Shown here: positions 1-64,000 of the stretch, piece after piece
Layout of the letters: every line of letters begins with the position of its first letter
Numbering within the stretch: position 1 is the stretch's first letter
Sequence record: OR844650.1
DNA length: 64,000 bases
Direction: 5' to 3' (one strand)
Notes under the pieces: model-generated
Told to the model about the DNA's origin: nothing
Seen by the model: only the letters and a program-made list of their open reading frames with translations
Database searches by the model: none
Program-made: the position numbers and the translations under genes

Positions 1-543
1 AAAAAGCATACTAAACGGTGGCAGCATGTCCGATAACTCTTTAGCTAAATTGATTTCTGCTCTTAACTCTTGAACATCAATGATATCATGTACTAAAGAT
101 AATTGAAACATGAATGCATCTACATCTTCATTCATTTCTGAATTGTAATATAACTCTTCAGGGAATTTGTCGGTTTCGTAATAATAAAAAACTTTATTGT
201 TGAACACACCACTAATAGGAACATCATTTTCATCTTTCTTTGAAATGTTTGTTTCCCATGACTCTATATTATTAGGAACAAAAAAATCATAGGCTGATTT
301 TGAACCCTGAACTGAATCCAACTTTATTCCATAATATTCCGTATCCATGTATTTCTGCTGTAATGTAATACCACGTGTACTGACATTCACTTGGAATATA
401 TCATCTTTATCTGGAACGCTAAATGGAATACATAACACTGAATTCTCAGGGTATTTGGCAATGAATGCATCCAGCACTTTATTAAGCACTGGAATGGCAA
501 TTTTACTGTACTGCATCAAATCATACATTTTAATTCTGGTCAT
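1..543 (-). CDS. Hypothetical protein, FQxSLVxD-motif family (runs off left edge)
   Basis: Hand translation from ATG at 543 (MTRIKMYDL...) is open to position 1 and contains DAFMFQLSLVHD; absent from ORF track because no stop is in the window. Confidence 0.75.
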   Translation of the reverse strand, partial: MTRIKMYDLMQYSKIAIPVLNKVLDAFIAKYPENSVLCIPFSVPDKDDIFQVNVSTRGITLQQKYMDTEYYGIKLDSVQGSKSAYDFFVPNNIESWETNISKKDENDVPISGVFNNKVFYYYETDKFPEELYYNSEMNEDVDAFMFQLSLVHDIIDVQELRAEINLAKELSDMLPPFSMLF

Positions 544-544
544 A

Positions 545-1072
545 TCATTCACCTGTGTATGTTTTCACCCTTAGCGATTCAAAATCCCATACATCACTGA
601 TTGTACCATTGTGCCTGTAATCATAATATTCTACTAATACATTATACAATAACTTCAACGATACAAATTCATGATTCCACGGAGCTTTATTCTCATGAAC
701 ACATTTGGTGATATAAGGTATAATATATAAACTAAACAACACTAATGGTGAATGTATACATTGCATTTGAAAATATTCTTCTTCTTGCATACAATGTTCA
801 GGAATAATTAGATCATAATGTGTCTCAAATAAATGTAAACCTATTGTGGTTTTTTTCGTATCACATGCGTACCATATTGTACTATCCGAAATAAATGGAA
901 TGATACCATTATTGTTTGCAATGTACATCATATGGTAAGAGCGATTTGTCTTGTTAAATATCTCGATACTTTCGATATTACTACAAATCATGTATTCAAT
1001 GCAATCAATGATCTTATCTTTAAATGTACCAATTTCATTGAATGTCATTGATTTCTGCACTTCACTGCTCAT
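545..1072 (-). CDS. Hypothetical protein, FQxSLV-motif family
   Basis: 175 aa, EEEYFQMQCIH; RBS AAGGAG; overlaps neighbours. Confidence 0.8.
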   Translation of the reverse strand: MSSEVQKSMTFNEIGTFKDKIIDCIEYMICSNIESIEIFNKTNRSYHMMYIANNNGIIPFISDSTIWYACDTKKTTIGLHLFETHYDLIIPEHCMQEEEYFQMQCIHSPLVLFSLYIIPYITKCVHENKAPWNHEFVSLKLLYNVLVEYYDYRHNGTISDVWDFESLRVKTYTGE

Positions 1073-1611
1073 ATTTTCTCCTTAAAAAAATTCAAATACT
1101 CTTCATTGAAAGCATATGTATCATCTTTTTTGTTATGCACCACATAATCATAAAGAGCTATGAATGCAGGGATTATGATCTTACATGATTTATTATTGTA
1201 TTTGTACTGCTCCAAATCAACGGTATTCAATTTAGCAATAAGCATAGCAACAAAGATATCTTCATGGTGGTGTACTGTACTGTACTGAAAATATTCATCC
1301 TCTCCAATATCAGGATGATATAACGGTATATCCAAATTATTACGAATTGACATTTTATATTTTTGTAATGCAGCTAAATGCATGAACCACAATCTATCTT
1401 CATGGAAAGATGGAAAAATAATTTTGTCTGTGCTAATAAAAATTTCTTCATTTCGATTATTTGTCACAAGAGGTGCATACATTTTAATTTTTGCAGATCT
1501 AATAATTAAATTAAAAATATAATGAATCTTATGAACTGCACTTGATGCATCTTCGTATGTACTTGGGATTATGAAACTCACTATATGTTCTCCTTTAAAA
1601 TGATTACACAT
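1069..1611 (-). CDS. Hypothetical protein, FQxSLV-motif family
   Basis: 180 aa, EDEYFQYSTVH. Confidence 0.8.
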   Translation of the reverse strand: MCNHFKGEHIVSFIIPSTYEDASSAVHKIHYIFNLIIRSAKIKMYAPLVTNNRNEEIFISTDKIIFPSFHEDRLWFMHLAALQKYKMSIRNNLDIPLYHPDIGEDEYFQYSTVHHHEDIFVAMLIAKLNTVDLEQYKYNNKSCKIIIPAFIALYDYVVHNKKDDTYAFNEEYLNFFKEKI

Positions 1612-1663
1612 GATAACAGCTTTGGTCTTCTATGTCAATACCAAAACGAAAAAAGCCCATATC

Positions 1664-2170
1664 TTACGATACAGGCGTTCTGGGCATGTTTATTTGAATT
1701 TCATTGTACAAATCATCAATATATAGACATGAAAACGATACACTTTCTTTAACTATATTGTTGTGATAAAGCATTTTAAATGCAATATAGAAAAATAAAT
1801 CAATATCATCATGTACTAAATTCTGCTGGAACCACCACTCTTCTGTTAAATCTTGTGCATTAAAATCATCAGGAACTACAATTGACGACATATCAGAATC
1901 TTCTTTGTACTCAAACCACATGTCGTCATTCGGATAACGTTCATGCTTCTCTGGGTAACAATTGGTGGGATTAAATGCTAAAATATAAAATGCCGTCGAA
2001 GAATGTTCTTTATTAAAAAATGAATTATTCCACACCTGATATTTTTCACCAACATCAAGCTCTTCTGTTACTGATTTTATTGCACATAATGTACTGTATA
2101 TTGTTTCTATCTTGTGAACATATTTAAATGCAGCATCTAAGCTGAACTCTAAATCATACATGTACTGCAT
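1664..2170 (-). CDS. Hypothetical protein, FQxSLV-motif family
   Basis: 168 aa, EEWWFQQNLVHD. Confidence 0.8.
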   Translation of the reverse strand: MQYMYDLEFSLDAAFKYVHKIETIYSTLCAIKSVTEELDVGEKYQVWNNSFFNKEHSSTAFYILAFNPTNCYPEKHERYPNDDMWFEYKEDSDMSSIVVPDDFNAQDLTEEWWFQQNLVHDDIDLFFYIAFKMLYHNNIVKESVSFSCLYIDDLYNEIQINMPRTPVS

Positions 2171-2490
2171 AAAATTACCTCAACTAAAGCAAGGACTGTA
2201 TTGAATTCCACTATACTTGTAATTCCTTGAAGGTACATGTACTTTGCTACTACATATTTCTGTACTAAATTATAATTTTTAAATTCCTCAAAATTGTAAT
2301 TTAGAACAAAATCTGTACTCAAAAATAACTTATGCATCTCTAATGCACTTTGATAATACGCGTACAACTCACTGATATCAATACTGGTTAAATTATATTG
2401 TTCATATCTATGATACGGGATGGCTTCAATTTCAATACTATAAAACCATTCTCTTAACTTATTAATATCAAATGTATTATTCAGCTTCAT
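2149..2490 (-). CDS. Hypothetical protein
   Basis: 113 aa, in operon context. Confidence 0.7.
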   Translation of the reverse strand: MKLNNTFDINKLREWFYSIEIEAIPYHRYEQYNLTSIDISELYAYYQSALEMHKLFLSTDFVLNYNFEEFKNYNLVQKYVVAKYMYLQGITSIVEFNTVLALVEVILCSTCMI

Positions 2491-3043
2491 AACTCAATAT
2501 CTCCATTAAGCACTCATAAACACCATCAATCGCATAAGCACAAAAATTGAAATTAATTTTGTGATTCTTGTGTAATGGACTATTGTGTACTGTACTCATT
2601 ATGACATTATAAAATAACAAACGCACTGGTACAAGCATTGAACCTTGGAAAAATTCTTCCTCTGATTTATATGTATTGTACTCTATTGTTTTGTTCGTTT
2701 CTTTATTATATGTTACCATTACTAATGGGGAATTTTTATTATACCATGCGTACTCTAAATCATTCTTTCCAATAACAGCCCCAGGGGCAAAATCCAAAAG
2801 ACCAATAACACTACGGGCATTTGGGTTATCAGGTGTATTGAATCGTTTATCAAAATGACTCGTGCACGTAATATATGTATTGTACTTCGATGGAATAATA
2901 CCAATACATTTGTGGATGTGACGCTTGTAATCTTTCTGTGCATTATATAAGGCTGCAACAATACAAGCTAACTTTTGTCCCATAAGGATTGCATTAGCGT
3001 AGGTGTACTGAATATCATTGCTGGTACGGTACTTCGAGGTCAT
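2477..3043 (-). CDS. Hypothetical protein, FQxSLV-motif family
   Basis: 188 aa, EEEFFQGSML. Confidence 0.8.
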   Translation of the reverse strand: MTSKYRTSNDIQYTYANAILMGQKLACIVAALYNAQKDYKRHIHKCIGIIPSKYNTYITCTSHFDKRFNTPDNPNARSVIGLLDFAPGAVIGKNDLEYAWYNKNSPLVMVTYNKETNKTIEYNTYKSEEEFFQGSMLVPVRLLFYNVIMSTVHNSPLHKNHKINFNFCAYAIDGVYECLMEILSYEAE

Positions 3044-3326
3044 AATATTTCCTTTGCCATATCATGGGCTTAAAATCAATAACAGCTTTCTGTATCTTTT
3101 TTAATAATAAGACATCATAACCACCCGTGTCAATCACTAATTGCTGTTGGAACAATTCTTCATCGGATAATGTATTGAAATCTACAAAATAATCTGTAAC
3201 TATCGAATCATTTAAATGTGCCATGTACCAACCTGAACTTCTTGAATAAATCAAATTCCACCCATCGTCATCATCTTCTAATTCAACATAAATCATATCT
3301 GGGGTATACATCATTTTATACTTCAT
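3015..3326 (-). CDS. Hypothetical protein, FQxSLV-motif family
   Basis: 103 aa, DEELFQQQLVID. Confidence 0.8.
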   Translation of the reverse strand: MKYKMMYTPDMIYVELEDDDDGWNLIYSRSSGWYMAHLNDSIVTDYFVDFNTLSDEELFQQQLVIDTGGYDVLLLKKIQKAVIDFKPMIWQRKYYDLEVPYQQ

Positions 3327-3822
3327 AACTATATCCTTGCATCAAAATATCATAAACGTTTGAAAGGTACGGAATTTTGATATAAAATTTAAAACCCTTA
3401 ATTAAAGGATTCGCGTACAATGAACTGAATAACTTTAGATAATGTATTTGACGAGGACTGTATAATAACGATTTCTGAAATAATTCAGAACTACAATCTG
3501 AACTAATATCAATTAAATCAATTCGTGCTTCTACTTCATCATTTTGTTTCAAATCATAAAAGAAATAATCGTTTGTGTTGACCCACAAATACCCTTCACT
3601 ATTTTCGTATATAACAGGAGATGCTTGTTCTGGATTGCCTTGGGCAAATGCTGCAAAACAAACTTTTGCATTACTTTCATCTTTAAACAAAAACGATAAT
3701 TTATCATATCTATCTTCTATGCGTAAATCACCTATATAAATGTACTTATGCATAGAATGATTATTCTTGAGCATAAGCATTACTGTACTAATCTTGTGTG
3801 CTAATAATTCTATCTCATTCAT
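3316..3822 (-). CDS. Hypothetical protein, paralogue of 3894-4448
   Basis: Shared MNEIELLAHKIST start and LMQGYSYEV end; SELFQKSLL. Confidence 0.8.
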   Translation of the reverse strand: MNEIELLAHKISTVMLMLKNNHSMHKYIYIGDLRIEDRYDKLSFLFKDESNAKVCFAAFAQGNPEQASPVIYENSEGYLWVNTNDYFFYDLKQNDEVEARIDLIDISSDCSSELFQKSLLYSPRQIHYLKLFSSLYANPLIKGFKFYIKIPYLSNVYDILMQGYSYEV

Positions 3823-3845
3823 ATATTATTACCTATTGATGGATG

Positions 3846-3904
3846 CATCATCTTCTAATTCAACATAAATCATATCTTGGGGTATACATCATTTTATACT
3901 TCAT
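3846..3904 (-). pseudogene. Frameshifted, truncated copy of the 5' end of gene 3015-3326
   Basis: 3846-3920 nearly identical to 3269-3342; an extra base gives MKYKMMYTPRYDLC-stop. Confidence 0.65.
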
Positions 3905-4448
3905 AACTATATCCTTGCATTAATAAATCATAAACTACATGGACTAAATTTAATTGAATATAAAATTTTAAACCTTTAATTAATGGATTCAAATGCATTG
4001 TACTGAATAAAATTAGATACATCATCTCATGCGGTTTTGTGATTAATGATTTTTGAAATACTTCAGCTTCATCATAAGGGTCTATGAACTGAAATTTGTC
4101 TTCATCATAATTTGTATTGGAATGCTGATATATAAAATAATCATCATTGGTATTGTACCACAAATACCCTTCGAATCCTGTACTTACATTTCTTGTCAAT
4201 GGTGATGCTGATACTGGATTTGAACTGATTAATGCACCTACACCAACAATCCCCGTTGTATCATATTCGATTTCAACATCAATGTCAATATCAATGTATT
4301 TCCTTGCGATATCTGCGTTTATGGACAAATATAAACTACCACCTGTCCTCTGACTCAGGATTCCATCTATCTGCGATATAGGATGGTTGTTATTGAGGAT
4401 AAGCATTATTGTACTTATCTTGTGTGCTAATAACTCTATCTCATTCAT
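3894..4448 (-). CDS. Hypothetical protein, paralogue of 3316-3822
   Basis: 184 aa, EAEVFQKSLIT. Confidence 0.8.
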   Translation of the reverse strand: MNEIELLAHKISTIMLILNNNHPISQIDGILSQRTGGSLYLSINADIARKYIDIDIDVEIEYDTTGIVGVGALISSNPVSASPLTRNVSTGFEGYLWYNTNDDYFIYQHSNTNYDEDKFQFIDPYDEAEVFQKSLITKPHEMMYLILFSTMHLNPLIKGLKFYIQLNLVHVVYDLLMQGYSYEV

Positions 4449-4648
4449 AATTTACCTATCGATGGATACCTAGGATTTGTAGGATGTAAAATCCTGTCCT
4501 GTACTGAAAGGTGCTCAAATGTAATTAAACTCAAATAATAATCGTAATCATCAATACCACCCTTCAAATGTATATTGTAATACATCTTAATACTATCTAA
4601 TAATGAATCCTGTAATGCATTTAATGTTATCGTATTAATCTTTTGCAT
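4445..4648 (-). CDS. Hypothetical protein
   Basis: 67 aa, start/stop overlaps with neighbours. Confidence 0.65.
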   Translation of the reverse strand: MQKINTITLNALQDSLLDSIKMYYNIHLKGGIDDYDYYLSLITFEHLSVQDRILHPTNPRYPSIGKL

Positions 4649-4809
4649 TAATGTTCTTCTCTTAAAAATCGTTTGATAGCATAATCTAAATAAAATTCAT
4701 AACACATGCTATCTCTGTTCTTTATCCATATTTTGTAATCGGATTTTATATTACGCAACAAATAATTTGTATTAATTGTGTAATAATCTAATCGCCCTAA
4801 TCTTTCCAT
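4648..4809 (-). CDS. Small hypothetical protein (53 aa, MERLGRLDYY...)
   Basis: Hand translation; fills gap, TAATG overlap with next gene. Confidence 0.5.
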   Translation of the reverse strand: MERLGRLDYYTINTNYLLRNIKSDYKIWIKNRDSMCYEFYLDYAIKRFLREEH

Positions 4810-5183
4810 TTAATAGGATACTCCTTTCCTTGTACTATATATGACAAAATCCATCCGTAATGAATAGGATGATTTTTATCTGAATCAGGAATAAAATATA
4901 AAGCTGTACTTGGATTATGACTGAATAAATCTTTATTGTCAAATGTAAAATGTGATAATATAATTTTCCTTGTACTTGGACGAATAACATTCTTAACACT
5001 GAACTCTGTTCCTTTGTATTTCTCCGAGAATTCAAATAATGCATCTGTAATTAAATCACTGAACTCTTGGATTACAAAATTCTGATAAAATGCATTAATC
5101 TCTTTTAACTCTGTATACAATTCACTTCTGGTATTCAAAAGGAATATTACTTGTTTAAGATCCTGTACTATTGTTGGGTTCAT
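4797..5183 (-). CDS. Hypothetical protein
   Basis: 128 aa ORF in operon. Confidence 0.7.
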   Translation of the reverse strand: MNPTIVQDLKQVIFLLNTRSELYTELKEINAFYQNFVIQEFSDLITDALFEFSEKYKGTEFSVKNVIRPSTRKIILSHFTFDNKDLFSHNPSTALYFIPDSDKNHPIHYGWILSYIVQGKEYPIKWKD

Positions 5184-5442
5184 ATTTGTTTATCTCATTA
5201 TGTACCTTAAGCATAAAAATTTGCATATGAATTTTTTGTTCAAGGTGCTTGATAAATTTCTGTACTGTATCTTCTTGATCTTTTGTACCAAGATAAAATA
5301 ACATATTAAATTCAGATAATCTCAGAGAGAAATCTTCCTCTCCCCCTCGTAAACAAAAATCCCTGTACTTTGAAGCGTACAATAAAGAATCTACCTTTTT
5401 ATATATTTGGGTCTGCATTGTATCTCCATTTTCAAGGACCAT
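5155..5442 (-). CDS. LGT-motif family small protein (start may be internal MQTQ)
   Basis: FYLGTKDQE. Confidence 0.7.
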   Translation of the reverse strand: MVLENGDTMQTQIYKKVDSLLYASKYRDFCLRGGEEDFSLRLSEFNMLFYLGTKDQEDTVQKFIKHLEQKIHMQIFMLKVHNEINKYEPNNSTGS

Positions 5443-5603
5443 ATGAGCTTATCAACGCATTGATCCTGTGCTATTGTCCCTAGATAAAATAATACATCAA
5501 AATCTGATATTTTGATATTAAAAGGATCGGTGTGTACATTTTTAATAAACTCCCTGTACTTCATTTCATATGCATTAGGTATATTCTTATATGTCAATTT
5601 CAA
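5391..5603 (-). CDS. LGT-motif family small protein
   Basis: FYLGTIAQD. Confidence 0.7.
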   Translation of the reverse strand: MKLTYKNIPNAYEMKYREFIKNVHTDPFNIKISDFDVLFYLGTIAQDQCVDKLIWSLKMEIQCRPKYIKR

Positions 5604-5904
5604 TGATCCTCCCTGACATACCTTGTATTAGCTTATCATACATATCGAGCATCACTTTTTGAATACTAATTAGTACTGGCATCGTGCAAATATCAATGTC
5701 GTATACTAAGCTGTACTGGAATAATTCATCTTCCTGCATTTGTACTAAATTAGGTAAAAGATAATTGTCTGCCTCTTCATCCTGGTACTTGAAATGCATA
5801 ACACCATCCTTTTTGTACAAAAGAATGTCAATATCACCCAACTCTTCGGCATAACCAAATATACATATATTAGATGTTTTTGCTATATTAAATTTCATCT
5901 CCAC
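5587..5904 (-). CDS. Hypothetical protein, FQxSLV-motif family
   Basis: EDELFQYSLVYD. Confidence 0.8.
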   Translation of the reverse strand: MEMKFNIAKTSNICIFGYAEELGDIDILLYKKDGVMHFKYQDEEADNYLLPNLVQMQEDELFQYSLVYDIDICTMPVLISIQKVMLDMYDKLIQGMSGRIIEIDI

Positions 5905-6140
5905 CTCTCTCCGTCAGCACAAGAGTACTGGTACGTTGTCGTTAGGGTAGGGACCATGTTTGTAATGGGCATATTATTAACAATAACGGTAACAGGCATA
6001 AGAATCGTCTCTACTCTACTCTGTCCTGTCCTTGTACAATTCATCTTCTGCATTTCATCTGAATCCATGAAATACAATACAAATGGTGCAATCCCAAGAA
6101 CAATACACAAGACGATAAGGAAATTTAAAAAATTTAACAT
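5895..6140 (-). CDS. Small membrane-anchored protein
   Basis: Hydrophobic N-terminal segment (FLIVLCIVLGIAPFVLYF). Confidence 0.7.
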   Translation of the reverse strand: MLNFLNFLIVLCIVLGIAPFVLYFMDSDEMQKMNCTRTGQSRVETILMPVTVIVNNMPITNMVPTLTTTYQYSCADGERWR

Positions 6141-6199
6141 AATTTTTACCCTATGATTAACGTTAGTGTACTATATCAGTAATGAAAAGTACTGTCAAG

Positions 6200-6604
6200 C
6201 TAGTATTGCACTGTTCTAATGAAAGTACCTGAACTCATGGATTTAAGCTTATGAACCTCTTCCTGTATACCCTTGAGCAACTCTAAAGGTATAGGTACAT
6301 CATGTACTAAGCTGTACTGAAAATATTCTTCTTCAGATAAAGTACTAACATCTGGAACGCCAATTTTAGTTAGATAATCTTGATGTGTTGACCAATAAAT
6401 TATATCTTCAGTAGAATTGTACTCCCCATATACTGAACAATATTGATGAATATCTTTCCTGTACCCTTGAGCAATAAAGAACTTATCTACTGCATTACCA
6501 GCATTAATAGAATTCACTTCGATTGTCACAGTACTTGAGCTTGTATAACTCTTAATATTATCAGTACTTTTAATACTCAACTGTGTGTTCTTCATAATCA
6601 CCAT
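6200..6604 (-). CDS. Hypothetical protein, FQxSLV-motif family
   Basis: EEEYFQYSLVHD. Confidence 0.8.
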   Translation of the reverse strand: MVIMKNTQLSIKSTDNIKSYTSSSTVTIEVNSINAGNAVDKFFIAQGYRKDIHQYCSVYGEYNSTEDIIYWSTHQDYLTKIGVPDVSTLSEEEYFQYSLVHDVPIPLELLKGIQEEVHKLKSMSSGTFIRTVQY

Positions 6605-6914
6605 TAGGCTCCTGTTTAGATTCTTTCATTAGTACTATCATCTTATGTACTAATGGCATAGGAAACTCTAAATCCCATACTAATGATTCCTGAAAGTATT
6701 CCTCTGGTGATAAAGTACTTAAATCTTTAATATCAACGTGCTTGTATATTTTATTTTCGTAATTAACAAATGATATATATAAATCACTAACATAAGAATC
6801 ATAGGTAATTGTGAATGGCTTACCCTTGTAATCCATTACATCTCTACATAGACTACTTTTGATATATGTATGTTCAAATGATTTATATACCTTGAGTTGT
6901 ATATTAGTTTTCAT
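6570..6914 (-). CDS. Hypothetical protein, FQxSLV-motif family
   Basis: EEYFQESLVWD. Confidence 0.8.
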   Translation of the reverse strand: MKTNIQLKVYKSFEHTYIKSSLCRDVMDYKGKPFTITYDSYVSDLYISFVNYENKIYKHVDIKDLSTLSPEEYFQESLVWDLEFPMPLVHKMIVLMKESKQEPNGDYEEHTVEY

Positions 6915-7179
6915 ATTTCTCTTTATTAGCTTGTTTGGTTTTATAGTGAATTAAATCTATTAATGTAATCAAGTACAACGTCAAATAGTACTCTTGTTGA
7001 TCTGTACCTAATGATACAAAGAACTTGTGCTCATAGATTAAAACCTGTTTCTCTTCAAATGGACATTTAATCCTCTGTATAGGCTTAAGTAAATGATAGT
7101 ACTTATTAAATCTATGATACATTTCTAGTTCTGTCAGTACTTTCATATTAAACACATACTCCATTAGCTGTAGCATCAC
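6904..7179 (-). CDS. LGTNYQ-family protein
   Basis: SLGTDQQEYY. Confidence 0.75.
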   Translation of the reverse strand: MMLQLMEYVFNMKVLTELEMYHRFNKYYHLLKPIQRIKCPFEEKQVLIYEHKFFVSLGTDQQEYYLTLYLITLIDLIHYKTKQANKEKYEN

Positions 7180-7369
7180 GTAAAGCTGTCAAATACTTCT
7201 GTACGGCTTGCTCTTGCTTATTTGTACCTAAAAGTATATACATCCATAATTCACTGTAATGTACATCTTGTGTATAAGGGTTGTTGTAACTTTTTGATAA
7301 TATAGCATCAAATTCAGATGCATGAACCCTTGTGAACTTAAGAATATCTTGTTGTGATATGATTCTCAT
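7148..7369 (-). CDS. LGTNYQ-family protein
   Basis: LLGTNKQEQ. Confidence 0.8.
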   Translation of the reverse strand: MRIISQQDILKFTRVHASEFDAILSKSYNNPYTQDVHYSELWMYILLGTNKQEQAVQKYLTALRDATANGVCV

Positions 7370-7581
7370 ATCTTTTCCTGTACAATCTGTATAAGAATAC
7401 CTATGTGTGAATTAACAGTTCTCTCTTGATGCTGTGTTCCTAAGAGTGTCAGTACTATCATATCTGAACGCAAAAGATTTTTTTCAAGTTCACTTATATC
7501 AGTTCTTGAATCAAGTGCCATATATTTGTGATTATTCTTCCTGAATAGTGCCAAGTACTCTTGGTTTGATATTATCTTCAT
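7366..7581 (-). CDS. LGTNYQ-family protein
   Basis: LLGTQHQER. Confidence 0.8.
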   Translation of the reverse strand: MKIISNQEYLALFRKNNHKYMALDSRTDISELEKNLLRSDMIVLTLLGTQHQERTVNSHIGILIQIVQEKI

Positions 7582-7793
7582 AGTTTACTTTGAATTTCCA
7601 TTAAAAGTGCTCTAATATGCTCATTGACAAATCTCTCTTGGGAATCTGTGTCTAGGGTGAGAAGCATTCTTAAATCGGAACCTCTGATGGTATATTCTAA
7701 ATCATTCTTTGATTCTCGCATAAGTTTCTGAAAGGATGAGAAGTGTAATCCCATGAGTTCAATGTATTCTGCTGTTCCTAGTGGTTTTGGCAT
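7578..7793 (-). CDS. LGTNYQ-family protein
   Basis: TLDTDSQER. Confidence 0.8.
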   Translation of the reverse strand: MPKPLGTAEYIELMGLHFSSFQKLMRESKNDLEYTIRGSDLRMLLTLDTDSQERFVNEHIRALLMEIQSKL

Positions 7794-8005
7794 TTTAGTT
7801 CAATCGCTCGTTTAAGTGTATTAATATAATCATTAATATAGCATTCTTGATAGTTAGTCCCTAGTGTAGCTTGAACATAGATTTCATTTCTCTTAATAAT
7901 TTTATCCATATCTGGTATATCTGATGTGTTAATAACAAACAACTTCAAAAACAATCCATTTATAATTGTTAGGTATTCTTCGTCGGTAATCATTCGCATT
8001 TGCAT
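7778..8005 (-). CDS. LGTNYQ-family protein
   Basis: TLGTNYQECY. Confidence 0.8.
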   Translation of the reverse strand: MQMRMITDEEYLTIINGLFLKLFVINTSDIPDMDKIIKRNEIYVQATLGTNYQECYINDYINTLKRAIELKCQNH

Positions 8006-8211
8006 CTTCTCAGTACTGATTCTTTAAGTTCATCAATGTAGTACTCTACATATTCTTCTTGTAGGTTTGTTCCGAGATGTAACAGTACTCTTAAATCTGC
8101 TCTCAGTACTTCTTTATCATCTTCATCTATATCAGACAGTGTTATGTTTAAGAATTTACTTGAACTCTCTATAAGTAATATTACTGAATCACCTTTGCTT
8201 AAAATTTTCAT
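7990..8211 (-). CDS. LGTNYQ-family protein
   Basis: HLGTNLQEEY. Confidence 0.8.
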   Translation of the reverse strand: MKILSKGDSVILLIESSSKFLNITLSDIDEDDKEVLRADLRVLLHLGTNLQEEYVEYYIDELKESVLRRCKCE

Positions 8212-8419
8212 AATCTCTTTTTGCTTTCCTCGCCAAAAGGTACATATACGATTCTTCGTATTGTGCTTGGTAGTTTGTGTTTAAGAGTCGAAACAACTTC
8301 TGTTCTGCTAGAACTAGTTGCTTATCTTCATAACAACGATAGCGTATCAACTTTTTGTATTCGATGTTGATTACATCCATTACTATAAGCCCATGTTCAT
8401 CATCTGTCAAGTGTTTCAT
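8189..8419 (-). CDS. LGTNYQ-family protein
   Basis: LLNTNYQAQY. Confidence 0.8.
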   Translation of the reverse strand: MKHLTDDEHGLIVMDVINIEYKKLIRYRCYEDKQLVLAEQKLFRLLNTNYQAQYEESYMYLLARKAKRDYENFKQR

Positions 8420-8657
8420 GCATTTTTCTTTTTCTTATATGTTTAGTTAAAAGGTATATTAGTTTTCTATTGTATTCTTCCTGATAGTTTGTTCCTAATA
8501 GTGCAAGAAGTTTTGCTTCAACTAAAGCTAATTGACGTTCTTCAAATGTGTGTTCCAGTATGTACTTGGGGTTTGATTTTTTAGCGTAAGCACTATTAGT
8601 CTTCATTACAATCTTATGATATTCATTAGCAGTTAGGATTTTTAAATACTTGATCAT
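8400..8657 (-). CDS. LGTNYQ-family protein
   Basis: LLGTNYQEEY. Confidence 0.8.
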   Translation of the reverse strand: MIKYLKILTANEYHKIVMKTNSAYAKKSNPKYILEHTFEERQLALVEAKLLALLGTNYQEEYNRKLIYLLTKHIRKRKMHETLDR

Positions 8658-8877
8658 GTATCTTTTCCTTTATAGAGAATTTAAGATATCGAAGCATACT
8701 TTCAATGTAATACTCTTGTCTGTCAGTGCCAAGAAAGTACATGAGTTGAATGTATAAAACTTCTGCACTCCTTTCCGCTGGAGACTTGTTTGTGTCGTTT
8801 GGAAGTTGATTTGTATGTTTTCTTGATTTAATTAGTCGTTCTTTTAACTCATCGTCTGTTAAGTATTTCATTTGCAT
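8626..8877 (-). CDS. LGTNYQ-family protein
   Basis: FLGTDRQEYY; close paralogue of 8849-9103. Confidence 0.8.
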   Translation of the reverse strand: MQMKYLTDDELKERLIKSRKHTNQLPNDTNKSPAERSAEVLYIQLMYFLGTDRQEYYIESMLRYLKFSIKEKIHDQVFKNPNC

Positions 8878-9103
8878 TTACTTTTTCCTTAATAGTGATT
8901 TTAAGATATCTAATCATACGTGCAACATATTCCTCTTGTCTATCAGTTCCCAGAAGATATGGTAGTGATTGGAATAATACTTCTGCACTCCTTTCTGCTG
9001 GGGTTTGGTTTAGGTCAATTGGACGTTTATTGGTATATCTCTTGGCACGAACTAATCTCTCGACGTATTCATTATAGGTTAAGTATATCATTTCATTTTG
9101 CAT
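8849..9103 (-). CDS. LGTNYQ-family protein
   Basis: LLGTDRQEEY. Confidence 0.8.
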   Translation of the reverse strand: MQNEMIYLTYNEYVERLVRAKRYTNKRPIDLNQTPAERSAEVLFQSLPYLLGTDRQEEYVARMIRYLKITIKEKVNANEILNRR

Positions 9104-9323
9104 TTACTTTTTCCTTAATACTCATTATAAGATGTTCAATCATATTTTGAACCATAAATTCTTGTTTATCAGTTCCAAGAACGTATGGTAGCTTCTGAAA
9201 CAATACATTTGCAGATACTTCAGATATTGATTGATTTGGAACGAACTTAAGAGTAATGTTTTTGGTTTTTAACATCTTCTCTTGAAATTCTTCATTCGTT
9301 AAGTATATCATTTCATTTTGCAT
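9093..9323 (-). CDS. LGTNYQ-family protein
   Basis: VLGTDKQEF; identical MQNEMIYLT start to 8849-9103. Confidence 0.8.
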   Translation of the reverse strand: MQNEMIYLTNEEFQEKMLKTKNITLKFVPNQSISEVSANVLFQKLPYVLGTDKQEFMVQNMIEHLIMSIKEKVNAK

Positions 9324-9539
9324 TTACATTCTCTCATATATATTTTGGGTTAAAAGGTCAATCCAGATTTCCACATATCGTTGTTGGTGTTGCGTCCCTA
9401 ACAGTACACCCAACTTAGCTTCACACTCTAATAACAATCTGGTTTTGTATGGTAGACTTTGGAATCCTATAGTAGCATCTAATTTGGTAATTGCATAGTT
9501 GATTCGGATGAATCTTTCTTGCAATGTGATGTTGATCAT
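9324..9539 (-). CDS. LGTNYQ-family protein
   Basis: LLGTQHQQRY. Confidence 0.8.
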   Translation of the reverse strand: MINITLQERFIRINYAITKLDATIGFQSLPYKTRLLLECEAKLGVLLGTQHQQRYVEIWIDLLTQNIYERM

Positions 9540-9799
9540 TTCTTAGTACACCTCAGTGGTTGGGTCATTTGATGAAAGTACAGCTTACCTCTGATTTCCA
9601 GTAGCAACTCCGCGATTAAGCGATTTACTTCTGTATCTTGATAGTTTGTTCCTAAGAATACACCCATCTTTAACTCACGCATCATAATCATTTTCTTACT
9701 GTGTTGAATTTCTGGGTTGTGATAGATTGTATTACGTTTGTGCGTAATTTTTGTCATACGCTCGGTATATTCATCTTTACTTAAATTGATCATTTGCAT
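9536..9799 (-). CDS. LGTNYQ-family protein
   Basis: FLGTNYQDTE; start re-assigned to MQMINLS. Confidence 0.8.
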   Translation of the reverse strand: MQMINLSKDEYTERMTKITHKRNTIYHNPEIQHSKKMIMMRELKMGVFLGTNYQDTEVNRLIAELLLEIRGKLYFHQMTQPLRCTKK

Positions 9800-9828
9800 G
9801 TTAATTACCCTTACATTTATTTTCAATA

Positions 9829-10068
9829 CTATTCTTTAGTTTGTAGATATAGTTTTCTTCCAATGTATCTCTTAAGTGCGATTATGTATTCATCTACATA
9901 ATACTCCTGATAGTTTGTTCCTATGAATGCACCCACCTTTAACTCAAGTTTCATAATCATCTTATTTCCGTGTTTAATGACTTCTCCGTGATGGATTTCA
10001 TTAAGTCCAGGTGCAATTTTTACCAGGCGTTCTTTATATTTTGCTTGAGATAATTTAATCATTTTCAT
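9829..10068 (-). CDS. LGTNYQ-family protein
   Basis: FIGTNYQEYY; start re-assigned to MKMIKLS. Confidence 0.8.
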   Translation of the reverse strand: MKMIKLSQAKYKERLVKIAPGLNEIHHGEVIKHGNKMIMKLELKVGAFIGTNYQEYYVDEYIIALKRYIGRKLYLQTKE

Positions 10069-10069
10069 G

Positions 10070-10300
10070 TTAATTACCCTTACATTTATTTTCAATACTA
10101 TTCATGAGTTCTATAAGATAGTTTTCTACCTTACCTTCCTGATAGTTAGTCCCTAGGAAGTTGCACAACACGGCTTCTATGATTTTGATTTTCCTGATAT
10201 CAGGCTTCAATCTTTTGTTATTGAATATTTGAATCCTTATATCTCTGGATGCATTTAAACGTTTTTGATATTCATGGTAAGTTAAATTAATCATTTTCAT
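10070..10300 (-). CDS. LGTNYQ-family protein
   Basis: FLGTNYQEG. Confidence 0.8.
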   Translation of the reverse strand: MKMINLTYHEYQKRLNASRDIRIQIFNNKRLKPDIRKIKIIEAVLCNFLGTNYQEGKVENYLIELMNSIENKCKGN

Positions 10301-10515
10301 TTACGTTTAACCTCTCGCTGGAGGGCATCAATTAACATCAGTACAGCATTCTCTTGATAGTTTGTTCCTAAGACTGAAAGCATCTTTATCTCATTTACTA
10401 AAATCAACTTCTTTGAGGGTTCAATAATGTGACTATCATAAACGGCCTTACGTGCTGGATAAGTTTTCGCCAGTATAACATAAAATTCGTCTTTACTTAA
10501 ATTAATCATTTGCAT
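10297..10515 (-). CDS. LGTNYQ-family protein
   Basis: VLGTNYQEN. Confidence 0.8.
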   Translation of the reverse strand: MQMINLSKDEFYVILAKTYPARKAVYDSHIIEPSKKLILVNEIKMLSVLGTNYQENAVLMLIDALQREVKRK

Positions 10516-10763
10516 TTACTTTTAACCTCTTTCTGTAGAGCGTCAATCCATAGATCCACATACATTTGTTGATAGTTTGTGCCTAAGAGTGTTAAGACAT
10601 AAAGTTCAGTTATCATTATATACTTTCGTTCTTCGGCAATTCTTTTATCCTTTTGAATCATTCTCCTTCTGATTCCACAGGTTTGTAGAAGCTTAACATA
10701 TTCGAAACCTATTAATTTTCTCATTTTAAACTCACCGACTTCAGACGTAAGCTGCTTAACCAT
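10506..10763 (-). CDS. LGTNYQ-family protein (start uncertain)
   Basis: LLGTNYQQMY. Confidence 0.75.
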   Translation of the reverse strand: MVKQLTSEVGEFKMRKLIGFEYVKLLQTCGIRRRMIQKDKRIAEERKYIMITELYVLTLLGTNYQQMYVDLWIDALQKEVKSKCK

Positions 10764-10936
10764 GCGTCTATGTAGATACTTTGATAGTTTGTCCCAATGA
10801 AGAGTAATAGCTTCATTTCAGCTATTATAACACATCGGTCCGCTTCTGCAATAGAATTATCTAAAAAAGTCCACGAGACTTTTCCTTGTATAGTTCTTAA
10901 CCTATTGTAATACTCATGCTCAGTCAGGATTTTCAT
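10721..10936 (-). CDS. LGTNYQ-family protein
   Basis: FIGTNYQSIY; start re-assigned to MKILT. Confidence 0.8.
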   Translation of the reverse strand: MKILTEHEYYNRLRTIQGKVSWTFLDNSIAEADRCVIIAEMKLLLFIGTNYQSIYIDAWLSSLRLKSVSLK

Positions 10937-11171
10937 TCTCACGTCTCCATATCTCGGTTCTAATGTGTTGGCAGTGTGCATCGATGAACATATCTATAGA
11001 TTTGGTAATTGCTGTTTTATCAGTGCCTGTCATCAGTACAAGCATCTCTGCCTCACTATGAATTAAACGCATGATATCATAGGGTAATATTTCAGATACA
11101 GTGTCATAGTGTTTCTGTGCCAGTGTCTGTAATAGTTTACAATACATTTTGTGATTTAGTCTGTGTCGCAT
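10920..11171 (-). CDS. LGTNYQ-family protein (divergent)
   Basis: LMTGTDKT variant. Confidence 0.7.
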   Translation of the reverse strand: MRHRLNHKMYCKLLQTLAQKHYDTVSEILPYDIMRLIHSEAEMLVLMTGTDKTAITKSIDMFIDAHCQHIRTEIWRRENENPD

Positions 11172-11407
11172 TGTTTATTCCATTCTCTTCTGGCTTGACG
11201 GGTTTTATCTGATATTTCGTTTCTCAATGCAGCGATATATCGTAGAGTGAACAGTTCTTGATAGTTAGTCCCTATGAATTTATTAAGATATACATCAGCG
11301 TTGACGATATCAGCTTCACGGGAATTATAAAGTTTATTGTTCGTGCGGAGGGTGTTTAGAAGAGAGAAGAGGGCAGTCTGATACTCCACTCCTGATAAAA
11401 TCTTCAT
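11156..11407 (-). CDS. LGTNYQ-family protein
   Basis: FIGTNYQELF; start re-assigned to MKILS. Confidence 0.8.
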   Translation of the reverse strand: MKILSGVEYQTALFSLLNTLRTNNKLYNSREADIVNADVYLNKFIGTNYQELFTLRYIAALRNEISDKTRQARREWNKQCDTD

Positions 11408-11648
11408 GTTTTGTGAGCAAATAATCATCTAGTTTATCCTGTATAACATTCGTTAATTGTTCGATATATTCTGTGCAAAACTTATCTTGATATTGAGTCC
11501 CCATAAAGTACAGCAACCATAGCTCATTAACTTTAGCTCGCATTTGGTTCCATGTAAGGCTGGGGTCACCGTAGACTATCCTTGTGATGGGGGTTAGTTT
11601 ACGAATTATAGTTTCAAATTCATCATCAGTTAAGTGTTTCATTTGCAT
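11334..11648 (-). CDS. LGTNYQ-family protein with C-terminal extension
   Basis: FMGTQYQDKF. Confidence 0.75.
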   Translation of the reverse strand: MQMKHLTDDEFETIIRKLTPITRIVYGDPSLTWNQMRAKVNELWLLYFMGTQYQDKFCTEYIEQLTNVIQDKLDDYLLTKHEDFIRSGVSDCPLLSSKHPPHEQ

Positions 11649-11857
11649 TTGTCCCTTATTAAATCAGTGAGGGCAACTATGTGTGCAATAACATACTCTT
11701 CCTGGAAGTTCGTCCCCAGTACAGCCATCATGCGTTTATCGGTGGTGTTTATCCTGTGTTCCCTTACACATAAACCTTCTTTGTGAGGAAGTGTAAAATA
11801 TTTGTTTATTGCAGCTATGATAATTTTATTCTTCTCTATATTACTTAAATGTTTCAT
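11639..11857 (-). CDS. LGTNYQ-family protein
   Basis: VLGTNFQEEY. Confidence 0.8.
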   Translation of the reverse strand: MKHLSNIEKNKIIIAAINKYFTLPHKEGLCVREHRINTTDKRMMAVLGTNFQEEYVIAHIVALTDLIRDKCK

Positions 11858-12066
11858 AGTTTACTCTTAATGTAGTTCTGAAGTTCAATTAAGTATTTCC
11901 CTACATAATACTCCTGAAAGTCTGTATCCAAAAATGCACCCATAAGTAAATCCTTCTCCATTGCCCTTGATAAGTTAAGGTCTGCATTTGAAAGGTATAT
12001 AAGTAATATTTCAGTCTGGACAGAATTAAAACGTTTCTTATATTCTTCAGGTGTTAATATAATCAT
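11854..12066 (-). CDS. LGTNYQ-family protein
   Basis: FLDTDFQEYY. Confidence 0.8.
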   Translation of the reverse strand: MIILTPEEYKKRFNSVQTEILLIYLSNADLNLSRAMEKDLLMGAFLDTDFQEYYVGKYLIELQNYIKSKL

Positions 12067-12278
12067 AATTTGCTCCTGATGTATTTCTCAAGAGATGACA
12101 AATACTTTTCCTCATAATACTCCTGATAGTCTGTTCCCAAGAATGCACCCAAAAGTATTTCATTTTCCAATACCTCGGCTAAGTTTAAATCAGACGTCTC
12201 TTCGTATATTATGAGGATTTCAAGTTGTCTGGCAGCGATGCGTTCAGTATATTGATATGAGTTTTCTATAATAATCAT
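12063..12278 (-). CDS. LGTNYQ-family protein
   Basis: FLGTDYQEYY. Confidence 0.8.
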   Translation of the reverse strand: MIIIENSYQYTERIAARQLEILIIYEETSDLNLAEVLENEILLGAFLGTDYQEYYEEKYLSSLEKYIRSKL

Positions 12279-12484
12279 ATTTTACTCTTAATATCTTCTA
12301 TTAAAAATCGAATCCATTCTTCAACATAATCTTCCTGATGGTTTGTGTTCAGTACAGCCAACATGCGGATCTCTGCTCTTGCAACTTCAATTTCAGTTTT
12401 AGGCAGGTCTTTGCTGATATCCACCATTAAGTCCATGTATTTCAAGATAAGACCGTATGATTGGGTTCGTGTTATAGTTTTCAT
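12275..12484 (-). CDS. LGTNYQ-family protein
   Basis: VLNTNHQEDY. Confidence 0.8.
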   Translation of the reverse strand: MKTITRTQSYGLILKYMDLMVDISKDLPKTEIEVARAEIRMLAVLNTNHQEDYVEEWIRFLIEDIKSKI

Positions 12485-12681
12485 TGTTTCCTCGTGGACA
12501 ATATTTTATTTTTCAATGTATCCATATATTGCCACACCCATCTACCCTGATAGTTTGTTCCCAATGTAATCAAAAGGTATAACTCCATTCGTTCTACGTG
12601 TGTGTCTGTGTTGTAAATCTTTACGTAGTTTTTACGTAACAGTGATTGATATTCTTCTTTATTTAAAATACGCATTTTCAT
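12481..12681 (-). CDS. LGTNYQ-family protein
   Basis: TLGTNYQGRW. Confidence 0.8.
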   Translation of the reverse strand: MKMRILNKEEYQSLLRKNYVKIYNTDTHVERMELYLLITLGTNYQGRWVWQYMDTLKNKILSTRKQ

Positions 12682-12875
12682 AGTTTACTCGTTATATCTT
12701 CAATTAAATACCAAATCCAATCGTTGACATACCTTTCCTGAAAGTTAGTTCCAATGAATAGTGCCATAATTAATTCACGCTTATAGGCAATACCACGGTC
12801 ATGGGACTTATACATTATCATAGCCATGTTATTGATAAGTCTTTCGTGGTGCTGTTCTTTAGTTAAAATACGCAT
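12678..12875 (-). CDS. LGTNYQ-family protein, first gene of array
   Basis: FIGTNFQERY; start MRILTK after AAGGGAG RBS. Confidence 0.8.
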   Translation of the reverse strand: MRILTKEQHHERLINNMAMIMYKSHDRGIAYKRELIMALFIGTNFQERYVNDWIWYLIEDITSKL

Positions 12876-12905
12876 AGGGACTCCCTTAAAATTAATATCA
12901 ATCAT

Positions 12906-12933
12906 ATTTTATACGATTCATATAAAAAGTCAA
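12906..12933 (-). promoter_or_regulatory. sigma70-type promoter driving the LGTNYQ array
   Basis: TTGACT-16 bp-TAAAAT on minus strand. Confidence 0.6.
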
Positions 12934-13124
12934 TAACATTTTATTCGTAATACCCCTTTATCGAAGTCGCTAAGGTTACCCGCCCTTTAGCCCCCTACGC
13001 ATTTTGCCATAGTCCAATCCCTTTTATTTCAAAAAAGTCAAGGGATTACCTATGCATTTTTTTAACGCATAATTTTAAAAACGCCTTGACTTTTTTCTGA
13101 ATCAGTACTAGATCCCTTTACGCA

Positions 13125-13334
13125 TTAATCCTTCGTTACGCTAACGATTATCTGTGTATCCCCGTAGTCCTGCCATACTTCCACGCCATCGGTCGCCCTG
13201 GTTAGTCGTGCTGTCATCTGCTTAATGGTCTTAGGCTTTAGTGGAACCTGTTGCAGTACTGTACGCATAGCATCATTGACGTTATCATGTACGCCTGCAA
13301 TAGTACCTAGAACGCTGTATACTGTATAGAACAT
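13125..13334 (-). CDS. Early hypothetical protein
   Basis: 69 aa, AGGAGG RBS. Confidence 0.75.
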   Translation of the reverse strand: MFYTVYSVLGTIAGVHDNVNDAMRTVLQQVPLKPKTIKQMTARLTRATDGVEVWQDYGDTQIIVSVTKD

Positions 13335-13402
13335 ATGTATGCCCTCCTGATATAGTTAAGGCCGCTACAAGGCGGCCTATGATGTTTGGTGATGTGTAAC
13401 GC

Positions 13403-13804
13403 TTACAGTCCTAAGATAGTGCGTGCTTCGTTACGTTCCGTACACAGCTGCATGATGTGAGCAAGTAAGTCCTTGCTAATGTATCCGGTGTTCATAGCTT
13501 CACGAATAGATACATCATAAGCACCGAACCCCGTGCGAACGATACGCACATCATTCAGGTTAGTATTATAGATACCGCCGAGATCAACGGCTTCGAATAC
13601 TACATCAACAGAATATTCATTGTTGCCATCGTGGAAGTTTTCCAGTGCAATAGTATTGGATACCGCCCAACGTTTGCAGTTTCCAATGATGCGGCACTGT
13701 TCCGGTTGGATAGTACCATTACTTACAGCGTACTCCAGTGCATCTTTACCGAAAGTCCGAGCCAGTACTAAAACGTCAGCGAAGGAATTGATTGAGAAGG
13801 TCAT
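13403..13804 (-). CDS. Early hypothetical protein
   Basis: Start MTFSINS after AAGGAG, downstream of promoter/stem-loop cassette. Confidence 0.8.
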   Translation of the reverse strand: MTFSINSFADVLVLARTFGKDALEYAVSNGTIQPEQCRIIGNCKRWAVSNTIALENFHDGNNEYSVDVVFEAVDLGGIYNTNLNDVRIVRTGFGAYDVSIREAMNTGYISKDLLAHIMQLCTERNEARTILGL

Positions 13805-13893
13805 GATAAAACTCCTTAATTTAGGAGGGAGAACCATTTCCCCCTCTCTATGTAAAACATTATACTTGATTCTAAGTACTATGCAAGTACTTT

Positions 13894-14226
13894 TTACATT
13901 TTAATACCTGGATTCAGATAGCGGTGAGAACCATATTCTGGATCGGTTTCGGTCCAGTACTGTAAATCGATAGTACCTTTCGCGTTAATCTTGTCTACCA
14001 GCTTATTCATCTTAGCGTATACTACGTCAGCATCGATGCGTTTAAAGCCAGTAGCTTTAGTGAAGTAGTAGTGATTTGCTTCACTATCATTAAGGATATA
14101 CCGAGCACCGTTTGCAGTCTGTGCGATAATGATTGAGTATTCTACTTCCCGATCCAGACCGTCGATGAATACAGATGAAACATTGGTACGGATGAAAGCT
14201 TTAACGATAGCGATTGAAGTACTCAT
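13894..14226 (-). CDS. Early hypothetical protein
   Basis: 110 aa, AGGAG RBS, own promoter. Confidence 0.8.
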   Translation of the reverse strand: MSTSIAIVKAFIRTNVSSVFIDGLDREVEYSIIIAQTANGARYILNDSEANHYYFTKATGFKRIDADVVYAKMNKLVDKINAKGTIDLQYWTETDPEYGSHRYLNPGIKM

Positions 14227-14329
14227 TTTGAATCTCCTAACTTTGTGGGCCGTCGCACCATTGCCGCCCTACGAGATACATTATTGCAGTACTGATATAC
14301 TTTGTCAATACTTTTTTTATTAATAGTTT

Positions 14330-14415
14330 TCACCCCACCAGCAGATAGTTACTCACCGTTATTAACTATATATTTTAGATACACTCCTGCACCCAGTGGG
14401 CTAGTTTTTGTCTAT
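14330..14415 (-). ncRNA. Putative small RNA or leader, CCCANNGGGTGC family copy A
   Basis: TTGACT-17-TATTAT promoter at 14422-14450, no ORF downstream, GCCCACTGGGTGC at 14389-14401. Confidence 0.4.
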
Positions 14416-14472
14416 GCGTATATAATAGCAAAGGGACTGACCGGAGTCAATCCCTTTTTTTATTCTTTTTTG

Positions 14473-14673
14473 TTAGATGATTCTCCAATCTTCTACGATC
14501 ATGGTAAGATAACGGACCATCGATTCAAGTGATTCGAATTCCCGATAGTCTGCCGCTCCACCAGCGGTACAAGTACAGCCGATTAAACCATTTTGTAATT
14601 CCTTAATCTGTACATCGATAAGGTTGGCTTTAGCTTCTTTCAGTACTTCAACCAGGGCGATAGCGATAGACAT
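14473..14673 (-). CDS. Early hypothetical protein
   Basis: 66 aa behind cassette. Confidence 0.75.
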   Translation of the reverse strand: MSIAIALVEVLKEAKANLIDVQIKELQNGLIGCTCTAGGAADYREFESLESMVRYLTMIVEDWRII

Positions 14674-14762
14674 AATGTTTTACTCCAAACTATTGACGGG
14701 AGAACTATTCCCCCGCTCTATGTAAAACATTATACATTACTTGTTAGTACTGTCAAATAGTT

Positions 14763-15020
14763 TTATGAAATATCTTCGATGTAGTCGGCCCATTTCATTT
14801 TTTCAGTACTGTCAATGGCTACCGGATTATTTGGATCAAACCATTCACCATTACCGCAGTACATACCAACGGCTACGGTTTTATAGCCATCCTGGGCCGT
14901 ACTCCACGACATTGCACGATAGATATGGCCTTTAACTGGTTGCAGTACTGGTAACGTTTTATGGTCTTCTACGTAGGCCATAGCTTGAGGATTTACCCGA
15001 TATTGTGTGAATTGTTCCAT
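14763..15020 (-). CDS. Early hypothetical protein
   Basis: 85 aa, own promoter. Confidence 0.75.
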   Translation of the reverse strand: MEQFTQYRVNPQAMAYVEDHKTLPVLQPVKGHIYRAMSWSTAQDGYKTVAVGMYCGNGEWFDPNNPVAIDSTEKMKWADYIEDIS

Positions 15021-15096
15021 GATGTTTCCCCTTGTAGTTAGTAAAGTTATTACATCAGTACTATCAAGCTATGTCAATAGTACTGAAATAAAACTT

Positions 15097-15321
15097 TTAG
15101 ATTAGATTATTGATGCCGTTGATGGTAGACTCGCTTTCTTCTTTCTCCCATTGGCGGTAGTACTTCCATGCTTCATGATATGTGGCGATTAGTTCATCTT
15201 TTTGATCCTGAGTACATGCCAGTACTGAATCACGGTGAGCGGTGTTATAGATAGAATCGAATGATTTCTTCTCTTCTGCCAGGTTAGCTACTTCCCGCAT
15301 CAGTTCATCAAAGTTAGCCAT
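15097..15321 (-). CDS. Early hypothetical protein (acidic, helical)
   Basis: 74 aa behind cassette. Confidence 0.75.
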   Translation of the reverse strand: MANFDELMREVANLAEEKKSFDSIYNTAHRDSVLACTQDQKDELIATYHEAWKYYRQWEKEESESTINGINNLI

Positions 15322-15388
15322 TTTATTACTCCTTTTAGTGGGGGAGGATATCTCCCCCTATGCAAAACATTATACTTTGTTTTAGTTA

Positions 15389-15652
15389 TTATGCAAGTAC
15401 TTTTTTCATATAAAGATTATATTCTACACCGCCGTAACCTTCTACGATGATATGTTTTGCGTTATCACGTTTGCACATAGTGAAACCGTTGTTGATGTGT
15501 TCTGCATTTTCCAGGGCGACATCACCGATAGCGGCACATACGGCACTAATAACAGTATTCCGCAAAGTACTGGTATCATTAGCGGTCATAGTAGTTTGCA
15601 GTACTACGTTGTCGTATACGTGTGCATTGATAGTGATTTCGATAGTGTTCAT
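15389..15652 (-). CDS. Early hypothetical protein
   Basis: 87 aa, CAGGAG RBS behind cassette. Confidence 0.75.
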   Translation of the reverse strand: MNTIEITINAHVYDNVVLQTTMTANDTSTLRNTVISAVCAAIGDVALENAEHINNGFTMCKRDNAKHIIVEGYGGVEYNLYMKKVLA

Positions 15653-15738
15653 GGTGTATCTCCTGGACTGGCGGGAGAACTATTCCCCCGCTCTATGTAA
15701 AACATTATACGTTAATCTAACTACAATGCAAGTACTTT

Positions 15739-15930
15739 TTAAATTTTATTTCCGATATAGTCCGGTCTATTCTTTTCGGTCATACGCTTTGCTAATGTTT
15801 GCATATGGCTTATTGCGTTTAATGTGTCTTCCTCCAGGGATGAATCAACATAATCAGGATCATTCTTCACCTTGCAATGATTATGATAGCGTAGTACTGC
15901 CAGTACTTTTTTAACTTCTTCTACTGTCAT
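15739..15930 (-). CDS. Early hypothetical protein
   Basis: 63 aa, coupled to upstream gene. Confidence 0.7.
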   Translation of the reverse strand: MTVEEVKKVLAVLRYHNHCKVKNDPDYVDSSLEEDTLNAISHMQTLAKRMTEKNRPDYIGNKI

Positions 15931-16199
15931 AATAAGTACCCCACTTCGTTAGCTTTCAGGTTAGTATCAATCATCAGTGGATTTTTGTAGTTCACAAAAC
16001 GATTAGTTTTCTCGATAGCGAATCCCATATAATCCAGCTTACTAACAGTACATTCATTCTTAAAAACTTCTTTCGCTGCATCGATGGCTGATTGCATGGA
16101 TAACCGACCATCTAAATTAATGTTTCCAAATGATCCACCAGCAGAAGTAGGATTACCGTTCATATCTTTAATGATCATAGTAGCGGAGTAGCTGGACAT
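15927..16199 (-). CDS. Early hypothetical protein
   Basis: 90 aa behind cassette. Confidence 0.75.
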   Translation of the reverse strand: MSSYSATMIIKDMNGNPTSAGGSFGNINLDGRLSMQSAIDAAKEVFKNECTVSKLDYMGFAIEKTNRFVNYKNPLMIDTNLKANEVGYLL

Positions 16200-16286
16200 A
16201 ATTTTGTTTCCTTTTAGTATCGGGGAGAACTATTCTCCCCTTGATGTAAACTATTATACAGTACTGATATACTTTGTCAAATACTT

Positions 16287-16694
16287 TTATTCGCCCATAT
16301 AGATTAGATTATCATCGCCTACATAGGGATCGCAAACGTTGATTTCTTCGCAGTACTTAGTGAATACATCGCCATAGTGACCTAAACCACGATCCCAAAA
16401 ACCAGTTCCGTGACCTTCGCGGGTAAGGAACAGATCATGACCAGCTTGCTCATAACCGTAATCAATAAACATACCGCGAACTACTTCCAGATCATTACCG
16501 TGTTTCTCAATGAAGCGAGAACATGCAATCACCGCCGCTTGACGTGCTTCATCAGATAACTCATAATCTTCCAGGTAATCGCCGTTATCATTATGTACAG
16601 TACTGAATTGCATAGCTTCAATGTAAGCTACAACCATTGCAGCATGATTTTTATCGTTAGTGATGTTCCGAGCGAGATTAGTAGTAGTAGACAT
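16287..16694 (-). CDS. Conserved phage early protein with GHDLFLTREGHGTGFWDR motif
   Basis: Motif recalled from a widespread uncharacterised phage family; behind cassette. Confidence 0.8.
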   Translation of the reverse strand: MSTTTNLARNITNDKNHAAMVVAYIEAMQFSTVHNDNGDYLEDYELSDEARQAAVIACSRFIEKHGNDLEVVRGMFIDYGYEQAGHDLFLTREGHGTGFWDRGLGHYGDVFTKYCEEINVCDPYVGDDNLIYMGE

Positions 16695-16777
16695 GATTTT
16701 ATTCCTTATTGTATTGGGGAGAACTATTCTCCCCTTGATGTAAACTATTATACAGTACTGATATACTTTGTCAATAC

Positions 16778-16999
16778 TTAATTACGTTTAAAATGATATG
16801 TGCCTTTATCATCCTGTACGCCCCACACTGATTTACCATCAACACCAGTGAAACCGGATTGTAATTCAATATGGAAACCATTATTATCAACTACAAAAAC
16901 TTTTTTATTTTCATCCCGATAACATTGATATTCTGAATCAACATTAAAGGCCGCATCATTCAGAAGATTGGAAGCGTAAATGCAAGTCATTGTAGTCAT
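16778..16999 (-). CDS. Early hypothetical protein
   Basis: Start MTTMTC after AAGGAA RBS. Confidence 0.75.
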   Translation of the reverse strand: MTTMTCIYASNLLNDAAFNVDSEYQCYRDENKKVFVVDNNGFHIELQSGFTGVDGKSVWGVQDDKGTYHFKRN

Positions 17000-17094
17000 G
17001 ATTTTATTCCTTATTACCAGGGAGAACCATTTCCCCCTCTCTATGTAAAACATTATACTTGATTCTAAGTACAATGCAAGTACTTTTTATCAAA

Positions 17095-17167
17095 TAGTTT
17101 TCAGTACTGAATACTTATATAATAGATACACTTCCGCACCCTATGGGTCAGTGAGTTATCTCTCAAT
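17095..17167 (-). ncRNA. Putative small RNA or leader, CCCANNGGGTGC family copy B
   Basis: Promoter 17174-17202; ACCCATAGGGTGC at 17136-17148; TGAG-AGATAA-CTCA hairpin. Confidence 0.4.
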
Positions 17168-17220
17168 GAATATATAATAGCAAAGGGACTGACCGGAGTC
17201 AATCCCTTTTTTAATCTTTT

Positions 17221-17805
17221 TTATCGTGTTACCTTACTTGCTTCTACATCACGCTTTTTATAGTACTGATTCCAGATATTGCGGGTTAAACCGTAATCAA
17301 GTACTTTAATAAGGCCGTTGCGATCCTGGCCGATATTCTGTTTTCTGATATCTCTTATCGTTAGTGTTGACAGTGTATCATCAACGTGTTGTAGTGCATC
17401 AGCAAAGCGGTGCTGGCGTTCAATTGCATTACGTTTAATATTGTACTTTAATTCGTTGCACGCGTTAACGTGCTTTACACTGCCTTTACTTGCAGTACTC
17501 AACCGATCCATAACGATAAACATATTATCAGGATCGCATAAATGCATATGCACCTTTGCAAAGTACTGTTTCAATTGAGGGCGGTCATAGTCTAAAAAAT
17601 TCCATACCTTACATTCAGTTTCATTTTGTTCTACACCCGCATCACAATTGGCGACCTTAATCACTAACCGATCATTTAAAGCGAATACAATACGGGAAGA
17701 ACCCGCACCGATGATCTCCAGACCAGCTAACCGACAAGCTGAAAGGATCTCTTTGTTGGTTTCCATTTCTGACAGGGTACGGATGAATTTAGTATAATTA
17801 CGCAT
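17221..17805 (-). CDS. Protein kinase-like (Ser/Thr kinase fold)
   Basis: Gly loop IGAGSSRIV, VIKVA, helix-C Glu, catalytic DIRKQN, DYG; start MRNYTK. Confidence 0.8.
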   Translation of the reverse strand: MRNYTKFIRTLSEMETNKEILSACRLAGLEIIGAGSSRIVFALNDRLVIKVANCDAGVEQNETECKVWNFLDYDRPQLKQYFAKVHMHLCDPDNMFIVMDRLSTASKGSVKHVNACNELKYNIKRNAIERQHRFADALQHVDDTLSTLTIRDIRKQNIGQDRNGLIKVLDYGLTRNIWNQYYKKRDVEASKVTR

Positions 17806-17836
17806 TGCATGTTCTCCTTGAGTTAATGAAACTATC

Positions 17837-18079
17837 TTACAGTACTTTACTATCAATGGCAACCACTTTTTTCACACTAACCGCGTGAATCACTTCCTTA
17901 GTGTTTTTAGTACTGAATACTTTCGCTGTTCCTTGTTCTACTGCAATGCGATAACGACCGTTAACATCAACCATATTAATAAAGTCCGGTGTACTAAACC
18001 GAGTAGTACGGCATTTCAGTACTGTTAACAGTTCCACCAGCGATGTAGTTTCTTTGATACGTTTTTCTAAAGTAATCAT
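17837..18079 (-). CDS. Early hypothetical protein
   Basis: Start MITLEK; upstream region duplicated at 18360-18411. Confidence 0.7.
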   Translation of the reverse strand: MITLEKRIKETTSLVELLTVLKCRTTRFSTPDFINMVDVNGRYRIAVEQGTAKVFSTKNTKEVIHAVSVKKVVAIDSKVL

Positions 18080-18136
18080 TTTGTTTTCCCCGTGTTGGTA
18101 TGTACATATAGTACTAAAACATTTGAGTACTGTCAA

Positions 18137-18355
18137 TTAGATAATTGCATATTTCTTTAAAGATAATGCGTCTTGGGTTGGCTGATACTCAATGCCGTTA
18201 CCGTTATCTACTTTAACTAATAAACCTTTGTCAATTAGTTTTTTAATAGTCCTTTGGCCTTGTTGAAAATTGGTAAAATGTGAATCATTACGAAAGGTAT
18301 AACCGTGCTTAACTGCTTCATCAATAGTTTTCTTTTCGATTTTAGATAATTTCAT
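18137..18355 (-). CDS. Small basic protein, possible winged-helix
   Basis: Start MKLSK; TIKKLIDKGLLVK pattern. Confidence 0.65.
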   Translation of the reverse strand: MKLSKIEKKTIDEAVKHGYTFRNDSHFTNFQQGQRTIKKLIDKGLLVKVDNGNGIEYQPTQDALSLKKYAII

Positions 18356-18408
18356 TTTGTTTCTCCCGTGTTGGTATGTGTACATAATACTAAAACAATT
18401 GAGTACTG

Positions 18409-18663
18409 TCAACGTGATATTAGTTTTATTTTCTTATTATATTGTTGATGTTCATAAAGGTTTATCTTTCCTGTGTTCTCTATTACTATTCTGTTGTTAG
18501 TGTCTACATCGATTACACGCAGTTTTCCGTTGCTTAACTTCCTTGGTAATAGGTTACCATTAATAAACTCATTAGCAAGCTGTACGGCCTTTGTGATGAT
18601 TCTCTGTGGTGCTTTATAGTGTACCCGCAAGATATTATCTTTAGATAGTTGTACCTTAATCAT
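18409..18663 (-). CDS. Possible ParE/RelE-like small basic protein
   Basis: LRVIDV..NRIV...G....YEHQQYNK resembles prophage ParE-like proteins ending in SHExYN (recalled pattern). Confidence 0.45.
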   Translation of the reverse strand: MIKVQLSKDNILRVHYKAPQRIITKAVQLANEFINGNLLPRKLSNGKLRVIDVDTNNRIVIENTGKINLYEHQQYNKKIKLISR

Positions 18664-18725
18664 TTTAGTTTATCCTATAAAAAAGGCGGGAACTGATCCC
18701 GCCGTGTTGTTAGTACTGCAAGTTA

Positions 18726-19130
18726 TTAGATAACCTGGCGGCGTTTACTGTATACTGTTACACGATTACCCTTACGGTCGTGTCGGATCTCTTTCTGGTT
18801 GCGAACCAGTTCACTTGGACGCTTAAGGTTTGCCAGGTGATCCGCGTGAGTCCAAGCGGTATGGTTTGTCTGTACTTTGATATCAGAATCAGCGATAAAT
18901 TCATCTTGTGCGTTAAGTACTGCCGCCAGTAAATCCGCTCGTTTTAGTTCTGCTGCTGTTAGTACTGGCTCCGGTGAATTCACGATATCAGAGATTTCTT
19001 TGAACTGTACGGCCCAGCGTTGACCTTTCGGTGCATCTTTGCCCATGTCTTTAAATGCTGCTCCTTCCTCGCGTGCAACAATACGGGCAGCTTCACGGGT
19101 AGCGTAGAATTTAGTAATCATGGTATACAT
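18726..19130 (-). CDS. Early hypothetical protein, paralogue of 31151-31417
   Basis: ATRE.AR..AR..GA.FKDMG...G.RWA and DRKGNRVTVY shared. Confidence 0.8.
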   Translation of the reverse strand: MYTMITKFYATREAARIVAREEGAAFKDMGKDAPKGQRWAVQFKEISDIVNSPEPVLTAAELKRADLLAAVLNAQDEFIADSDIKVQTNHTAWTHADHLANLKRPSELVRNQKEIRHDRKGNRVTVYSKRRQVI

Positions 19131-19216
19131 CCTATTAGTTGAGTTAGTACTACAAGTTAGAGTCTATTATAAAGTACTATCTGGGCAATGTCAAATAGTA
19201 CTTTAAATGGATTCTA

Positions 19217-19540
19217 TTACATGTCTTTCTTACGTTTTACATCGTAGTAGCGAACTGTTATTTCTTTGTTAATCTCTTTTTCGATGCGGTGAATAACTTT
19301 TTCTTTCGGGTTGAAACCTATAACGGTTTCTTTAATGATCTCCAAGCCCGTGTATTCTCCTTGTGTACCGTAACCGTAAGTAAAGGTTTCATGTCCCAAG
19401 TCTTCCCAGCGGTCGCCAATTAACGCGGACACGTAGCAAGAGTGGTAAGTGTTACCGTTCCGATCAGTCCAGCGATTAACTTTAATGTCAAAGGAGGTTA
19501 CAATTTTCAGTTCTACTTTCTGGGTAAGGATCATAGCCAT
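19217..19540 (-). CDS. Early hypothetical protein, paralogue of 25604-25927
   Basis: RWTDxxGNTYHSC and FTYGY, ends VKRKKD(M/L). Confidence 0.8.
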   Translation of the reverse strand: MAMILTQKVELKIVTSFDIKVNRWTDRNGNTYHSCYVSALIGDRWEDLGHETFTYGYGTQGEYTGLEIIKETVIGFNPKEKVIHRIEKEINKEITVRYYDVKRKKDM

Positions 19541-19627
19541 TTTTATTTCTCTCTCTTTGTTAGGAGGGGAACCATTCCCCTCGCTTGATGTAAACTATTA
19601 TACAGTACTAAGATACTTTGTCAATAC

Positions 19628-19810
19628 TTATTTTTTGGAAAGTTTACGCATTAATTCTACGCTTTCTTGTGAACGTTTTGCTACCTGGCAAGCTGTATGG
19701 GCAGTAAACATTTTTGTATAGTCTGACGCTTTGCCACCAAACCGAGCGGCACGTTCACGGGCACTTGGAACTAATACTATTTCTTTCTTGCAGATAGTGC
19801 ACTTAGCCAT
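19628..19810 (-). CDS. Small Cys/His (Zn-ribbon-like) early protein
   Basis: CxxC ... HxxC. Confidence 0.75.
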   Translation of the reverse strand: MAKCTICKKEIVLVPSARERAARFGGKASDYTKMFTAHTACQVAKRSQESVELMRKLSKK

Positions 19811-19897
19811 TTTAATTTCTCTCTTTTAGTTAGGAGGGGAACCATTTCCCCGCCTTGATGTAAACTATTATACAGTACTAAGATACTTTGTCAATAC

Positions 19898-20173
19898 TTA
19901 AGTATTGTAAATGTCGTGAATAGTGATAAAGTTTTTACGCCCGTAAACCTGTAAATCGGTATTAATGTAGTGCTTATCAAGTACATCCTCGACGCTTAAC
20001 GCGGTGTCGTGAATATCTTCGTAGAATTGGGGATCTACAATCTTGCTTAAGTCATCCGGCGTTAACTTATCGTTAAGCCATTGAACCGCCTGGATATCTG
20101 CATCACGTTTCCATTGTTCCAGGTTAGTAGTCAGTACTTGCTCGATTTCGTTAGCTGTCAGTAGAATCCGCAT
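19898..20173 (-). CDS. Early hypothetical protein
   Basis: 91 aa, own promoter 20207-20234. Confidence 0.75.
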   Translation of the reverse strand: MRILLTANEIEQVLTTNLEQWKRDADIQAVQWLNDKLTPDDLSKIVDPQFYEDIHDTALSVEDVLDKHYINTDLQVYGRKNFITIHDIYNT

Positions 20174-20239
20174 TTTAATGTTTCCTTATCAGTGGTTGAT
20201 GTAAGTATTATACTCGTTTACTTTCTATTGTCAAACTAT

Positions 20240-20317
20240 TTTATCAGGGGAGTTTTTCGTATGTCTTACTCCTGGACTACTTAACGGGGTTACTTGTTTC
20301 GTTCCCCGTCCTGATGT
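20240..20317 (-). ncRNA. Putative two-hairpin small RNA or long leader, copy 1 (copy 2 at 30470-30550)
   Basis: Strong promoter with no RBS/ORF before the next promoter; ACGGGG/CCCCGT stem. Confidence 0.4.
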
Positions 20318-20364
20318 AAAACATTATACTTGATTCTAAGTACAATGCAAGTACTTTTTAAAAA

Positions 20365-20434
20365 TAGTTTTCAGTACTAGCCACCAGCAAACAATAGATA
20401 CATTTATGCACCCTGTGGGCTGATTTGTTTCTAT
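20365..20434 (-). ncRNA. Putative small RNA or leader, CCCANNGGGTGC family copy C
   Basis: Promoter 20441-20469; motif 20408-20420; Chi at 20381. Confidence 0.4.
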
Positions 20435-20487
20435 GCGTATATAATAGCAAAGGGACTGACTGGAGTCAATCCCTTTTTCAAATATTT

Positions 20488-20637
20488 TTAAACTTCTTTC
20501 GGGTTGCGATAGGTGATAGCGTTCGGGTACATTTGTTTAATGTTATTCCATGCCTGGTTAACATTATAACCACTTGAGCGAATCAGTTGGTTACTACCGA
20601 CACCTTGAAACACTACTTCGAATAAGAATTCTTTCAT
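20488..20637 (-). CDS. Small early protein (49 aa, MKEFLFEVVF...)
   Basis: Hand translation; ATGA-coupled to upstream gene. Confidence 0.65.
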   Translation of the reverse strand: MKEFLFEVVFQGVGSNQLIRSSGYNVNQAWNNIKQMYPNAITYRNPKEV

Positions 20638-20807
20638 GCTTTCACCTCGCTATCTGCTTTACCTTTACGCCAGGACATTACTAATTGTTCGCGTTGCCAT
20701 AAGTCGAGTGATACAAAAAGTTTTGCGGTATCACTTTTAGGATACTCGCCATTAGTACCTAACCGATAAAATAGATCTTTCAGTACTGATAATTCTACTT
20801 GGATCAT
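20634..20807 (-). CDS. Small early protein
   Basis: Start MIQVELS behind cassette. Confidence 0.7.
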   Translation of the reverse strand: MIQVELSVLKDLFYRLGTNGEYPKSDTAKLFVSLDLWQREQLVMSWRKGKADSEVKA

Positions 20808-20893
20808 TATACTTTCCTTTTTGTTAGGAGGGGAACTATTCCCCTCTCGATATAAAACATTATACACTTTATTCAGTACTGTGCAAGTACTTT

Positions 20894-21106
20894 TTAATCT
20901 TTCAGCCAATGATCTTGGATGAATTTTTCACCGAAGCCTTGCTGCATGGATTGTAACAGTCGTTCACGGTGAGCGGCGGCAAATTGCTCAGTACTATGCG
21001 TTACACCTGGTTGATAACGTGATTCACCATTGGGGGCGATGTATTGTACATCCCACGGTTTAGCGTTAGTATCAGACCATTTACGAACGATTAGTTGACC
21101 TTGCAT
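20894..21106 (-). CDS. Early hypothetical protein
   Basis: Start MQGQ after GAGGA. Confidence 0.7.
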   Translation of the reverse strand: MQGQLIVRKWSDTNAKPWDVQYIAPNGESRYQPGVTHSTEQFAAAHRERLLQSMQQGFGEKFIQDHWLKD

Positions 21107-21193
21107 TTTTCTTTCCTCAGTACTGGGGAGAATCATTTCTCCCCTTCATGTAACTTATTATACAGTACTATAATCTATTGTCCAGTACTTTTT

Positions 21194-21382
21194 TTACAGT
21201 TTATGAATCAATTCTTTATCTAAGCGATAGCGTACATTATTAATGGTAACAGCATTATTTTTAATGCTACGCTGTACTGGCCCACCAGCAATAACAAACG
21301 TTGCCTTATTACCCCGAACAATAATAGCACTTCCTGGATTGCTGTATTCATCTTGTACTAAAATACTTGATAAGTTTTCCAT
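21194..21382 (-). CDS. Early hypothetical protein
   Basis: 62 aa behind cassette. Confidence 0.7.
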   Translation of the reverse strand: MENLSSILVQDEYSNPGSAIIVRGNKATFVIAGGPVQRSIKNNAVTINNVRYRLDKELIHKL

Positions 21383-21463
21383 TTTTATTTCCTCTTAGTA
21401 GGGGAAGACGTTTCCCCTTGATGCAATACAGTATACACTATCTTTCAGTACTTTCAATACTTT

Positions 21464-21721
21464 TTATCTCATAGATCTATGCCAACAATTACGCGGATCT
21501 CTTTTAAAAGTACTATCATGATCCTCCTGGCAAGTTATGCAGTACTTACATCCCTTAACAGCCTGGCGGCGATTCTCAGGGATTTTATCGCCACAGTCGA
21601 GGCAATGTATCAGTGATTCTATTTGTGCGTTAATTTGCTTTCTAGCGTGGTTTACGGCGGCCTGAATCACTGCGTTAATCTCGTCTTGTTCGGCCCCGTC
21701 TTTCGCGAATCCGACAGCCAT
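21464..21721 (-). CDS. TraR/DksA C4 zinc-finger protein (YbiI-like)
   Basis: MAVGFAKDGAEQDEIN N-terminus, CLDCGDKIPENRRQAVKGCKYCITCQ. Confidence 0.9.
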   Translation of the reverse strand: MAVGFAKDGAEQDEINAVIQAAVNHARKQINAQIESLIHCLDCGDKIPENRRQAVKGCKYCITCQEDHDSTFKRDPRNCWHRSMR

Positions 21722-21918
21722 TATTTTAACCTTTTTCTATCATTAATTAATGCTTTCAGTACTATACTAATAACTTGCAATGATTCATCAATAACTATAA
21801 AATTATTTTCTTTCATTAGATGATAGTTACCATTGATATTATATTCTAACGAGTACTGTTTACGTTTAATTTTTGATAATGTTTCTATTTGTTTTTGTAC
21901 TGATTTCATGCTAATCAT
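21721..21918 (-). CDS. Early hypothetical protein
   Basis: 65 aa. Confidence 0.65.
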   Translation of the reverse strand: MISMKSVQKQIETLSKIKRKQYSLEYNINGNYHLMKENNFIVIDESLQVISIVLKALINDRKRLK

Positions 21919-21987
21919 TGGTAAACGTCCTGTAACGCATTCTAACGAGATAAACGGTTGAGTACTGACATTGTATAGGGTAATGAA

Positions 21988-22017
21988 TTAAAGCCCACCA
22001 GCGTTAACCAGTGGGCT
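21988..22017 (-). terminator. Intrinsic terminator (AGCCCAC/GTGGGCT stem) containing a Chi site
   Basis: Stem followed by short U tract on minus strand. Confidence 0.55.
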
Positions 22018-22023
22018 ATAATC

Positions 22024-22167
22024 TTACATCTTGCGGATAATCTTAACAGTATCTTTCACCGATTTACCGTCTTGCTGGCATTGCTCGATCATTGCGTATT
22101 GTTCTGCGGTCAGATCCTCGCCAGTTTTTGCCAGTACTGCGTCGATGAATGAATCCAGTGCGATCAT
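22024..22167 (-). CDS. Small early protein (47 aa, MIALDSFID...)
   Basis: Hand translation; own promoter and RBS. Confidence 0.65.
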   Translation of the reverse strand: MIALDSFIDAVLAKTGEDLTAEQYAMIEQCQQDGKSVKDTVKIIRKM

Positions 22168-22266
22168 TTTATTTCTCTCTTAGGTTAAGTTAACTACTGT
22201 TGATAAAACTTATTATACAGTACTATCAAACGTTGTCAATATCTTTAATAGTACTGGTAATATATT

Positions 22267-22446
22267 TTAGCGGTAATCGTCGTATGCTTTATTCACCTGG
22301 CGAATGTAACTTTCAAAGGCTTCGTCTACCGTTTCATACTCCCGAACATAATCACCATAGGAAACTACATACATACCTTTTTGATCTTCAAACGTCATGA
22401 TGATAGAATCCAGACCAACGATTTCAGTTTTTGCGATGATAGCCAT
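22267..22446 (-). CDS. Small early protein (59 aa, MAIIAKTE...)
   Basis: Hand translation; AAGGAA RBS and promoter. Confidence 0.7.
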   Translation of the reverse strand: MAIIAKTEIVGLDSIIMTFEDQKGMYVVSYGDYVREYETVDEAFESYIRQVNKAYDDYR

Positions 22447-22529
22447 TTTTTAATTCCTTAGTAGTGTAGTTGATAAAAGTTATTATGTCAGTACTATCAA
22501 ACTATGTCAATAGTACTGTGATAATATTT

Positions 22530-22742
22530 TTAGTTAATGATAGTCAGTGTAAAATTGTAATCACCGCAGCGATATAGCACGTTATTCCCAAATGTTCCAA
22601 CTAATCGCACATCACACAAAACGCCGGTTTTTTCTTTTACTTCCTTGATACTTGTAACTCCTGTAATATCTTTATTAAAGTATTCATGATCTGAAAATAA
22701 AACTTGTTTTGCATTTTTTAATTTCGACCGGATATTAGCCAT
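22530..22742 (-). CDS. Early hypothetical protein
   Basis: 70 aa behind cassette. Confidence 0.75.
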   Translation of the reverse strand: MANIRSKLKNAKQVLFSDHEYFNKDITGVTSIKEVKEKTGVLCDVRLVGTFGNNVLYRCGDYNFTLTIIN

Positions 22743-22838
22743 TTTGTTTTCTCTCTCTGTTAGTGGGGAGAACTATTCTCCCCTTGATGTAAACTATTAT
22801 ACAGTACTATAATCTATTGTCAAACTATTTTTTTTATA

Positions 22839-23180
22839 TTATTCGAAATCTTCTGGACCGGACTGATAATCATCTTCACCGTATGCACTTTCTAACCGCT
22901 CGCCAGTGTGATCATCAGTTAGTGAGTCATCCTCATAGTTCACGTTCACGCCCGTGATGTAAAACTGGCTATCGTCTGGATCATTGAAATTAATTTTTTG
23001 GATGTTTACAATAACTGTATTGATACCCAGGACACCGCCATCAGCCGTTACAAAGTACTGATATTTTTCGCAACCGCCTGAATTGAAACCGTAATTAATT
23101 TCGGCCCGACCATCATTTAAACGCAGTGCCTGGGCGATGATTTCATTTTCAAAGTTAGATTGAGCAATTGAGATAGTCAT
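22839..23180 (-). CDS. Acidic early hypothetical protein
   Basis: 113 aa, NVNYED..L.D.HTGE.LESAYG-type C-terminus. Confidence 0.8.
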   Translation of the reverse strand: MTISIAQSNFENEIIAQALRLNDGRAEINYGFNSGGCEKYQYFVTADGGVLGINTVIVNIQKINFNDPDDSQFYITGVNVNYEDDSLTDDHTGERLESAYGEDDYQSGPEDFE

Positions 23181-23262
23181 GATTTGTTTCCTTATTATCA
23201 GGGGAAACCGTTTCCCCTTTCGATGTAAAACATTATACGCTTATCAGGAAGTAATGCAAGTA

Positions 23263-23730
23263 CTATTTCACGTTAATTTCAAAGTACTGCTCTTTGATGT
23301 TTTCCTGTTGGTAAATCTCGTTTAATGCTTTAAGATCTAAAACCTGTTTACCTGCTGCCTGAATATACTTTTTAAGAGTCGCTAACAGCTTCTCAGGCGT
23401 GTTTGTAGTCTTACGTGTTGGGATCTTATCGTGCCCCATAGCGTAGTACTGCTTACGTGCTATAGTACTGATAACACTGCGGTACGGTTCCATGATCAGC
23501 TTGTCTGTGTATTCGTCGCTATCCCCAAACTTCATACCGTGGATCGCAAAGGTCATCATCATGCGGTCGTTATCGCGGATATTGTGGGGGCAGTCGGCAA
23601 GCTCGCGAGTCAGTGACATAGTGATCCCCACGTCGCCACCCAGCGGTAAAGGTCGGGCGATAAAGAAACCGTTAGGGAATACTTTCAGGAAGTTTTCTTG
23701 AACTGCTGCGACGAATTCGATGCTATTCAT
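23263..23730 (-). CDS. Early hypothetical protein
   Basis: 155 aa behind cassette. Confidence 0.8.
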   Translation of the reverse strand: MNSIEFVAAVQENFLKVFPNGFFIARPLPLGGDVGITMSLTRELADCPHNIRDNDRMMMTFAIHGMKFGDSDEYTDKLIMEPYRSVISTIARKQYYAMGHDKIPTRKTTNTPEKLLATLKKYIQAAGKQVLDLKALNEIYQQENIKEQYFEINVK

Positions 23731-23834
23731 AATTCATTTCCTTAATTAGTGGGGGAAGTTGTTTCCCCTCTCGATGTAAAACATTATACGCCAATTGAGA
23801 TAGTTTGCAAGTACTTTCTACAAATACTATTAAA

Positions 23835-23908
23835 ATAGTTTTCAGTACTCAATACTCATATAATAGATACACTTATGCACCCTGTGGGCTAGTGAGCTAT
23901 CTCTCAAT
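23835..23908 (-). ncRNA. Putative small RNA or leader, CCCANNGGGTGC family copy D
   Basis: Promoter 23915-23943; motif 23877-23889. Confidence 0.4.
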
Positions 23909-23952
23909 GAATATATAATAGCAAAATGGCTGACCGGAGTCAACCACTTTTT

Positions 23953-24096
23953 TCATTTATTTTTAGCTTTTAGAATCGCCGCCTTTCGTGTCATGCCTTG
24001 TTTGATGTATTCCTGTACTTTCGCTTTACGTGCATTCGCTTTATTTGCTTTCGTAAACGCCGAACAACTTTTATAGTTTAAACCTGTTGGATTCAT
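23953..24096 (-). CDS. Small basic early protein (47 aa, MNPTGLNY...)
   Basis: Hand translation. Confidence 0.6.
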   Translation of the reverse strand: MNPTGLNYKSCSAFTKANKANARKAKVQEYIKQGMTRKAAILKAKNK

Positions 24097-24186
24097 TTAA
24101 ATCACCATAAAGAATAGATAGGTTACTAACAACGCCGCGATCAATGCACCGACCAGGGCCGAACTATAGTAAGCTAATGTTTTCAT
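24097..24186 (-). CDS. 29 aa single-TM peptide (MKTLAYYSSALVGALIAALLVTYLFFMVI)
   Basis: Hand translation; abuts both neighbours. Confidence 0.55.
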   Translation of the reverse strand: MKTLAYYSSALVGALIAALLVTYLFFMVI

Positions 24187-24335
24187 TTTTTAGCCTGAAA
24201 GTAATGTTTAATTTGAGCGGCGGTCAGTGCACAATTACGCAGGAAGTTTTCTGTATAACTTTTGCGAGTACTGAAAGAGAATTGACCTTTGCCGTTACCG
24301 ATAGTAACATCAAACCGAGCGTTGTATTGTTTCAT
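24183..24335 (-). CDS. Small early protein
   Basis: Start MKQY after AGGAG. Confidence 0.65.
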   Translation of the reverse strand: MKQYNARFDVTIGNGKGQFSFSTRKSYTENFLRNCALTAAQIKHYFQAKK

Positions 24336-24416
24336 TTTGATTCTCCTGTTATTGGGGAGAATCATTTCTCCCCTTCATGTAAACTATTATACAGTACTGA
24401 AAACTAATTGCAAGTA

Positions 24417-24659
24417 TTATTTTAAACTTTGTGCGACTAATTTCGCACGGTCAATCATATACTGCCATTTTTGGATCTCTTCTGGAAGAAAACGATATTC
24501 ACCAATAACAATAGTGATACACTTTTCAGCCTGGTCAATGTATGTAGTATCAATCTCGACTTGAACGGGTACACGTTCGCCGTAATCAGTGCCAGGGATA
24601 ATACAATCATTATCATAAGTAACAGTAGTTGCAGTGTCTTTGATTAAAATGGTTTCCAT
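24417..24659 (-). CDS. Early hypothetical protein
   Basis: Start METIL after GAGGA. Confidence 0.7.
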   Translation of the reverse strand: METILIKDTATTVTYDNDCIIPGTDYGERVPVQVEIDTTYIDQAEKCITIVIGEYRFLPEEIQKWQYMIDRAKLVAQSLK

Positions 24660-24729
24660 TATACTTTCCTCGTTAGGTGTAAGGGGAAAAAGTTTCCCCT
24701 CTATGTAAACAATTATACAGTACTGAAAA

Positions 24730-24939
24730 CTAATTGCAAGTACTATTTGAAAGTAAATGCTCATACGCTGCATTAACTACGTTTTCAATAACCGACTGTA
24801 CAGAAAGATTCCCCACGTCCTGGCTATAGTAGAAATCGCTTACAGTGGTGTCATCGTATGCAAATACTTTACCAGGTACGGCATCAATCACATACATATT
24901 AACCTTTAAGATGTCGATCTTATCCTGTACAGTAAGCAT
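24730..24939 (-). CDS. Early hypothetical protein
   Basis: 69 aa. Confidence 0.6.
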   Translation of the reverse strand: MLTVQDKIDILKVNMYVIDAVPGKVFAYDDTTVSDFYYSQDVGNLSVQSVIENVVNAAYEHLLSNSTCN

Positions 24940-24944
24940 ATTAA

Positions 24945-25202
24945 TTAACCTTTTAAGTACTGGCTCAAATAGTCTTTTTGTTCTTCGGTGATTGGTGGCA
25001 TCTTCCCTAGTACTGGATTAATGATATAATCCTGATCCGCGTTCTCAGTACTAGCAACCGGACGGATACGGGCCATCGCCTGGGCTTGTTCTACGCTGTA
25101 TTGTTCGTATAGTCTGCATTCTTCCGGTGTAGGCATTACATCGCTACGCTGCATAGGTTTAATGATGCTTTCAACTTCATTCAGTACTTGATTAACGTTC
25201 AT
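24945..25202 (-). CDS. Early hypothetical protein
   Basis: 85 aa. Confidence 0.7.
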   Translation of the reverse strand: MNVNQVLNEVESIIKPMQRSDVMPTPEECRLYEQYSVEQAQAMARIRPVASTENADQDYIINPVLGKMPPITEEQKDYLSQYLKG

Positions 25203-25253
25203 GGTATAATCCCCAATATAAGCGGCCTAAATCGACCGCTAACGATGTTTTGA

Positions 25254-25523
25254 TTAATAGGTGTATGGTTGACGTTCAAACAATGATTGCACGTTGTACG
25301 CCCCGCTTATGGGCTTTGCTGGTAAATCAATTTTATATTGTTCACGCTTAAAGATAATAAAACGGCAATTGTTTTTAACATCAAAATTGATTGAACGTTC
25401 CATGAGTTTACCATCGTGCACAAATACAAGATAACCGCTCGCTACTTGTTTTGTAGTACTGGTTGCAACCATAGACCGCCGAACATGTGTACCTGCGTCG
25501 ATTAAAGTACTGATATTTTTCAT
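25254..25523 (-). CDS. Early hypothetical protein
   Basis: 89 aa, GAGGA RBS. Confidence 0.7.
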   Translation of the reverse strand: MKNISTLIDAGTHVRRSMVATSTTKQVASGYLVFVHDGKLMERSINFDVKNNCRFIIFKREQYKIDLPAKPISGAYNVQSLFERQPYTY

Positions 25524-25603
25524 TATACGTTCCTCTTAAGTTAATTTAATTTCTTTCCCCTATGCAGACACTATATCAAAGTATCTGCATAAAGTAAAGC
25601 TAA

Positions 25604-25927
25604 TTAAAGATCTTTTTTGCGTTTAACATTCTGTACAGTACAATGCAACGGGATATTAAGATCATTGCACAAACGAGTAAGGGAGGTTTCATCAGTATTA
25701 AGCCCGTCTACTGATTCCTTTAAGAGAGATAACGCCGTTTGTTGATATGCATCTTCATAGCCATAAGTAAATGATTCAACCGCCAGATCATTCAAACCGT
25801 TATCCAGTTCAACGCTTACATGACAAGAATGATAAGTATTGCCATATGAATCAGTCCAACGTTTACCGTCAACATTGATTGCACGGATTGCAGCCAGGGA
25901 AACGGTGTTAATGATAGTTTTAGCCAT
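25604..25927 (-). CDS. Early hypothetical protein, paralogue of 19217-19540
   Basis: RWTDSYGNTYHSC. Confidence 0.8.
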   Translation of the reverse strand: MAKTIINTVSLAAIRAINVDGKRWTDSYGNTYHSCHVSVELDNGLNDLAVESFTYGYEDAYQQTALSLLKESVDGLNTDETSLTRLCNDLNIPLHCTVQNVKRKKDL

Positions 25928-26016
25928 TTTTGTATTCCTTAAATTAATATGTTGTCTTGATAAAATCTATTATGCCAGTACTATCAAACTATGTCAATAG
26001 TACTGTGATAATATTT

Positions 26017-26160
26017 TTACTTACTTTTTGCTTTCTTTACTGCTTCCACCTGGTCGGCCCACTCTTTACCCCATACTTGTAAATTATAATGGTACTGGCA
26101 AAGTGCAACGCCCCGCTTTAAACCAGTAATAGATTTTTTACCACATTGACAAGTTTTCAT
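26017..26160 (-). CDS. Small Cys/His early protein (47 aa, MKTCQCGKK...)
   Basis: Hand translation; CxC...CxxH; behind cassette. Confidence 0.65.
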   Translation of the reverse strand: MKTCQCGKKSITGLKRGVALCQYHYNLQVWGKEWADQVEAVKKAKSK

Positions 26161-26246
26161 ATTAGTTTCCTCATTATCAGGGAGAACCATTTCTCCCCTT
26201 GATGTAATGTATTATACTTTATCTGATTTACTTTGCAAGTACTTTT

Positions 26247-26474
26247 TTAATTTAATTCATCAAGGCAAAGGATACGCTCAACGCCCAAATCAGTTAAACT
26301 AATCGACGGCACTTGATAGGTTTCAATGTATGCTACACTTGCCCACTGACCGAACTCATTAACGGCCCAGGTATTCATTGCATTTTGCAATTCCGCACCT
26401 TCCTTGTTGGTAATGACTGCAACTACTTGTTCGTTGCCAGTAGTACCAGATACGCGAGTAATGATAATAGCCAT
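26247..26474 (-). CDS. Early hypothetical protein
   Basis: Start MAIII after AAGGAA. Confidence 0.7.
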   Translation of the reverse strand: MAIIITRVSGTTGNEQVVAVITNKEGAELQNAMNTWAVNEFGQWASVAYIETYQVPSISLTDLGVERILCLDELN

Positions 26475-26711
26475 TGTTTTGATTCCTTTGATTTGGAAGG
26501 AGAACCGTTTCCCCCTCTCGATGTAAAACATTATACGCTAATCTCTTAATCGTGCAAGTACTTTTTATTACTTTTTGCAAAATACTTTAAACGCTCTCAA
26601 TCGCATTCTAACGACCTTAACGCCACCAGCTAGGGCGATGCATCAGATAATCAGTTTAATGCGTTAGAATCGATTCTAGGCGGTGCTGGTGGCCTGGTAA
26701 ACGATAAACAC

Positions 26712-26737
26712 AAAAAAGCCCACTTATGCAGTGGGCT
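26712..26737 (-). terminator. Intrinsic terminator
   Basis: AGCCCAC-TGCATAA-GTGGGCT then T run on minus strand. Confidence 0.75.
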
Positions 26738-26758
26738 AGTGATTCAGTACTTTAATTG

Positions 26759-27241
26759 TTATGCTTCAACTTTGCGATGAGATTCGATCCATTCCTCGCG
26801 AGTCATACCGCTGGCGTTAATCGCGTCCAGTACTACCGCAATACAGTTACCACGCACCGGAATCAGATATTCTTCCCCGTTGTCCAGTACTACCGCTACG
26901 CGTTCCTGAATCCATTTTTTGGCTTTTACTTCTGGCTTGTCTTCCCCATACTTAACCGCCAGGGCTTTTTGTGCCATCTCTGTAACTACTTCCAGATCCA
27001 ATCCAACTACTGCCGCCTGAATACTTTCGATTGTTGCTTGTAGTTCTGCTTCACGGGCCGCCTTTGCCGCTTCAATTTCTGCCGCTTTATTTGCTTGTAG
27101 TTCTTTCGCAGTACTGTACGCGATGTTAAAATTATTGCGTACCGCTTTCATGGTATCGTTATCCAGTTCAGCCAGGATCTCAGCCGCGACGTTAGTTTCA
27201 TTTGCTACCAGTGCTTTGATGAATGATTTTACATTAGCCAT
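26759..27241 (-). CDS. Coiled-coil early protein
   Basis: Start MANVK; Ala/Glu/Lys-rich helix. Confidence 0.8.
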   Translation of the reverse strand: MANVKSFIKALVANETNVAAEILAELDNDTMKAVRNNFNIAYSTAKELQANKAAEIEAAKAAREAELQATIESIQAAVVGLDLEVVTEMAQKALAVKYGEDKPEVKAKKWIQERVAVVLDNGEEYLIPVRGNCIAVVLDAINASGMTREEWIESHRKVEA

Positions 27242-27446
27242 TTTATAAATCCTCAATTAAAGTTTAGTTTACGTTTATTAGTGTATCAAAGTTTTCTCGA
27301 CGTGTCCAGTTTTTCGTTCGACTTACTGGCGGTCTACTTAGTGCTCCCCGTCTTGATGTAATACATTCTACGCTTTTCTGCGGTAATGTCAACTACTTTT
27401 TTAAAACTATTTTCAAAGTATCTCAGTACTACGATACTACAAAAAC

Positions 27447-27469
27447 AAAAAAAGCCCACCAGGTGGGCT
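27447..27469 (-). terminator. Intrinsic terminator
   Basis: AGCCCAC-CTG-GTGGGCT then long T run on minus strand. Confidence 0.75.
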
Positions 27470-27475
27470 ATGTAC

Positions 27476-27706
27476 TTAATCAGTGAGTAAAATATTAAAC
27501 ACTTTACCATTTAACGTTATTGGTGCACTGCTACCAGGCTCAAGATCCGTTAGTATACCTGCAATCGCTTTATCATTGGCGACCTTTCCAGTGTCCAACA
27601 GTACGACAGTACTGATAAGATTAACGCTCGTTTCAATATCATAATGCACGGCGTTAAGTAGTTGTGTAGTACTGCTTTCGTTAAGTAAAACAATTCGCTT
27701 AGTCAT
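27476..27706 (-). CDS. Early hypothetical protein
   Basis: 76 aa. Confidence 0.7.
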   Translation of the reverse strand: MTKRIVLLNESSTTQLLNAVHYDIETSVNLISTVVLLDTGKVANDKAIAGILTDLEPGSSAPITLNGKVFNILLTD

Positions 27707-27727
27707 GATGTTACCCCGTAGTATCTA

Positions 27728-28027
27728 TCAACGGCAATTAATAACGCCAGTATGAGTTACTTTCTCAGTATCCATAACAGTGACCGAACCGCGTTTAGTA
27801 CTTGCATCGTAATAAATTGTCGTGCTACCTTTTTCGTCTTCTTCATGGAACGGCCCGTTTTTAAATGCTTCCGGCTGGATCTCTAAATCCTTTAATACAA
27901 TCTCGCCAGTTCTTTCATCGGTCATTGCAACAGTGCACTGAATGAATTTTTCACTACTTACATCTAATGACGCATTAACAGCGAAAGAGGAAACAGATAA
28001 AGCCAGGGCGATGATTGCAATTTTCAT
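27728..28027 (-). CDS. Exported early protein with signal peptide
   Basis: MKIAIIALALSVSSFAVNA signal-peptide pattern. Confidence 0.75.
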   Translation of the reverse strand: MKIAIIALALSVSSFAVNASLDVSSEKFIQCTVAMTDERTGEIVLKDLEIQPEAFKNGPFHEEDEKGSTTIYYDASTKRGSVTVMDTEKVTHTGVINCR

Positions 28028-28111
28028 TTGATTATCCTTAGTTACCAGGGGGAACCGCTCCCCCTTGCGATGTAAAATATTATACAGTACTAAAAACTAT
28101 TATCAAGTACT

Positions 28112-28348
28112 TTATGATTTTTTATAAAACATTTCAGCAGTGATATTTTTACCCGTTGGCTGTACTTTATCCAGAATTTTTTGATGCCCTGGCCGTCCAA
28201 ATGAATATGATCCGTAAACCGTAAACCAGTAGTTACCCTCAGTGTTTACATGTACAGCACAATAGGGAACGCCCCGCGATTCATCACTAGTAAAGTGTGC
28301 TACCGTTCCCGTTACATTCGAAGACGTTGATTTGATTTGTTCGACCAT
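28112..28348 (-). CDS. Early hypothetical protein
   Basis: 78 aa behind cassette. Confidence 0.7.
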   Translation of the reverse strand: MVEQIKSTSSNVTGTVAHFTSDESRGVPYCAVHVNTEGNYWFTVYGSYSFGRPGHQKILDKVQPTGKNITAEMFYKKS

Positions 28349-28491
28349 TTTCTTATTCCTTAGTTACCAGGGGAACCGCTCCCCCTATGCAAAACATTAT
28401 ACGCGTTTAAAAACTAATTGCAAGTATTTTAATAAAAAGTATTTGAAAAATAGTTGTTGACAAGTGCATCCAGTACTGGCATAATTACTAC

Positions 28492-28600
28492 ATCAAGACG
28501 AAACAGTCACTAACCCACCGGGTGCCGAGATCCGTCTATTAAATGATTCAGTACTGAAAAAGTAACGGGGAGTTATTATCTCCCCGCGTTGTTATTTTGT
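28492..28600 (+). ncRNA. Putative plus-strand small RNA, CCCANNGGGTGC family copy G
   Basis: TTGACA-17-CATAAT at 28457-28485, motif 28513-28525, CGGGGAG/CTCCCCG hairpin 28566-28586; no ORF. Confidence 0.5.
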
Positions 28601-28813
28601 AAGGTATAAACAGAAGTCACCTTTATTTGCTACGCCGCCAGTGTAACGCGATGAATAGTTAGAAACGTCCTGGACTTCTGCTATTACCAGGGTATCATCA
28701 TTCAATTCGTCGCAGAAGCAAACGGCTGGATCTTGTACGCCGATTTTGTCGGCATGTTCCCGCATAGATTTAACCAGTGCTTCCAGTTGGGAAAGAGTAG
28801 TGATATTAGCCAT
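28592..28813 (-). CDS. Early hypothetical protein
   Basis: Start MANITT after GAGGA. Confidence 0.7.
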   Translation of the reverse strand: MANITTLSQLEALVKSMREHADKIGVQDPAVCFCDELNDDTLVIAEVQDVSNYSSRYTGGVANKGDFCLYLTK

Positions 28814-28900
28814 TTTATTTTCCTCATTACCAGGGAGAACCATTTCCCCCCTCTATGTAAACCATTATACAGTACTGAAAACTAATTGCAAGTACTTTTT

Positions 28901-29104
28901 TTAATTTAATTGCTTTAAAACATAATCAAAGACACCACGCACATCATTGATCATTGCCGTGCGGTTAGCAGGTAACGCATCAGGATCGCCACTATCCCAG
29001 GCATTGATAAAACTCCCCAAATCATGAAAGATTTTATTCTGTAAGCCGATTAACTGCAATTCTTTTTCTTCAAGCTCTTTGATACGTTCAATTAAATCAC
29101 TCAT
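28901..29104 (-). CDS. Early hypothetical protein
   Basis: Start MSDLIE after AAGGA. Confidence 0.7.
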   Translation of the reverse strand: MSDLIERIKELEEKELQLIGLQNKIFHDLGSFINAWDSGDPDALPANRTAMINDVRGVFDYVLKQLN

Positions 29105-29121
29105 TATATAATCCTTAGTAC

Positions 29122-29403
29122 TTAACTGTAAGATCCGCAACGGTCGCAGTAGTGCCCCTCGTCATCGTCAACGAATTGACCAACGAAATTATCTACTTTC
29201 GCTTTCAGGTTATTATAATCGTTTTCTACTTCCTTTAAACGCTTCTGGTAGTATTCCAGTGCTTTAAGATATGCCGCGTCAGCAGTTTTCTCCTGCATAG
29301 CTAAATTCATGCCACGCGTTTCATCGTACAGCCAAAAACCATCGGTGCACTGGCTAATAGATAATGACTTGCTTAGTACTGTATAGTTAATTACTTTACT
29401 CAT
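29122..29403 (-). CDS. Early hypothetical protein
   Basis: Start MSKVIN after GAGGG. Confidence 0.75.
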   Translation of the reverse strand: MSKVINYTVLSKSLSISQCTDGFWLYDETRGMNLAMQEKTADAAYLKALEYYQKRLKEVENDYNNLKAKVDNFVGQFVDDDEGHYCDRCGSYS

Positions 29404-29461
29404 TAGATAAACCCTCAATAAAGGCGGGAACCATTCCCCGCCATTGTTACAGTACTGAATA

Positions 29462-29701
29462 TTACATTCCAACCATTGCAGCACGGATCGCCGTAGTGCT
29501 ATACTTGAATCCGTCCGGCGTTGTAGTAGTACCGTTGGCTTTTAATCTGCGGTACATACATTCCGCAGCAATATCTTTAGTTCTACTTTGTGCGATGCAA
29601 CTTTGAGCAAGCCGATACAATGACTCACCGTTATTAATCCATAAGGAAACATTCCAATGAGTTTTGTTTTTGTGCCCGTTGTAAGTTTTAGTACTAGCCA
29701 T
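29462..29701 (-). CDS. Early protein, paralogue of 31501-31740
   Basis: GHKNKTHWNVSLWINN and identical TPDGFKYSTTAIRAAMVGM end. Confidence 0.8.
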   Translation of the reverse strand: MASTKTYNGHKNKTHWNVSLWINNGESLYRLAQSCIAQSRTKDIAAECMYRRLKANGTTTTPDGFKYSTTAIRAAMVGM

Positions 29702-29793
29702 TTTTTTTAATCCTCGTTTGAGCGGGGAACCACTCCCCGCCTCGATATAAAGTATTATACGCCTTTAAACTTAGTTTGCAAGTACTTTTTAAA

Positions 29794-30405
29794 TTAATAT
29801 TCGATTGATTCTACTACACCATCAATGACATTGAATTGATATTCGTTACCCTCAATCAGTGCCGTAATGTTTTCAGTAGTGAATTGATCCTCATATGCAT
29901 TCTCTAAATCACGGTACAACTTGCGGGACAATTCACGAATAGTGTCAGTGAGTAGTTCCTCAAGCTCATTAACTAACGTTTCTTGTTTTGCGGTTAAATC
30001 AGTGTAAGCCGATTCAATGTACCCGCTTACAGTGTTCTCATGCGAGTAGTGGGAGTGAGAACGCTTTACACTCATCGCCAAATCATCTTCATTCAGCAAG
30101 TGACGGATTGAGCGATACTTAGTTAATGCTCTTACCTTGCGTAAAAACTTCACTGCGTCAACGTGGTCAGTACTGATTGATGCACCGTCACCCTGGGACC
30201 AAAAACCACTGAATTGTATTTCAGCGTCATTAATGCCATATTCCGGTAGTACTGTTTCTTTATAGTATTCAATTTCACTTTCAGAAAAATAATCATCGTT
30301 TAAGTTTTTTTCACGTTCCCGAACCAGTTCGATAGCTGACGTTTTTTGTTCTGCGTTCAATTCAGAAAAATCCATAACGAAAGTAGTAGTAGTGATAGTT
30401 TTCAT
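29794..30405 (-). CDS. Acidic conserved phage early protein (FSGFWSQGDGAS motif)
   Basis: 203 aa, Glu/Asp-rich; motif recalled from a widespread phage family. Confidence 0.8.
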   Translation of the reverse strand: MKTITTTTFVMDFSELNAEQKTSAIELVREREKNLNDDYFSESEIEYYKETVLPEYGINDAEIQFSGFWSQGDGASISTDHVDAVKFLRKVRALTKYRSIRHLLNEDDLAMSVKRSHSHYSHENTVSGYIESAYTDLTAKQETLVNELEELLTDTIRELSRKLYRDLENAYEDQFTTENITALIEGNEYQFNVIDGVVESIEY

Positions 30406-30469
30406 TTTGTAACTCTCATTCAGTAGTTGATGTAAGTATTATACGCTTTTAAAAACATTTGTCAAACTA

Positions 30470-30550
30470 TTTTATCAGGGGAGTTTTTCGTGTGCCTTAC
30501 TCCTGGGCTACTTAACGGGGAGTTACTTATTTCGTTCCCCGTCCTGATGT
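30470..30550 (-). ncRNA. Putative two-hairpin small RNA or long leader, copy 2
   Basis: Near-identical to 20240-20317; ACGGGGA/TCCCCGT stem. Confidence 0.4.
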
Positions 30551-30664
30551 AAAACATTATACGCCTTTAAACATAGTTTGCAAGTACTTTTTAAAAATAG
30601 TTTTCAGTACTGAATATTAAAAAAAAGTATTGACAGCATTATCAAGTACTGGCATAATATACCC

Positions 30665-30767
30665 CATGACAACAGCTAACCCACCGGGTGCACAATTGTA
30701 ACTGTAATAAACTACTTTTTCTATAGATACACTCCCGCACCCTATGGGCTACGGCTTATCTGCCAAT
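30665..30767. ncRNA. Convergent pair of motif-bearing transcripts (copy H plus, copy E minus)
   Basis: Plus promoter 30630-30658 with motif 30679-30691; minus promoter 30774-30802 with motif 30737-30749. Confidence 0.45.
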
Positions 30768-30832
30768 GAATACATTATGCCAGTACTGACAAAATAAGTC
30801 AATACCGGCAATTGTAAAGATTTGTAAACTGC

Positions 30833-31063
30833 TTATACTGCAATCGCGTCCAGGCTATAATAATAATAAGTGCCGTATTGGTGTACTTTATTACCTTTTA
30901 TTTCAGTACTGAATGAATCCGAACGGTTTGCATATGATGTTAATTTAAAGTACTTTGATTTGCTGATACGTTGCCATACACCGCAGATCCGCTGTAAGTA
31001 AGTAGTTTTATTCGTGGTAGTATCTTTTACGGTTTTAACTTCAGTCATATACATATTAGTCAT
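30833..31063 (-). CDS. Early hypothetical protein
   Basis: 76 aa behind cassette. Confidence 0.7.
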   Translation of the reverse strand: MTNMYMTEVKTVKDTTTNKTTYLQRICGVWQRISKSKYFKLTSYANRSDSFSTEIKGNKVHQYGTYYYYSLDAIAV

Positions 31064-31150
31064 TTTTATTACTCCAGGTTATAGGCGGGATGTGTTCCCG
31101 CTCTAGATGTAAAACATTATACGCCATTAAACATAGTTTGCAAGTACTTT

Positions 31151-31417
31151 TTATTCAAGTACTGCAATCTTTTTAGTACGGTACACGGTCACGCGGTTGC
31201 CCTTTCGGTCGAGCTTTATTTCTACCACTCGACGCGATACACTATCGGGACTTTTTAAGGCCGCTAACCAGTACTGTAATGATCTGGCTGTACTACGCTT
31301 TACAATGGCCCAACGTTCACCACTTGCCGATCCCGCACCCATATCTTTAAACGTTGCCCCGTCCTGGCGAGCGGCGATCCGAGCTTGTTCACGCGTCGCA
31401 AAATACTTAATATTCAT
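31151..31417 (-). CDS. Early protein, paralogue of 18726-19130
   Basis: Start MNIKY. Confidence 0.75.
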   Translation of the reverse strand: MNIKYFATREQARIAARQDGATFKDMGAGSASGERWAIVKRSTARSLQYWLAALKSPDSVSRRVVEIKLDRKGNRVTVYRTKKIAVLE

Positions 31418-31500
31418 GCTGTTGCCCTTATCGTTGGTGTATGAATAAAACACTATTATAAAGTACTATCACCGTGCAATAGTACTTTAAATAAATTCTA

Positions 31501-31740
31501 TTACATTCCAACCATCGCCGCACGGATCGCAGTAGTGCTATATTTGAATCCGTCCGGTGTTTTATCTTGTCCAGTCTGTTCTAAAAATAGCATCATATGA
31601 CGGGCCGCATCATTGCGATTAGTGCTATCGTTAATAAAGTCCTGGGCCAACCGGTACAATGATTCATCGTTATTAATCCAAAGGCTTACATTCCAATGAG
31701 TTTTGTTTTTGTGACCTAAGAACATTTTTGATTTTGCCAT
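31501..31740 (-). CDS. Early protein, paralogue of 29462-29701
   Basis: Start MAKSK after GAGGA. Confidence 0.8.
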   Translation of the reverse strand: MAKSKMFLGHKNKTHWNVSLWINNDESLYRLAQDFINDSTNRNDAARHMMLFLEQTGQDKTPDGFKYSTTAIRAAMVGM

Positions 31741-31823
31741 TTTTTTTAATCCTCTTATATAGTGGGGAACTATTCCCCACCTGATGTAAAACATTATACG
31801 CTTTTAAACTTAGTTTGCAAGTA

Positions 31824-32057
31824 CTATTTTTTCAGTACTGGTAAACCTTTGATCTCACCTGGCTGTACTTCCTCAAAGGCGACCGCCATCATACGGCTAT
31901 CATCTTCCTTACATTCTTCCATCGCATCACAAAAATGATTAATAACGTCCGGTGCAACGTCAACCACATCAAACAAGCCAACCTCAGTGCAACGGCTTAA
32001 AGCGTTTAATAGGTCAGTCAGTGCAACGGATTGAGAAACAGTTAAAATAGTACTCAT
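31824..32057 (-). CDS. Early hypothetical protein
   Basis: 77 aa behind cassette. Confidence 0.7.
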   Translation of the reverse strand: MSTILTVSQSVALTDLLNALSRCTEVGLFDVVDVAPDVINHFCDAMEECKEDDSRMMAVAFEEVQPGEIKGLPVLKK

Positions 32058-32151
32058 AAAATTAATCTCTTAATTTTAGTGGGGAACTATTCCCCACCTG
32101 ATGTAAAACATTATACGCCATTAAACATAGTTTGCAAGTACTTTATTAAAC

Positions 32152-32514
32152 TTATTTGTAAATTTTGCCACTGTCAGCCCATACCAGGAAACGAGGCATA
32201 TTATCCCATGCATCTTGTTTTAAGTTTAAGCCGTGCAATTCCTCAGTTGTTGCCATCCCTGGTACTGGCTTACTACACACCGCGAAATTTTCGCCCATGT
32301 ACTGATAAACCATCGTCAAATCATTTGAGATCATTACATGGATCATTGAATCAAGCATCAAAGTAGCGGCGTATTGTTCACGCTTAAGCGGCAACATTGC
32401 AATAAGTTCCCGATAAGCTGCAATGTGAATTTTTACAGTTTCAGCCGGAAGACCTTTCATCTCTTCGCGGAAGTTTACCAGGTTAAGCATGATTTTAGTG
32501 ATTTGAGTCGCCAT
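32152..32514 (-). CDS. Early hypothetical protein
   Basis: Start MATQI behind cassette. Confidence 0.75.
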   Translation of the reverse strand: MATQITKIMLNLVNFREEMKGLPAETVKIHIAAYRELIAMLPLKREQYAATLMLDSMIHVMISNDLTMVYQYMGENFAVCSKPVPGMATTEELHGLNLKQDAWDNMPRFLVWADSGKIYK

Positions 32515-32907
32515 CGTTTTAATCTCTCTTAATGTGTAGCGGGAAGTGTTCCCGCTCTCGATGTAAAACATTATACGCCTTTAAACATAGTTTGCAAGTA
32601 CTTTCTACATGTACTTTTAAAATAGTTTTCTTTCTATATAGGGGAACTATCATTCAGTACTGCAACCATCCAGGGGAACTATCTTTCTATATAGGAGTAC
32701 TATTATTCAGTACTGAATCAACCAAATCACTACTACACCCCGTAAAACGGCCTCAGACGCATTCTAACGCATTAATACACCTAAGCTATACATTTGCACC
32801 ATTCCAATCATTCCAGGGCTTTACGGGCCGTTTAAACGCGTTAAATTATTTTCAATTATTTTGTTTTTAGGTATTGACTTGATCCTGAAAAAGCGTATAA
32901 TTACTAC

Positions 32908-33200
32908 ATAGACGCGAGAAAGCGGAAACCCCAGAGGGTGCGGAATTACGCCCAAAATTCAAGATATAAAAAAAGGATACACTCCCGCACCCTAGCAGGT
33001 AAACGCACTTTCTCAGTACTGAAATATAGTACCATAGTACGGCCCAGGATAGCAAGCAAATTAATTAAAACTTTTTTGCTTCCAGGGTATTGCTTTATTT
33101 TTTCAGTACTGTATAATAGTTCCATCAAGTCGAGAAAGACTCAAGCCCACCGGGTGCATAGTTACGCCCAAAATTCAGTACTGAAAAAATTTTTAAAAAA
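32908..33200 (+). ncRNA. Two tandem plus-strand motif-bearing transcripts (copies I, J) with opposing degenerate copy F
   Basis: Promoters 32874-32901 and 33090-33117; motifs 32929-32941 and 33145-33157, each followed by TTACGCCCAAAATTC. Confidence 0.4.
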
Positions 33201-33340
33201 TATCCGTCCAGGCCGTTGACATTGCCCCCAGTTTATAAGATAATGATTCCAGATTCAGAAAAATCTAACTTCAGATACTGCGGGGAAACTATCCCCACGC
33301 GGTAGGGGAACTATTGGAAAAACAAAATAAAATTTTGATT

Positions 33341-33452
33341 TAGCCGTCTATACTTCCAGACGTGTAACCATCTAGCCGTTTAGCCGTCCAAACGTCTAGC
33401 CATCCAGCCATCCAGAAATCTAGCCGTTTAGCCGTCTAGATGGATAGCCATC
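33341..33452 (+). repeat. 8-bp periodic array, consensus TAGCCRTC
   Basis: Units in register at 33341, 33373, 33381, 33397, 33405, 33421, 33429, 33445. Confidence 0.8.
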
Positions 33453-33650
33453 TTTACTTCCAGACTTCTGGAGGGCTAGACATATCTACGTCCAAAATCC
33501 ATCCAGGGTAACTACACCCAAAATCCGTCAGTACTATACCATAGATCTATCTTTTGAAAGGGAGTATTCAGTACTGCCATCATAGCCCTCACTATGTTAC
33601 CCTAGGAGGATGAAGACCATCATGTAGTACTGAATACTGTTAGAGGGAAT

Positions 33651-33670
33651 CCACCAGCACAAGCTGGTGG
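33651..33670. other. Inverted pair of Chi octamers
   Basis: CCACCAGC-ACAA-GCTGGTGG. Confidence 0.8.
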
Positions 33671-34549
33671 CATAATGCTTTAGATTAAAATCAGTACTGA
33701 CACCATTCTGTTAATATCAGTACTGTTATTACGATTTTCATATGAGGTTCAAAAAGATGTACCACCACAGGAGGAACTATCTTTTCTGTACTGTCTCACG
33801 ACAGGAGGTAGAGTAAATGAATTGTTCGCAGCAACTCATCACCCTATGTAGAACATTATACAGTACTGAATCATAAAGTCAATAACTTTCTTTCATCTTT
33901 CAGTACTGATATTCTTGAGAACTACCCGACTACAAACATCATTATATCCCACAAATCATAAACGTCCCAACGTAAATTTCAACTTTCGAAGATCCAACTT
34001 TTATTTCATAGGTACTCCAAAATTTTTAGGATCGAGATTTAGGATGGAGTACTAACCAACTTTTTGCTGGAGCCTCAAGGGGTAATGGAATTTTACCCCG
34101 AAGGGTAAAGGGGTAATTGAAATTAAGGTGAAAGTAATAATTCAGTACTAATCATTGCGTGATTACTTTTGATTACATTTGATGTAATTTGCAAAATGGA
34201 AAAGGAGCTTGGAAACTACAAAGTACGGCAGACTTCCTCTGCCTACTTAGTGGCATATCGACACCTTCAGTACTGAATACTTTTAGGGCAGTACTGAATC
34301 CTTCCCTAGCATTCTTGAGTAATCTTGTCTATAATAATCAGTACTGAATCATATATAATCATTCTGTGATTCTACGGTGCTCATATAAATGTTTATATAT
34401 GATTACTTATGACTACATATGATTACGGGGTTTAGCCTGGGGAGAATCCTAGTGATCGCATTTGTCCAGGCTGAATTTTAACAATTCTTCTAATTGTTAA
34501 AGCCTGTCCAATGCTTTCCCTGCGGAGCTTCCCCTGTCTATATGTTGAA

Positions 34550-34756
34550 TTACTTCCTATATATAAGCATTAACATATAGTAGTACTGATTATGCTGTAC
34601 ATTCTCTTTAATATTATAAGGGTCTATAGCAATCTCGGTACATCTGTTAAATGCATATCTATTAAATGCCAGTACTATTATAGATCTAATCCATGCTTGG
34701 TCAGTCGGTGGTAGTTTACTTATATAGTACTCTTTATAGTTTTTTATGTTCTGCAT
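34550..34756 (-). CDS. KEYY-family small protein
   Basis: KEYYISKL...MLIYRK. Confidence 0.7.
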   Translation of the reverse strand: MQNIKNYKEYYISKLPPTDQAWIRSIIVLAFNRYAFNRCTEIAIDPYNIKENVQHNQYYYMLMLIYRK

Positions 34757-34767
34757 AGTATACCTTA

Positions 34768-34959
34768 TTATTTCAAAGTACCATATAGTACTCTTAATAG
34801 GAAGTAGTACGTATTAGAGATATCATTAGTAGTTAAAACAATCTTTGTACACATATTAAATTCGTATTGAGTCATTGCCAGGGGGATTAAATTGTTAACC
34901 CATGCTTGTTCGTTTTCTTTTAGTTTACTTATATAGAAATCTTTATGTTCTTTATTCAT
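34768..34959 (-). CDS. KEYY-family small protein
   Basis: KDFYISKL. Confidence 0.7.
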   Translation of the reverse strand: MNKEHKDFYISKLKENEQAWVNNLIPLAMTQYEFNMCTKIVLTTNDISNTYYFLLRVLYGTLK

Positions 34960-35161
34960 ATAGGAATAGTATACCTATGATGCCGGAGTACATATTAGTA
35001 CTGTTATTATTGTCGTTTGCGTTTAAAGTCATTTGAATACAATTATTGTAGCATACTCTGCCGAAATATGTATCAGTACTTAAAGGTGCTGTAGTCCTTA
35101 GAAACATTTGTTCTGTGGGGCTGAGGTGTTTGGAGTAGAATTCTTTATGTTCTTTATTCAT
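34952..35161 (-). CDS. KEYY-family small protein
   Basis: Close paralogue of 35535-35741. Confidence 0.75.
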   Translation of the reverse strand: MNKEHKEFYSKHLSPTEQMFLRTTAPLSTDTYFGRVCYNNCIQMTLNANDNNNSTNMYSGIIGILFLYE

Positions 35162-35166
35162 ATTAG

Positions 35167-35352
35167 TTAGTGTCTGTATATAAGTAATAGTAAGAATACG
35201 TACTGCACCTGTTCATCTTTAGTATTGAGTACTGTACGTATTGCGTCATGGAACAAGAATATAGTACTTGGGTCATTAGAATTTAAGGGGTTTACGGGGA
35301 CGGCGTGTTTGTAGTTCCCTTTAACAAATTGTATATAGTATTCTCTATGCAT
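35167..35352 (-). CDS. KEYY-family small protein
   Basis: LLLIYRH. Confidence 0.7.
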   Translation of the reverse strand: MHREYYIQFVKGNYKHAVPVNPLNSNDPSTIFLFHDAIRTVLNTKDEQVQYVFLLLLIYRH

Positions 35353-35353
35353 A

Positions 35354-35542
35354 TCAGTACCTATATATTAGGGCGAGAATGTAGTACAGTTTATATGTAT
35401 TATAATCTGGGTTGATAGCACATAGTGTGTGGTAGTGGAATTGTTTGGTATTTTTCTTATCCTTGATATCTATTGGGTTTAGTGGTATAAGCATTTGGGA
35501 GTTTAGTTCCAGATGGTTTAAGTAGAATTCTTTGTTATTCAT
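35354..35542 (-). CDS. KEYY-family small protein
   Basis: ALIYRY. Confidence 0.7.
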   Translation of the reverse strand: MNNKEFYLNHLELNSQMLIPLNPIDIKDKKNTKQFHYHTLCAINPDYNTYKLYYILALIYRY

Positions 35543-35741
35543 AGAAGAATATTAGTCCCATTACGCCTGAGTACTGAATATTTTTGTTATTGTTTTCTAA
35601 AGCTTCTAGAGTAATACGTATACAATTATTAAAGCAATCTCTGGCGTGTGGTGTATCTAAACGTAAAGGTGATACACTCCTTAGAAACATTTGTTCTGAT
35701 GCACTGAGGTGTTTGGTGTAAAATTCTTTCTGTTCGTTCAT
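35535..35741 (-). CDS. KEYY-family small protein
   Basis: KEFYTKHLS. Confidence 0.75.
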   Translation of the reverse strand: MNEQKEFYTKHLSASEQMFLRSVSPLRLDTPHARDCFNNCIRITLEALENNNKNIQYSGVMGLIFFYE

Positions 35742-35751
35742 ATTGGCCTCT

Positions 35752-35940
35752 TTAGTACACGAAAGCTAGGTACAGTGTATGATACAGTACTCGATGATAG
35801 CTATCAAAATCTAGTATACATGCTTTAGTGCACATAGTAAAGTACACTTTATCGTTTTGAGCATTGATACCGCGAGGTTTATCTAATAGATTAGTACTGA
35901 GGTACATTGGGAAATATTTTGTGTAGTATTCTTTATGCAT
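35752..35940 (-). CDS. KEYY-family small protein
   Basis: Start MHKEYY. Confidence 0.7.
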   Translation of the reverse strand: MHKEYYTKYFPMYLSTNLLDKPRGINAQNDKVYFTMCTKACILDFDSYHRVLYHTLYLAFVY

Positions 35941-35941
35941 A

Positions 35942-36124
35942 TTAGTACCTGAATATAAGTAGGATAGTGTTATATAATTGGTCATAGCTACTACTATTTT
36001 CTATACTGCGTTCTATGCAATTATTGAATCCCAGTACTGCCAAATCGTTATCCAGGGGGACTTTATATCTGGCGTAGTGTTCAAATATACTGGGGAGAAA
36101 TTGTGTGTAGTATTCTTTGTGCAT
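35942..36124 (-). CDS. KEYY-family small protein
   Basis: MHKEYY...LIFRY. Confidence 0.7.
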   Translation of the reverse strand: MHKEYYTQFLPSIFEHYARYKVPLDNDLAVLGFNNCIERSIENSSSYDQLYNTILLIFRY

Positions 36125-36125
36125 A

Positions 36126-36317
36126 TTAGTACCTATATATTAGTAAAAGGATGTGATACAGTACTCGATTATAGTCTTCAATATATATCGAGGATTTAGT
36201 GCACTGAATGAAGTAGTCTTTTTCGTAGTTTTTTTCTATACCCAATGGTTCTGTTGGTAGAAGGTGTTGGAGATACATTGGGAGTTTCTCTATGTAGTAT
36301 TCTTTGTGGTTATTCAT
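36126..36317 (-). CDS. KEYY-family small protein
   Basis: KEYY...LLIYRY. Confidence 0.7.
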   Translation of the reverse strand: MNNHKEYYIEKLPMYLQHLLPTEPLGIEKNYEKDYFIQCTKSSIYIEDYNRVLYHILLLIYRY

Positions 36318-36325
36318 ATTATGTG

Positions 36326-36505
36326 TTATTTCGTGAAAACAAGGGTTAGTACTGCATAGTACAAGTCATACGTATCTTTAGGGTTAATAGCACCTTTAAT
36401 ACATTCTTTCATTACTTCATTATAGATAATTTTAGTACTGAATGTATTGGATGTTACTATATCGGAATTAAGGTACGAGAGGTAGAATTCTTTATAAGTA
36501 TTCAT
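36326..36505 (-). CDS. KEYY-family small protein (59 aa, MNTYKEFY...)
   Basis: Hand translation. Confidence 0.65.
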   Translation of the reverse strand: MNTYKEFYLSYLNSDIVTSNTFSTKIIYNEVMKECIKGAINPKDTYDLYYAVLTLVFTK

Positions 36506-36506
36506 A

Positions 36507-36689
36507 TTAGTACCTGAATGTTAGCATTACTACGTAGTACAGCATATATGGATTATCATCGTATATGAGCGTGTACTTAGTACATTGTTGGAACATTATC
36601 TTTGCGTGATCTTTGATACCCAATGCAACGTTTGGTATATGGTGTTGTAGATGCATTGGGATTTTATCTTTGTAGTATTCTTTATACAT
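36507..36689 (-). CDS. KEYY-family small protein
   Basis: Start MYKEYY. Confidence 0.7.
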   Translation of the reverse strand: MYKEYYKDKIPMHLQHHIPNVALGIKDHAKIMFQQCTKYTLIYDDNPYMLYYVVMLTFRY

Positions 36690-37341
36690 AGTTTGAAATA
36701 TACGTAATGAGGTGATGAAATTTCTTATCAGTACTGATAAGTTCCTGTACATGTTTTGTTAGTTTGTACGCGTTTTTATAGAGTCCTGGATTATCGATTA
36801 CAGTACTGTACATGAATTCTTCTTCCTCGGATAATTCTTTGTGTTCTAGTTCTTTGAGGAATTGCAGTACTGTATCAGTTTCGTTAGTACGTTGCTTTTG
36901 GAAGAAGTGCATGTTATTGTGTATTTTTTCTGAACCCATGCAGTACATATCGCCGATTTGGAATTGTGCAGTACTGATATCATGGGTGCTATTACAATTC
37001 CCGAAGAAGTATACATTCCCGAAAGATAGAATTATAGTGCACGGGATATTATCCATGTGTATATAGATAGATGCATTCTTTAGTGCTTTTGTGCTGGTAT
37101 TAGTACTCAATACTTTTAAATCAGTATTATAGATATTAATAAAAGCAAGAGCTATATTATTTTTCTTCAAGTACGATTTGAGGTTCTTAGATACGAGAAC
37201 ATTTCTGGATTTTTTCTTTTTATTTCGTTTCTTTAGTACACACGGGTCGTAAGTATATGCTGGTGTAAAAGATTCTGCTTGAATACTGTTGAGGTATTTA
37301 AAGTGCTTAAGGTATTGTTTGCTGTGTGCATTAAGTTTCAT
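36682..37341 (-). CDS. Basic hypothetical protein with FQxSLV-like motif
   Basis: 219 aa, EEEEFMYSTVID. Confidence 0.75.
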   Translation of the reverse strand: MKLNAHSKQYLKHFKYLNSIQAESFTPAYTYDPCVLKKRNKKKKSRNVLVSKNLKSYLKKNNIALAFINIYNTDLKVLSTNTSTKALKNASIYIHMDNIPCTIILSFGNVYFFGNCNSTHDISTAQFQIGDMYCMGSEKIHNNMHFFQKQRTNETDTVLQFLKELEHKELSEEEEFMYSTVIDNPGLYKNAYKLTKHVQELISTDKKFHHLITYISNYV

Positions 37342-37351
37342 TTGGTTTCCT

Positions 37352-37531
37352 TTATACAGATGCGAGAGCGAGGATTTCCCTGAAGGGATTATCTTTTGTT
37401 AGTGCGTGATGAATGCAGCTATTGAGATTAATATTTTTAGTACTATTAGTTGCCAGGTTGTAGTACTTCACGAAGGTGTCGTACATGAAACGGTCTTTAA
37501 TGCTTATGTGTTCTATATAGTATTCTTGCAT
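37352..37531 (-). CDS. KEYY-family small protein (59 aa, MQEYYIE...)
   Basis: Hand translation; AAGGAA RBS. Confidence 0.65.
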   Translation of the reverse strand: MQEYYIEHISIKDRFMYDTFVKYYNLATNSTKNINLNSCIHHALTKDNPFREILALASV

Positions 37532-37539
37532 ATTATTCC

Positions 37540-37728
37540 TTACATAGAGATGAGTTTCAGTACATCAATATACATATAACGTTCAGATGACAGTACACGG
37601 GTAGTGATAATCTCAATCGATATATTTTTAATTCCATGTGCAGATGATTGATGGTGCTGAATAAATGAGTTGTGCATACTTTGTTCTATGTGGTTTAGTT
37701 TATTGAAGTAGTACTCAAAAGTGTTCAT
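37540..37728 (-). CDS. KEYY-family small protein
   Basis: MNTFEYY...VLKLISM. Confidence 0.7.
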   Translation of the reverse strand: MNTFEYYFNKLNHIEQSMHNSFIQHHQSSAHGIKNISIEIITTRVLSSERYMYIDVLKLISM

Positions 37729-37735
37729 GTCTACC

Positions 37736-37915
37736 TTAGATTGAGATTAGTTTAAGTACTTCTCTGTACGTGTACTTTTCGTTTTGTGCTTCTACTGTAC
37801 ACGAGAGTAGATAACGTTTTTTATCTCTTTTGTTCCCGACTGTGTAGTACCTTTGGAATTTATTATAGTTGTATCTATCTTTGTGCTGGAGGTTATAGAT
37901 ATAGAATTCTTGCAT
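37736..37915 (-). CDS. KEYY-family small protein (59 aa, MQEFYIY...)
   Basis: Hand translation; C-terminal AQNEKYTYREVLKLISI identical to 38118-38300. Confidence 0.7.
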   Translation of the reverse strand: MQEFYIYNLQHKDRYNYNKFQRYYTVGNKRDKKRYLLSCTVEAQNEKYTYREVLKLISI

Positions 37916-37923
37916 AGAGTACC

Positions 37924-38109
37924 TTAGATTGCTATCAGTTTGAGTACTTCAATATATGTGCGGTACTCTGCTTTAATTAAATTTGTACACACTGTAAGGG
38001 AATTTCTTTGTATAAGTTTATTGCCGCTTTTATACGCATTTCTCCACACATAGAGATGAGATCTTTCAGGCATAGATAGTTTATTTGTATAGTACTCAAA
38101 TGTATTCAT
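37924..38109 (-). CDS. KEYY-family small protein
   Basis: MNTFEYY...VLKLIAI. Confidence 0.7.
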   Translation of the reverse strand: MNTFEYYTNKLSMPERSHLYVWRNAYKSGNKLIQRNSLTVCTNLIKAEYRTYIEVLKLIAI

Positions 38110-38117
38110 ATATTACC

Positions 38118-38300
38118 TCAAATAGAGATTAGTTTAAGTACTTCTCTGTATGTGTACTTTTCGTTTTGTGCATCTCTTGTGCTTGTATATAGGTATCCTC
38201 GACGATATTTGTTGCTCCCGTTCTTGTAGTTGAATTCGAACTTATTGTAGATGAATCTATCGCCAGGCTGTAATTTACTTAAGTACAATTCAATGCTCAT
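38118..38300 (-). CDS. KEYY-family small protein
   Basis: Start MSIELY. Confidence 0.7.
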   Translation of the reverse strand: MSIELYLSKLQPGDRFIYNKFEFNYKNGSNKYRRGYLYTSTRDAQNEKYTYREVLKLISI

Positions 38301-38310
38301 AGTATTCTCT

Positions 38311-38496
38311 TTACATATCAATAAGTTTCAGTACTGCTCTGTACGTGTACTTAGTTGTTAGTACTTCTGTTATAGCAGCACTGAAGTAATGATGTTTGTC
38401 TCTTATACTGCCGCGTTTGTAGTACCACACATGGGAGTTGTGGGTGTACTTGTCCCTGTCGGATAGTTGTTGGTAGTAGTAGCTTATGTGATTCAT
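38311..38496 (-). CDS. KEYY-family small protein
   Basis: KYTYRAVLKLIDM. Confidence 0.7.
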   Translation of the reverse strand: MNHISYYYQQLSDRDKYTHNSHVWYYKRGSIRDKHHYFSAAITEVLTTKYTYRAVLKLIDM

Positions 38497-38697
38497 GGTA
38501 GTGTAATTAGCCTTACTATATTAAAGTACTCGGTCCCTGGTACACCTTGTAGAATATTATCAACTACATTTTCTTGGTGCAGGATTAATACATTCGGTGC
38601 GGTTCTTTTAAGGTTTTTTTAAAGTACTGTATTCTTGTTTAAGGATGAACTGTACATCTTTAGGGAGAATATCTAAGTAGTACTGGTGTATGTTCAT
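38493..38697 (-). pseudogene. KEYY-family gene with +1 frameshift in an A7 run
   Basis: Removing one A at 38614-38620 restores a 67 aa ORF ending YFNIVRLITLP with ATGA coupling to the next gene. Confidence 0.6.
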
Positions 38698-38717
38698 AGT
38701 TTTCATATAGTACTCTT

Positions 38718-38903
38718 TTAGAACTTAAAGATGAGGTTCATGATAGATAAGTACTTAGTTTCAGGAAATTGATGTTCTATTGCATAACGTGTCTCCAGTC
38801 TGAAGTCAAATTTATAAAAGGGACTATTCATATCCATAGGTTCATTGGGAAATGAATCTCTGTATTGTTTGTGCAGCTTACTACAGTAGAATTCTTTATA
38901 CAT
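38718..38903 (-). CDS. KEYY-family small protein
   Basis: MYKEFY...LIFKF. Confidence 0.7.
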   Translation of the reverse strand: MYKEFYCSKLHKQYRDSFPNEPMDMNSPFYKFDFRLETRYAIEHQFPETKYLSIMNLIFKF

Positions 38904-38904
38904 A

Positions 38905-39117
38905 TTAGTGCTCGATTAAAAGGGTTAGGATGTAATAGTATTGCATACTTTCTACCCCTTGTACAGCATTTCTTATTTTATTATTCCTGTACGAGTTCAA
39001 GAGTTTAGGACAATGTTTGAAGTTTATATAATTATTTTGTGTATACAGTAGGCTTTCTCGTAGACCTTTTGTTGGTAGTGCATCAATGTAGTACTGTTCA
39101 ATGTTCATAGTGTTCAT
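38905..39117 (-). CDS. KEYY-family small protein
   Basis: EQYYIDAL...ILTLLIEH. Confidence 0.7.
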   Translation of the reverse strand: MNTMNIEQYYIDALPTKGLRESLLYTQNNYINFKHCPKLLNSYRNNKIRNAVQGVESMQYYYILTLLIEH

Positions 39118-39341
39118 AGAGCTACCAGTACTAAGATTTTTGATAATTGTTTGTTTCTATCCCCGCAGATGTTGTTGTGTAAAATGCTCACTACAAGGGT
39201 ATCAAGTGCATTGTTCAGCATAAGGTTACATCCAGTACTGTTATGTGTTTTTAGCTCAATTAGCCACGAACAATCCGCGAGAAATTTCCCGTACTCTAGT
39301 TCATTTAGCGTATTAATGTAGTACTTAAGTGCATTTGTCAT
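39114..39341 (-). CDS. KEYY-family-like small protein, first in array
   Basis: AAGGAG RBS; downstream of promoter 39367-39395. Confidence 0.7.
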   Translation of the reverse strand: MTNALKYYINTLNELEYGKFLADCSWLIELKTHNSTGCNLMLNNALDTLVVSILHNNICGDRNKQLSKILVLVAL

Positions 39342-39366
39342 GTACAGTTCTCCTTATATTCCTTCT

Positions 39367-39443
39367 ATAGTACATCAGTACTGAAAGGTTGTCAAGGGTT
39401 TTCTTTTTGGGGTAAATATGATATAATGAATAAAGGAGGAAAT
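39367..39443. promoter_or_regulatory. Divergent promoters: leftward sigma70, rightward TAAATA-type
   Basis: Minus TTGACA-17-TACTAT (39367-39395); plus TAAATATGATATAAT then AAGGAGG. Confidence 0.65.
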
Positions 39444-40592
39444 ATGTTACCTTTTGTTAGAATGTTTGATTATGGGAATGAAGCACCTACCAACTCTGGG
39501 CGTTTTAAAATATATTCCAGTGATTCTATGTATCTTCATGATACTTATACTGACAAGTTGTATGCATCTTCTGCGACGAATTGGGGTACTGGTACAGGTG
39601 TAGCATCGAGTAAATTTATTCTTTGTGCGGAGAATGTTAAACGAGTTCTATTGGAAGATAACAGTAGTGATTGTCAATTGTATGAAGAGAAAGGTACTGG
39701 AAAAGTTTTTATCACTGGTAACACGAAGGCATTCACTGGTGTAACTGATAGAAAAACTTTGTGGACGGACTGTACTACGTGGATAACATCAAGTGGTATT
39801 AATGTTTCTGATATAAAATACATGAGTAGTTTTTATGATATGAAGGTGAATTTGATAACAAACGATGGTACATTGTATTGTTGTGGAGCTAACAATATAT
39901 CGAACATATCATCATTTGGTGATGGCACAAACATTAATTCTTTTAACACATTCAAAAGAGTAGATACTATAACTTCGGTTAAAAAGGCAGTTGGTAACAT
40001 TTATTTGCGAGAAGATAATACTTTATGGGGTTGTGGTTTTAACTATTACTACCAGTTGGGCACGGGTAATCAAACTTCTATTACTGGGGTGACGATGATT
40101 TCTTCGGATGTTATAGATTTTAATGTAAGTTATCAGAGTACATTTTTTATCAAATCGGATAATAATTTGTACGCTTGTGGTAAACAGTTCGGTGCACAAT
40201 ATGGGAACGAATTTGGTACAGGTGGTACTTCCTCTTCTACTGATATACAATATAAAACTCCCACATTATTGAGTGCAGGTGTTTATAGTTTATATACTTG
40301 TGTTGGTAACATGGCATCACATATAGTTAAAGGTGATGAAGTACTTTATGCATCTGGAAGCAACTCGTCTGGTCAATTAGGTGTTGGTAATAATAATAAT
40401 CAGTACTCCTATACTCCTTCATATACTTCGTTTAATACCTCTTGTAATTTGGTACGCACCCCATCTGGTTCACTTATACTTACTGATACTGGAAAATTAT
40501 ATTATTGTGGCCTTGCAATAGTAGTAATGGGTGGTATTTCTGGACAGAACGTTCTTAATTATACAGAAGTCGATATGTCATTTTTGCAGTAA
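39444..40592 (+). CDS. MLPF-leader RCC1/BLIP-II-like beta-propeller protein 1
   Basis: GxNxxGQLG-type repeats (CGFNYYYQLGTG, SGSNSSGQLGVG); 382 aa. Confidence 0.85.
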   Translation: MLPFVRMFDYGNEAPTNSGRFKIYSSDSMYLHDTYTDKLYASSATNWGTGTGVASSKFILCAENVKRVLLEDNSSDCQLYEEKGTGKVFITGNTKAFTGVTDRKTLWTDCTTWITSSGINVSDIKYMSSFYDMKVNLITNDGTLYCCGANNISNISSFGDGTNINSFNTFKRVDTITSVKKAVGNIYLREDNTLWGCGFNYYYQLGTGNQTSITGVTMISSDVIDFNVSYQSTFFIKSDNNLYACGKQFGAQYGNEFGTGGTSSSTDIQYKTPTLLSAGVYSLYTCVGNMASHIVKGDEVLYASGSNSSGQLGVGNNNNQYSYTPSYTSFNTSCNLVRTPSGSLILTDTGKLYYCGLAIVVMGGISGQNVLNYTEVDMSFLQ

Positions 40593-40600
40593 ATTAATAT

Positions 40601-40660
40601 GCCAGTACTTGATACTGGCTTTTTTTGATTAAATATAGTATAATGAATAAAGGAGGAAAT
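40601..40660 (+). promoter_or_regulatory. Terminator + TAAATA promoter + RBS cassette
   Basis: GCCAGTA-CTTGA-TACTGGC-T7, TTAAATATAGTATAATGAATAAAGGAGG. Confidence 0.85.
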
Positions 40661-41770
40661 ATGTTACCTTTTGTAAGAATGGTTAAGTACGGGAATATTG
40701 CACCAGTACCGAAAAAAATAAAGAAAGTTATAGCAGGATATGATAATTTATATGTACTATATGGTGATGGTTCGCTATATGGTTGTGGAATCAATAACTA
40801 TCAACAGTTAAATATTGATGGAACTGCTACACAAAATAATTGGGTACTAATTACCAATGGTGTTAGTAATGCATGGGCTGGTGGATACAATATTTTATAT
40901 TTGAAAGAAGATAAATTTATAATGCACGGAACTAATGTCTCATTAGGTTTAGGAAATACTACAATTCCATTAGGTGGAGTAGATGTAACTTCTTCATTCC
41001 CAGATATCTCTAATATTAAAATGATATCCATTGGTTTTGATTCAATGCACTATGTTAGTGCTGATGGTACAACTGTATATGGAAGAGGTATGAACACAAA
41101 TGGTTCTGTTGGTTCAGGTAGTACTTACTCACAGAGTACTTTCACTTCAGTACTGAATAATGGAACTAATCAGGTTATTGATATATTTGGTAACGTTAAT
41201 AATACAGTGCTTCTAACATCGAATGGTGAGCTTCGAGCATGTGGGACAAGTGCTTATGGTTCTATAGGAAATGAAACTGGTAAGTGGACATCGTTTGGTT
41301 TAAAATTATCTGGCACTAAAATAATGGGTGGTAATGGGTATAGTACGCTTGCATATACAAATTCGGGAATGTACCACTCAGGGTGGCAGTTAAATGGGGA
41401 ACTAGGAAATGGTTTAGATACTAACGTACAGGTATATCCATTTCAATTTAACTCTAAAACGATAGATAGCAAGATAGATAAAATTGCCAAATCATCATCT
41501 GGGTCATATGTTAACATGTACTCAACAACAGAAGGAAAGATATATACGACAGGTTCGTTTGGTAAAAACGGGTCAACTACTGCATTGAATTTGTTCACCA
41601 ATACATTAACACTTATAAATTACAATCCAGATACCGCCTCGTTGTATACGTGCACAAACTTCAGTGTTGTGTATGATGGTAATGAAACTATTGCTGTAAG
41701 TGGTAGTCCTACATATGTACCAGGGGGCGTTGCCGCTAATAGATGGACTACAATTCCATTACCCAAGTAA
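40661..41770 (+). CDS. MLPF-leader RCC1-like protein 2
   Basis: 369 aa; close paralogue of 54854-55963. Confidence 0.85.
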   Translation: MLPFVRMVKYGNIAPVPKKIKKVIAGYDNLYVLYGDGSLYGCGINNYQQLNIDGTATQNNWVLITNGVSNAWAGGYNILYLKEDKFIMHGTNVSLGLGNTTIPLGGVDVTSSFPDISNIKMISIGFDSMHYVSADGTTVYGRGMNTNGSVGSGSTYSQSTFTSVLNNGTNQVIDIFGNVNNTVLLTSNGELRACGTSAYGSIGNETGKWTSFGLKLSGTKIMGGNGYSTLAYTNSGMYHSGWQLNGELGNGLDTNVQVYPFQFNSKTIDSKIDKIAKSSSGSYVNMYSTTEGKIYTTGSFGKNGSTTALNLFTNTLTLINYNPDTASLYTCTNFSVVYDGNETIAVSGSPTYVPGGVAANRWTTIPLPK

Positions 41771-41774
41771 TACT

Positions 41775-41841
41775 ATGCCAGTACTTGATGCTGGCATTTC
41801 TTTTTGTATTAAATATAGTATAATGTATAAAGGAGGAAAAT
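41775..41841 (+). promoter_or_regulatory. Terminator + TAAATA promoter + RBS cassette
   Basis: Same repeat. Confidence 0.85.
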
Positions 41842-43023
41842 ATGTTACCTTTTGTTAGAATGTTTGATTATGGGAACGTCGTTGAGCCACCTGTGGGTAC
41901 ACGTTATACCTGTAGTGACTATAGTGCGACTTATAGTTTAATAAAGGATGGTGTGTTATATGTATCTGGGATGAATAACTATTATCAGTTAGGTAATAAC
42001 ACTAACGTAACACGTTACAACGAGTGGTTAAAAGTTCCAGAGACTGATAGTGTTAAGTTTTGTAGTACTGGTTATAGTCAGACAATGTATCTGACTAACA
42101 ATGGTAGGATAATGATAGCAGGTGAAGATCCTACTTCCAGTGCGACTTCGGTAAGTGTAAAGGTTTGGACGGATATAACTTCTAGATTTCGTGCAGTTGA
42201 TACTAAAAAGATTGTTTATATTTCAATAGAACGCTTTGGTGTAATGATGATCATGGAAGATGGTTCAGTATGGGCGTGTGGTGTTGATAATACTGGTTGG
42301 AGTGGACAAGGGAGTAAGACTGTTGGTTTCTTTACTTTCAGACAAATATACACCGGAAGTGCAGGAAGTGCAGTTGCTTGTACTGCTGGTACTGGTACTG
42401 CGAGAATTCTGTTAGCTAATGGAACAATCTTGTCCTCTGGTACTAATACATATCATCAATGTAATGCTAGTACTAATCCGGCTGTTCTAACATTCACTGA
42501 ATCATTCCCTGGGGTTGATCCTTCATTGATATATCAAATCAAGATGTGTAATAACAACTGTATTATATTTTTGAGTGATAAGAGATATTACGGTACTGGC
42601 TGGGGAAGTTTTGGTGCATTGGGTGATGGTGATATTACGGGTTCGAATAATAAATTCTATGCAGGTACATTGTCAGTTGCTCCTAAAAACATGCGTGCTT
42701 ATATGTCGTATCTATGTAGTTCTTCTGGGGATTCTAGTATGTACATAGGCGATGATAATTTCATATACACCTGCGGTTATCGTGGGAGGAACTTAATAAA
42801 TGCCACTACAGATATTGGTACGTTCACGAAATGCATTCAAAGTGCACAAGGATACAAGAATGGACTTATATATAGTGGGAATTATTGTGCTGTAGTTTTT
42901 GATCCAGATTTGGGTTCAGGAATGTCATATGCGGTTTCATCACCAAAATTGAATTCTCCAGCACCACAGGCTAGTGTTCCAGCATTGGGTATGAGTTCGT
43001 TACAATCTATCATTTTACCATAA
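41842..43023 (+). CDS. MLPF-leader RCC1-like protein 3
   Basis: 393 aa; SGMNNYYQLGN. Confidence 0.85.
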   Translation: MLPFVRMFDYGNVVEPPVGTRYTCSDYSATYSLIKDGVLYVSGMNNYYQLGNNTNVTRYNEWLKVPETDSVKFCSTGYSQTMYLTNNGRIMIAGEDPTSSATSVSVKVWTDITSRFRAVDTKKIVYISIERFGVMMIMEDGSVWACGVDNTGWSGQGSKTVGFFTFRQIYTGSAGSAVACTAGTGTARILLANGTILSSGTNTYHQCNASTNPAVLTFTESFPGVDPSLIYQIKMCNNNCIIFLSDKRYYGTGWGSFGALGDGDITGSNNKFYAGTLSVAPKNMRAYMSYLCSSSGDSSMYIGDDNFIYTCGYRGRNLINATTDIGTFTKCIQSAQGYKNGLIYSGNYCAVVFDPDLGSGMSYAVSSPKLNSPAPQASVPALGMSSLQSIILP

Positions 43024-43026
43024 ATG

Positions 43027-43098
43027 ATACCAGTACTGAAATATGTGCTGGTATTTTTTTTGTAAATACATTATAATTATTATATGGAGATTTTAGTT
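43027..43098 (+). promoter_or_regulatory. Divergent terminator + TAAATA promoter cassette
   Basis: ATACCAGTAC/GTGCTGGTAT stem, T tract, TAAATA at 43063. Confidence 0.7.
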
Positions 43099-44229
43099 AT
43101 GTTACCTTTTGTTAGAATGTTTGATTATGGGAATACAGTGGCTGCTCCCACTGGTATAAAGGATTTCCAAGCAAATGGAAGCCACTGTATGGCACTAACA
43201 TATAGTGGTGAGATGTGGGCTTATGGTACAAGTACAAGTGGATCAATGGGAACCGGATTCACGGTGGGTGCTGCTGAGAAGGGTTGGTACAAGTCTAACA
43301 TTAGTAATGTTAAATCATTCAGTTCTAATATGCAGACTAGCACAGTGGCTTTGACAAATGATGATAGAGTGCTAGTTTGTGGCTCAACTAGATTTGACAA
43401 ATTCAGTACTCCAGATATTGCATCATCTAACCTTGATTGGTTGGATGTTACTGATCATATTCCACAGGAAGTTATTGATGCTGGGATGAAGCAAGTTATT
43501 AACCACGCATATTATGTTGCCATTCTTACTGAAAACAATCTATTATATAGTGTGGCATTATCTTTGGGTAATACTAGTACTATAATAGATAGAACATGGC
43601 GAAGAAATACATTTGGTGATATACAAGTTGAACGTGTTGTTTCGTTGACACAAACCCCAAGTGGTCCTTTGTGTATAGTTCAAGATGCTGCCGGATACCA
43701 GTATGGTATTGGATATAATGGTAATAAGATTATTGATAATACTTCCACTAATTCATATTCTGTATATACCAAAATGGGTACACTTCCTTACAATGAATTT
43801 GCCATATCGAATAGCGGGAAATTCAGTTCAGCGGTATTATCAGATGGGAGAAGTGTTTATAGTGGTACATTTCCAAAGTCATTCAATAATAGTTTTGGTT
43901 CATTTTTGAAAGTTGGTGCGGTATCAGATACTGTGTTTGGTTTAGATGCAAAAAATATGCGTGGTCAATATGGTCAAAATCAATTACCAATTGCGTCGGC
44001 TGATAACAATGCAAGTAATGGTGTTGTGAACCTTCGTAATGTTCCAGCGGGAACACAAACGAAAGACATTCGATTTATATGCGGAAATGATGTAAAGAAC
44101 GTTTATATCATATACACAAATGAAGACGGCATTAGCTCATTTTATGGATTGGGACCAAACTTTGATCAAAATTCCTCAGCATATGCACAATTCGTCAAAG
44201 TGGATTTGCCAGGGGCATTATTAAATTAA
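43099..44229 (+). CDS. MLPF-leader RCC1-like protein 4 (divergent)
   Basis: 376 aa; YGTSTSGSMGTG, NMRGQYGQ. Confidence 0.8.
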   Translation: MLPFVRMFDYGNTVAAPTGIKDFQANGSHCMALTYSGEMWAYGTSTSGSMGTGFTVGAAEKGWYKSNISNVKSFSSNMQTSTVALTNDDRVLVCGSTRFDKFSTPDIASSNLDWLDVTDHIPQEVIDAGMKQVINHAYYVAILTENNLLYSVALSLGNTSTIIDRTWRRNTFGDIQVERVVSLTQTPSGPLCIVQDAAGYQYGIGYNGNKIIDNTSTNSYSVYTKMGTLPYNEFAISNSGKFSSAVLSDGRSVYSGTFPKSFNNSFGSFLKVGAVSDTVFGLDAKNMRGQYGQNQLPIASADNNASNGVVNLRNVPAGTQTKDIRFICGNDVKNVYIIYTNEDGISSFYGLGPNFDQNSSAYAQFVKVDLPGALLN

Positions 44230-44239
44230 GGAGAGAAAT

Positions 44240-45382
44240 ATGTTACCTTTTGTGAGGATGGTTAAGTTCGGGAATATTGCACCTGCACAAATAGGTAGAT
44301 ATAAAATATACAGTTCATCTTCTTCAATATTTTTATTGGATACCCAAAAACACAATTTGTATAGTACATCGAACATTAATTATACTAGTGGTACAGGTAA
44401 TGTTGAGCCTAAATTTGTGTTAAGTGCAACTAATGTTAAAAGATTATTACTTTCAGATAATAGTTGTGCAATGCAAATATATGAAGATATGAATGGACGT
44501 GCAGCGATGTGTGGTACAAGAACTGCATATAGTGGGGTTACAAATGATAATGTACTGGTATGGACGGATTGCACTACATGGTTCACAAATGTAGGGTTGA
44601 ATGTATCAGATATTCAGTACATGTCTGGTTTTTATAATTTGAAACTAAACATAGTTATGAATAATGGTGATTTGTGGTGTAGTGGGAAAAACAACACTAC
44701 TACTATGTCATCATTTGGTAATGGCACAAATATCGATTCATTTAATCAGTTTACCAAAATAACAACCATATCAAATGTTATTAAAGCAACCGGAAATATA
44801 TACTTATGTGCAGATAATACTTTATGGGGATGTGGTTTAAACTCTTATTATCAGTTAGGGACAGGTACTCAAACATCCAGTATTAATTTGATTATGATGG
44901 CTTCTAATGTTATCGACTCTAATGTTGGTCTTCAAAATACTTATTACTTGACTAATAATAAAGAACTTTATGGTTGTGGTACACAATTTGGTACAACTTA
45001 CGGGAATGAATTTGGAACAGGAAGGCAGGGAACAGCAATACAGTATAAGACTCCTACTATAATTTTCACAAATGCAGATGGTATGGCTGTTTGTGTCGGT
45101 AATATGTCTACTCATGTTATTCAATATGATAAAGTTTTTAGTTCTGGTAATAATGCCCTTGCACAGTTAGGTGTAGGCAACCGTGACAATGTGTACACAT
45201 ATACACAATCATTTGATAATTTCAAAATGGATTCTTCTATAGTACGTGCAAACGTTGGAACATTGATACTGACAGCAGACAATAAGTTATATTACAGTGG
45301 GCGAAATGATGTTGTTATGGGTGGAACAAGCACACAATACACAATGGTTTTCAGTGAAGTTAATATGTCATTTATACAATGA
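44240..45382 (+). CDS. MLPF-leader RCC1-like protein 5
   Basis: 380 aa; close paralogue of protein 1. Confidence 0.85.
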   Translation: MLPFVRMVKFGNIAPAQIGRYKIYSSSSSIFLLDTQKHNLYSTSNINYTSGTGNVEPKFVLSATNVKRLLLSDNSCAMQIYEDMNGRAAMCGTRTAYSGVTNDNVLVWTDCTTWFTNVGLNVSDIQYMSGFYNLKLNIVMNNGDLWCSGKNNTTTMSSFGNGTNIDSFNQFTKITTISNVIKATGNIYLCADNTLWGCGLNSYYQLGTGTQTSSINLIMMASNVIDSNVGLQNTYYLTNNKELYGCGTQFGTTYGNEFGTGRQGTAIQYKTPTIIFTNADGMAVCVGNMSTHVIQYDKVFSSGNNALAQLGVGNRDNVYTYTQSFDNFKMDSSIVRANVGTLILTADNKLYYSGRNDVVMGGTSTQYTMVFSEVNMSFIQ

Positions 45383-45388
45383 ATTAAT

Positions 45389-45453
45389 GCCAGTACTCAA
45401 GTACTGGCTTTTATTTTTTATTAAATATAGTATAATGAATAAAGGAGGGAAAT
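45389..45453 (+). promoter_or_regulatory. Terminator + TAAATA promoter + RBS cassette
   Basis: GCCAGTAC-TCAA-GTACTGGC. Confidence 0.85.
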
Positions 45454-46656
45454 ATGTTACCTTTTGCTAGAATGGTTAAGTACGCGAATATTGCACCAGG
45501 GCCAGAACCTATAGAGTTCTCAAATGTTTTACAACAACATTATACAAACTGTATGTATCTACATAGCCCAACTAATACTTTATATGGTTATGGTAGTAAT
45601 AACTTTTATCAATTTGGTCTTGGGAATTCAGCAGCAGTTGCGTCATTTACAGTACTTGCAACGCGATGTGCAGCCTTTTGGCTTGGTGTTCAAGGTTCAT
45701 TGATGATTGATTTGGATAATAAAATATACTACACTGGGTCGGTTGGTGCATTTTCTGATTATGGAGATGCAACACCTGTTAATGGTTATTTGAGAACATG
45801 GACTGATGTTACTGCTTCATTTAATAAAATTGGTGTTATGGCTAATATGATCAAGTGTGTGTATATAGGTGAAAGTACTAGAATATTATTAACCGATGGT
45901 AGAGTAATTGCGTGTGGAAGAAATACCAATGGTGAATGTGGGTCTGGTAATCAAAATTCCATACCTACACTAACAGTTATGACTAATATGGGTGAAGTTA
46001 CACATATGGCATGTTCATTACAAGGAACGCACTATATTAAATCAAATAAAAAGGCATGGTTTTGTGGTAAGGATAACTTCGGTGAAAGTGGTTGTGGTGC
46101 TAGTTCTATGATATATTTGAACAAATATGTGATGAGTGATGTCGAACATATTAGTACTACATACGATGTTACTTGGTGGTTTACTACTGGTGGGCCTGTA
46201 TATTATAGCGGGGCTAACAGTACTGGACAAGCTGGTAATGGTACGACTACATCGGTAAATCAGCTAACACCAATTAGGAACACATCGGTCACGGTTGATG
46301 TAAGTAAGTACAGTACTTTTATTTGTCCAAGTAATATGGGAAATGCATCAATTGGTGCACCTATGGCACAATACGCACCATATGTTAGAAGTAGTGGTGC
46401 TAACGGATACGGTCAAGAAGGTAATGGAACTAATACATTAGTTAGGACTTGGAATATTTTTAATCTTAATGCAATAAGTGGTGGTTATGACAATGTTCTT
46501 ATGGCATCTAAAGATTGGAGCAGAACCATAATAATTACTAAAGATTATAAATTATATGCATGTGGTGGCTGGAATGGTAATGGTGGTAGATTGCCTGATG
46601 GCACTTATAGTATTACTACACTAACATTAATGCCAACGCAGTTATGGCAACAATAG
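45454..46656 (+). CDS. MLPF-leader RCC1-like protein 6
   Basis: 400 aa; CGRNTNGECGSG, SGANSTGQAGNG. Confidence 0.85.
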   Translation: MLPFARMVKYANIAPGPEPIEFSNVLQQHYTNCMYLHSPTNTLYGYGSNNFYQFGLGNSAAVASFTVLATRCAAFWLGVQGSLMIDLDNKIYYTGSVGAFSDYGDATPVNGYLRTWTDVTASFNKIGVMANMIKCVYIGESTRILLTDGRVIACGRNTNGECGSGNQNSIPTLTVMTNMGEVTHMACSLQGTHYIKSNKKAWFCGKDNFGESGCGASSMIYLNKYVMSDVEHISTTYDVTWWFTTGGPVYYSGANSTGQAGNGTTTSVNQLTPIRNTSVTVDVSKYSTFICPSNMGNASIGAPMAQYAPYVRSSGANGYGQEGNGTNTLVRTWNIFNLNAISGGYDNVLMASKDWSRTIIITKDYKLYACGGWNGNGGRLPDGTYSITTLTLMPTQLWQQ

Positions 46657-46664
46657 GAGGAATT

Positions 46665-47774
46665 ATGTTACCTTTTGTAAGACTATTTGATTATGGGAAT
46701 ATTACACCTGGTCCTAAAAATATAATAAAAGTTGGTGCTTCTACACAAGGTCAATTCGTATTGACTGATTCACATGAATTATATTACATAGGCAGAAATC
46801 AAGGTGGTGAATCTGGAAATGGTAATAAAAACACGGTATCTTCTTGGACATTAGTAAGTGCAGATGTTTCTAATTTTTTCACTGGAGGACGAACACTTGT
46901 TATTATTAAAAATGACAATACGATATGGACATCAGGTGAAACATATTGGTTCACATCATCAACAACAACTTCTTACAGTACTACATTAGTTGATAGAACG
47001 GAGTGGTTTACAAATACAATTCCTGTGAATCAAATTGCTAATATTGTATGCAATGGTGGTGTAATATTTGTACTCAGTTCAAGTTCAGTACTCTATGGTG
47101 CTGGGGCTAATGGATACCGTGGTGTATTGGGGATTGGTTCTTCATCAATATATACATTAACACTATGTGCTTCTAATGTGCGTAAAGTTATGTCTACTCC
47201 TAATGATAGTATGTATATTAGCATAGATAATAAGTTATATAGTTCAGGGTGGAATGACCGTGGATTACATGGCACAGGGAACAGAACACAAGTTAACATT
47301 TGGGGACTGCGTAGTTCTGGTGTAATAGATGCAGCTATTGGTGGACATACACTCAATTACTATAATGGTACATCATATTTCACATGTGGTACAACTCCAA
47401 ACTTTCTTAGTTCAGATTCAACTACATTCAAAGCAGTTCCTGTAAGTACTTTACCTAATAATTCACCTTTGTTTATGACAAATTCAGAGGCAACAAGCAC
47501 GGCTACGCAAATTATATTAACTAGTGCATATCAGAAAGGTATTGGGGGAAACCGTGGTTTGGGATTAAACAATTCTCAAACGGGTGCTATCTATAGTGCT
47601 GCTAATTTACAATTACCTGTAGAAGTTAGTGAGATTAGTGATGTTGCTTTTAGTGACGGATTAACATCATTATTAACCAAAGACGGGAATGTATATAGTA
47701 CTGGATCGTATTACGCCATTCCAGGTGCAAGTGCAGATGTTGCAGTCTTTACTAAAATTGATTTACCAAAATAA
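46665..47774 (+). CDS. MLPF-leader RCC1-like protein 7
   Basis: 369 aa; IGRNQGGESGNG. Confidence 0.85.
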   Translation: MLPFVRLFDYGNITPGPKNIIKVGASTQGQFVLTDSHELYYIGRNQGGESGNGNKNTVSSWTLVSADVSNFFTGGRTLVIIKNDNTIWTSGETYWFTSSTTTSYSTTLVDRTEWFTNTIPVNQIANIVCNGGVIFVLSSSSVLYGAGANGYRGVLGIGSSSIYTLTLCASNVRKVMSTPNDSMYISIDNKLYSSGWNDRGLHGTGNRTQVNIWGLRSSGVIDAAIGGHTLNYYNGTSYFTCGTTPNFLSSDSTTFKAVPVSTLPNNSPLFMTNSEATSTATQIILTSAYQKGIGGNRGLGLNNSQTGAIYSAANLQLPVEVSEISDVAFSDGLTSLLTKDGNVYSTGSYYAIPGASADVAVFTKIDLPK

Positions 47775-47780
47775 CATAAT

Positions 47781-47844
47781 GCCAGTACTCAGTACTGGCT
47801 TTTCTTTTTTATTAAATATAGTATAATGAATAAAGGAGGAATAT
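47781..47844 (+). promoter_or_regulatory. Terminator + TAAATA promoter + RBS cassette
   Basis: Same repeat. Confidence 0.85.
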
Positions 47845-49024
47845 ATGTTACCTTTTGTTAGATTATTTGATTATGGGAATATTGCCCCTGTCAAAGATAC
47901 TGTTGTTAAAATTAATAGTGATGAAAATTCAATAAGCGTATTATACAGTGATGGGTCATTATATATGCGTGGACGGAAACCAATCAGCAAAAATGGGAGT
48001 TACTGGTTCATCTTTTTTGGATAGATGGGTTTTATGTCCTTATAGTGTTGATGATTTCTGGAGTTCTCTATATTGTACTATAATTAGAACAAAACAAGGG
48101 GAATTGTACTATAGTGGGACTAACTCAGTTTTTGGTATATCATCTTCGGTTTCAACATGGACTCGTTGTGAATCATATTTTGGATCTATTTCTCCGAGTT
48201 CAATAAAAGATATAAAAATAACATCATCAACCGGAACTAACAATTCCATGTTAATACTAACAAGTGACGGGCAGTTATATGGTATAGGCATGAATGGTGC
48301 AAGTGAATTGGGTACAGCAACTGCACCAATTACATCTCCACTCTTAATTGACACTAGTGTATCTGCAATTGCATCTAGTGAAATGAGCAGAAACTTTCAC
48401 TATATAAAAGATGGTATATATTATCGTTGTGGTGAGAATACTTTTTATCAATTAGGAACCGGTGATAATAAGCCTATTACTAGTTTTACTGCATTGAATC
48501 TTGGTAGTTCTCATGTAATTGCAGTACAAGCTACACGATGGGTAACACGTTTGATTGTTCAAAGTAGTACATCTGCTTTGTCTTTAATGGCGGCTGGTTG
48601 GAACACACAGTTGACTATAGGTGGTTCTGAAAATACTGGTATAATAAGGTCATCATTTACTACCAATCCCTATACCGATATAACAGCAAATTCATTCGAT
48701 AAACTTTCACCAGTATCCTATGTTAATGCAATAAAATCCAGTACTAACATTATTAATACGAATGGTAAGGGATATAATTCTAATGGTGCTGGTTTAGGCC
48801 GCAACGCAGTCTCTGGGAATTATGGTTCAATATTACCAATAGAATTCTTTGATGATAGTGTTGACTTATCACATGTTGAGTGGTTTGGTACGATTGGTAA
48901 TGGTTCAGTATCGGTAGTTAGTATAGGTGAGGATTTATACTGGACTGGAAACCCTGGGTATTTTACTGAACAAGGTGAGACTGGATATATATATAAATTC
49001 AAAAAGTGCGTTCCTTTTAGATAA
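47845..49024 (+). pseudogene. MLPF-leader RCC1-like protein 8, +1 frameshift
   Basis: ATG 47845 reads MLPFVRLFDYGN and stops at 48024; deleting one A at 47977-47979 gives MRGRNQSAKMG and a 392 aa product paralogous to protein 15. Confidence 0.75.
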
Positions 49025-49029
49025 ACACA

Positions 49030-49094
49030 ATGCCAGTACTTGAGTACTGGCATTCTTTTTGATTAAATATAGTATAATGAATAAAGGAGGAAAT
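49030..49094 (+). promoter_or_regulatory. Terminator + TAAATA promoter + RBS cassette
   Basis: Same repeat. Confidence 0.85.
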
Positions 49095-50249
49095 ATGTTA
49101 CCTTTTGTTAGAATGTTTGATTATGGGAATGAAGCACCTGTACCAGTTGGTATAAAGATGGTAAAAGTTTTACAGAATAATGTGTTTATTTTATTAGAAG
49201 ACGGAAGATTATATGGCAGAGGGCATAATTTTTACTATCAATTAGGTACTGGTAGTAGTTCTCCTACTATAGTTGAAGAGTGGGTTTTATGTTTAACTGA
49301 TGTAAAGGAATTTTGGACTACTGGTGATACACAAGGAATATTAGTACGTAAAAATGATGGCACATGGTGGAGTACTGGTACTCAAATCTATCGTGGTGTT
49401 AATACTACTTATCGTGTATGGACAGAAATACTTGGTATTTTTAATAATGTGAATGACACATATAGTAAAATAGTTATAGGAAACGGCGTTACATTATTAT
49501 TAACAATAGATAATAAATTATATAAGATGGGTGACAATAACAACGGTGAAGTTTTTACTGGGGCTGTTGGACAAAGAGTATCAGTACTGACATTGACACC
49601 TGAAGTTGATGTTAAAGATATTGGTGTAACCGCGAATAATGCTTCATTTGTATTATACAATGATGGGACATTAAAGTACAGTGGGAATAAATCTAGTATT
49701 GGTTCGACTGGTACGACTAGTACAACTACCACATTGACTACTGTTACTACTGGAGTATTACAGATAAATTCAGAAAATGCATATAGTGCTAATTACGTAT
49801 TAAAGAGTGATGGGCTATATGTATTCGGTTCACAAATAGATGGACAGTTGGGTGATGGCACTGATGGCACTATTAACAGTCTTAGAACAATCACAAAGAT
49901 ACCAGCTTCTAGTATTCCTAGTACTGCGATTGATTACATAGGTGGTTCTAATTATGAAGCACACGTTAGAGCAGGTGGTATATGGTATTTCGCTGGGCGT
50001 GGAAACGCTTCTGGAGATGGAATAACGAACTCTAATGTTATTAAAACATGGCGTGCATGTACTAATATAACTGAACCAGTTCCATATGATAAAATGACAC
50101 ATGGTTATATGATAACATTCATGTTAAAAAACGGTGAATTATATGGTTCAGGGAATGGTAGTAGAACTGCTGGTATGGGTACAATTCCGTATGAAGAAGA
50201 AAATGCCGGAAATACAGGATTATTTAAAAAAATAGTTACACCGAGTTAA
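49095..50249 (+). CDS. MLPF-leader RCC1-like protein 9
   Basis: 384 aa; GRGHNFYYQLGTG. Confidence 0.85.
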   Translation: MLPFVRMFDYGNEAPVPVGIKMVKVLQNNVFILLEDGRLYGRGHNFYYQLGTGSSSPTIVEEWVLCLTDVKEFWTTGDTQGILVRKNDGTWWSTGTQIYRGVNTTYRVWTEILGIFNNVNDTYSKIVIGNGVTLLLTIDNKLYKMGDNNNGEVFTGAVGQRVSVLTLTPEVDVKDIGVTANNASFVLYNDGTLKYSGNKSSIGSTGTTSTTTTLTTVTTGVLQINSENAYSANYVLKSDGLYVFGSQIDGQLGDGTDGTINSLRTITKIPASSIPSTAIDYIGGSNYEAHVRAGGIWYFAGRGNASGDGITNSNVIKTWRACTNITEPVPYDKMTHGYMITFMLKNGELYGSGNGSRTAGMGTIPYEEENAGNTGLFKKIVTPS

Positions 50250-50256
50250 AATTAAA

Positions 50257-50325
50257 ATGCCAGTACTCAAGTACTGGCATTTCTTTTTTTGATTAAATAT
50301 AGTATAATGAATAAAGGAGGAAAAT
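50257..50325 (+). promoter_or_regulatory. Terminator + TAAATA promoter + RBS cassette
   Basis: Same repeat. Confidence 0.85.
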
Positions 50326-51516
50326 ATGTTACCTTTTGTTAGATTGTTTGATTATGGGAATATCACACCTGAACCTCTTCTAATTAAGAAAATAATACCA
50401 ACTGATACTGATGTGGTTGTACTTTATACTGACGGTCAACTATACGCACGAGGAAATAATAGTTATGGGAAGTTCGGTCGCGGAAATAATAATGCAGTAA
50501 GGTCGTGGACATTAATTAGAGAAAATGTCAAAGATTGCTGGATGACACAAGGAACTTTGTTAGTTCAAGATAAGGACTTAAATTATTTTTATTGTGGATA
50601 TGGTGGTCATATTGGTTTAGAAACTAGTACTACATCATTTTTAAGTTATAACCAATATATTGAAAATTTGTACACACAAAGTTCAGGTACTTCAATTAAA
50701 CAGATGTATGCAGGTACTACGTGGTTTACTTTCTTAATGGATAATAATACAATATGGAGTACTGGTTGGAGTGGGGCTAGACAATTCGCTGATGGTACTG
50801 GTAGTACTCAACAAATAACAGATGGATCATTTGTAAAAGCTGTCACGCCTAATGTTGATATTGCACGAATACAGTCAACAAATAGCTGTGTAATGTTTTA
50901 TGATACACAAAATAATTTATATATTGGTGGTAGTACATCAGGTATAAGTACTACTGATACATGGACTCCATACAATCAATATACTTTATATCAGCCAAGT
51001 ACAACATATACAAAAACATTACAATATGTTGTATGTACAATTGGTGCAGTCAGTGCTTTAGTGGAGAATCCAAGTACAGGAGCACGTCAGTTCCTAGTGG
51101 GTGGGAACGCCAATAATGGGGCATGGGGTAATAACACTACGTCTAGTACAGCACGAGCAGTATTAGGAAATAATAGTACAACCTTACCACCCGGTACTTT
51201 GTATTCAATTCATACTGGATACCCAGCACAATCTAGTATACTAGTTACGAGTTCTGGTGTATATGCAACAGGTTTAAATGCGAGTAGTTATGCTGGTTCA
51301 TTGGGTGTTGGTTCTAATGTTACCATTGGTAAATTTACTGCATGTCCATTGCCGTCAGAAATAACATATTCTATGTATGATAAAATAAAAATATATCGAG
51401 GGTCGTTACGTACTTTCCTAACTGCTGATATGAAAAATATATATTCAACCGGAACTTATGATGATGGTGGTCCTAGTACAAATAGATATGTACTTGATAC
51501 TCCAAGACAACTATAA
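50326..51516 (+). CDS. MLPF-leader RCC1-like protein 10
   Basis: 396 aa; RGNNSYGKFGRG. Confidence 0.85.
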   Translation: MLPFVRLFDYGNITPEPLLIKKIIPTDTDVVVLYTDGQLYARGNNSYGKFGRGNNNAVRSWTLIRENVKDCWMTQGTLLVQDKDLNYFYCGYGGHIGLETSTTSFLSYNQYIENLYTQSSGTSIKQMYAGTTWFTFLMDNNTIWSTGWSGARQFADGTGSTQQITDGSFVKAVTPNVDIARIQSTNSCVMFYDTQNNLYIGGSTSGISTTDTWTPYNQYTLYQPSTTYTKTLQYVVCTIGAVSALVENPSTGARQFLVGGNANNGAWGNNTTSSTARAVLGNNSTTLPPGTLYSIHTGYPAQSSILVTSSGVYATGLNASSYAGSLGVGSNVTIGKFTACPLPSEITYSMYDKIKIYRGSLRTFLTADMKNIYSTGTYDDGGPSTNRYVLDTPRQL

Positions 51517-51523
51517 CAATAAT

Positions 51524-51589
51524 GCCAGTACTTTGTACTGGCTTTTATTTTTTTTGATTAAATATAGTATAATGAATAAAGGAGGAAAT
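51524..51589 (+). promoter_or_regulatory. Terminator + TAAATA promoter + RBS cassette
   Basis: Same repeat. Confidence 0.85.
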
Positions 51590-52777
51590 ATGTTACCTTT
51601 TGCAAGAATGGTTAAGTACGGGAATAAAGTCATTCCATATGTTCCCAATTTTACTAAATTAGTCACCCCAGCAGTTGGTTATTCATTTACATGCACAATG
51701 CTGCTTGATGTAAATGGATCAGTGTGGGCTATGGGTCTTCAGAATGCAGGAATTTTTGGGTTAGGTAATACTACACAGGTTACTGAATGGACAAAAATAT
51801 ATAACAATGTTAAAGATTTTTGGTGCAGCACGGGGAATGGTTTTTGTCTAATACGAACAAATGATGATAGATTCTTTTATAGTGGTTTAGATAAATGGCT
51901 AGGTAACAATACAACAAATACTGTAACAACATTCACTGAATGTACGAGTTATTTTACACAATTTGGTATTTCAAAAATCAAAGAGATATATGTAGGTCTT
52001 GATTATGCTTTGATTTTAGGTACTGATAATAGTTTATATTTGTTAGGTGATAATAAAAATTCAAAGTTTGGTTTAAACACTGCATCATATTTTAATAAAT
52101 TTACATTTTTAGTCGATAATGTTAAAAAATTCTGTTCATCCATCACACCATCTAACTGGATTATTAAACTAGATAATACAATATGGCGTACTGGGACAAC
52201 ATCTCATGGAACGTTGGGAAATGGAGTTCAAAACACATATATATTTCCTTGGGTTCAATATAAGGGCACACCTGTTACCGAAGCTATAGACGTTTTTTGT
52301 AGTGCGAGTTATATTGGTATTATAACTAAAGGTACACCAGAATCATGTCCTATGTATACACTAGGCTATCAAGCTGATGGTCAGTTGGGTAATAATACTA
52401 CAGCAGGGGGTTATAAATTAACGCCAACATTATCGAAAACCGTTCCAGATGATAGTGAATTCATTCGAATTGAAAACATCTCATCCCGTGGTCTGGTATA
52501 TTATAGCTCTGGTAAAATTTATAGTACTGGTTATAATAACAATGGTCAGTTGGCAAATAATACTAAAATCAATTCTGGTTCATTTGTTGAAGCAATTTTA
52601 CCTAATGGTGTTAACTTTAAGAAAAGTGAATCACTTGTAGCTGGGAACGATGCAACGTTGTATATGTACATTAATAATAAATTATACTACGCGGGGAAAT
52701 CTCCTGATAATATTTCAGCAAGTAGTTCGTCTGTCATGAAAGAATTCCCACTTCCAACAATTAATGCCAGTACTTGA
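51590..52777 (+). CDS. MLPF-leader RCC1-like protein 11
   Basis: 395 aa; TGYNNNGQLAN; stop codon lies inside the next terminator stem. Confidence 0.85.
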   Translation: MLPFARMVKYGNKVIPYVPNFTKLVTPAVGYSFTCTMLLDVNGSVWAMGLQNAGIFGLGNTTQVTEWTKIYNNVKDFWCSTGNGFCLIRTNDDRFFYSGLDKWLGNNTTNTVTTFTECTSYFTQFGISKIKEIYVGLDYALILGTDNSLYLLGDNKNSKFGLNTASYFNKFTFLVDNVKKFCSSITPSNWIIKLDNTIWRTGTTSHGTLGNGVQNTYIFPWVQYKGTPVTEAIDVFCSASYIGIITKGTPESCPMYTLGYQADGQLGNNTTAGGYKLTPTLSKTVPDDSEFIRIENISSRGLVYYSSGKIYSTGYNNNGQLANNTKINSGSFVEAILPNGVNFKKSESLVAGNDATLYMYINNKLYYAGKSPDNISASSSSVMKEFPLPTINAST

Positions 52778-52830
52778 TACTGGCTTTCTTATTTGTATTA
52801 AATATAGTATAATGAATAAGGAGGGGAATT
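52766..52830 (+). promoter_or_regulatory. Terminator + TAAATA promoter + RBS cassette
   Basis: Identical to 53980-54044. Confidence 0.85.
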
Positions 52831-53973
52831 ATGTTACCTTTTGCAAGAATGGTTAAGTACGGGAATATAGCACCAGTTCCAGTAGTTCCTACAATAAAAG
52901 ATTTTAAGATTGGCTTTTCACATGAAGTGTTATTGGACAGTGCAGGTGATGCATGGGGTATTGGATACAATACAGATGGGCAGTTAGGCTTTTTGGATGC
53001 AAATACAAATTCACTAGGTGCGTGGTCTAAGATATATACTGATGTTCGATTAATTGGAGTTACTGCTAGATATACAGTGGTAGTTACTAATAATAATAGA
53101 ATACTATATGCAGGAAATAACTTAATTTCTAGTACTACTACTCTTGGGTGGACCGATATAACTGCCAGTATGGGTCCGGTTGCGGTGGATAGCATCGATG
53201 CATTATATTGCACAGATGGTATGATGCATATTAAAACTTCAGATGGTTCTTTATATGCATATGGTCGTAACATGAACGCAAACAGTGGTGTTACTGGCGG
53301 TGTTATTAGTGTTGCAACTAAGGTTAATTTGCCTTCTGCTGTAAATGACATGCGATATACGTTTAGTTATGGTTCAGTACTATGTCGCTTGGATACAACT
53401 TCTATATACGCATGGGGACGAAACACAAATGGTGAATTAGGCCAGGGTAATACAACAGCTATCGTTACACCAAAACTATTGTCTGGTGCTTCTATTGCAA
53501 TGGGTACTTCGTATAATGCTACTGCAATTGTTTCTGGTTCTGCATTGTTGCTTACATGTGGTGGACAAAGCAGTGGGCAGTTAGGTAATGGTATTACAAC
53601 TGATGGTAATGTATACACCTTTGGTGTCAGGACATACCCAGGCGATCTTAATACAATAAGAAGTCCAGTGGATTGCAGTACAACTTACACCTCTGCATTT
53701 ATGAGTCCAGATGGTATATATTACACTGGTGCTAACCGAAGTATGTTTGGTGGTATTAGTGGTGCTTCTACCGTTGCTGTATATACTAAATGTAGTGATT
53801 TACCAATAACATATTCTAATATAATTCAGTGGAGTAGTGGTACTATAGGTGGTGCTATATGTAGTAGTACAGAGTTATACCAATGTGGTATAGGTAGATA
53901 CATTGCTGGTGATGGTGCGAGCACAACCAGGTATGGATTTAGGAAGACACCATTACCTTGGGATACTTATTGA
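52831..53973 (+). CDS. MLPF-leader RCC1-like protein 12
   Basis: 380 aa; WGRNTNGELGQG. Confidence 0.85.
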   Translation: MLPFARMVKYGNIAPVPVVPTIKDFKIGFSHEVLLDSAGDAWGIGYNTDGQLGFLDANTNSLGAWSKIYTDVRLIGVTARYTVVVTNNNRILYAGNNLISSTTTLGWTDITASMGPVAVDSIDALYCTDGMMHIKTSDGSLYAYGRNMNANSGVTGGVISVATKVNLPSAVNDMRYTFSYGSVLCRLDTTSIYAWGRNTNGELGQGNTTAIVTPKLLSGASIAMGTSYNATAIVSGSALLLTCGGQSSGQLGNGITTDGNVYTFGVRTYPGDLNTIRSPVDCSTTYTSAFMSPDGIYYTGANRSMFGGISGASTVAVYTKCSDLPITYSNIIQWSSGTIGGAICSSTELYQCGIGRYIAGDGASTTRYGFRKTPLPWDTY

Positions 53974-53979
53974 CATTAC

Positions 53980-54044
53980 GCCAGTACTTGATACTGGCTT
54001 TCTTATTTGTATTAAATATAGTATAATGAATAAGGAGGGGAATT
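53980..54044 (+). promoter_or_regulatory. Terminator + TAAATA promoter + RBS cassette
   Basis: Same repeat. Confidence 0.85.
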
Positions 54045-54782
54045 ATGTTACCTTTTGGAAGAATGGTTAAGTACGGGAATAAAATTGAATATAAGCCACA
54101 TGGTGAACAATTAATCACGACAATAGGAACAACACAATTTACAGTTCCTGCTGGCGTTACCGAAATATCAGTATGTGTTATTTCGCCGGGTGGTCAACGT
54201 GGTGCTGGTGGCGGCTTATCGTGGCGTAATAATATTCCGGTTACTAGTGGTGAGTACTTAAGTGTTTCTCTTACACATCCCAACACTACTACACCAGTTG
54301 AAAACGGTTTATATCGTGGAACTGAAAAACTATGTGTTAGCTTCACTGGTGAATATAGGGTTGGTGGACTAGGTGGGAAAGCTGCTAACGCTATTAATGA
54401 TGGTGGTGGTAATGGGGGCAACGCTGGTGTAAGTGGTGGTGCAGTCATTGGTGGTGGTGCTGGTGGCTACACTGGTAAAGGTGGTAACGGAGATGCAATC
54501 ACTGGTGAAAATGGTGCTGGGGGCGGCGGTGGTGGTGGTGCATTCTATAATACCTCGTTCATTGGTACGGGTGGTGGTACTGGTATCATTGTTCAAGGTG
54601 CTAATGGTATTGGCGGTAGATACGATGGTTCATATAATGGTGGTGCTGGTAGTGGTGGTGCTGGTAAGATGTATGGTGGTGGTGGTAGTATATGGGATAA
54701 TTTTTCTTATACGGCTGCTGGTGGTGGTGCTGTGCGAATAATATGGGGACGTGGGAGATATTATCCTAACAATTCAGTCTAA
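54045..54782 (+). CDS. MLPF-leader glycine-rich protein (virion fibre-type Gly-rich domain), array member 13
   Basis: MLPFGRMVKYGN leader, then GTTQFTVPAGVTEISVCVI..GG and GGGAVRIIWG typical of phage Gly-rich structural domains. Confidence 0.8.
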   Translation: MLPFGRMVKYGNKIEYKPHGEQLITTIGTTQFTVPAGVTEISVCVISPGGQRGAGGGLSWRNNIPVTSGEYLSVSLTHPNTTTPVENGLYRGTEKLCVSFTGEYRVGGLGGKAANAINDGGGNGGNAGVSGGAVIGGGAGGYTGKGGNGDAITGENGAGGGGGGGAFYNTSFIGTGGGTGIIVQGANGIGGRYDGSYNGGAGSGGAGKMYGGGGSIWDNFSYTAAGGGAVRIIWGRGRYYPNNSV

Positions 54783-54789
54783 AATATAG

Positions 54790-54853
54790 GCCAGTACTTG
54801 ATACTGGCTTTCTTATTTGTATTAAATATAGTATAATGAATAAGGAGGGAAAT
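54790..54853 (+). promoter_or_regulatory. Terminator + TAAATA promoter + RBS cassette
   Basis: Same repeat. Confidence 0.85.
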
Positions 54854-55963
54854 ATGTTACCTTTTGTTAGAATGATTAAGTACGGAAATATTGCACCTGA
54901 AGCACCAAAGATAAAGAAAGTACTGTGCGGTCTTGATAATTTGTACGTCCTCTATGGCGATGGCTCACTTTATGGTTGTGGGGTTAATACGTATTTGCAG
55001 TTAAACGTTGAAAATACAGCAACAAGAAATACTTGGATATTAATTTCAGAAGGTGTTACTGATGCATGGGCTGGTGCGTACAATATTCTTTATCTCAAGG
55101 GTGAAGAATTCATAATGCATGGAGTTACCACACAATTAGGCACAGGAAATACTATGATTCCGTTGGGTGGTTTGAATGTTACTTCTTCATTTCCACATAT
55201 ATCTAATATTAAAATGATATCAATTGGTGCAGATACAATGCACTACGTTGATGCTAGTGGTTCGATTGTTTATGGTAGAGGCATGAATGGTAACTATTCA
55301 CTCGGTGGTGGGTATTCCACGGCTCAGAGTACTTTTGTTTCAGTTATTAATACCGGAGCTAATACAGTTCTTGATATATTGGGTACACAGAATAACACAT
55401 TAATATTAACATCAAATAATGAACTTCTCGGTTGCGGGAGCAGTGGGTATGGTTCACTTGGCGTAAGTCCAGGACAGTATACTACACTAGTAAGCAGGTT
55501 AACAAGTGTTAAACTATTTGGTGGTAACAGTACTGGTACTCTTGCTTATTCAGCCAGCAATATATACAACGCAGGTTGGCAGTATATTGGTCAACTTGGT
55601 AACGGTATTACAACGAACACACAAGTATATCCATTTGCATTTAACTCCACTACTATTGATAGTAAGATACATAAAATATCAAAATCAAGTGCGACTTCAT
55701 ATGTTAATATGTACGCAACAACCGAAGGAAAGATATACAGTACTGGTGAATTTGGTAGAAATGGTTCGGGAGGTGGTTTGAGTAGATTCACCAATACACT
55801 AACTTTAGATAATTACAACCCAGAAAAATCATCATTATACACATGTGCACATTTTAGTATAGTATTTGATGGTAATAATCAAATTTATGCTTGTGGTTCT
55901 TTTTTGTATGTACCAGGTCCTATTACCACGAACTCATGGTCTGCAATTACAATGCCGAAATAA
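54854..55963 (+). CDS. MLPF-leader RCC1-like protein 14
   Basis: 369 aa; close paralogue of protein 2. Confidence 0.85.
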   Translation: MLPFVRMIKYGNIAPEAPKIKKVLCGLDNLYVLYGDGSLYGCGVNTYLQLNVENTATRNTWILISEGVTDAWAGAYNILYLKGEEFIMHGVTTQLGTGNTMIPLGGLNVTSSFPHISNIKMISIGADTMHYVDASGSIVYGRGMNGNYSLGGGYSTAQSTFVSVINTGANTVLDILGTQNNTLILTSNNELLGCGSSGYGSLGVSPGQYTTLVSRLTSVKLFGGNSTGTLAYSASNIYNAGWQYIGQLGNGITTNTQVYPFAFNSTTIDSKIHKISKSSATSYVNMYATTEGKIYSTGEFGRNGSGGGLSRFTNTLTLDNYNPEKSSLYTCAHFSIVFDGNNQIYACGSFLYVPGPITTNSWSAITMPK

Positions 55964-55977
55964 TACTATAAAACTAT

Positions 55978-56041
55978 GCCAGTACTTTGTACTGGCTTTC
56001 TTATTTGTATTAAATATAGTATAATGAATAAAGGAGGAATT
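55978..56041 (+). promoter_or_regulatory. Terminator + TAAATA promoter + RBS cassette
   Basis: Same repeat. Confidence 0.85.
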
Positions 56042-57211
56042 ATGTTACCTTTTGGAAGAATGTTCAAGTACGGAAATATTAAACCAACTCTTCCTGAAAT
56101 AAAGAAATTGGATGGTAGTCAATTACATGTCGGATTACTTTATAGTACAGGGAATATGTACATGCGTGGTTCTGGTTCGAACTATAAATTAGGTACAGGG
56201 GATGCTAGTGATGTATTAGGTGGTTGGGTACATGTACCCTATGAAGTTGATGATTTTTGGGCGTGTGTATCCGGTACATTAATAAAGACTGTTGATAATA
56301 AATTATATTGTGCAGGTCTATACATGGGTGGATATTTTGGGGCTAGTGGTTCATATGTTAACTGGACTGAAGTAACTTCATTATTTGTAGGTATTGACGT
56401 GTCGCAAATAAAGAATATAGAATTTACGTCAGCGGGTACTTCCGGTAGTACACTAATATTGATGTTAGATGGTCGTTTATATGGGTTCGGTATGAACAGT
56501 AGATCTGAGTTAGGTGTTAATAACAAAGTTGTATCTCCCATTCTCATAGATACTGAGGTAAGTGCAATAGGAGCACATAAGTTAGGGGGTTCATCGTTCC
56601 ATTATATAAAAGGCGGTAAGTACTACAGATGTGGAACATCGGTTGGTAGTAATATTGGAAGTTCTTCTTTAACTACTTTTACGGTATTGAGTATTCCTGA
56701 TAACGTTATATCTATGCAAATATTATATGACAACGTACAGTTATTATGTTTAGGAAGTTCTGGATATAGTATCTATATGGCTGGTTCTAATGATTATGGT
56801 GGAAGAGGTGGTGGTGGTTCTACTGTTTACACTACATTCAGGAAAATAGATCTTACAGGATTTGGTGTTGCTCCCAGTGAAATACTATTTGAAAATGCCG
56901 GGAATGGTTATGTTAATATATCAACTGATAGTACTGGGGTATATACATGTGGTGGTGGGGCTGGTGTTAATGGTTTAGGTAGACCAACTGATGTGATACC
57001 AAGTTCACAGTTGGGTTCGGTTCAGTTCAGTACTGGAGTAGAACCATCAAATATAAGTCGTGTGTATTCACAGAGTTCGAGTTCTGTTATATATTGTATA
57101 GTTAATAATGAATTGTACTGGGCTGGTAGTAATTCATATTTTACTGATCAAACCACAAATACTGGTACACAATTTTCATTTATTAAGATGAAGGATATGC
57201 CTTCTGCTTAG
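56042..57211 (+). CDS. MLPF-leader RCC1-like protein 15
   Basis: 389 aa; FGMNSRSELG; paralogue of protein 8. Confidence 0.85.
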   Translation: MLPFGRMFKYGNIKPTLPEIKKLDGSQLHVGLLYSTGNMYMRGSGSNYKLGTGDASDVLGGWVHVPYEVDDFWACVSGTLIKTVDNKLYCAGLYMGGYFGASGSYVNWTEVTSLFVGIDVSQIKNIEFTSAGTSGSTLILMLDGRLYGFGMNSRSELGVNNKVVSPILIDTEVSAIGAHKLGGSSFHYIKGGKYYRCGTSVGSNIGSSSLTTFTVLSIPDNVISMQILYDNVQLLCLGSSGYSIYMAGSNDYGGRGGGGSTVYTTFRKIDLTGFGVAPSEILFENAGNGYVNISTDSTGVYTCGGGAGVNGLGRPTDVIPSSQLGSVQFSTGVEPSNISRVYSQSSSSVIYCIVNNELYWAGSNSYFTDQTTNTGTQFSFIKMKDMPSA

Positions 57212-57216
57212 ATTTT

Positions 57217-57282
57217 ATGCCAGTGCCTTGTACTGGCATTTTTTGTCCTAAATATAATAACGATTTACATTTGGAGGATACA
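57217..57282 (+). promoter_or_regulatory. Divergent terminator + TAAATA promoter cassette
   Basis: ATGCCAGTG-CCT-TGTACTGGCAT stem, TAAATA at 57249. Confidence 0.7.
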
Positions 57283-57706
57283 ATGCTACCCTTTCGAAGA
57301 ATTATCACATCATCAAAAAAGAACATACAACCTTCTGTTACAAAAATAGCTTCATCTGATACGACAGTTTTTGCCCTTATGTCAGATGGTACGTTGTACA
57401 GTAGAGAATCTCAAGAGTTTGGGTTATTCATATTTTTCTAATCATATTATAACTTCATTGGGTGTTTACGCAACTGGTAATAACACAGGCGATAACGCAG
57501 GTCAATTGGGTATAGGTACACAAACAGATGTGTCGGCCTATACCAAATGTGTACTACCAATAGAGATGAATATGAATAACGTATATGTTACAGCAACTTT
57601 ATACAGAACTTACTTAACCGATGGTATACAAATTTACAGTACTGGACAATATATTACAGACGGTGGAGTTGCCAGTACTGTATTTGTTAAAGATTCACCA
57701 TTTTAG
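57283..57706 (+). pseudogene. Internally deleted MLPF/RCC1 relic (member 16)
   Basis: MLPFRR... N-terminal about 40 aa joined out of frame to about 95 aa resembling the C-terminus of protein 10. Confidence 0.7.
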
Positions 57707-58349
57707 GAATATTGTACAAAGTGTATGCAGTTATTTTAGAACTCTTTTTAAATTCATCATAGAGAAAATTCAAAATTCTGGAGCATTCAATATACTTTTC
57801 AATATCTTTATGGATTAATGAGTACTGAAACATTAAATCAGATGATATAGTGTAGGTACTACCTTTTAAACTGTTTAAAATATCACAGATTTCAGGGTTT
57901 ACTGGTACTTCGTCAAAATTATCATCTAAAACATTTATTTCAAAATCAAAGCTATCTTTGTTTTTGATTAATTTGATAATAGAATCACCATAAACATTAT
58001 ATTGTTTTAATGGATTTACTACAATGTTAAAAAGATTGGATGTATTACAATCAATATCCATAAAGTATGTATTATCATTGTACTTAATATTGAAACATCC
58101 GTACTCAATAAAATCACCAGGAGTTATTGATGAGTTTCTTCTCGTTTCAACATAAGAAGCTTTAATTTTGTTTTTATGTAAAAGAGTAATAAATTTCTTA
58201 GACTGTTTAGCACCAGCTAAGTAAGTATTATAACTTGGTCTTTTAAAGATTATAGGACTAGACTTCTCGCCAGAGAAATATTTTTTTATAAATTTACGTT
58301 GTTTAACAAAATAGTTTTTATAAAACAAACCTAATTTTGATTTCATCAT
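57687..58349 (-). CDS. Hypothetical protein, FQxSLV-motif family
   Basis: 220 aa; DLMFQYSLIHKD; AAGGAG RBS. Confidence 0.8.
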   Translation of the reverse strand: MMKSKLGLFYKNYFVKQRKFIKKYFSGEKSSPIIFKRPSYNTYLAGAKQSKKFITLLHKNKIKASYVETRRNSSITPGDFIEYGCFNIKYNDNTYFMDIDCNTSNLFNIVVNPLKQYNVYGDSIIKLIKNKDSFDFEINVLDDNFDEVPVNPEICDILNSLKGSTYTISSDLMFQYSLIHKDIEKYIECSRILNFLYDEFKKSSKITAYTLYNIPKMVNL

Positions 58350-58361
58350 AACTCCTTATAC

Positions 58362-58390
58362 ATCCAGTACTTAATAGTACTGGATTTTTT
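58362..58390 (+). terminator. Intrinsic terminator with AGTACT stem
   Basis: ATCCAGTAC-TTAATA-GTACTGGAT-TTTTT. Confidence 0.7.
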
Positions 58391-58391
58391 A

Positions 58392-58763
58392 TTATGACAT
58401 ACGCTTATTATGAATGGAATTATGAATGGATTTTAAATAATTATATAATTTTATCAATCCACTACCAGTAGCTACAAACAGTAGTGCTGTTGGTATCATA
58501 CATCCAAACATGGTTATTAATTCATGTATTTCCATACCATCACTATTTGGTCCCACATCAAATATAACAACCAAAACAACACCTAAAATGCTTAGACAAT
58601 AATATCCCATAAAGACCATAAAAGTGATATATCCGGCACTTGATTTAATATTACATAACATATTATACACTGGATTAATACAGAAGAAGTATAATAACCA
58701 TACCAGTGTTCCAGTACTGAACATAATAATTGAAATAATGGAAAATATCTCACGGTAACTCAT
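58392..58763 (-). CDS. Small multi-TM membrane protein
   Basis: Three hydrophobic segments. Confidence 0.75.
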   Translation of the reverse strand: MSYREIFSIISIIMFSTGTLVWLLYFFCINPVYNMLCNIKSSAGYITFMVFMGYYCLSILGVVLVVIFDVGPNSDGMEIHELITMFGCMIPTALLFVATGSGLIKLYNYLKSIHNSIHNKRMS

Positions 58764-58764
58764 A

Positions 58765-59127
58765 TTATTTCCTCATACCCAAACGTTGGTGGATTTCAGA
58801 GATCTTTATATACAATAGTACCACAAGGTGCAGTACTAAACAACATATAATTACGGCTAATACCAATGAACATATCATAAGACCGAAGGTTATTGTATTC
58901 AAAGAGGATGTGAACAGTCCAATTATTAATACAATAAAACCAAAATTGAATACTGTACCCAACACAGTATATGCTGGACTATATCTCTTTTGGATTACAT
59001 CATATATATTTGATAATGGTCGCTTATGGAAGTACTTCCCAATGCACACGAATGCATTCAGTGAGAAGATAAATGTATACGCCATTACTAGTAATTGACC
59101 AACGAAAGATAATTCTATCCCGTTCAT
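58765..59127 (-). CDS. Small multi-TM membrane protein
   Basis: Start MNGIE after GAGGT; three hydrophobic segments. Confidence 0.75.
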   Translation of the reverse strand: MNGIELSFVGQLLVMAYTFIFSLNAFVCIGKYFHKRPLSNIYDVIQKRYSPAYTVLGTVFNFGFIVLIIGLFTSSLNTITFGLMICSLVLAVIICCLVLHLVVLLYIKISEIHQRLGMRK

Positions 59128-59128
59128 A

Positions 59129-59497
59129 CTAACCTCGTTTACGTTTTTTAATTGTACTGTGCATCTTTTCGAAATAGGGAACCAAAACATATTGAACAGT
59201 TTGCCAGATAACCATTAGATTATGCACTGCACCACCAAGGATACCAAACACTAGAACAATAATTGCCATAATAGGATCACCGTCTACCATACCCCATTTA
59301 AAGATATGTAAAATCCAAGCAATGACTAGACAAAATAAACTAAGCCAATACGTAATGAAAAATCCGGCTTGTAGTTCATAATCATCAGCAATTTCATCGT
59401 ATACCGTTTCTAAAAATGATACACAAAAGAATTTACCAATTATAACCACAGTACTAATAAACAACATAGCAGTTAAGATAATAAGAGCAATTTCCAT
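59129..59497 (-). CDS. Small multi-TM membrane protein
   Basis: Three hydrophobic segments, basic C-terminus. Confidence 0.75.
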   Translation of the reverse strand: MEIALIILTAMLFISTVVIIGKFFCVSFLETVYDEIADDYELQAGFFITYWLSLFCLVIAWILHIFKWGMVDGDPIMAIIVLVFGILGGAVHNLMVIWQTVQYVLVPYFEKMHSTIKKRKRG

Positions 59498-59811
59498 TAC
59501 ATCCCTCGTTTACGCTTTTGATTGCGTCTAAATTCTGTTAGTCCACGGCTAATCGGCGGCATCAGACTACATAAAAAAGTAACAGTTGTTGGTAGTAACA
59601 TCAAGTCAATCATTGCAGTGTTATCTGGTGGATCAAAAACCAAAAAATACACACAAGAAACACTAATAATGGTTGAACCGATAAAAGGAATACAAAATTC
59701 TTTTATCTGTTTTTCAACATAATCAAACATCTTGAGTACAAATAAAAATCCAACCCAACACATAATGAAATAGAATGAATACAACGTGTAAATCAATGTT
59801 ACTATATCCAT
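59497..59811 (-). CDS. Small multi-TM membrane protein
   Basis: Three hydrophobic segments. Confidence 0.75.
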   Translation of the reverse strand: MDIVTLIYTLYSFYFIMCWVGFLFVLKMFDYVEKQIKEFCIPFIGSTIISVSCVYFLVFDPPDNTAMIDLMLLPTTVTFLCSLMPPISRGLTEFRRNQKRKRGM

Positions 59812-60149
59812 TAGTACCTCGCATCAGGAACTTTAGCACGTAACTTATGAACGACTGGGAACAACAACAAACTTACATATGCAATAGTTGAACCCCAATA
59901 GAATACTAATACAATTGGTTCACCATTAGAACGGAAACCTCTACTAATCATTGAGTAGTGAATAATAGGCATAATCATCGCCATACCAAACCATGCGTGT
60001 AATTTTAATTGCAGCATGTTATCAGCGATGAATACTGAAATTGGTCGTTTAAAGAACCACATCAGAAAGTAGAATCCAGCACTAATAATATAGTACATGG
60101 TACTAACTTTCATATACCACGGCAGTAAGTGTAAAAAATATTCCATCAT
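59811..60149 (-). CDS. Small multi-TM membrane protein
   Basis: Three hydrophobic segments. Confidence 0.75.
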   Translation of the reverse strand: MMEYFLHLLPWYMKVSTMYYIISAGFYFLMWFFKRPISVFIADNMLQLKLHAWFGMAMIMPIIHYSMISRGFRSNGEPIVLVFYWGSTIAYVSLLLFPVVHKLRAKVPDARY

Positions 60150-60493
60150 TCCTCCGGTATCTTGTTTCGAAGGTCAATCATAACACAACAAAGTTTAATG
60201 ATCAAGTGAAAAACTACACATATCATACCAATTGTTCCATAAACGACTGAAAAAGCAGGTAGTGCTTTTCCGGCTAGAACAGCCACAATACATGCAATCA
60301 ATGTTGATGCAAACAACGATTGATTAATGAAAGAATTCATAAAATCTTCACCATTACGCTTATAGAATTGTCGTTTAAAATACCATCCTAGAAACATAAC
60401 TACCCAAAATGTTACATAACCTGTTAGAATAATCCCTGCAATTGAATGTGCAACTGGACTACTCCTTAAAAACTCAAGATAAGCTTCAAACAT
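60146..60493 (-). CDS. Small multi-TM membrane protein
   Basis: WYFKR motif after TM1. Confidence 0.75.
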   Translation of the reverse strand: MFEAYLEFLRSSPVAHSIAGIILTGYVTFWVVMFLGWYFKRQFYKRNGEDFMNSFINQSLFASTLIACIVAVLAGKALPAFSVVYGTIGMICVVFHLIIKLCCVMIDLRNKIPEE

Positions 60494-60831
60494 TAGAAGT
60501 CTCCGCGAATTTTATCTCTACCATGAATAATGAGATGGATTAAGTATACAACTAACCAAATGAACAACCCAAAGAATACAATATATTGTGAGATTGAGTT
60601 CAAGTGAGGATTAGCACAATAAATTAAGTGTGCCATAAGACCAACAATTGCAAACAAACCTTGAACAAGTGTGTAAAGAACTAGTGATGAATTCCTCACT
60701 GGATACAGTTTAAAAACAATTTTCTTTTTAAAATACCATAGTACTACAACTAGTGCATGATAAAAGAAAAAACCAAACAGATAAATCAAAGTAATACTAA
60801 GCATTGTATCTGACTTAAAGAATGTTAACAT
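60493..60831 (-). CDS. Small multi-TM membrane protein, paralogue of 60831-61172
   Basis: SDTML.ITLIY, WYFK.KIVFKLY, RD.I.GDF shared. Confidence 0.8.
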   Translation of the reverse strand: MLTFFKSDTMLSITLIYLFGFFFYHALVVVLWYFKKKIVFKLYPVRNSSLVLYTLVQGLFAIVGLMAHLIYCANPHLNSISQYIVFFGLFIWLVVYLIHLIIHGRDKIRGDF

Positions 60832-61172
60832 TAGAAATCCCCTTTAATTCTATCACGAGCTTTAATAATAAAGTACATGCTACACACCAACAACCACACG
60901 ATTAGACCTGAAAACACAAGATATTGTGTAATGTGTGGTGTATTATCAATTTGTAACATGTAAATCGCATATGTCATCACACCAAATAAAATAAACCCAC
61001 CTTGGATAATACTATATAAAACTAAGACTACATTATCATCCGAATACAATTTAAAAACAATTTTCCTTTTAAAATACCACAGACTAATTACAATTGAATG
61101 ATAACACAAAAATACAAACATGTAAATTAGCGTGATACCAAGCATTGTATCTGAATTAAAAAACTCAAGCAT
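60831..61172 (-). CDS. Small multi-TM membrane protein
   Basis: Paralogue of 60493-60831. Confidence 0.8.
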   Translation of the reverse strand: MLEFFNSDTMLGITLIYMFVFLCYHSIVISLWYFKRKIVFKLYSDDNVVLVLYSIIQGGFILFGVMTYAIYMLQIDNTPHITQYLVFSGLIVWLLVCSMYFIIKARDRIKGDF

Positions 61173-61201
61173 ATCGTATCTCCGGTGGTGAATATTAAGT
61201 T

Positions 61202-61230
61202 ATAGTACTACACGATGGTAGTACTGTCAA
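61202..61230 (-). promoter_or_regulatory. sigma70 promoter for membrane-protein cluster
   Basis: TTGACA-17-TACTAT containing two AGTACT sites. Confidence 0.7.
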
Positions 61231-61239
61231 TACATGTAA

Positions 61240-62013
61240 TTAAATTTTCTCAAGGAACATATTCTCTGCCATTGACTCCCAATCGTATGGGAATTTATTA
61301 TACAGACCAGCGATCAGTACTGGCATACGCAGTGATGGACTACGCAGACGTTCTTCGTTGTTCAGCATCCAGTTCAGAATTGCTCTACATCCATTCTTGT
61401 TAACACCATTGTTTTCAAGGATGTTTGTTTTGTTCATGATGTTCTCAATGTGAATCATCACTTCTTCGTTGGTGAACAGTTGTAAGTCAACAAAGATGCT
61501 ACGAGTGATCAGTGCATCAATATGTGGTGCTAAACCACTTTTACCTTTAGCCAGTTGTGACAGGTTTTTGTTCGTCAGGAAGATAACCTTACCACGGAAT
61601 TCAAACTGCTTAGGGATACCCTGCTGTTCCAGGTACTTAGCAGAAGTCGCGTAAGAAACTACACGCTTTTCTGACGTATCCAACACAGCTTTAAGCAAAT
61701 CAATATTAGTCTCATCAGAGAAGATATCAACATCATCAAGTAACAGTACTGATGCGGCATGACGTGAACGATACAGTGCTTCGTACAGACCCAAAGTAGT
61801 TACTTTACCACTGATTTTCTTGTAGTCGATTTCAAAGTTATCATCAGCTTTCCGTAAACGCTGGTCCACGTTGTATGTCTTACCAACACCACCTTTACCT
61901 GATACGATCAGAGAGTTGATAGAGTTAGCTTGTGTATCCAGAAGACATTCAAGTGCTGCCATCATGGAGTTGAAGTTCTTTTCGATTTGGATTGCTTTCT
62001 CTGTACGGTTCAT
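61240..62013 (-). CDS. AAA+ family P-loop ATPase
   Basis: Walker A GKGGVGKT, Walker B LLLDDVD, sensor VIFLTN. Confidence 0.9.
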   Translation of the reverse strand: MNRTEKAIQIEKNFNSMMAALECLLDTQANSINSLIVSGKGGVGKTYNVDQRLRKADDNFEIDYKKISGKVTTLGLYEALYRSRHAASVLLLDDVDIFSDETNIDLLKAVLDTSEKRVVSYATSAKYLEQQGIPKQFEFRGKVIFLTNKNLSQLAKGKSGLAPHIDALITRSIFVDLQLFTNEEVMIHIENIMNKTNILENNGVNKNGCRAILNWMLNNEERLRSPSLRMPVLIAGLYNKFPYDWESMAENMFLEKI

Positions 62014-62103
62014 TTCGTTACCCTCTCTAGTTGATGAAATAATTATAGCAAACGAATGGCATATACGTCAAGTACTAAATACATTTTTATTAAGGGGAGA
62101 GAT

Positions 62104-63081
62104 ATGGCAGGTAAAATATCACATGAAGAGGCTAAAGTAATAGTTGATAGTATATGTGAAAATATAAATTTCAAGCTTAATAGCTTTGAATATATAGGTT
62201 CATTGAAAACAATTTTAGATTTAACATGCCCCAATGGACACGCATGTAACACTACCACTTATGCAAAGTTTGTTAGTAGAAAGGGTTTAAAATGTCGAGA
62301 ATGTTTAGGAATAAAAAAGAAATCACAAGAAGATGCGGAAATGGAATTAATAGAAAGATGCAAAGAAAGTGGTTATTCCTATGACAATTTCAAATATATT
62401 GGTGTTGATAAAACTAAATTAAACTTAACTTGCAACAAAGGTCATCAATGGGATACAACAACATATATAAGTTTTGTTAACGATAAAACTGGATGTCCAT
62501 TTTGTGCAGGGAATGTAAAACACACACAATCTTATTGTGAGAAAGTTGTGAATGAGTTGTGTTCTCTATATGGATATTCATGTGAACCATTTGAATACAT
62601 TGGTGTGGATGAAACGTTTTTATCACTAACATGCAATAAAGGTCACACATGGTCTAGTACAGATTTTTATCATTTTACCAAGAAAGGAAACAAATGTCCA
62701 GAATGTCAATCCAACGAATCATACAAATTGAAAGAAATTATTGATCCAATGCTACCTGAATTTGAAAAAGAAAAACGTTTTGATGATTGTAGGTTAGTTC
62801 GCCCATTACCGTTTGATAGATATGTTCCAAGTTTGAATCTACTTATAGAGTATGATGGTGAGCAACATTTTAAATACCGAGAATATATGCATGGTGATAT
62901 AGAATCATACAATAAAATGAAAGAAAGAGATGAAATTAAAACAAAATACGCAATAGATAATGGTTTTAATTTTATCAGGATTGCGTATTTTGAAGATTGT
63001 AATTATACATTACTCGATATTATTAAACAAATTATTGGTTCTTATAATCAATTAATCAAGATTCATGGTGTATATCTTTAA
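62104..63081 (+). mobile_element. Homing endonuclease-like gene: CxxGHxW zinc-ribbon repeats + C-terminal PD-(D/E)XK/Vsr-like nuclease domain
   Basis: Repeated LTC(P/N)(N/K)GH..C(P)xC; LPFDRY..LNLLIEYDGEQHF; TAAATA at 62076 upstream. Confidence 0.75.
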
Positions 63082-63236
63082 TACACCCATCCTTTTTGTT
63101 TACAATACGCTTCAGCAGCGGTGCGGGTTGAAAAACGTAATCTACCTTCACCGTTTTCAGGTTTAACAACAACACCATTTTTCCATATACTATAACGTTC
63201 ATTTCCAAATGCTTCGTCTCTTATTTCTACTTTCAT
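63078..63236 (-). CDS. Small protein (52 aa, MKVEIRDEAF...)
   Basis: Hand translation; GAGGA RBS. Confidence 0.6.
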   Translation of the reverse strand: MKVEIRDEAFGNERYSIWKNGVVVKPENGEGRLRFSTRTAAEAYCKQKGWVY

Positions 63237-63254
63237 TGCATATTTCCTCTATTG

Positions 63255-64000
63255 TTATAAAATTACTTCACCAAAAATGCCATTGATATCACGTTCAATG
63301 ATGTATTCACCTTCATGTTCTTCTAAGAACTTTTTAATGGCTTCATTAACTTTAGGACGATGCATGTTGTTGAATGTTTCAGTACATCCGTCACCTTTTT
63401 CATAATAACCACTTTTGTGATGTGGATTACCGCAGAACGCAATTGTATGTGTAATACGTTCTAACTCAGCAGCAAGATGCCCCCCATTGTCTTTGTTAAA
63501 GAAAATGGAAATTTCATTTTTCCAAAATACTTCAACTTGATATATTTTTTTAAAAGAACTATTAATGCGTTTCAAACGCTTATCGTTATCACCTGCAATA
63601 CCGGCTTTATCTGATTCATTATATACATCGTTATGTATATAATAATAAGCTGTTTTGTCTTTTTTAAAACCACTTGGTGTTCTGTTCGGATGTCCTTGTC
63701 CTCGAAGGAATGCATTAGGTGTAATCTGAAACTCACCGAAATCAGGATCAATTATAGTTACTTTTGTATGTGCATTAATATAATTGGCTTTACTATAATC
63801 ATAATTAATATCAGTTCTTTTTTCCTTTCCTTCAGTGACGAATTGTTCTGTGGTTTTCGATTGTGCTTGCATACTGTTTTTAATAGCTCGCATTGGATGT
63901 CCACCACCAAACAAAAAATCCGAAGGTGTAATCTGAAACTCACCGAAATCAGGATCAATTATAGTTACTTTTGTATATGCATTAATATAATTGGCTTTAC
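63255..64000 (-). mobile_element. Homing endonuclease-like gene, 5' part beyond window; repeated YSKANYINAxTKVTIIDPDFGEFQITP units + GIY-YIG/Seg-like C-terminus
   Basis: Frame open to 64000; 63717-63793 repeats at 63924-64000 (1 mismatch); AYYYIH...KAGIAG...RLKRIN. Confidence 0.65.

Follow-up and report, generated by a model that had tools for sequence, protein, structure and literature searches.

Introduction

Direct terminal repeats (DTRs) of approximately 20 kb have been published for coliphages of the genus Asteriusvirus and for the jumbo phage CBB. In the Asteriusvirus G17, the termini were determined by read coverage and depth; in fEgEco12, they were determined by PhageTerm together with restriction digests; and in Sharanji, PhageTerm gave a DTR of 20,668 bp. 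The repeat of CBB spans 22,456 bp and was documented by 2x read depth and PFGE, which agrees with the repeats of roughly 20 kb mentioned for CBB in a preliminary description of the DNA analysed here. The Klebsiella jumbo phage fENko-Kae01 has a DTR of 19,736 bp. The published accounts of the DTRs of close relatives make no mention of outward-facing Chi hotspots.

Here, we describe a GC-richer island in an unannotated jumbo coliphage assembly. Because DTRs of approximately 20 kb are already published for the genus and for CBB, the core finding, a DTR of this kind, is not new. Apparently undescribed are the layout of its Chi sites, the phasing of AGTACT at its promoters, and an invariant 12-mer close to promoters.

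Results

Position of the island relative to the genome ends of relatives

The window, that is, the whole 64-kb stretch of DNA analysed, is the final 64 kb of record OR844650.1, which was assigned to Asteriusvirus (PBECO4/121Q-like) via the records of relatives. A second record, OR845138.1, matches the window at 100%. The record ends of three relatives align to window positions 12973 and 34247: positions 1 and 370817 of G17, 374733 and 1 of fEgEco12, and 378573 and 1 of vB_Ec-M-J, respectively. The termini of vB_Ec-M-J were taken from its annotated DTR. In each relative, the copy at one end is 100% identical to that at the other, over 20,668 bp (G17), 20,993 bp (fEgEco12), and 21,525 bp (vB_Ec-M-J). 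Both junction segments are present twice in ten deposited relatives. The junction at 12973 is 100% identical to that of G17, and the junction at 34247 is 99.3–99.7% identical to those of fEgEco12 and WPEC5. Fixed termini, as expected of an Asteriusvirus/Rak2-like DTR, are conserved in the three relatives, with junctions that are 99–100% identical.

Because the physical ends of the three relatives fall exactly on 12973 and 34247, the island is, on homology, the sole assembled copy of a DTR of approximately 21.3 kb that closes both genome ends (Table 1). Short-read assembly would have merged the two identical ends into one and opened the circle at another point. The DTR and its exact end positions in OR844650.1 are assigned by homology to these relatives. 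Taken as a whole, a collapsed Asteriusvirus DTR that forms a separate module, with the putative roles in expression, Chi-directed recombination, and packaging considered below, is the best explanation, to which we give a probability of about 0.85.

The physical ends had been placed near 12.9 and 34 kb from the letters of the window, and the termini of the three relatives match this placement to the base. Of the island edges proposed at the same time, 12950 lies 23 bp from the terminus, and 34540 takes in approximately 290 bp of unique non-coding DNA past 34247. The read-depth check suggested there, as carried out on G17, gave terminal redundancies of approximately 20 kb.

The island is approximately 93–100% identical to the DTRs of G17, Sharanji, fEgEco12, and vB_Ec-M-J (20.7–21.5 kb), shares their termini to the base, and matches their gene order apart from local replacements. 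Unlike these relatives, OR844650.1 is unannotated, holds one collapsed copy, and carries several single-gene replacements; it also lacks the GNAT acetyltransferase gene found in the DTRs of vB_Ec-M-J and fEgEco12. The more distant Rak2-like jumbo phages CBB, which was compared from its published description, and fENko-Kae01 have DTRs of similar build: they are approximately 20 kb long, carry approximately 50 small genes in one orientation together with RpoD-like promoters, and have non-coding DNA on the outer side. However, they show no nucleotide-level similarity to the island, and most genes are not in common. The genome ANI between fENko-Kae01 and fEgEco12 is only 28.6%. The DTR of fENko-Kae01 also has in common with the island a higher GC content, a Chi array that includes an inverted pair near the end, richness in AGTACT, a kinase-like gene, and the CCCA-NN-GGGTGC element.

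Table 1. Features of the island and its borders (window coordinates).
Feature	Position	Strand	Remarks
DTR, single assembled copy	12973–34247		21,275 bp; would sit at both virion genome ends; from relatives' record ends
Perfect 13-nt inverted repeat	13031–13096		Arms 13031–13043 and 13084–13096; 40-nt spacer; 58–124 bp inside the 12973 end
Array of 55 small genes	13125–33055	-	Read from the 34247 side to the 12973 side; median gap 80 bp; most with own sigma-70-type promoter
Eight Chi sites	14335–26630	-	Starts 14335, 14558, 16135, 18034, 20381, 21282, 21995, 26623; oriented for RecBCD from the 12973 end
Composite element	14361–14457	-	Terminator-like hairpin bearing TTGACT -35 box, then TATTAT, then invariant CCCA-NN-GGGTGC core; one of five copies
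Other composite elements (four)	near 17108–17209, 20380–20476, 23849–23950, 30709–30802	-	
Four-gene cluster	17221–18663	-	ParE-like protein, two paralogous proteins of ~95 aa, kinase-like protein
Kinase-like protein, 213 aa	17221–17862	-	Pkinase E = 0.003, below curated cut-off
ParE-like domain protein	18409–18663	-	Pfam ParE_like E = 6e-11
DksA/TraR-type C4 zinc-finger protein, 85 aa	21464–21721	-	Pfam zf-dskA_traR E = 1.1e-11; PHROG 54, DksA-like
Inverted Chi pair	26623–26630 (minus), 26685–26692 (plus)		In a 227-bp intergenic gap
Promoter units with CCCA-NN-GGGTGC core (two)	28474–28553, 30640–30719	+	
Small promoter units, each followed by CCCA-NN-GGGTGC core (two)	32867–33190	+	Cores at ~32930 and ~33146
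Repeat-rich non-coding end of DTR	33056–34247		Eight CAGTACTG palindromes, plus-strand promoter units, 8-mer tandem array, Chi pair
Tandem array	33341–33439		Period 8, 12.4 copies, unit TAGCCGTC
Inverted Chi pair, 4 nt apart	33651–33670		Plus member 33663–33670 faces the 34247 end, 577 bp in
10-bp-period array	34160–34193	+	TGATTACATT-like; 55–88 bp inside the 34247 terminus
Unique non-coding DNA adjoining DTR	34248–34549		Overrun of the repeat-rich region; three more CAGTACTG sites
Second copy of 10-bp-period array	34390–34423	+	143–176 bp outside the 34247 terminus

Gene content of the island

The GC content is 0.31–0.34 before 13 kb, 0.36–0.42 across 13–34 kb (DTR mean, 0.388), and 0.335 thereafter. 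The steps at approximately 13 and 34 kb confirm the abrupt switch to GC-richer DNA reported in the preliminary description, and its estimate of about 55 short genes agrees with the 55–56 minus-strand ORFs counted in the island (median, 85 aa). Intergenic gaps are 80 bp in the DTR versus -10 and +7 bp in the flanks, and the coding fraction is 73% versus 95% and 85%. The flanks consist of tightly packed paralogue arrays, and the DTR genes are mostly singletons; no paralogue family is common to the DTR and the flanks. At the sequence level, GC content, gene spacing, and the lack of shared paralogue families mark the DTR out as a separate module.

The function of 47 of the 55 DTR proteins is unrecognisable. 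Recognisable domains comprise a DksA/TraR zinc finger, a ParE-like domain, a small kinase-like protein, and DUFs. All weak PDB matches of the kinase-like protein are protein kinases, and it is 39% identical to a 'putative protein kinase' encoded in the fENko-Kae01 DTR. No known anti-defence protein was recognised among the DTR proteins by Pfam, PHROGs, and PDB matches, and an anti-defence payload in the island is speculation.

Host-type promoters between the genes

The island holds 104 promoter-like sites, against 63.7 ± 8.4 expected. Ten are perfect (TTGACA-N16/17-TATAAT), every one on the minus strand. Among the 41 intergenic gaps of at least 40 bp, 31 contain a match of at least 9/12, and 25 contain a match of at least 10/12. 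The earlier statement that nearly all genes have their own sigma70 promoter was overstated, because only approximately 60–75% of the genes carry one; the rest lie in clusters of two to four genes. Sites matching at 11/12 or better occur at 1.08 per kb in the DTR versus 0.26 per kb in the remaining genome. All 12 copies of the variant TTGCAA-N16-TATAAT in the genome are in the DTR. Perfect sigma-70 sites number 30 genome-wide, 10 in the DTR (6% of the genome) and 20 outside it; therefore, the DTR is not the sole candidate early region.

In the cassettes of approximately 80 bp between the genes, an A/T tract accompanies a near-consensus sigma-70 promoter that is flanked by AGTACT; the 5' leader contains a stem-loop, and a Shine-Dalgarno site completes the unit. 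In these promoters, the AGTACT palindromes keep a fixed phase with the -35 and -10 boxes, at -27 and -7. Across 16 cassettes, five of the six pairs of the leader stem-loop show compensatory changes. These cassettes resemble the PeSLs of T4-type phages, which combine an AT-rich tract, a near-consensus sigma-70 promoter, a stem-loop, and a Shine-Dalgarno site beside small ORFans in hyperplastic regions, and which likewise coincide with indel or replacement breakpoints. In contrast to PeSLs, in which the stem-loop lies upstream of the promoter, the stem-loop of the 16 DTR cassettes follows the -10 box in the transcribed leader, and that of the five composite elements overlaps the -35 box. Of 31 breakpoints between close relatives, 25 are no more than 30 bp from an ORF end, compared with 9.2 expected, a count reached in 0 of 2000 simulations. 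The conserved cassettes may double as recombination linkers between relatives, which would account for the gene-by-gene replacement among them.

The DNA argues strongly for an early module driven by host RNA polymerase. On entry, unmodified host RNA polymerase would transcribe the DTR genes at once and at double gene dosage, and the early products would include host-modulating proteins such as the DksA-like zinc finger, the small kinase-like protein, and the ParE-like protein. The closest functional analogy is the host-takeover module of Bacillus phage SPO1, a large virulent myophage. In this module, a cluster of small early genes is served by many strong promoters for the host sigma factor and lies inside a terminal redundancy of >10 kb; in experiments, it is reportedly early and shuts off the host. 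SPO1 differs in its host, and the early or takeover role of the island is putative.

Distribution and orientation of Chi

Chi occurs 15 times in the window, compared with 0.76 expected. Eleven sites lie in the island, and the polarity noticed earlier is real (nine minus-strand and two plus-strand sites), although part of it may be compositional, since Chi strand and coding strand coincide and the latter is G-rich (isocompositional mean, 0.35 vs 0.054). For a DTR of 21.3 kb, the expectation is 0.2–0.5 (Markov, 0.15–0.36); Chi is enriched at least 25-fold. The DTR contains 11 of the 28 Chi sites of the genome, at a density 10-fold that of the remaining genome, and Chi ranks first of 168 isocompositional octamers in the DTR. 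Seven of the 11 sites are intergenic, and the positions are conserved in two relatives. By the orientation rule for RecBCD entry (PMC12315714), nine sites are directed towards the 12973 end, starting 1,362 bp in, and two towards the 34247 end, starting 577 bp in. This layout recurs in fENko-Kae01, where an inverted Chi pair likewise lies 484–503 bp from the outer DTR end; an inverted pair approximately 0.5 kb from one tip is conserved between genera without DNA similarity.

P1 and LLS-type lambdoid phages likewise have many more Chi sites than expected, concentrated close to the packaged ends and pointing so as to be active for RecBCD that enters at the nearest end. In those phages, the sites are proposed to let terminal repeats recombine or to support recombination-dependent growth. 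The island differs in belonging to a virulent jumbo phage with exact, not headful, repeats. The LLS class has no recombination module, whereas Sharanji, a relative of this phage, has a RecA-like recombinase and an exonuclease of its own; RecBCD dependence is therefore not required.

RecBCD entering either free end would, at Chi, switch from degradation to RecA loading within approximately 0.6–1.4 kb. The two repeats would then recombine to give a circularised genome or concatemers, as proposed for P1. We tentatively propose, at somewhat less than even odds for the whole, that the Rak2-like DTR is built to handle RecBCD, with outward Chi arrays leading to repeat recombination, and that the AGTACT phasing and the CCCA-NN-GGGTGC core serve as regulator, origin, or processing sites. 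If so, an end-degrading enzyme of the host becomes a machine that recombines the two repeats.

Entry and packaging of the DNA ends

T7 is the model of transcription-assisted DNA entry. Were the 34247 end to enter first, host RNA polymerase transcribing inward from near-tip promoters could draw in the DNA of this phage in the same manner. The 55 DTR genes, together with the 42 in the adjoining unique region (window 1–12905), all point away from the 34247 end, and strong promoters begin approximately 1.1 kb from this tip. However, such entry is argued from gene orientation alone, a contractile-tail jumbo phage need not use it, and we consider it unlikely.

Slightly less likely still is a two-step entry like that of T5, in which the DTR would be the first-step-transfer segment and injection would halt at a signal within the repeat-rich untranslated region until pre-early proteins encoded by the segment are made. 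Like the T5 left terminal repeat, the island is a long repeat with many small genes under host promoters, and its untranslated, repeat-rich region spans the border between repeat and unique DNA (33056–34549; tandem arrays, palindromes, and inverted repeats). This region measures approximately 1.5 kb, mostly inside the DTR with approximately 300 bp in unique DNA, and Repeat Region 3 of T5 measures 1.2 kb with an overrun of 270 bp. By contrast, the paired DnaA boxes of the T5 stop region are absent, with no TTWTNCACA in 33056–34549 and six in the window versus 12.8 expected. Neither Pfam nor PHROGs named a T5 pre-early function (A1, A2, or dmp) among the 55 proteins, most of which were judged from family summaries only. 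In addition, the island is twice as long as the T5 repeat. For the repeat-rich region to lie at the inner junction, the 12973 end would have to enter first, and the genes would then enter tail-first. A first-injected, T5-like role of the island is speculation. Of the interpretation offered in the preliminary description, the structural half is fully supported by the termini of the three relatives, and the functional half is putative, with the DnaA-box cluster absent and no known anti-defence protein recognised.

Headful packaging of a circularly permuted genome, as in T4, would leave no fixed ends and make the island merely an early-gene region. The T4-like structural and replication genes of the group and the closure of the assembly as a circle would fit, but relatives show fixed termini by PhageTerm, 2x depth confined to the block, and restriction end fragments, which makes this reading very improbable. 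Least probable of all is a horizontally acquired island or mobile element that has no connection with the genome ends, with the repeats of relatives as assembly or annotation artefacts: its distinct GC content, mosaic gene content, and repeat-bearing non-coding edges notwithstanding, the block occupies the same place in 36–37 related records, the repeat was reported by four laboratories with independent methods (restriction mapping included), the same architecture recurs in a different genus, and no integrase or transposase domain was found in the block; this reading is already largely refuted.

With the island taken as a collapsed DTR, its two cut sites share no sequence motif above chance. 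Both kinds of edge repeat noted at the outset were recovered, the inverted repeats at 13031–13097 as a perfect 13-nt pair and the tandem repeats at 33341–33452 as the shorter period-8 array listed in Table 1. Signals for packaging or end formation probably lie in the 1.2 kb of repeat-rich non-coding DNA at the 34247 side, where arrays occur on either side of the cut site, and the 10-bp-period array just inside this terminus is a candidate binding site for a packaging protein.

Probable physical ends of the genome and the source record

Between positions 12000 and 36000, the window is 100% identical to two unannotated records of 351,992 bp, OR844650.1 (Escherichia phage ECO103 4-12-1) and OR845138.1 (Escherichia phage EC22.5-2). 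The same stretch shares 90-97% identity with many PBECO4/121Q-like jumbo coliphages of the genus Asteriusvirus. The window is the final 64 kb of OR844650.1; six other pieces of the phage's public record were analysed individually and were never joined.

The termini of several relatives were located in the window by alignment. The linear genome of vB_Ec-M-J (OQ718158.1; 378,573 bp) has direct terminal repeats (DTRs) annotated in GenBank at 1-21525; its right end falls on window position 12973 and its position 1 on 34247. The termini of fEgEco12, whose repeat of 20,993 bp was defined by PhageTerm and restriction end fragments (PMC13070987), map likewise to 12973 and 34247. The G17 record starts at 12973 and ends at 34247, with 100% identity to the window across the 12973 junction; its repeat of 20,668 bp was deduced by its authors from sequence coverage (PMC6563267). 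The repeat of Sharanji is 20,668 bp (PhageTerm). Both junction segments are present twice in 10 related records, and WPEC5, WPEC3, E9.1, CRJP21, and BF17 apparently start and end at the same sites, as judged by coordinate arithmetic rather than at base level. From this homology, we infer that the block at 12973-34247 (21,275 bp) is a terminal repeat collapsed into one assembled copy. The true virion genome of the phage in OR844650.1 and OR845138.1 should be about 373 kb, with ends at 12973 and 34247, and the same collapse probably affects many of the sister records of 347-356 kb.

A preliminary description deduced the terminal repeat from the raw sequence, for which it deserves credit. It placed the genome ends near 12.9 kb and 34 kb, in accurate agreement with the termini of the relatives, and correctly pointed to a terminal repeat of about 20 kb in the more distant jumbo phage CBB (22,456 bp, 51 ORFs, 2x depth, PFGE; PMC5259590). 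Because repeats of about 20 kb have been published for Asteriusvirus (2019, 2025, and 2026) and for CBB (2017), and are annotated in GenBank at homologous coordinates in relatives, the finding itself is already known. The AGTACT-phased promoters with their leader stem-loop, the layout of Chi sites, and the invariant CCCA-NN-GGGTGC element, all described below, appear to be undescribed in searchable papers.

No recognition motif common to both cut sites was found; shared 8-10-mers were at chance level only. Read inward on the minus strand, 34208-34247 contains a 6-bp inverted repeat with a 5-nt spacer, 4 nt from the 34247 terminus. The terminus of fENko-Kae01, a distant Klebsiella phage, also opens with an inverted repeat (8 bp). 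The array of 10-bp period that flanks the 34247 cut (table) is a candidate packaging-protein site.

Composition and gene organization of the repeat

The block stands out as a separate module in both composition and architecture, and it is homologous to terminal repeats that were delimited by experiment. The GC content changes from 0.31-0.34 to 0.36-0.42 between 13 and 34 kb (block mean, 0.388) and is 0.335 thereafter. The block contains 55-56 ORFs on the minus strand with a median length of 85 aa. The median intergenic gap is 80 bp, versus -10 bp and +7 bp in the two flanks, and the coding density is 73%, versus 95% and 85%. The switch to GC-richer DNA, the approximately 55 short genes, and the repeats at both edges in the preliminary description were all present. 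The coordinates of these and other features are listed in the table.

Features of the terminal repeat and its flanks
Feature	Position	Strand	Remark
Tandem array, 23 paralogous small ORFs	6904-12905	minus	about 70-90 aa; overlapping stops/starts
Inverted repeat	13031-13043 / 13084-13096
CCCA-NN-GGGTGC units	14361-14457, 17108-17209, 20380-20476, 23849-23950, 30709-30802	minus
Leader stem-loop, examples	16200-16258, 19541-19602, 22743-22801	minus	between -10 box and Shine-Dalgarno site
Weak protein-kinase signal	17221-17862		Pfam; largest protein
ParE-like domain	18409-18663		Pfam
DksA/TraR zinc finger	21464-21721		Pfam
CCCA-NN-GGGTGC units	28474-28553, 30640-30719, 32890-32969, 33106-33185	plus
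DUF1033	29122-29484		Pfam
DUF7249	29462-29701 and 31501-31794		Pfam
8-bp tandem array	33341-33439
10-bp-period array	34160-34193 and 34390-34423		both sides of the 34247 cut site
Small tandem paralogue families	34550-38903	minus	ORFs of ~60 aa; 6/4/3 members; directly outside the DTR
Tandem family, 16 paralogous proteins	39426-57706	plus	about 380 aa; RCC1-like repeats

Nearly all DTR genes are singletons, apart from four small paralogue pairs, and the large tandem families of the flanks, i.e. the 23-member array and the 16 RCC1-repeat proteins, have no members among them. The 23-member array, which has no Pfam match, ends 67 bp from the DTR edge. The GC skew turns from about -0.15 to about +0.2 at 34000-34500, exactly at the DTR end, and the genes remain on the minus strand to 39341; thus, the coding strand changes from G-rich within the DTR to C-rich immediately outside it. 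The positive-skew block at 34-57 kb is unusual, the rest of the genome being negative on the same strand.

The terminal non-coding region

The region 33056-34549 is non-coding and repeat-dense, with about 1.19 kb inside the repeat and about 300 bp outside. In repeats, size, and overrun, it resembles Repeat Region 3 of phage T5, which is 1.2 kb long with an overrun of 270 bp (Davison preprint). However, the stop signal of T5 has a DnaA-box cluster; T5-type DnaA boxes were ruled out here, as none was found in the repeat-rich region. No T5-like pre-early proteins were identified among the DTR proteins using Pfam and PHROGs. Which end enters first, and whether entry pauses, are matters of speculation.

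Promoter cassettes and the AGTACT palindrome

The promoter scan returned 104 sites, against 63.7 ± 8.4 expected, including ten perfect TTGACA-N16/17-TATAAT sites, without exception on the minus strand. Clear intrinsic terminators were fewer (23 vs 13.3 expected, both strands). Promoter sites matching at least 11/12 positions occur at 1.08 per kb in the repeat and 0.26 per kb elsewhere. The repeat makes up 6% of the genome and holds 10 of its 30 perfect sites; all twelve TTGCAA-N16-TATAAT sites of the 352 kb genome lie in the repeat. A good match was present in 25-31 of the 41 sizeable gaps, which upholds the proposal that genes have their own promoters; 'nearly all' was an overstatement, the other genes lying in short clusters.

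The promoters are part of a recurring intergenic cassette, which consists, in order, of an A/T-rich tract, AGTAC abutting the -35 box (TTGCAA or TTGACA), a 16-nt spacer frequently ending in CAGTACTG, the TATAAT -10 box, a conserved leader, a Shine-Dalgarno site, and ATG. AGTACT takes two fixed offsets in a set of 41 promoter-like sites on the minus strand: it abuts the -35 box in 12 and ends one base before the -10 box in 13. In 16 cassettes, the leader starts with a G-rich stem-loop, with compensatory changes at 5 of 6 pairs; in short cassettes, its G-rich arm doubles as the Shine-Dalgarno site.

Copies of the 8-bp palindrome CAGTACTG number 64 in the window, where about 1 would be expected, and 204 across the 352 kb genome, with the highest density at 13254-34346. 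Its core, AGTACT, occurs 919 times genome-wide (141 in the DTR, about half of these within ORFs), and the excess of AGTACT is shared by fENko-Kae01. Titration of SlmA was rejected as an explanation: the SlmA-type site (consensus from PMC3020112) has the same AGTACT core as CAGTACTG, but is not enriched (1 vs 1.26 expected). No known binding protein was identified for CAGTACTG or AGTACT, and the literature on CAGTACTG yielded unrelated primer matches only. Unmodified host RNA polymerase would very probably transcribe the DTR genes; their expression would accordingly be early and at double dosage.

Gene content of the repeat

The DTR proteins matched 47 PHROG families, all of unknown function among the matches listed; 47 of the 55 proteins had no recognisable function in Pfam and PHROGs. 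A 'putative protein kinase' in the fENko-Kae01 terminal repeat shares 39% identity with the kinase-like protein, whose weak PDB matches are all protein kinases, aligned over the catalytic-loop region. Apart from this weak kinase signal, Pfam did not reproduce the annotations 'DNA ligase', 'spackle', 'tail fiber protein', and 'PRP4 kinase' given to relatives. Pfam and PHROGs, neither being a dedicated anti-defence library, revealed no known anti-defence protein, and an anti-defence role of the DTR is speculative. The island contains no tRNAs and no RNA families above the gathering score. The genes of the phage that are least understood are gathered in the repeat; with about 55 ORFans behind host-type promoters at double dosage, it is a natural place to seek host-takeover functions.

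Plasticity of the repeat

Compared with G17, vB_Ec-M-J, and fEgEco12, the alignment breaks at 31 distinct places inside the repeat. Of these breakpoints, 25 lie at most 30 bp from an ORF end, where 9.2 would be expected, and none of 2000 simulations gave as many; several of the intervals left unaligned span exactly one ORF each. The position of the breakpoints indicates that the conserved cassettes behave like the PeSL cassettes of T4-type phages (PMC4122927), although the stem-loop is downstream of or overlapping the promoter in the DTR cassettes and upstream in PeSL. We propose with moderate confidence that the cassettes mediate gene shuffling. The GNAT acetyltransferase gene in the DTRs of vB_Ec-M-J and fEgEco12 is absent here (21437-21720 region vs L001 12201-12557), and several other single genes are replaced.

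The CCCA-NN-GGGTGC element

Each copy of the invariant core CCCA-NN-GGGTGC has a -10 box of its own about 25 nt upstream. The core is present in 9 copies in this DTR and 8 in that of fENko-Kae01, and is almost absent elsewhere in either genome. An RNA hairpin was rejected, as the stem had only 4 pairs and no covariation. Given an invariant core without covariation, recognition is probably sequence-specific rather than structural. In a scan of viral contigs with a 16-mer version of the element, the multi-hit contigs were jumbo-size genomes; only these are informative, the many single matches being probably due to chance. The element may correspond to a small RNA, to the site of a regulator, or to an origin-like element.

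Layout of Chi sites

The window contains 15 Chi sites, against 0.76 expected. The whole genome contains 28, of which 11 lie within the repeat, 7 of them intergenic. Of the 168 octamers with the same base composition, Chi ranks first on the coding strand (9 copies vs a mean of 0.35), and Markov models of order 1-4 give an expectation of 0.15-0.36. The same Chi positions are retained in both vB_Ec-M-J and fEgEco12.

RecBCD recognises Chi on the strand that has its 3' end at the entry point (PMC12315714). By this rule, nine sites, all on the minus strand, are oriented towards the 12973 end, from which the nearest is 1,362 bp away. The other two are on the plus strand and point to the 34247 end, the nearest at a distance of 577 bp; each of them forms one half of an inverted Chi pair. 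The strand bias pointed out in the preliminary description was thus confirmed. fENko-Kae01 shares only 28.6% ANI with fEgEco12 and has a repeat of 19,736 bp defined by PhageTerm. The layout recurs in its repeat: the coding strand carries 12 Chi and the opposite strand 2, an inverted Chi pair is located 484-503 bp from the outer end, and the next 25 kb contain only 2 Chi. The recurrence of the layout without DNA similarity argues for selection, with the caveat that the Chi strand is the coding strand, which is G-rich.

We propose, with moderate confidence, that Chi at both ends would turn a RecBCD attack into recombination between the repeats. As a caveat on the role of RecBCD, a relative itself encodes a RecA-like recombinase. 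The closest precedent is P1: its Chi sites cluster near the terminal repeats, and a driving role in RecBCD-dependent circularisation has been proposed for them. LLS-type lambdoid phages provide another precedent. Neither Chi nor RecBCD is mentioned in the papers on fEgEco12 and fENko-Kae01. The layout suggests, in concrete and checkable form, how a linear genome of 370 kb could survive RecBCD and make use of it when entering the cell.

Outside the repeat, three Chi sites (54204, 54459, and 54717) lie at 255-bp spacing inside ORF 54045-54782 of the RCC1-like family, which suggests an internal DNA repeat.

Follow-up and report, generated by a model that had tools for sequence, protein, structure and literature searches.

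In the PeSL elements of RB49 and phi1, the stem-loop is located either upstream of the promoter or within it and terminates transcription from upstream (PMC2839356; PMC4122927). These stem-loops are hairpins built from a run of Gs and a run of Cs with no obvious T-run, one of them lowered lacZ expression to an extent similar to rrnB T1, and a crossover in RB49 has been mapped to a PeSL loop (PMC2839356). Promoter-hairpin cassettes are undescribed for the genus Asteriusvirus in the literature that we searched, which also yielded neither mapped transcription starts nor RNA data for this genus; the cassettes reported here are a variant of the PeSL idea.

The window analyzed, a 64-kb stretch of record OR844650.1, is by its sequence matches an Asteriusvirus-type jumbo coliphage of the 121Q/PBECO4 group; the E. 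coli jumbo phage genome is 352 kb, and the window matches phage ECO103 4-12-1 at 100% and 121Q, G17 and others at 88–97%. All of the cassettes lie in an apparent direct terminal repeat (DTR) of about 21.3 kb at 12972..34247, with which the cassette zone coincides. We infer its limits from homology to relatives: the G17 record begins at window position 12973, and the annotated DTR of vB_Ec-M-J (1–21525) maps to 34247..12971. The DTR of fEgEco12 has been confirmed experimentally, by PhageTerm and restriction digests (PMC13070987). The GC content is 0.38–0.40 in the DTR versus 0.30–0.35 in the flanks, the DTR starts with a 1.7-kb non-coding stretch, and among its early genes are ones for a DksA-like factor and a kinase-like protein. 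An earlier, sequence-only reading of this DNA overlooked that the cassette zone is the genome's terminal repeat. Another palindrome, AGTACT, is abundant in the DTR.

A position weight matrix (PWM) built from strict promoter matches and applied with a cut-off score of >12 identifies 34 cassettes in the window, all on the minus strand and spanning 13,847 to 33,890, and no sites in 20 shuffles of the window. Genome-wide, 34 of 38 matches fall within the DTR-equivalent 6% of the genome; six relatives have 29–34 equivalent cassettes each, confined in every case to the coding strand and to a span of about 20 kb, and an independent repeat finder recovers the same cassette families (D1–D6). The order of elements is an A-rich stretch, AGTAC, TTGCAA/TTGACA/TTGCAT, a 16-nt spacer, TATAAT, (G/A)TTTTACAT, the hairpin, a Shine-Dalgarno (SD) sequence and ATG, and the promoters are of near-consensus sigma-70 (host RNA polymerase) type. 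The sequence-only reading had proposed sigma-70-type early promoter, stem-loop and ribosome-site cassettes with covarying stems, and on this the PWM scan and the pairing counts given below agree; however, its count of about 28 is too low, the zone does not end at 32598 because there is a further cassette at 33,843–33,890, and the cassettes are not one per gene, since about 53 genes are annotated in the zone in relatives and some genes have other promoter types or none. Each cassette stands ahead of a single small gene or of a few small genes in a row.

A G-rich hairpin with a purine/pyrimidine stem of 6–9 bp and a loop of 3–5 nt is present in 27 of the 34 cassettes, which are numbered here by position and given with extent, promoter hexamer, hairpin and PWM score. 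Three others have a long-loop variant in an extended structured leader: cassette 11 (20243..20358, TTGCAT, 32.1) and cassette 29 (30474..30591, TTGCAA, 58.3) carry the first and second copies of a type A leader, of about 75 nt in cassette 11, and the cassette 29 region is 86–88% identical to 20189–20378; the cassette 11 leader combines the long-loop hairpin with a second helix showing compensatory changes. Cassette 23 (27242..27400, TTGACA/TAGAAT, 28.8) has a type B leader, also of about 75 nt, with conserved motifs and one covarying helix in common with type A. Another three cassettes are hairpin-less, namely 10 (20174..20242, TTGACA, 21.6) and 28 (30406..30473, TTGACA, 32.2), both with short leaders and each the second of a tandem promoter pair, ahead of genes 19898–20173 and 29794–30405 respectively, and 15 (22168..22247, TTGACA, 33.0), in which no stem was found. 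Cassette 34 (33816..33890, TTGACT, 31.0), in the non-coding DTR start, has a different, longer hairpin and no ORF.

The geometry of the common form is constant. The hairpin begins 8–15 nt after the −10, a fixed offset downstream within the cassette's own 40–49 nt leader, and lies 17–25 nt before the ATG, and the leaders fold at −9 to −16 kcal/mol with the SD region unpaired. The 64 kb contain 29 such hairpins, 26 of them 8–15 nt past a −10, with none outside the DTR and none at promoter-less gene junctions. Constant spacing could partly stem from common descent of paralogous cassettes. Examples are cassettes 1 (13805..13894, TTGCAT, 13825–13846, 32.9; stem 9, loop 4, ATG at 13804), 2 (14674..14764, TTGACA, 14696–14716, 37.5; stem 9, loop 3, −13.0 kcal/mol, z −2.7), 12 (20808..20894, TTGCAC, 20828–20846, 31.9; stem 8, loop 3), 16 (22743..22831, TTGACA, 22765–22783, 48.6; fold z −3.2), 20 (24660..24747, TTGCAA, 24681–24701, 51.5; stem 9, loop 3) and 30 (31064..31151, TTGCAA, 31085–31101, 57.1; stem 6, loop 5, z −2.9).

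The stems vary in sequence while their pairing is kept. Among seven genomes there are 39 distinct stems, all perfectly paired, whereas permuting the 3′ arms leaves a mean of 3.4; in formal counts 91.7% are paired as against 79.1% in shuffles (none of 500 reaches the observed value) and 55–68% when partners are slid, and six of nine pairs have changes on both sides. Between orthologues the stems change at 0.03 substitutions per site, about three times more slowly than the loops (0.10), with leader flanks at 0.07–0.08, and 38 stem substitutions keep pairing versus 11 that do not. For example, a C-G pair has become A-T in orthologues of cassette 4 (15653..15739, TTGCAT, 15671–15691, 32.6; stem 9, one G.U) and T-A in those of cassette 27 (29702..29789, TTGCAA, 29721–29741, 54.6), and two G.U pairs of cassette 26 (28814..28899, TTGCAA, 28832–28851, 56.2) are A-U in orthologues; cassette 21 (26161..26246, TTGCAA, 26179–26198, 39.6) has an outer G.U pair. 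There are 23 internal G.T (G.U in RNA) but only three A.C combinations, and with 60 hairpins compared the sense strand gives the better fold in 35 of 38 differing cases. As the stems covary and G.U is favored over A.C, selection acts on the sense RNA; compensatory and G.U changes preserve the pairing, and they suit this strand only. It is thus highly improbable that the repeat is an element working as duplex or single-stranded DNA, such as an operator bound by a dimeric repressor, a cruciform or hotspot of recombination, or a hairpin promoter like those of N4, used by a phage polymerase; while it is palindromic, adjoins promoters, has recombination junctions in or near it (as with the RB49 crossover) and lies in a DTR rich in AGTACT, a stem of variable sequence is a poor fit to a sequence-specific operator, the G.T bias shows constraint on the sense strand alone, and the hairpins sit behind full sigma-70 promoters. 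N4-type promoters use the template strand.

Several hairpin cassettes (at 32605, 28431, 26565, 23818 and 17087) come straight after an intrinsic terminator or non-coding DNA, and this points to a role in their own transcript. Cassette 33 (32515..32605, hairpin 32538–32556, 57.5; fold z −4.3), the first gene-linked cassette of the DTR, has only non-coding DNA and a terminator (32993–32974) upstream; cassettes 25 (28349..28431, TTGCAA, 28368–28387, 45.5; hairpin only 8 nt past the −10), 22 (26475..26565, TTGCAC, 26496–26517, 37.2) and 18 (23731..23818, TTGCAA, 23752–23768, 50.2) follow terminators at 28587–28565, 26737–26717 and 23950–23923, and cassette 7 (17000..17087, TTGCAT, 17019–17038, 31.0) lies 95 nt past one at 17209–17182. 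A PeSL-type attenuator, which would stop or dampen transcription arriving from upstream or block 3′ exonucleases on behalf of the upstream mRNA, as has been proposed for RB49 and phi1, is nevertheless suggested by the head-to-tail packing of the cassettes, among which the 21 kb hold just 10 or so canonical terminators, and by the PeSL stem-loops themselves, which act without an obvious T-run. We regard it as improbable: none of the hairpins has a T-run behind it, and a terminator scan calls only a promoter-less half cassette (29423..29442, minus strand; cassette-type hairpin and SD, no PWM promoter); a hairpin within its own transcript would attenuate that transcript equally; promoter-less gene junctions have no hairpins; and those right past true terminators, or at the repeat's first gene, have nothing to stop. 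Lacking T-runs and in several cases directly following terminators, these hairpins are not PeSL-type terminators.

The suggestion that the hairpin protects 5′ ends is doubtful as it stands. If transcription starts where predicted, 7–8 nt past the −10, about five nucleotides stay unpaired at the 5′ end of most leaders (1–6 with extra pairs), whereas RppH and RNase E require just 2–3 (PMC8833179) and RNase E gets past simple stem-loops (PMC9943677); simple end protection is weakened accordingly, and its classic form is not assured. These unpaired nucleotides could instead favor the hairpin being a shared handle, through which a phage or host RNA-binding protein or endoribonuclease coordinates translation, processing or shut-off of the DTR mRNAs. 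The apical stem is nearly constant (G5-C17 and A8-U14 invariant, GAA..UUC at the top), loops are biased to UAG, UGG, CGG, AUGG and ACGG, the distance from hairpin to ribosome site is constant, and the DksA-like and kinase-like genes suggest dedicated control of host machinery. Yet the loops evolve fastest and several are unrelated (CAC, ACAAC, ATATC), the lower stem is freely variable in sequence, no candidate binding protein was identified, and similar hairpins lie behind early promoters in an unrelated phage family (muut); we think such a handle rather unlikely. The role that we consider likeliest, though tentatively, is one in cis: as RNA within its own leader, the hairpin would be a stabilizing and insulating module that provides all early mRNAs with a common 5′ structure and keeps the ribosome site open, whichever gene follows. 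As a counterpoint, three cassettes work without any hairpin.

The cassettes are also 60–100 bp direct repeats, with exact runs of at least 30 nt common to 16 pairs and of up to 59 bp, and would thus be substrates for homologous recombination; the longest, the reported identity of 16222–16280 with 16716–16774, is exact. Of 48 distinct DTR breakpoints, 28 lie no more than 7 nt from a cassette (17% expected, p ~1e-10), although this is partly expected because only gene-sparing indels survive; nine unit indels have 45–103 nt of junction homology, and single cassettes of chimeric make-up are present in relatives. For example, cassettes 31 (31741..31828, TTGCAA, 31761–31781, 56.9), downstream partner of unit indel 31825/32062, and 32 (32058..32145, TTGCAA, 32078–32098, 57.1) are replaced by one chimeric cassette in G17, 121Q and ph0011. 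Gene 23263–23730 and one cassette are missing from all six relatives, with a junction overlap of 90–96 nt, cassette 17 (23181..23267, TTGCAT, 23200–23218, 34.9) being the downstream partner (23268/23724) of this unit. Similarly, gene 16287–16694, between cassettes 5 (16200..16288, TTGACA, 16222–16240, 53.3) and 6 (16695..16782, TTGACA, 16716–16734, 43.9), which share the 59-bp core, is missing in 121Q, Turkey5 and SD-6; 121Q also lacks the 60-aa gene flanked by cassettes 8 (19541..19632, TTGACA, 19564–19582, 47.3; stem 8, loop 3) and 9 (19811..19902, TTGACA, 19836–19851, 41.8), lacks cassette 3 (15322..15404, TTGCAT, 15340–15358, 31.1; stem 7, loop 5) as a whole unit, and differs by unit indel 28114/28387 at cassette 24 (28028..28114, TTGATA, 28047–28065, 49.3). 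Cassette 19 (24336..24421, TTGCAA, 24354–24373, 51.1) has a breakpoint at 24423 in every relative compared and cassette 22 one at 26487/26517; G17, ph0011 and SD-6 have 349 bp inserted right against the upstream edge of cassette 13 (21107..21192, TGGACA, 21125–21144, 42.1), relatives have an insertion of about 400 bp at cassette 14 (21383..21465, weaker TTGAAA/TATACT, 21400–21418, 25.4), and the 5′ edge of the half cassette is a homology break versus G17 and 121Q. A module of gene, leader and cassette is common to the unrelated Justusliebigvirus muut, which has a near-identical copy of the cassette 9 promoter.

Breakpoints at cassettes, junction homology and chimeric cassettes together support recombination between cassettes, which would delete, insert or swap single genes and leave one chimeric cassette, and we consider it probable that the cassettes double as substrates in this way. 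Shuffling in the sense of reordering is not seen, as all six relatives compared are colinear in their gene order; the plasticity consists of gain, loss and replacement, and is about equally frequent in the cassette-free flanks (versus 121Q, 16 indels over the 21.3 kb of the DTR and 12 over 18.7 kb beyond it). The explanation that we favor overall, with modest confidence, is that the cassettes would be the phage's immediate-early promoters, with leader hairpins acting in cis and the cassettes serving as recombination substrates.

The PeSL likeness proposed for these cassettes therefore holds in part. As in the PeSL elements described by Arbiol et al. (PMC2839356), breakpoints of single-gene indels fall at the cassettes and a chimeric single cassette is left behind; unlike them, the hairpin lies downstream of the −10, within the cassette's own transcript and without a T-run. 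Given this different position, the lack of a T-run and the occurrence of hairpins after terminators, the layout, and likely the function of the stem-loop, differ from those of PeSL.

A strict pattern search of the window returned 22 minus-strand promoters, and a weight matrix derived from these 22 identifies 34 sites scoring above 12, all on the minus strand between 13,847 and 33,890, with no matches in 20 shuffles; an independent repeat finder recovered the same cassette families. On the minus strand each cassette runs from an A-rich stretch ending in AGTAC through a -35 box, a 16-nt spacer, TATAAT and (G/A)TTTTACAT, usually followed by a hairpin, about 10 nt, an SD sequence and ATG. The -35 boxes are TTGCAA (13), TTGACA (10), TTGCAT (5) and others (6), with ten perfect TTGACA/TATAAT promoters and 13 that combine TTGCAA/TATAAT with the 16-nt spacer and an A-rich upstream flank. 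A G-rich hairpin follows in 27 cassettes, three have a long-loop hairpin within a structured leader of ~75 nt, three have no hairpin, and the remaining one has a hairpin of another kind and lacks a gene. Across the whole 352-kb record, 34 of the 38 matrix matches fall within the repeat-equivalent 6% of the genome, the remaining four being weak, and 29–34 cassettes are found at the same place in each of the six Asteriusvirus relatives compared. An earlier sequence-only reading had proposed about 28 such cassettes, one per gene; the cassettes are real, although the count was low, and 'one per gene' is too strong because the relatives have ~53 genes annotated in this zone. The 59-bp identity that it reported between two cassettes is exact. 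Further promoter classes that the matrix missed lie at 15,037-15,103, 22,470-22,536, 25,957-26,023, 18,076-18,168 and 18,352-18,444; in one class, 8-bp AGTACTAT/ATAGTACT inverted repeats stand on either side of the -35 as in phage Munch, and some indel junctions lie in these repeats.

The cassette zone corresponds to the terminal repeat of the genome. By megablast, positions 13,800-22,000 match Escherichia phage ECO103 4-12-1 (351,992 bp) at 100% and 121Q, G17, Sharanji, ph0011, fEgEco12 and other Asteriusvirus jumbo coliphages at 88–97% identity, and the window is the final 64 kb of the matched 351,992-bp record. Window position 12,973 is the start of the G17 record, the 'Direct Terminal Repeats' annotation of vB_Ec-M-J (1-21,525) maps to window positions 34,247 down to 12,971, a 20,993-bp repeat has been confirmed in fEgEco12 by PhageTerm and restriction digests (PMC13070987), and the Sharanji repeat is given in the literature as 20,668 bp; from this homology to relatives we infer the limits of the repeat in this isolate. 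The minus strand holds the genes of 1-39.3 kb, and the cassettes are therefore read on that strand; the repeat is transcribed inward from one genome end. Its GC content is 0.38–0.40 as opposed to 0.30–0.35 outside, where small genes are closely packed, without spacers or cassettes. Long runs of packed or overlapping minus-strand ORFs of 60–90 aa flank the repeat (6,900-12,900 and 34,550-39,340), and matches off the diagonal, together with the many indels seen between relatives, suggest that these are families of tandem paralogues. Fifteen consecutive plus-strand ORFs of 245–439 aa, with positive GC skew, occupy 39,426-57,211, and the first of them corresponds to 121Q gp248, annotated as RCC1-like. 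Two minus-strand genes within the repeat plausibly have host-takeover functions, one encoding a DksA/TraR-type zinc-finger protein (21,464-21,721; Pfam E 1e-11) and the other a weak protein-kinase-like protein (17,221-17,862) that falls below the Pfam cut-off and has a kinase annotation in relatives.

The most frequent hexamer of the repeat is AGTACT, often as CAGTACTG, which peaks at 12,972-39,400 of the window and occurs at 141 sites in 21.3 kb compared with ~7 expected from base composition; there are 919 across the whole record OR844650, ~7.6x expectation. Its copies fall in all three frames as well as in spacers, and in many cassettes they overlap the -35 and adjoin the -10. AGTACT likewise ranks first among hexamers in the 121Q repeat and in the promoter zone of Munch, a distant Salmonella phage, but does not do so in muut, an unrelated 146-kb Justusliebigvirus; so over-represented a palindrome is unusual. 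Many CAGTACTG sites also lie within the first ~1.7 kb of the inferred repeat (32,606-34,247), which is non-coding and contains about 12 tandem copies of the 8-mer TAGCCGTC (33,341-33,439), an ORF-less promoter with a long hairpin (33,816-33,890) and a terminator (32,993-32,974). This region could be an origin, or function in packaging or end recognition.

In the 27 cassettes with a G-rich hairpin the 5′ arm is purine-rich and the 3′ arm pyrimidine-rich, with a stem of 6–9 bp, a loop of 3–5 nt and a stability of -9 to -16 kcal/mol. The hairpin starts 8–15 nt past the -10 in all 26 promoter-linked copies (mode 12 nt) and ends 17–25 nt upstream of the ATG, within a 5′ UTR of 40–49 nt in which the SD is unpaired in predicted folds. 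When the six relatives are included, a hairpin is present in 172 of 225 cassettes, in 60 distinct versions with 39 distinct stems, every one of which is perfectly paired; random reassignment of the 3′ arms leaves a mean of 3.4 and a maximum of 10. Column counts were made on two loop-anchored gapless alignments (A4 and A5), a MAFFT whole-cassette alignment (A1) having been dropped for this purpose because its stems are out of register. Paired cells make up 91.7% and 91.4% of A4 and A5 against 79.1% and 83.1% in shuffles, and since the hairpin finder required pairing and the cassettes are paralogues, this raw percentage counts for less than the shuffle, slide and orthologue tests. None of 500 shuffles matches the observed paired fraction, slid partners are 55–72% paired, and six of nine stem pairs have changes on both sides. 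Among orthologous cassettes, substitutions per site are 0.010 in the -10, 0.03 in stems, 0.05 in coding DNA, 0.07–0.08 in leader flanks and 0.10 in loops, and stem changes keep pairing in 38 cases and break it in 11. The covarying stems described from the sequence are thus well founded. A search of 12-36 kb against Rfam at permissive E-values gave no family match, only four sub-threshold chance matches.

The hairpins also differ between strands. Internal G.T pairs outnumber A.C by 23 to 3, and in 35 of the 38 hairpins that differ between strands (60 compared) the sense strand folds better, which places the constraint on the sense strand, that is, on RNA; the sense-strand selection looked for in an RNA stabiliser is seen in the G.T/A.C ratio, the covariation, the slow stems and the fast loops. 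We reject a DNA operator on the grounds of this strand asymmetry and of stem sequences that vary while pairing is kept. In a promoter of the N4 type the template strand forms the extruded hairpin, which a virion polymerase recognises with no need of sigma-70 boxes; here it is the sense (non-template) strand that is favoured by the wobble asymmetry, and a sigma-70 promoter precedes every hairpin, so that this reading is rejected too.

Termination is the function that has been ascribed to the stem-loops of PeSL cassettes, which are known in the T4-type phages RB49/phi1, PST/T4 and nt-1/KVP40; there the stem-loop precedes the promoter, lies inside it or overlaps it, at a variable position, and is described as terminating upstream transcription (PMC2839356, PMC4122927). 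The hairpins examined here have no T-run, and a terminator scan, which called ~10 separate minus-strand terminators in the repeat, called none of the promoter-linked hairpins. The 64-kb window holds 29 hairpins of the cassette type, with 26 of them 8–15 nt past a -10 and none outside the repeat, and they are thus tied to promoters and not to gene ends. Hairpin cassettes directly follow true terminators at 17087, 23818, 26565 and 28431, and another stands before the first repeat gene (32605), with only non-coding DNA upstream. The lack of T-runs, the promoter linkage and the cassettes that follow terminators argue against the PeSL function. An intrinsic terminator is rejected, since T-runs are absent and the scan does not call these hairpins.

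The uniform geometry of the leader and its open SD point instead to a cis-acting RNA leader module, which is probably what the hairpin is, and which would stabilise and/or insulate each early mRNA. The predicted transcription start, 7–8 nt past the -10, leaves 1–6 unpaired 5′ nt, with a mode of 5, and RppH and RNase E need two unpaired 5′ nucleotides and prefer three or more (PMC8833179). The protection of 5′ ends that had been proposed is therefore uncertain, as the ~5 nt predicted to be unpaired in most copies still allow entry of both enzymes by current rules (PMC8833179). We have also dropped an obstacle to RNase E scanning as support, since in the work cited for it simple stem-loops are bypassed (PMC9943677). 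The main rival to a stabilising or insulating leader is that the hairpin is a common handle to which a phage factor binds. The near-invariant top of the stem and the biased loops speak for this rival; the fast evolution of the loops and the occurrence of similar hairpins in an unrelated phage speak against it. A more elaborate version seems unlikely to us, although it deserves mention: the leader hairpin, perhaps with AGTACT, would be the cis-code of a phage-specific regulon, and a dedicated phage factor that reads the hairpin in every mRNA of the terminal repeat, or AGTACT in the corresponding DNA, would control the timing, processing or silencing of the whole immediate-early set, the same repeats making each early gene an exchangeable module, even across phage families.

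Two other kinds of structured element occur in the repeat, both on the minus strand. Structured leaders of ~75 nt follow promoters at 20,243-20,320, 30,474-30,553 and 27,282-27,356 and are of two sequence types, which have in common the conserved single-stranded motifs UAAGUAG, GUAAG and CGAAAAAC and one helix with compensatory GG/CC to CC/GG changes. In two of the three a second, hairpin-less promoter precedes the gene, and none has an Rfam match. A composite element is present in four copies (14,457-14,422, 17,209-17,174, 20,476-20,441 and 23,950-23,915), in which a 12-bp terminator hairpin encloses a -35 (TTGACT), with an extended -10 (TG-n-TATTAT) behind it; the layout is that of a true PeSL, and ~100 nt of conserved non-coding sequence follows each copy.

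Gene order in the window is colinear with all six relatives and the differences are confined to indels and replacements, so that the gene shuffling suggested earlier does not extend to reordering. In the seven genomes 28 of 48 distinct repeat breakpoints lie no more than 7 nt from a cassette, where 17% would be expected, an enrichment to be read in the light of gene-sparing indels ending in spacers anyway; indel density in the cassette-free flanks is similar to that in the repeat. Nine distinct indels consist of a gene plus a cassette, with junction homology of 45–103 nt. In two cases aligned in detail (alignments A2 and A3) the relatives carry a single, chimeric cassette, whose upstream flank is that of the window's upstream copy and whose downstream flank is that of the downstream copy. 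Sixteen cassette pairs have exact runs of 30–59 nt in common, and a half cassette with hairpin and SD and no promoter (29,442-29,423) marks another junction. A module of structured leader, gene and next cassette is common to the window and muut (L007 5,550-6,060 and window 19,855-20,358), the gene encoding 91 aa starting MRILLTANE; other early promoters of muut also have leader hairpins, of different sequence. The indel gene at 16287-16694 belongs to a wide phage family, and because its nearest relatives outside Asteriusvirus are only 39% identical by tblastn, recent transfer of this gene is not supported.

The literature that we searched on Asteriusvirus, 121Q, PBECO4, phAPEC6 and RaK2 holds no account of promoters, hairpins or transcriptomes beyond the generic RpoD-like promoters published for the related phage CBB (PMC5259590), and for Asteriusvirus it describes neither leader hairpins nor covariation nor indels bounded by cassettes. 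The cassettes provide a concrete map of the putative immediate-early transcription units, tied to the terminal repeat, for poorly understood 350-kb coliphages that have been proposed for therapy, and the compact promoter, hairpin and open ribosome binding site form a natural unit for insulated expression, which is of interest to synthetic biology. In the Rak2-like jumbo phages CBB and GAP32, for which 18 RpoD-like early promoters are listed (PMC5259590), the promoters likewise have consensus -35 and -10 boxes and an UP-like element, and cluster before short hypothetical genes; some of them are on a ~22-kb terminal repeat in a related jumbo phage. Leader hairpins, covariation and a part in indels are not mentioned in that work, whereas here the repeat by itself has 34 promoters and their leader structure is conserved.

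Among known mRNA leaders, those of ompA and papA are listed as 5′-terminal stem-loop stabilisers of E. coli mRNAs (Emory, Bouvet and Belasco 1992, as listed in PMC3997798). The cassette leaders resemble them in having a short stable hairpin near the mRNA 5′ end, with an unstructured ribosome site after it. In the leader of T7 gene 10, also a stabiliser, the first arm is purine-rich and pairs with a pyrimidine-rich one, as in the stems described here; the ompA, papA and T7 hairpins lie 0–1 nt from the 5′ end, however, whereas ~5 nt are predicted to be unpaired in most of the cassettes. Phage T5, whose pre-early region lies in a long terminal repeat (for context, PMC7472727), is similar in that many small takeover genes, transcribed from host-polymerase promoters, are placed in a direct terminal repeat, with two copies per virion DNA. 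The lineages are unrelated, there is no evidence here of two-step DNA transfer, and to our knowledge T5 promoters have not been described with a conserved leader hairpin.

The closest parallel is with the PeSLs, as the sequence-only reading had recognised. Both have a strong sigma-70-like early promoter (34 weight-matrix matches here) with A/T-rich sequence upstream, a stable adjacent stem-loop of a G-run and a C-run, an SD and ATG; both occur in variable regions, ahead of small genes whose functions are unknown, the repeat genes being mostly hypothetical; and in both, single-gene indels between relatives leave one hybrid cassette at the junction. The likeness does not extend to the position of the stem-loop, which here lies at one fixed site 3′ of the -10, within its own leader in 26 of 26 copies and not upstream of or within the promoter, nor to the RNA-strand-specific covariation, and the cassettes are limited to the terminal repeat while PeSLs are scattered across several hyperplastic regions. 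The PeSL idea, that regulatory repeats act as handles by which recombination exchanges single genes, is thereby carried beyond the T4-type phages, with the stem-loop put to a different, RNA-level use: the cassettes are PeSL-like in recombination, but their stem-loop is placed differently and is likely to have another function, and they are confined to the terminal repeat.

Follow-up and report, generated by a model that had tools for sequence, protein, structure and literature searches.

Cassettes in the terminal repeat

The window, the whole 64,000-nt stretch of OR844650.1 that was analyzed, belongs to an Asteriusvirus (121Q/PBECO4-like) jumbo phage, a giant phage of E. coli. RaK2-like jumbo phages have been widely isolated, often as therapy candidates, and the early regions in their terminal repeats are annotated almost entirely as hypothetical proteins. 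The direct terminal repeat of the present phage spans about 21.5 kb and is the home of small early genes. The repeat of vB_Ec-M-J is annotated at 1-21525, and its base 1 aligns with window position 34247; shifts in G+C content and skew were observed at about 12-13 kb and about 34 kb of the window. Nearly every early gene in the repeat has its own promoter, and early promoters other than those described below also have a 5' hairpin before the RBS. No tRNA or tmRNA was found in the window.

The first-pass annotation had listed ten sites of a conserved motif, and all ten were recovered at the positions it gave. The sequence RCCCANNGGGTGC occurs exactly at eight of these sites, against 0.02 expected from shuffles. 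The plus-strand site at 32929 is near-exact, with one mismatch, and the minus-strand site at 32987 is degenerate, being visible in the sequence and missed by the covariance model at E≤1. All copies lie inside the terminal repeat; the model returned nine of them, all within 14.3-33.2 kb, and gave no credible match over the remaining 44 kb of the window. The motif is part of a module of about 45 nt that comprises a 5' hairpin (H1; 3 to 5 bp with a 6- to 8-nt A/purine-rich loop, starting 2 to 6 nt from the predicted 5' end), an invariant CCC..GGGTGC segment (CCC, a 3- to 4-nt loop, and GGGTGC), and a downstream box. AT-rich sequence is found downstream of the module.

A tool scan predicted a sigma-70-type promoter upstream of every window copy, in keeping with the near-consensus −10 boxes noted in the annotation. 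The cassette promoters match the host sigma-70 consensus closely, with the end of the −10 box 20 to 28 nt before the motif start and 27 to 35 nt before GGGTG. The module was always directly behind the promoter and in a single orientation relative to it. The broader description of a multicopy element tied to host-type promoters in the terminal-repeat early region was likewise borne out.

Table 1. Terminal repeat and module cassettes in the window (positions in nucleotides)
Feature	Coordinates	Strand	Motif	Promoter	Hairpin or terminator-like site	Covariance model match
Direct terminal repeat, approximate extent (right bound exact by homology, left bound an estimate)	12700..34247	.				
Cassette 1, sense	14375..14457	-	14389-14401, exact	14450..14422	hairpin 14457..14430	14374-14416, E 5e-7
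Cassette 2, sense	17122..17209	-	17136-17148, exact	17202..17174	hairpin 17209..17182	17121-17168, E 4e-17
Cassette 3, sense	20394..20476	-	20408-20420, exact	20469..20441	hairpin 20476..20449	20393-20435, E 2e-8
Cassette 4, sense	23863..23950	-	23877-23889, exact	23943..23915	hairpin 23950..23923	23862-23909, E 1e-15
Cassette 5, solitary antisense	28457..28596	+	28513-28525, exact	28457..28485	terminator-like 28566-28586	28493-28540, E 4e-14
Cassette 6, plus member of face-to-face pair 1	30630..30705	+	30679-30691, exact	30630..30658		30670-30706, E 7e-6
Cassette 7, minus (sense) member of pair 1	30723..30802	-	30737-30749, exact	30802..30774		30722-30768, E 3e-11
Cassette 8, plus member of face-to-face pair 2	32874..32955	+	32929-32941, one mismatch	32874..32901		32909-32956, E 5e-6
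Cassette 9, degenerate minus member of pair 2	32964..33055	-	32987, degenerate	weak, match 8/12	terminator-like 32993..32974	
Cassette 10	33090..33171	+	33145-33157, exact	33090-33117, match 9/12		33125-33172, E 1e-12

Cassette 1 reads, in order, a −35 box inside the terminator-like hairpin of the upstream operon, the −10 box, the predicted start, an A-rich tract (a weak H1), CCC..GGGTGC, and the 3' box. Cassette 2 has the same layout with an H1 of 4 bp and a 6-nt purine-rich loop; H1 is again 4 bp in cassette 4, and cassette 3 has an A-rich tract without a clear H1 stem. Behind each of these four copies, a second promoter, a 5' hairpin, an RBS, and a PHROG-matching ORF begin within 60 to 260 nt, and the next ORF lies about 330 nt downstream of the motif of cassette 7 and about 415 nt downstream of that of cassette 9. 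The ORFs downstream of cassettes match PHROG families of unknown function. Because gene-specific promoters follow the sense copies, these genes were deduced not to depend on the cassette promoter.

In cassette 5, the promoter and module are followed by a CAGTACTG box and by a terminator-like hairpin that the cassette has in common with the converging gene. This hairpin starts 46 nt past the first G of GGGTG, predicting a stand-alone RNA of about 100 nt. Cassette 6 is without an H1 stem. Its predicted start and that of cassette 7 are about 100 nt apart, and both RNAs would therefore be complementary. The H2 loop, between CCC and GGGTGC, is 4 nt in cassette 8, while in cassette 9 the upstream CCC is altered and the H3 hairpin, formed by GGG with the downstream box, scores together with a T run as a terminator. 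Cassette 10 faces the genome end and an array of 8-bp repeats.

The six minus-strand copies are co-oriented with genes and, except for the degenerate cassette 9, have no terminator-like site behind them. The plus-strand copies oppose the local genes, as had been reported. The description of all copies as ORF-less units was correct for these four plus-strand copies, which alone are ORF-less in the strict sense, and not for the sense copies, which run into a second promoter and genes. Similarly, no RBS or ORF follows within the first 100 nt or so, or longer; beyond that distance the statement fails at the sense copies.

Covariation and distribution of the module

The covariance model found 63 copies across phages of six genera, and metagenomic jumbo contigs gave another 56. 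The module was present in Asteriusvirus, Mimasvirus, Alcyoneusvirus, Eneladusvirus, and Munch-like phages, and the invariant segment spans phages of seven host genera. Matches in IMG/VR came only from contigs of about 345-378 kb and from shorter metagenomic contigs (5-109 kb). Covariance model searches of phage genomes and IMG/VR gave no copy outside the jumbo-phage lineage, and the module is thus, on these searches, restricted to that one lineage, which is lytic. Against Rfam 15, there was no match at gathering thresholds across the window and none on any copy at E≤5, and the searched literature held no description of the module. The conserved, repeated early RNA module therefore matches no Rfam family and no account in that literature, as the annotation had supposed.

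The covarying stem that the annotation had seen in H1 held in the window and in the relatives. All four H1 pairs were changed on both sides in 20 to 29 of 64 sequences, with 93% of cells paired, and the covariation score was 0.46, compared with 0.15 for shuffled alignments and no more than 0.07 for slid registers. This covariation was replicated on the 56 further sequences. The 55 hairpins contain 31 distinct stems, G-U pairs among them, and the loops are not the same in all copies. In 8 of 63 copies, or about one in eight, the H1 stem is missing and the rest of the module is kept. The H2 stem, 3 to 4 bp of CCC with GGG, is supported by three independent CCT/AGG double changes, in CBB, in Yen9-03, and in a metagenomic contig. 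From the covarying H1 and the compensatory changes in H2, sequence comparison shows selection at the RNA level.

For H3, the five core pairs were pairable in 88 to 100% of sequences, against at most 73% in slid registers, since the G/U strand is invariant and nearly all changes in the 3' strand facing it are transitions; the support for this helix is one-sided variation only. Since the GGG run can pair with either the upstream CCC (H2) or the downstream box (H3), the RNA is potentially bistable. The two folds are near-isoenergetic, H2 being present in 40 of 63 minimum-energy folds and H3 in 18. Single-sequence folding energies were unremarkable (z-scores of −1.1 to −1.5).

Across the lineage, 41 of the 63 copies are sense and 22 oppose genes. 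A terminator-like site occurs within 150 nt in only 5 of the 41 sense copies. At six independent solitary antisense loci (8 of the 22 antisense copies), including window positions 28457-28596, a terminator-like hairpin starts 41 to 47 nt past the first G; the U tracts behind these hairpins are interrupted. The remaining antisense copies belong to face-to-face pairs, whose spacing of 68 to 91 nt is kept across genera. In CBB, BF, and Munch, the genome end is about 1 kb away from paired cassettes; in the window, such cassettes lie within 1.5-3.6 kb of it. The module thus occurs in three fixed arrangements: a leader, a stand-alone unit with a terminator-like hairpin, and a face-to-face pair. The features of a stand-alone small-RNA gene (own promoter, intrinsic terminator, and no ORF) fit 8 of the 22 antisense copies and not the 36 sense copies without a terminator-like site.

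Candidate functions

It is tentatively proposed that the cassettes have as their product a structured RNA, autonomous and made early, which a putative partner binds in a sequence-specific manner and which probably acts in trans. Each copy would be a self-contained cassette in which a strong host sigma-70-type promoter places the module of about 45 nt within a few bases of the 5' end. As the cassettes lie only in the terminal repeat with small early genes, host polymerase could make the RNA without any phage protein. The short RNA would be abundant and would be recognized by RNA polymerase or by a protein, in either case a conserved partner; most likely it would work in trans, be it as a binding site, as a sponge, or as a regulator; at sense copies, the module would also form the 5' end of early mRNAs. 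The starts, ends, timing, and abundance of these RNAs are predictions, and we infer that the RNAs are made early, are abundant, act in trans, and have a partner. A third of the lineage copies have no gene to serve, and these gene-less copies, together with the fixed-distance terminator-like hairpin at six loci, favor the RNA itself as the product. The predominance of co-oriented copies, so few of them with a nearby terminator-like site, fits a cis-acting leader equally well.

A more specific form of this proposal, which we consider doubtful, is an immediate-early RNA effector that host polymerase would make ahead of all phage proteins: either a compact RNA that rides on RNA polymerase and reprograms it, or a decoy present in many copies and titrating a conserved host factor for RNA binding or defense, with the H2 and H3 folds as a binding switch. 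A decoy of a defense protein in particular is speculation. Were the RNA to act on polymerase or a host factor, RNA-based take-over would extend from temperate lambdoid to large lytic phages. The early regions of the terminal repeats also contain a deeply conserved noncoding component, about ten per genome, and a defined predicted RNA of 45-100 nt with a ready covariance model opens the earliest minutes of jumbo-phage infection to direct study.

Noncoding phage RNAs that are bound in place of a host RNA, and that are multicopy or strongly expressed, include pseudo-ToxI of phage phiTE and the Racr RNAs. The annotation had drawn both parallels. Pseudo-ToxI consists of short repeats in tandem that are processed into units, whereas the window copies are dispersed 0.2-7 kb apart and Tandem Repeats Finder found no array at any of them; a type III antitoxin mimic was rejected on this ground. 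Racr RNAs copy the host CRISPR repeat, whereas a search of 5,426 complete E. coli genomes with an 81-nt unit returned nothing at E≤10, and a Racr-type copy of an E. coli CRISPR repeat was rejected within the reach of that search (about 24 nt or longer; shorter mimicry falls below it). A precedent is provided by the Pseudomonas jumbo phage PA5oct, in which ncRNA001 and ncRNA002 (236 and 451 nt) lie inside the long terminal repeat, contain no ORF, and are abundant by RNA-seq, accounting for 1.2-5.1% of phage reads across the phases of infection (PMC7318152). These RNAs resemble the module in being ORF-less and located in the terminal repeat of a related jumbo phage. The covariance model found no module copy in the PA5oct repeat (best E, 0.11).

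The main rival, which we judge unlikely, is a cis-acting leader that modifies host polymerase for antitermination or antipausing through early-region terminators, either put-like (RNA alone) or nut-like (RNA plus a factor). In lambda-type nut sites, boxA is accompanied by boxB, a hairpin bound by the arginine-rich N protein. The module is similar in that a small purine-rich-loop hairpin, recalling boxB, lies in an early leader beside a conserved single-stranded or short-helix element. It differs in its 6- to 8-nt H1 loops, which vary between copies, in the copies without a stem, in copy number and orientation, and in the lytic habit of its lineage, and a crude, insensitive scan of all repeat ORFs found no N-like arginine-rich protein (at most 5 Arg in any stretch of 18). 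The put RNA of HK022 acts in cis on the beta' zinc-binding domain of polymerase and suppresses terminators without protein factors; it has long bulged stems and a triplex, and its two copies per genome both serve downstream genes. It is about 70 nt with two stem-loops, and host sigma-70 polymerase transcribes it directly downstream of an early promoter (PMC9378689). Like put, which is located just downstream of PL (PMC9378689), the module offers two adjacent small hairpins near the 5' end, directly behind a promoter of the host sigma-70 type, and has more than one copy per genome. Its orientation relative to the promoter is always the same. Compared by its described dimensions, put is the longer RNA (about 70 nt against about 45; PMC9378689), and the module has about ten copies per genome, a third of them opposing genes or facing a terminator-like hairpin; with stems of only 3 to 5 bp (H1) and 3 to 4 bp (H2), the module does not have the dimensions of an HK022-type put RNA, and no Rfam family was matched. 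A conserved surface, for example that of RNA polymerase, would be a fitting contact for a segment that stays invariant in phages from seven host genera, and terminator-like sites are frequent in the region (23, against 13 expected). However, the solitary antisense copies meet a terminator-like hairpin at +41 to +47 with no genes beyond, and the face-to-face pairs would drive resistant polymerases into one another; the nut-like reading of the annotation fits badly with both. Read-through would also not be needed, because almost every early gene has its own promoter.

It is quite improbable that the DNA or the act of transcription, rather than the RNA, is selected, with the invariant segment or the 3' box as an operator or roadblock for a DNA-binding protein related to one that binds the 8-bp array, or with the promoters serving DNA entry, origin activation, or R-loops in the terminal repeat. 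In favor of this reading, CCC..GGG is palindromic as DNA, no cassette lies outside the terminal repeat, the paired ones are found close to the end of the genome, and AT-rich sequence follows the module. The 3' box shares its core with the 8-bp repeats at 33341-33439, which are conserved in CBB at 715-805 and adjoin terminus-proximal cassettes in both phages; because of this loose resemblance, the H3 box may be a DNA site. The exact 8-bp pattern, however, is only weakly enriched in the window (15 occurrences against 8.8) and matches one window cassette. The strong H1 covariation, including G-U pairs, points to a folded single strand, and the symmetric CCT/AGG changes keep pairing yet would harm a palindrome bound by protein in each of its half-sites. 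The spacing between promoter and module varies by 8 nt, unlike that of promoter-proximal DNA signals.

The least probable reading is a stabilizer or processing signal, in which the hairpins would shield early transcripts against decay that depends on the 5' end, or would show where cleavage takes place: it would agree with the position of H1 close to the predicted 5' end and with the 5' hairpins at other early promoters of the region, but it leaves copies without a downstream gene hard to explain, protection by a hairpin would not require 12 nt to stay invariant from genus to genus, and the copies that lack the H1 stem retain everything else.

Motif copies and promoters in the terminal repeat

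By megablast, the window was assigned to the genus Asteriusvirus, as part of an Escherichia jumbo phage related to 121Q, PBECO4 and G17, and phage EC22.5-2 was 100% identical to it. The annotation of the relative vB_Ec-M-J has a direct terminal repeat at positions 1-21525, and base 1 of that repeat aligned with window position 34247. From this alignment and the length of the repeat, the span of motif copies (14389-33157) was deduced to lie entirely within the terminal repeat. An equivalent repeat of 22,456 bp, packed with small early genes, is present in Pectobacterium phage CBB. Small minus-strand genes make up nearly the whole gene content of the terminal repeat, whose G+C content and skew are unlike those of its flanks. 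The position corresponding to the physical genome end of the relative is bracketed by a pair of short arrays, each built of a 10-bp unit. The large genes of the 40-58-kb region are annotated in relatives as repeated "regulator of chromosome condensation"-like proteins and are highly variable among them (20-50% coverage).

The first-pass annotation had described a multicopy motif, and this was borne out by eight exact sites against 0.02 expected, together with a ninth copy with one mismatch and a tenth that is degenerate. The promoter scan placed a sigma-70-type promoter before 8 of the 10 copies; these promoters agree with the consensus at 10-11 of 12 positions, and most have a TG-extended -10 box. 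The promoters of the last two cassettes (9 and 10; a cassette being a promoter with its RNA module) were weaker, at 8/12 and 9/12 consensus positions; their coordinates, and the spacing given here, come only from a sigma-70 hexamer-matching script and not from the promoter scan. Since the end of the -10 box lies 27-35 nt before the GGGTG of the motif, this spacing is close rather than fixed. For four sense copies the -35 box is located inside a 12-bp hairpin with a T-rich tail, which in the scan scored as a terminator belonging to the preceding operon. The same terminator-promoter fusion was also seen in copies from CBB, RaK2, BF, Yen9-03 and Munch. A second, larger promoter family comprises 29 near-consensus copies with 16-bp spacers, each leading into a conserved start region, then a G/C-rich 5' hairpin, then an RBS; almost every small early gene thus forms a cassette of its own.

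Conservation and predicted structure of the module

A 121-nt unit was found in distant relatives (RaK2, K64-1, Muenster, GAP32, CBB, Munch, 7t3, Serratia phage BF, Erwinia phages and Yersinia phage fHe-Yen9-03), with 73-76% identity in most of them. The comparison set consisted of 63 distinct promoter-linked copies from six phages, 13 of which were used to train a covariance model. The covariance and Rfam searches proposed in the first-pass annotation were both run. The former recovered nine copies in the 64-kb window (E 4e-17 to 7e-6), all at 14.3-33.2 kb and with no credible match elsewhere in it, and 56 more distinct copies from metagenomic jumbo contigs. When 2.9 million IMG/VR contigs were scanned with a degenerate pattern, the only matches were in genomes of ~345-378 kb and in metagenomic contigs that are shorter (5-109 kb). 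By genus, the module occurs in Asteriusvirus, Mimasvirus, Alcyoneusvirus and Eneladusvirus, and it is absent from PA5oct. No Rfam family matched the module at gathering or permissive thresholds, nor did tRNA and tmRNA searches match the copies, and literature searches on these phages, their lineage and the motif found no description of the element or of a conserved leader.

The RNA start was predicted at an A ~7 nt past the -10 box, and from there the module is composed of a 5' hairpin (H1), a spacer of 3-5 nt, an invariant segment and a 3' box. H1 was present in 55 of the 63 copies, with 31 different stems of 3-5 bp and an A/purine-rich loop of 6-8 nt. The covarying stem noted on first reading was upheld, as all four pairs change on both sides in 20-29 sequences. 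Pairing was found in 93% of cells, and the covariation score was 0.46 versus 0.15 for shuffled alignments (0 of 500 shuffles reached 0.46) and at most 0.07 with the partner slid. The covariation was repeated in an independent metagenomic set. H1 is an RNA structure.

Within the invariant segment, C occupies the two positions before the loop in 63 and 61 of the 63 copies, and A opens the loop in 60. The bases of GGGTG are kept in 61, 63, 63, 62 and 63 copies, respectively, and the next base is C in 57. The 3' box comprises five variable, mostly purine bases, a T in 60 of 63 copies, and five columns that vary almost exclusively by transitions (T48/C15, A44/G19, T50/C9, C57/T6 and T45/C15).

Two further helices draw on the same G's. 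H2, in which CCC pairs with GGG, showed hardly any variation, and a CCT/AGG double change that keeps the pair was observed in three copies from different phages. H3, between GGGTG and the five transition-only columns, was pairable in 97.8% of cells in register versus at most 73% when slid (88-100% for the individual pairs). Because its variation is one-sided, this pattern fits RNA pairing against an invariant G/U strand, without proving it. H2 and H3 are mutually exclusive and near in energy, the minimum-energy fold containing H2 in 40 and H3 in 18 of the 63 copies. The copy at 32987, which is degenerate, has an altered upstream CCC, and its H3 with the T run scores as a terminator. Folding-energy z-scores (-1.1 to -1.5) were uninformative as to thermodynamic stability. 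Several minimum-energy folds hinted at a long-range helix joining the H1 loop region to the 3' box; it was rejected because the mean helix was 4.03 versus 4.11 in permuted sequences, with no within-sequence excess. It is considered very likely that a structured RNA module is transcribed from the cassette promoters.

Genomic settings and proposed role

Sense copies account for 41 of the 63, six of them in the window, and a terminator-like site within 150 nt was found for only 5 of the 41. The four at 14389-23877 are followed 60-90 nt on by a second promoter, a member of the 29-copy family, and then by real genes. The description of the units as ORF-less was therefore withdrawn for the sense copies. 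In the solitary antisense copies, a terminator-like hairpin starts 41-47 nt after the first G at six independent loci with unrelated hairpin sequences, a position that predicts stand-alone RNAs of about 100 nt.

Other copies form face-to-face pairs, with motifs 68-91 nt apart (most commonly 68), in the window (30679/30737 and 32929/32987) and in CBB, BF, Yen9-03, Munch and RaK2; in CBB, BF and Munch the genome end always has one pair ~1 kb away. Since the predicted starts of a pair are ~100-110 nt apart, the two RNAs would be complementary. The wider-spaced pairs (79-91 nt) have an AT-rich palindrome between the modules, such as GATAATGATAATCATT in Munch, which may resemble an iron-regulator (Fur) box. 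This palindrome was not present in the window's own pairs.

From the ten ORFs near or downstream of the cassettes, a family scan returned just one DUF (Pfam), the remaining matches being to PHROG families without an assigned function. The 30679/30737 pair is followed, as its first sizeable gene, by a 203-aa ORF that matched only phrog_5162 (function unknown) and showed no sign of RNA binding; its identity to the corresponding gene of Salmonella phage Munch, the first sizeable one behind the terminal pair there, was 46%.

On the simplest reading the RNA itself would be the product, since a third of the copies serve no gene and the genes lying behind sense copies have promoters of their own. That it acts in trans as an autonomous RNA is put forward tentatively, at somewhat below even chances. 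Across phages of Escherichia, Klebsiella, Salmonella, Cronobacter, Pectobacterium, Serratia and Yersinia, the invariant segment stays the same and its surroundings drift, which points to sequence-specific recognition by a putative conserved partner. No partner was nominated, and the earlier suggestion of a defence decoy is thus a speculative possibility. The likeness to pseudo-ToxI was dropped, as pseudo-ToxI is tandem whereas the module copies in the window are not. A close mimic of an E. coli CRISPR repeat, or of another E. coli sequence, was rejected because the 81-nt unit had no match in 5,426 complete E. coli genomes. The nearest biological precedent is in PA5oct, whose terminal repeat gives rise to two abundant ORF-less transcripts (PMC7318152). 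These resemble the module in location, but the module itself is not shared, and homology was rejected as the covariance model found no copy there.

The main rival to an RNA product is a cis-acting leader of the put or nut type, which would account for the sense copies and for the location next to the promoter but leaves the pairs, and the solitary copies with a terminator-like hairpin, unexplained; it is judged unlikely. The put RNA of HK022 (PMC9378689) is larger than the module and differently used, and a crude scan of ORFs in the terminal repeat found no N-like arginine-rich small protein. Selection on a feature of the DNA rather than the RNA is improbable, and a role solely as a 5' stabiliser is a slightly poorer prospect still, as both fit poorly with the covariation or the invariance.

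Coordinates of features associated with the cassettes and the terminal repeat
Feature	Sequence	Position	Strand	Remark
Cassette -35 in stem-loop of preceding operon's terminator-like hairpin	Window	14430-14457, 17182-17209, 20449-20476, 23923-23950		Terminator-promoter fusion
29-member promoter family	Window	13848-33896		e.g. 17041-17093, 28853-28905
Terminator-like hairpin of solitary antisense copy	Window	28566-28586	+	One of six independent loci
203-aa ORF	Window	29794-30405	-	
AT-rich palindrome	BF	about 1030-1060		
AT-rich palindrome	Yen9-03	about 340-370		
AT-rich palindrome	Munch	about 1040-1070, 7430-7460		
AT-rich palindrome	RaK2	about 11950-11990		
Palindrome CAGTACTG	Window	13254, 17102, 28471, 28549, 33104, 33176, 36729-36976, 57637-57680		Example sites
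Octamer GCTGGTGG	Window	14335-33670		11 sites
Octamer GCTGGTGG	Window	40877-54724		4 sites
Tandem 8-bp units	Window	33341-33439		Weaker copies to 33506
8-bp unit	CBB	715-805		
10-bp unit arrays	Window	34160-34183, 34389-34426		Either side of 34247
Large genes	Window	40000-58000	+	

Repeated DNA words

The 8-bp palindrome CAGTACTG occurs 64 times in the window against about 1 expected. It was found in promoter spacers, 29-39 nt past the GGGTG of several window cassettes, and in coding regions far from the terminal repeat, and its AGTACT core can likewise be seen in sequences from CBB, RaK2, BF, Yen9-03 and Munch. A genome-wide palindrome excess of this kind is unusual for a phage. The octamer GCTGGTGG, presumably the E. 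coli Chi sequence, was counted 15 times against 0.76 expected and is strand-biased, with nine minus and two plus copies at 14-34 kb and all four plus past 34 kb. Two copies directly follow cassettes 1 and 3, and ~600 bp short of the genome end there is a back-to-back pair.

An array of ~12 tandem 8-bp units separates the last cassette from the genome end, and the core of the unit resembles the module's 3' box. That the two are the same element is a minor possibility, since only this core is in common and the exact match occurs in just one window copy. The array may be a packaging or replication signal. CBB has the same unit, placed and oriented alike with respect to the cassette that faces the terminus.
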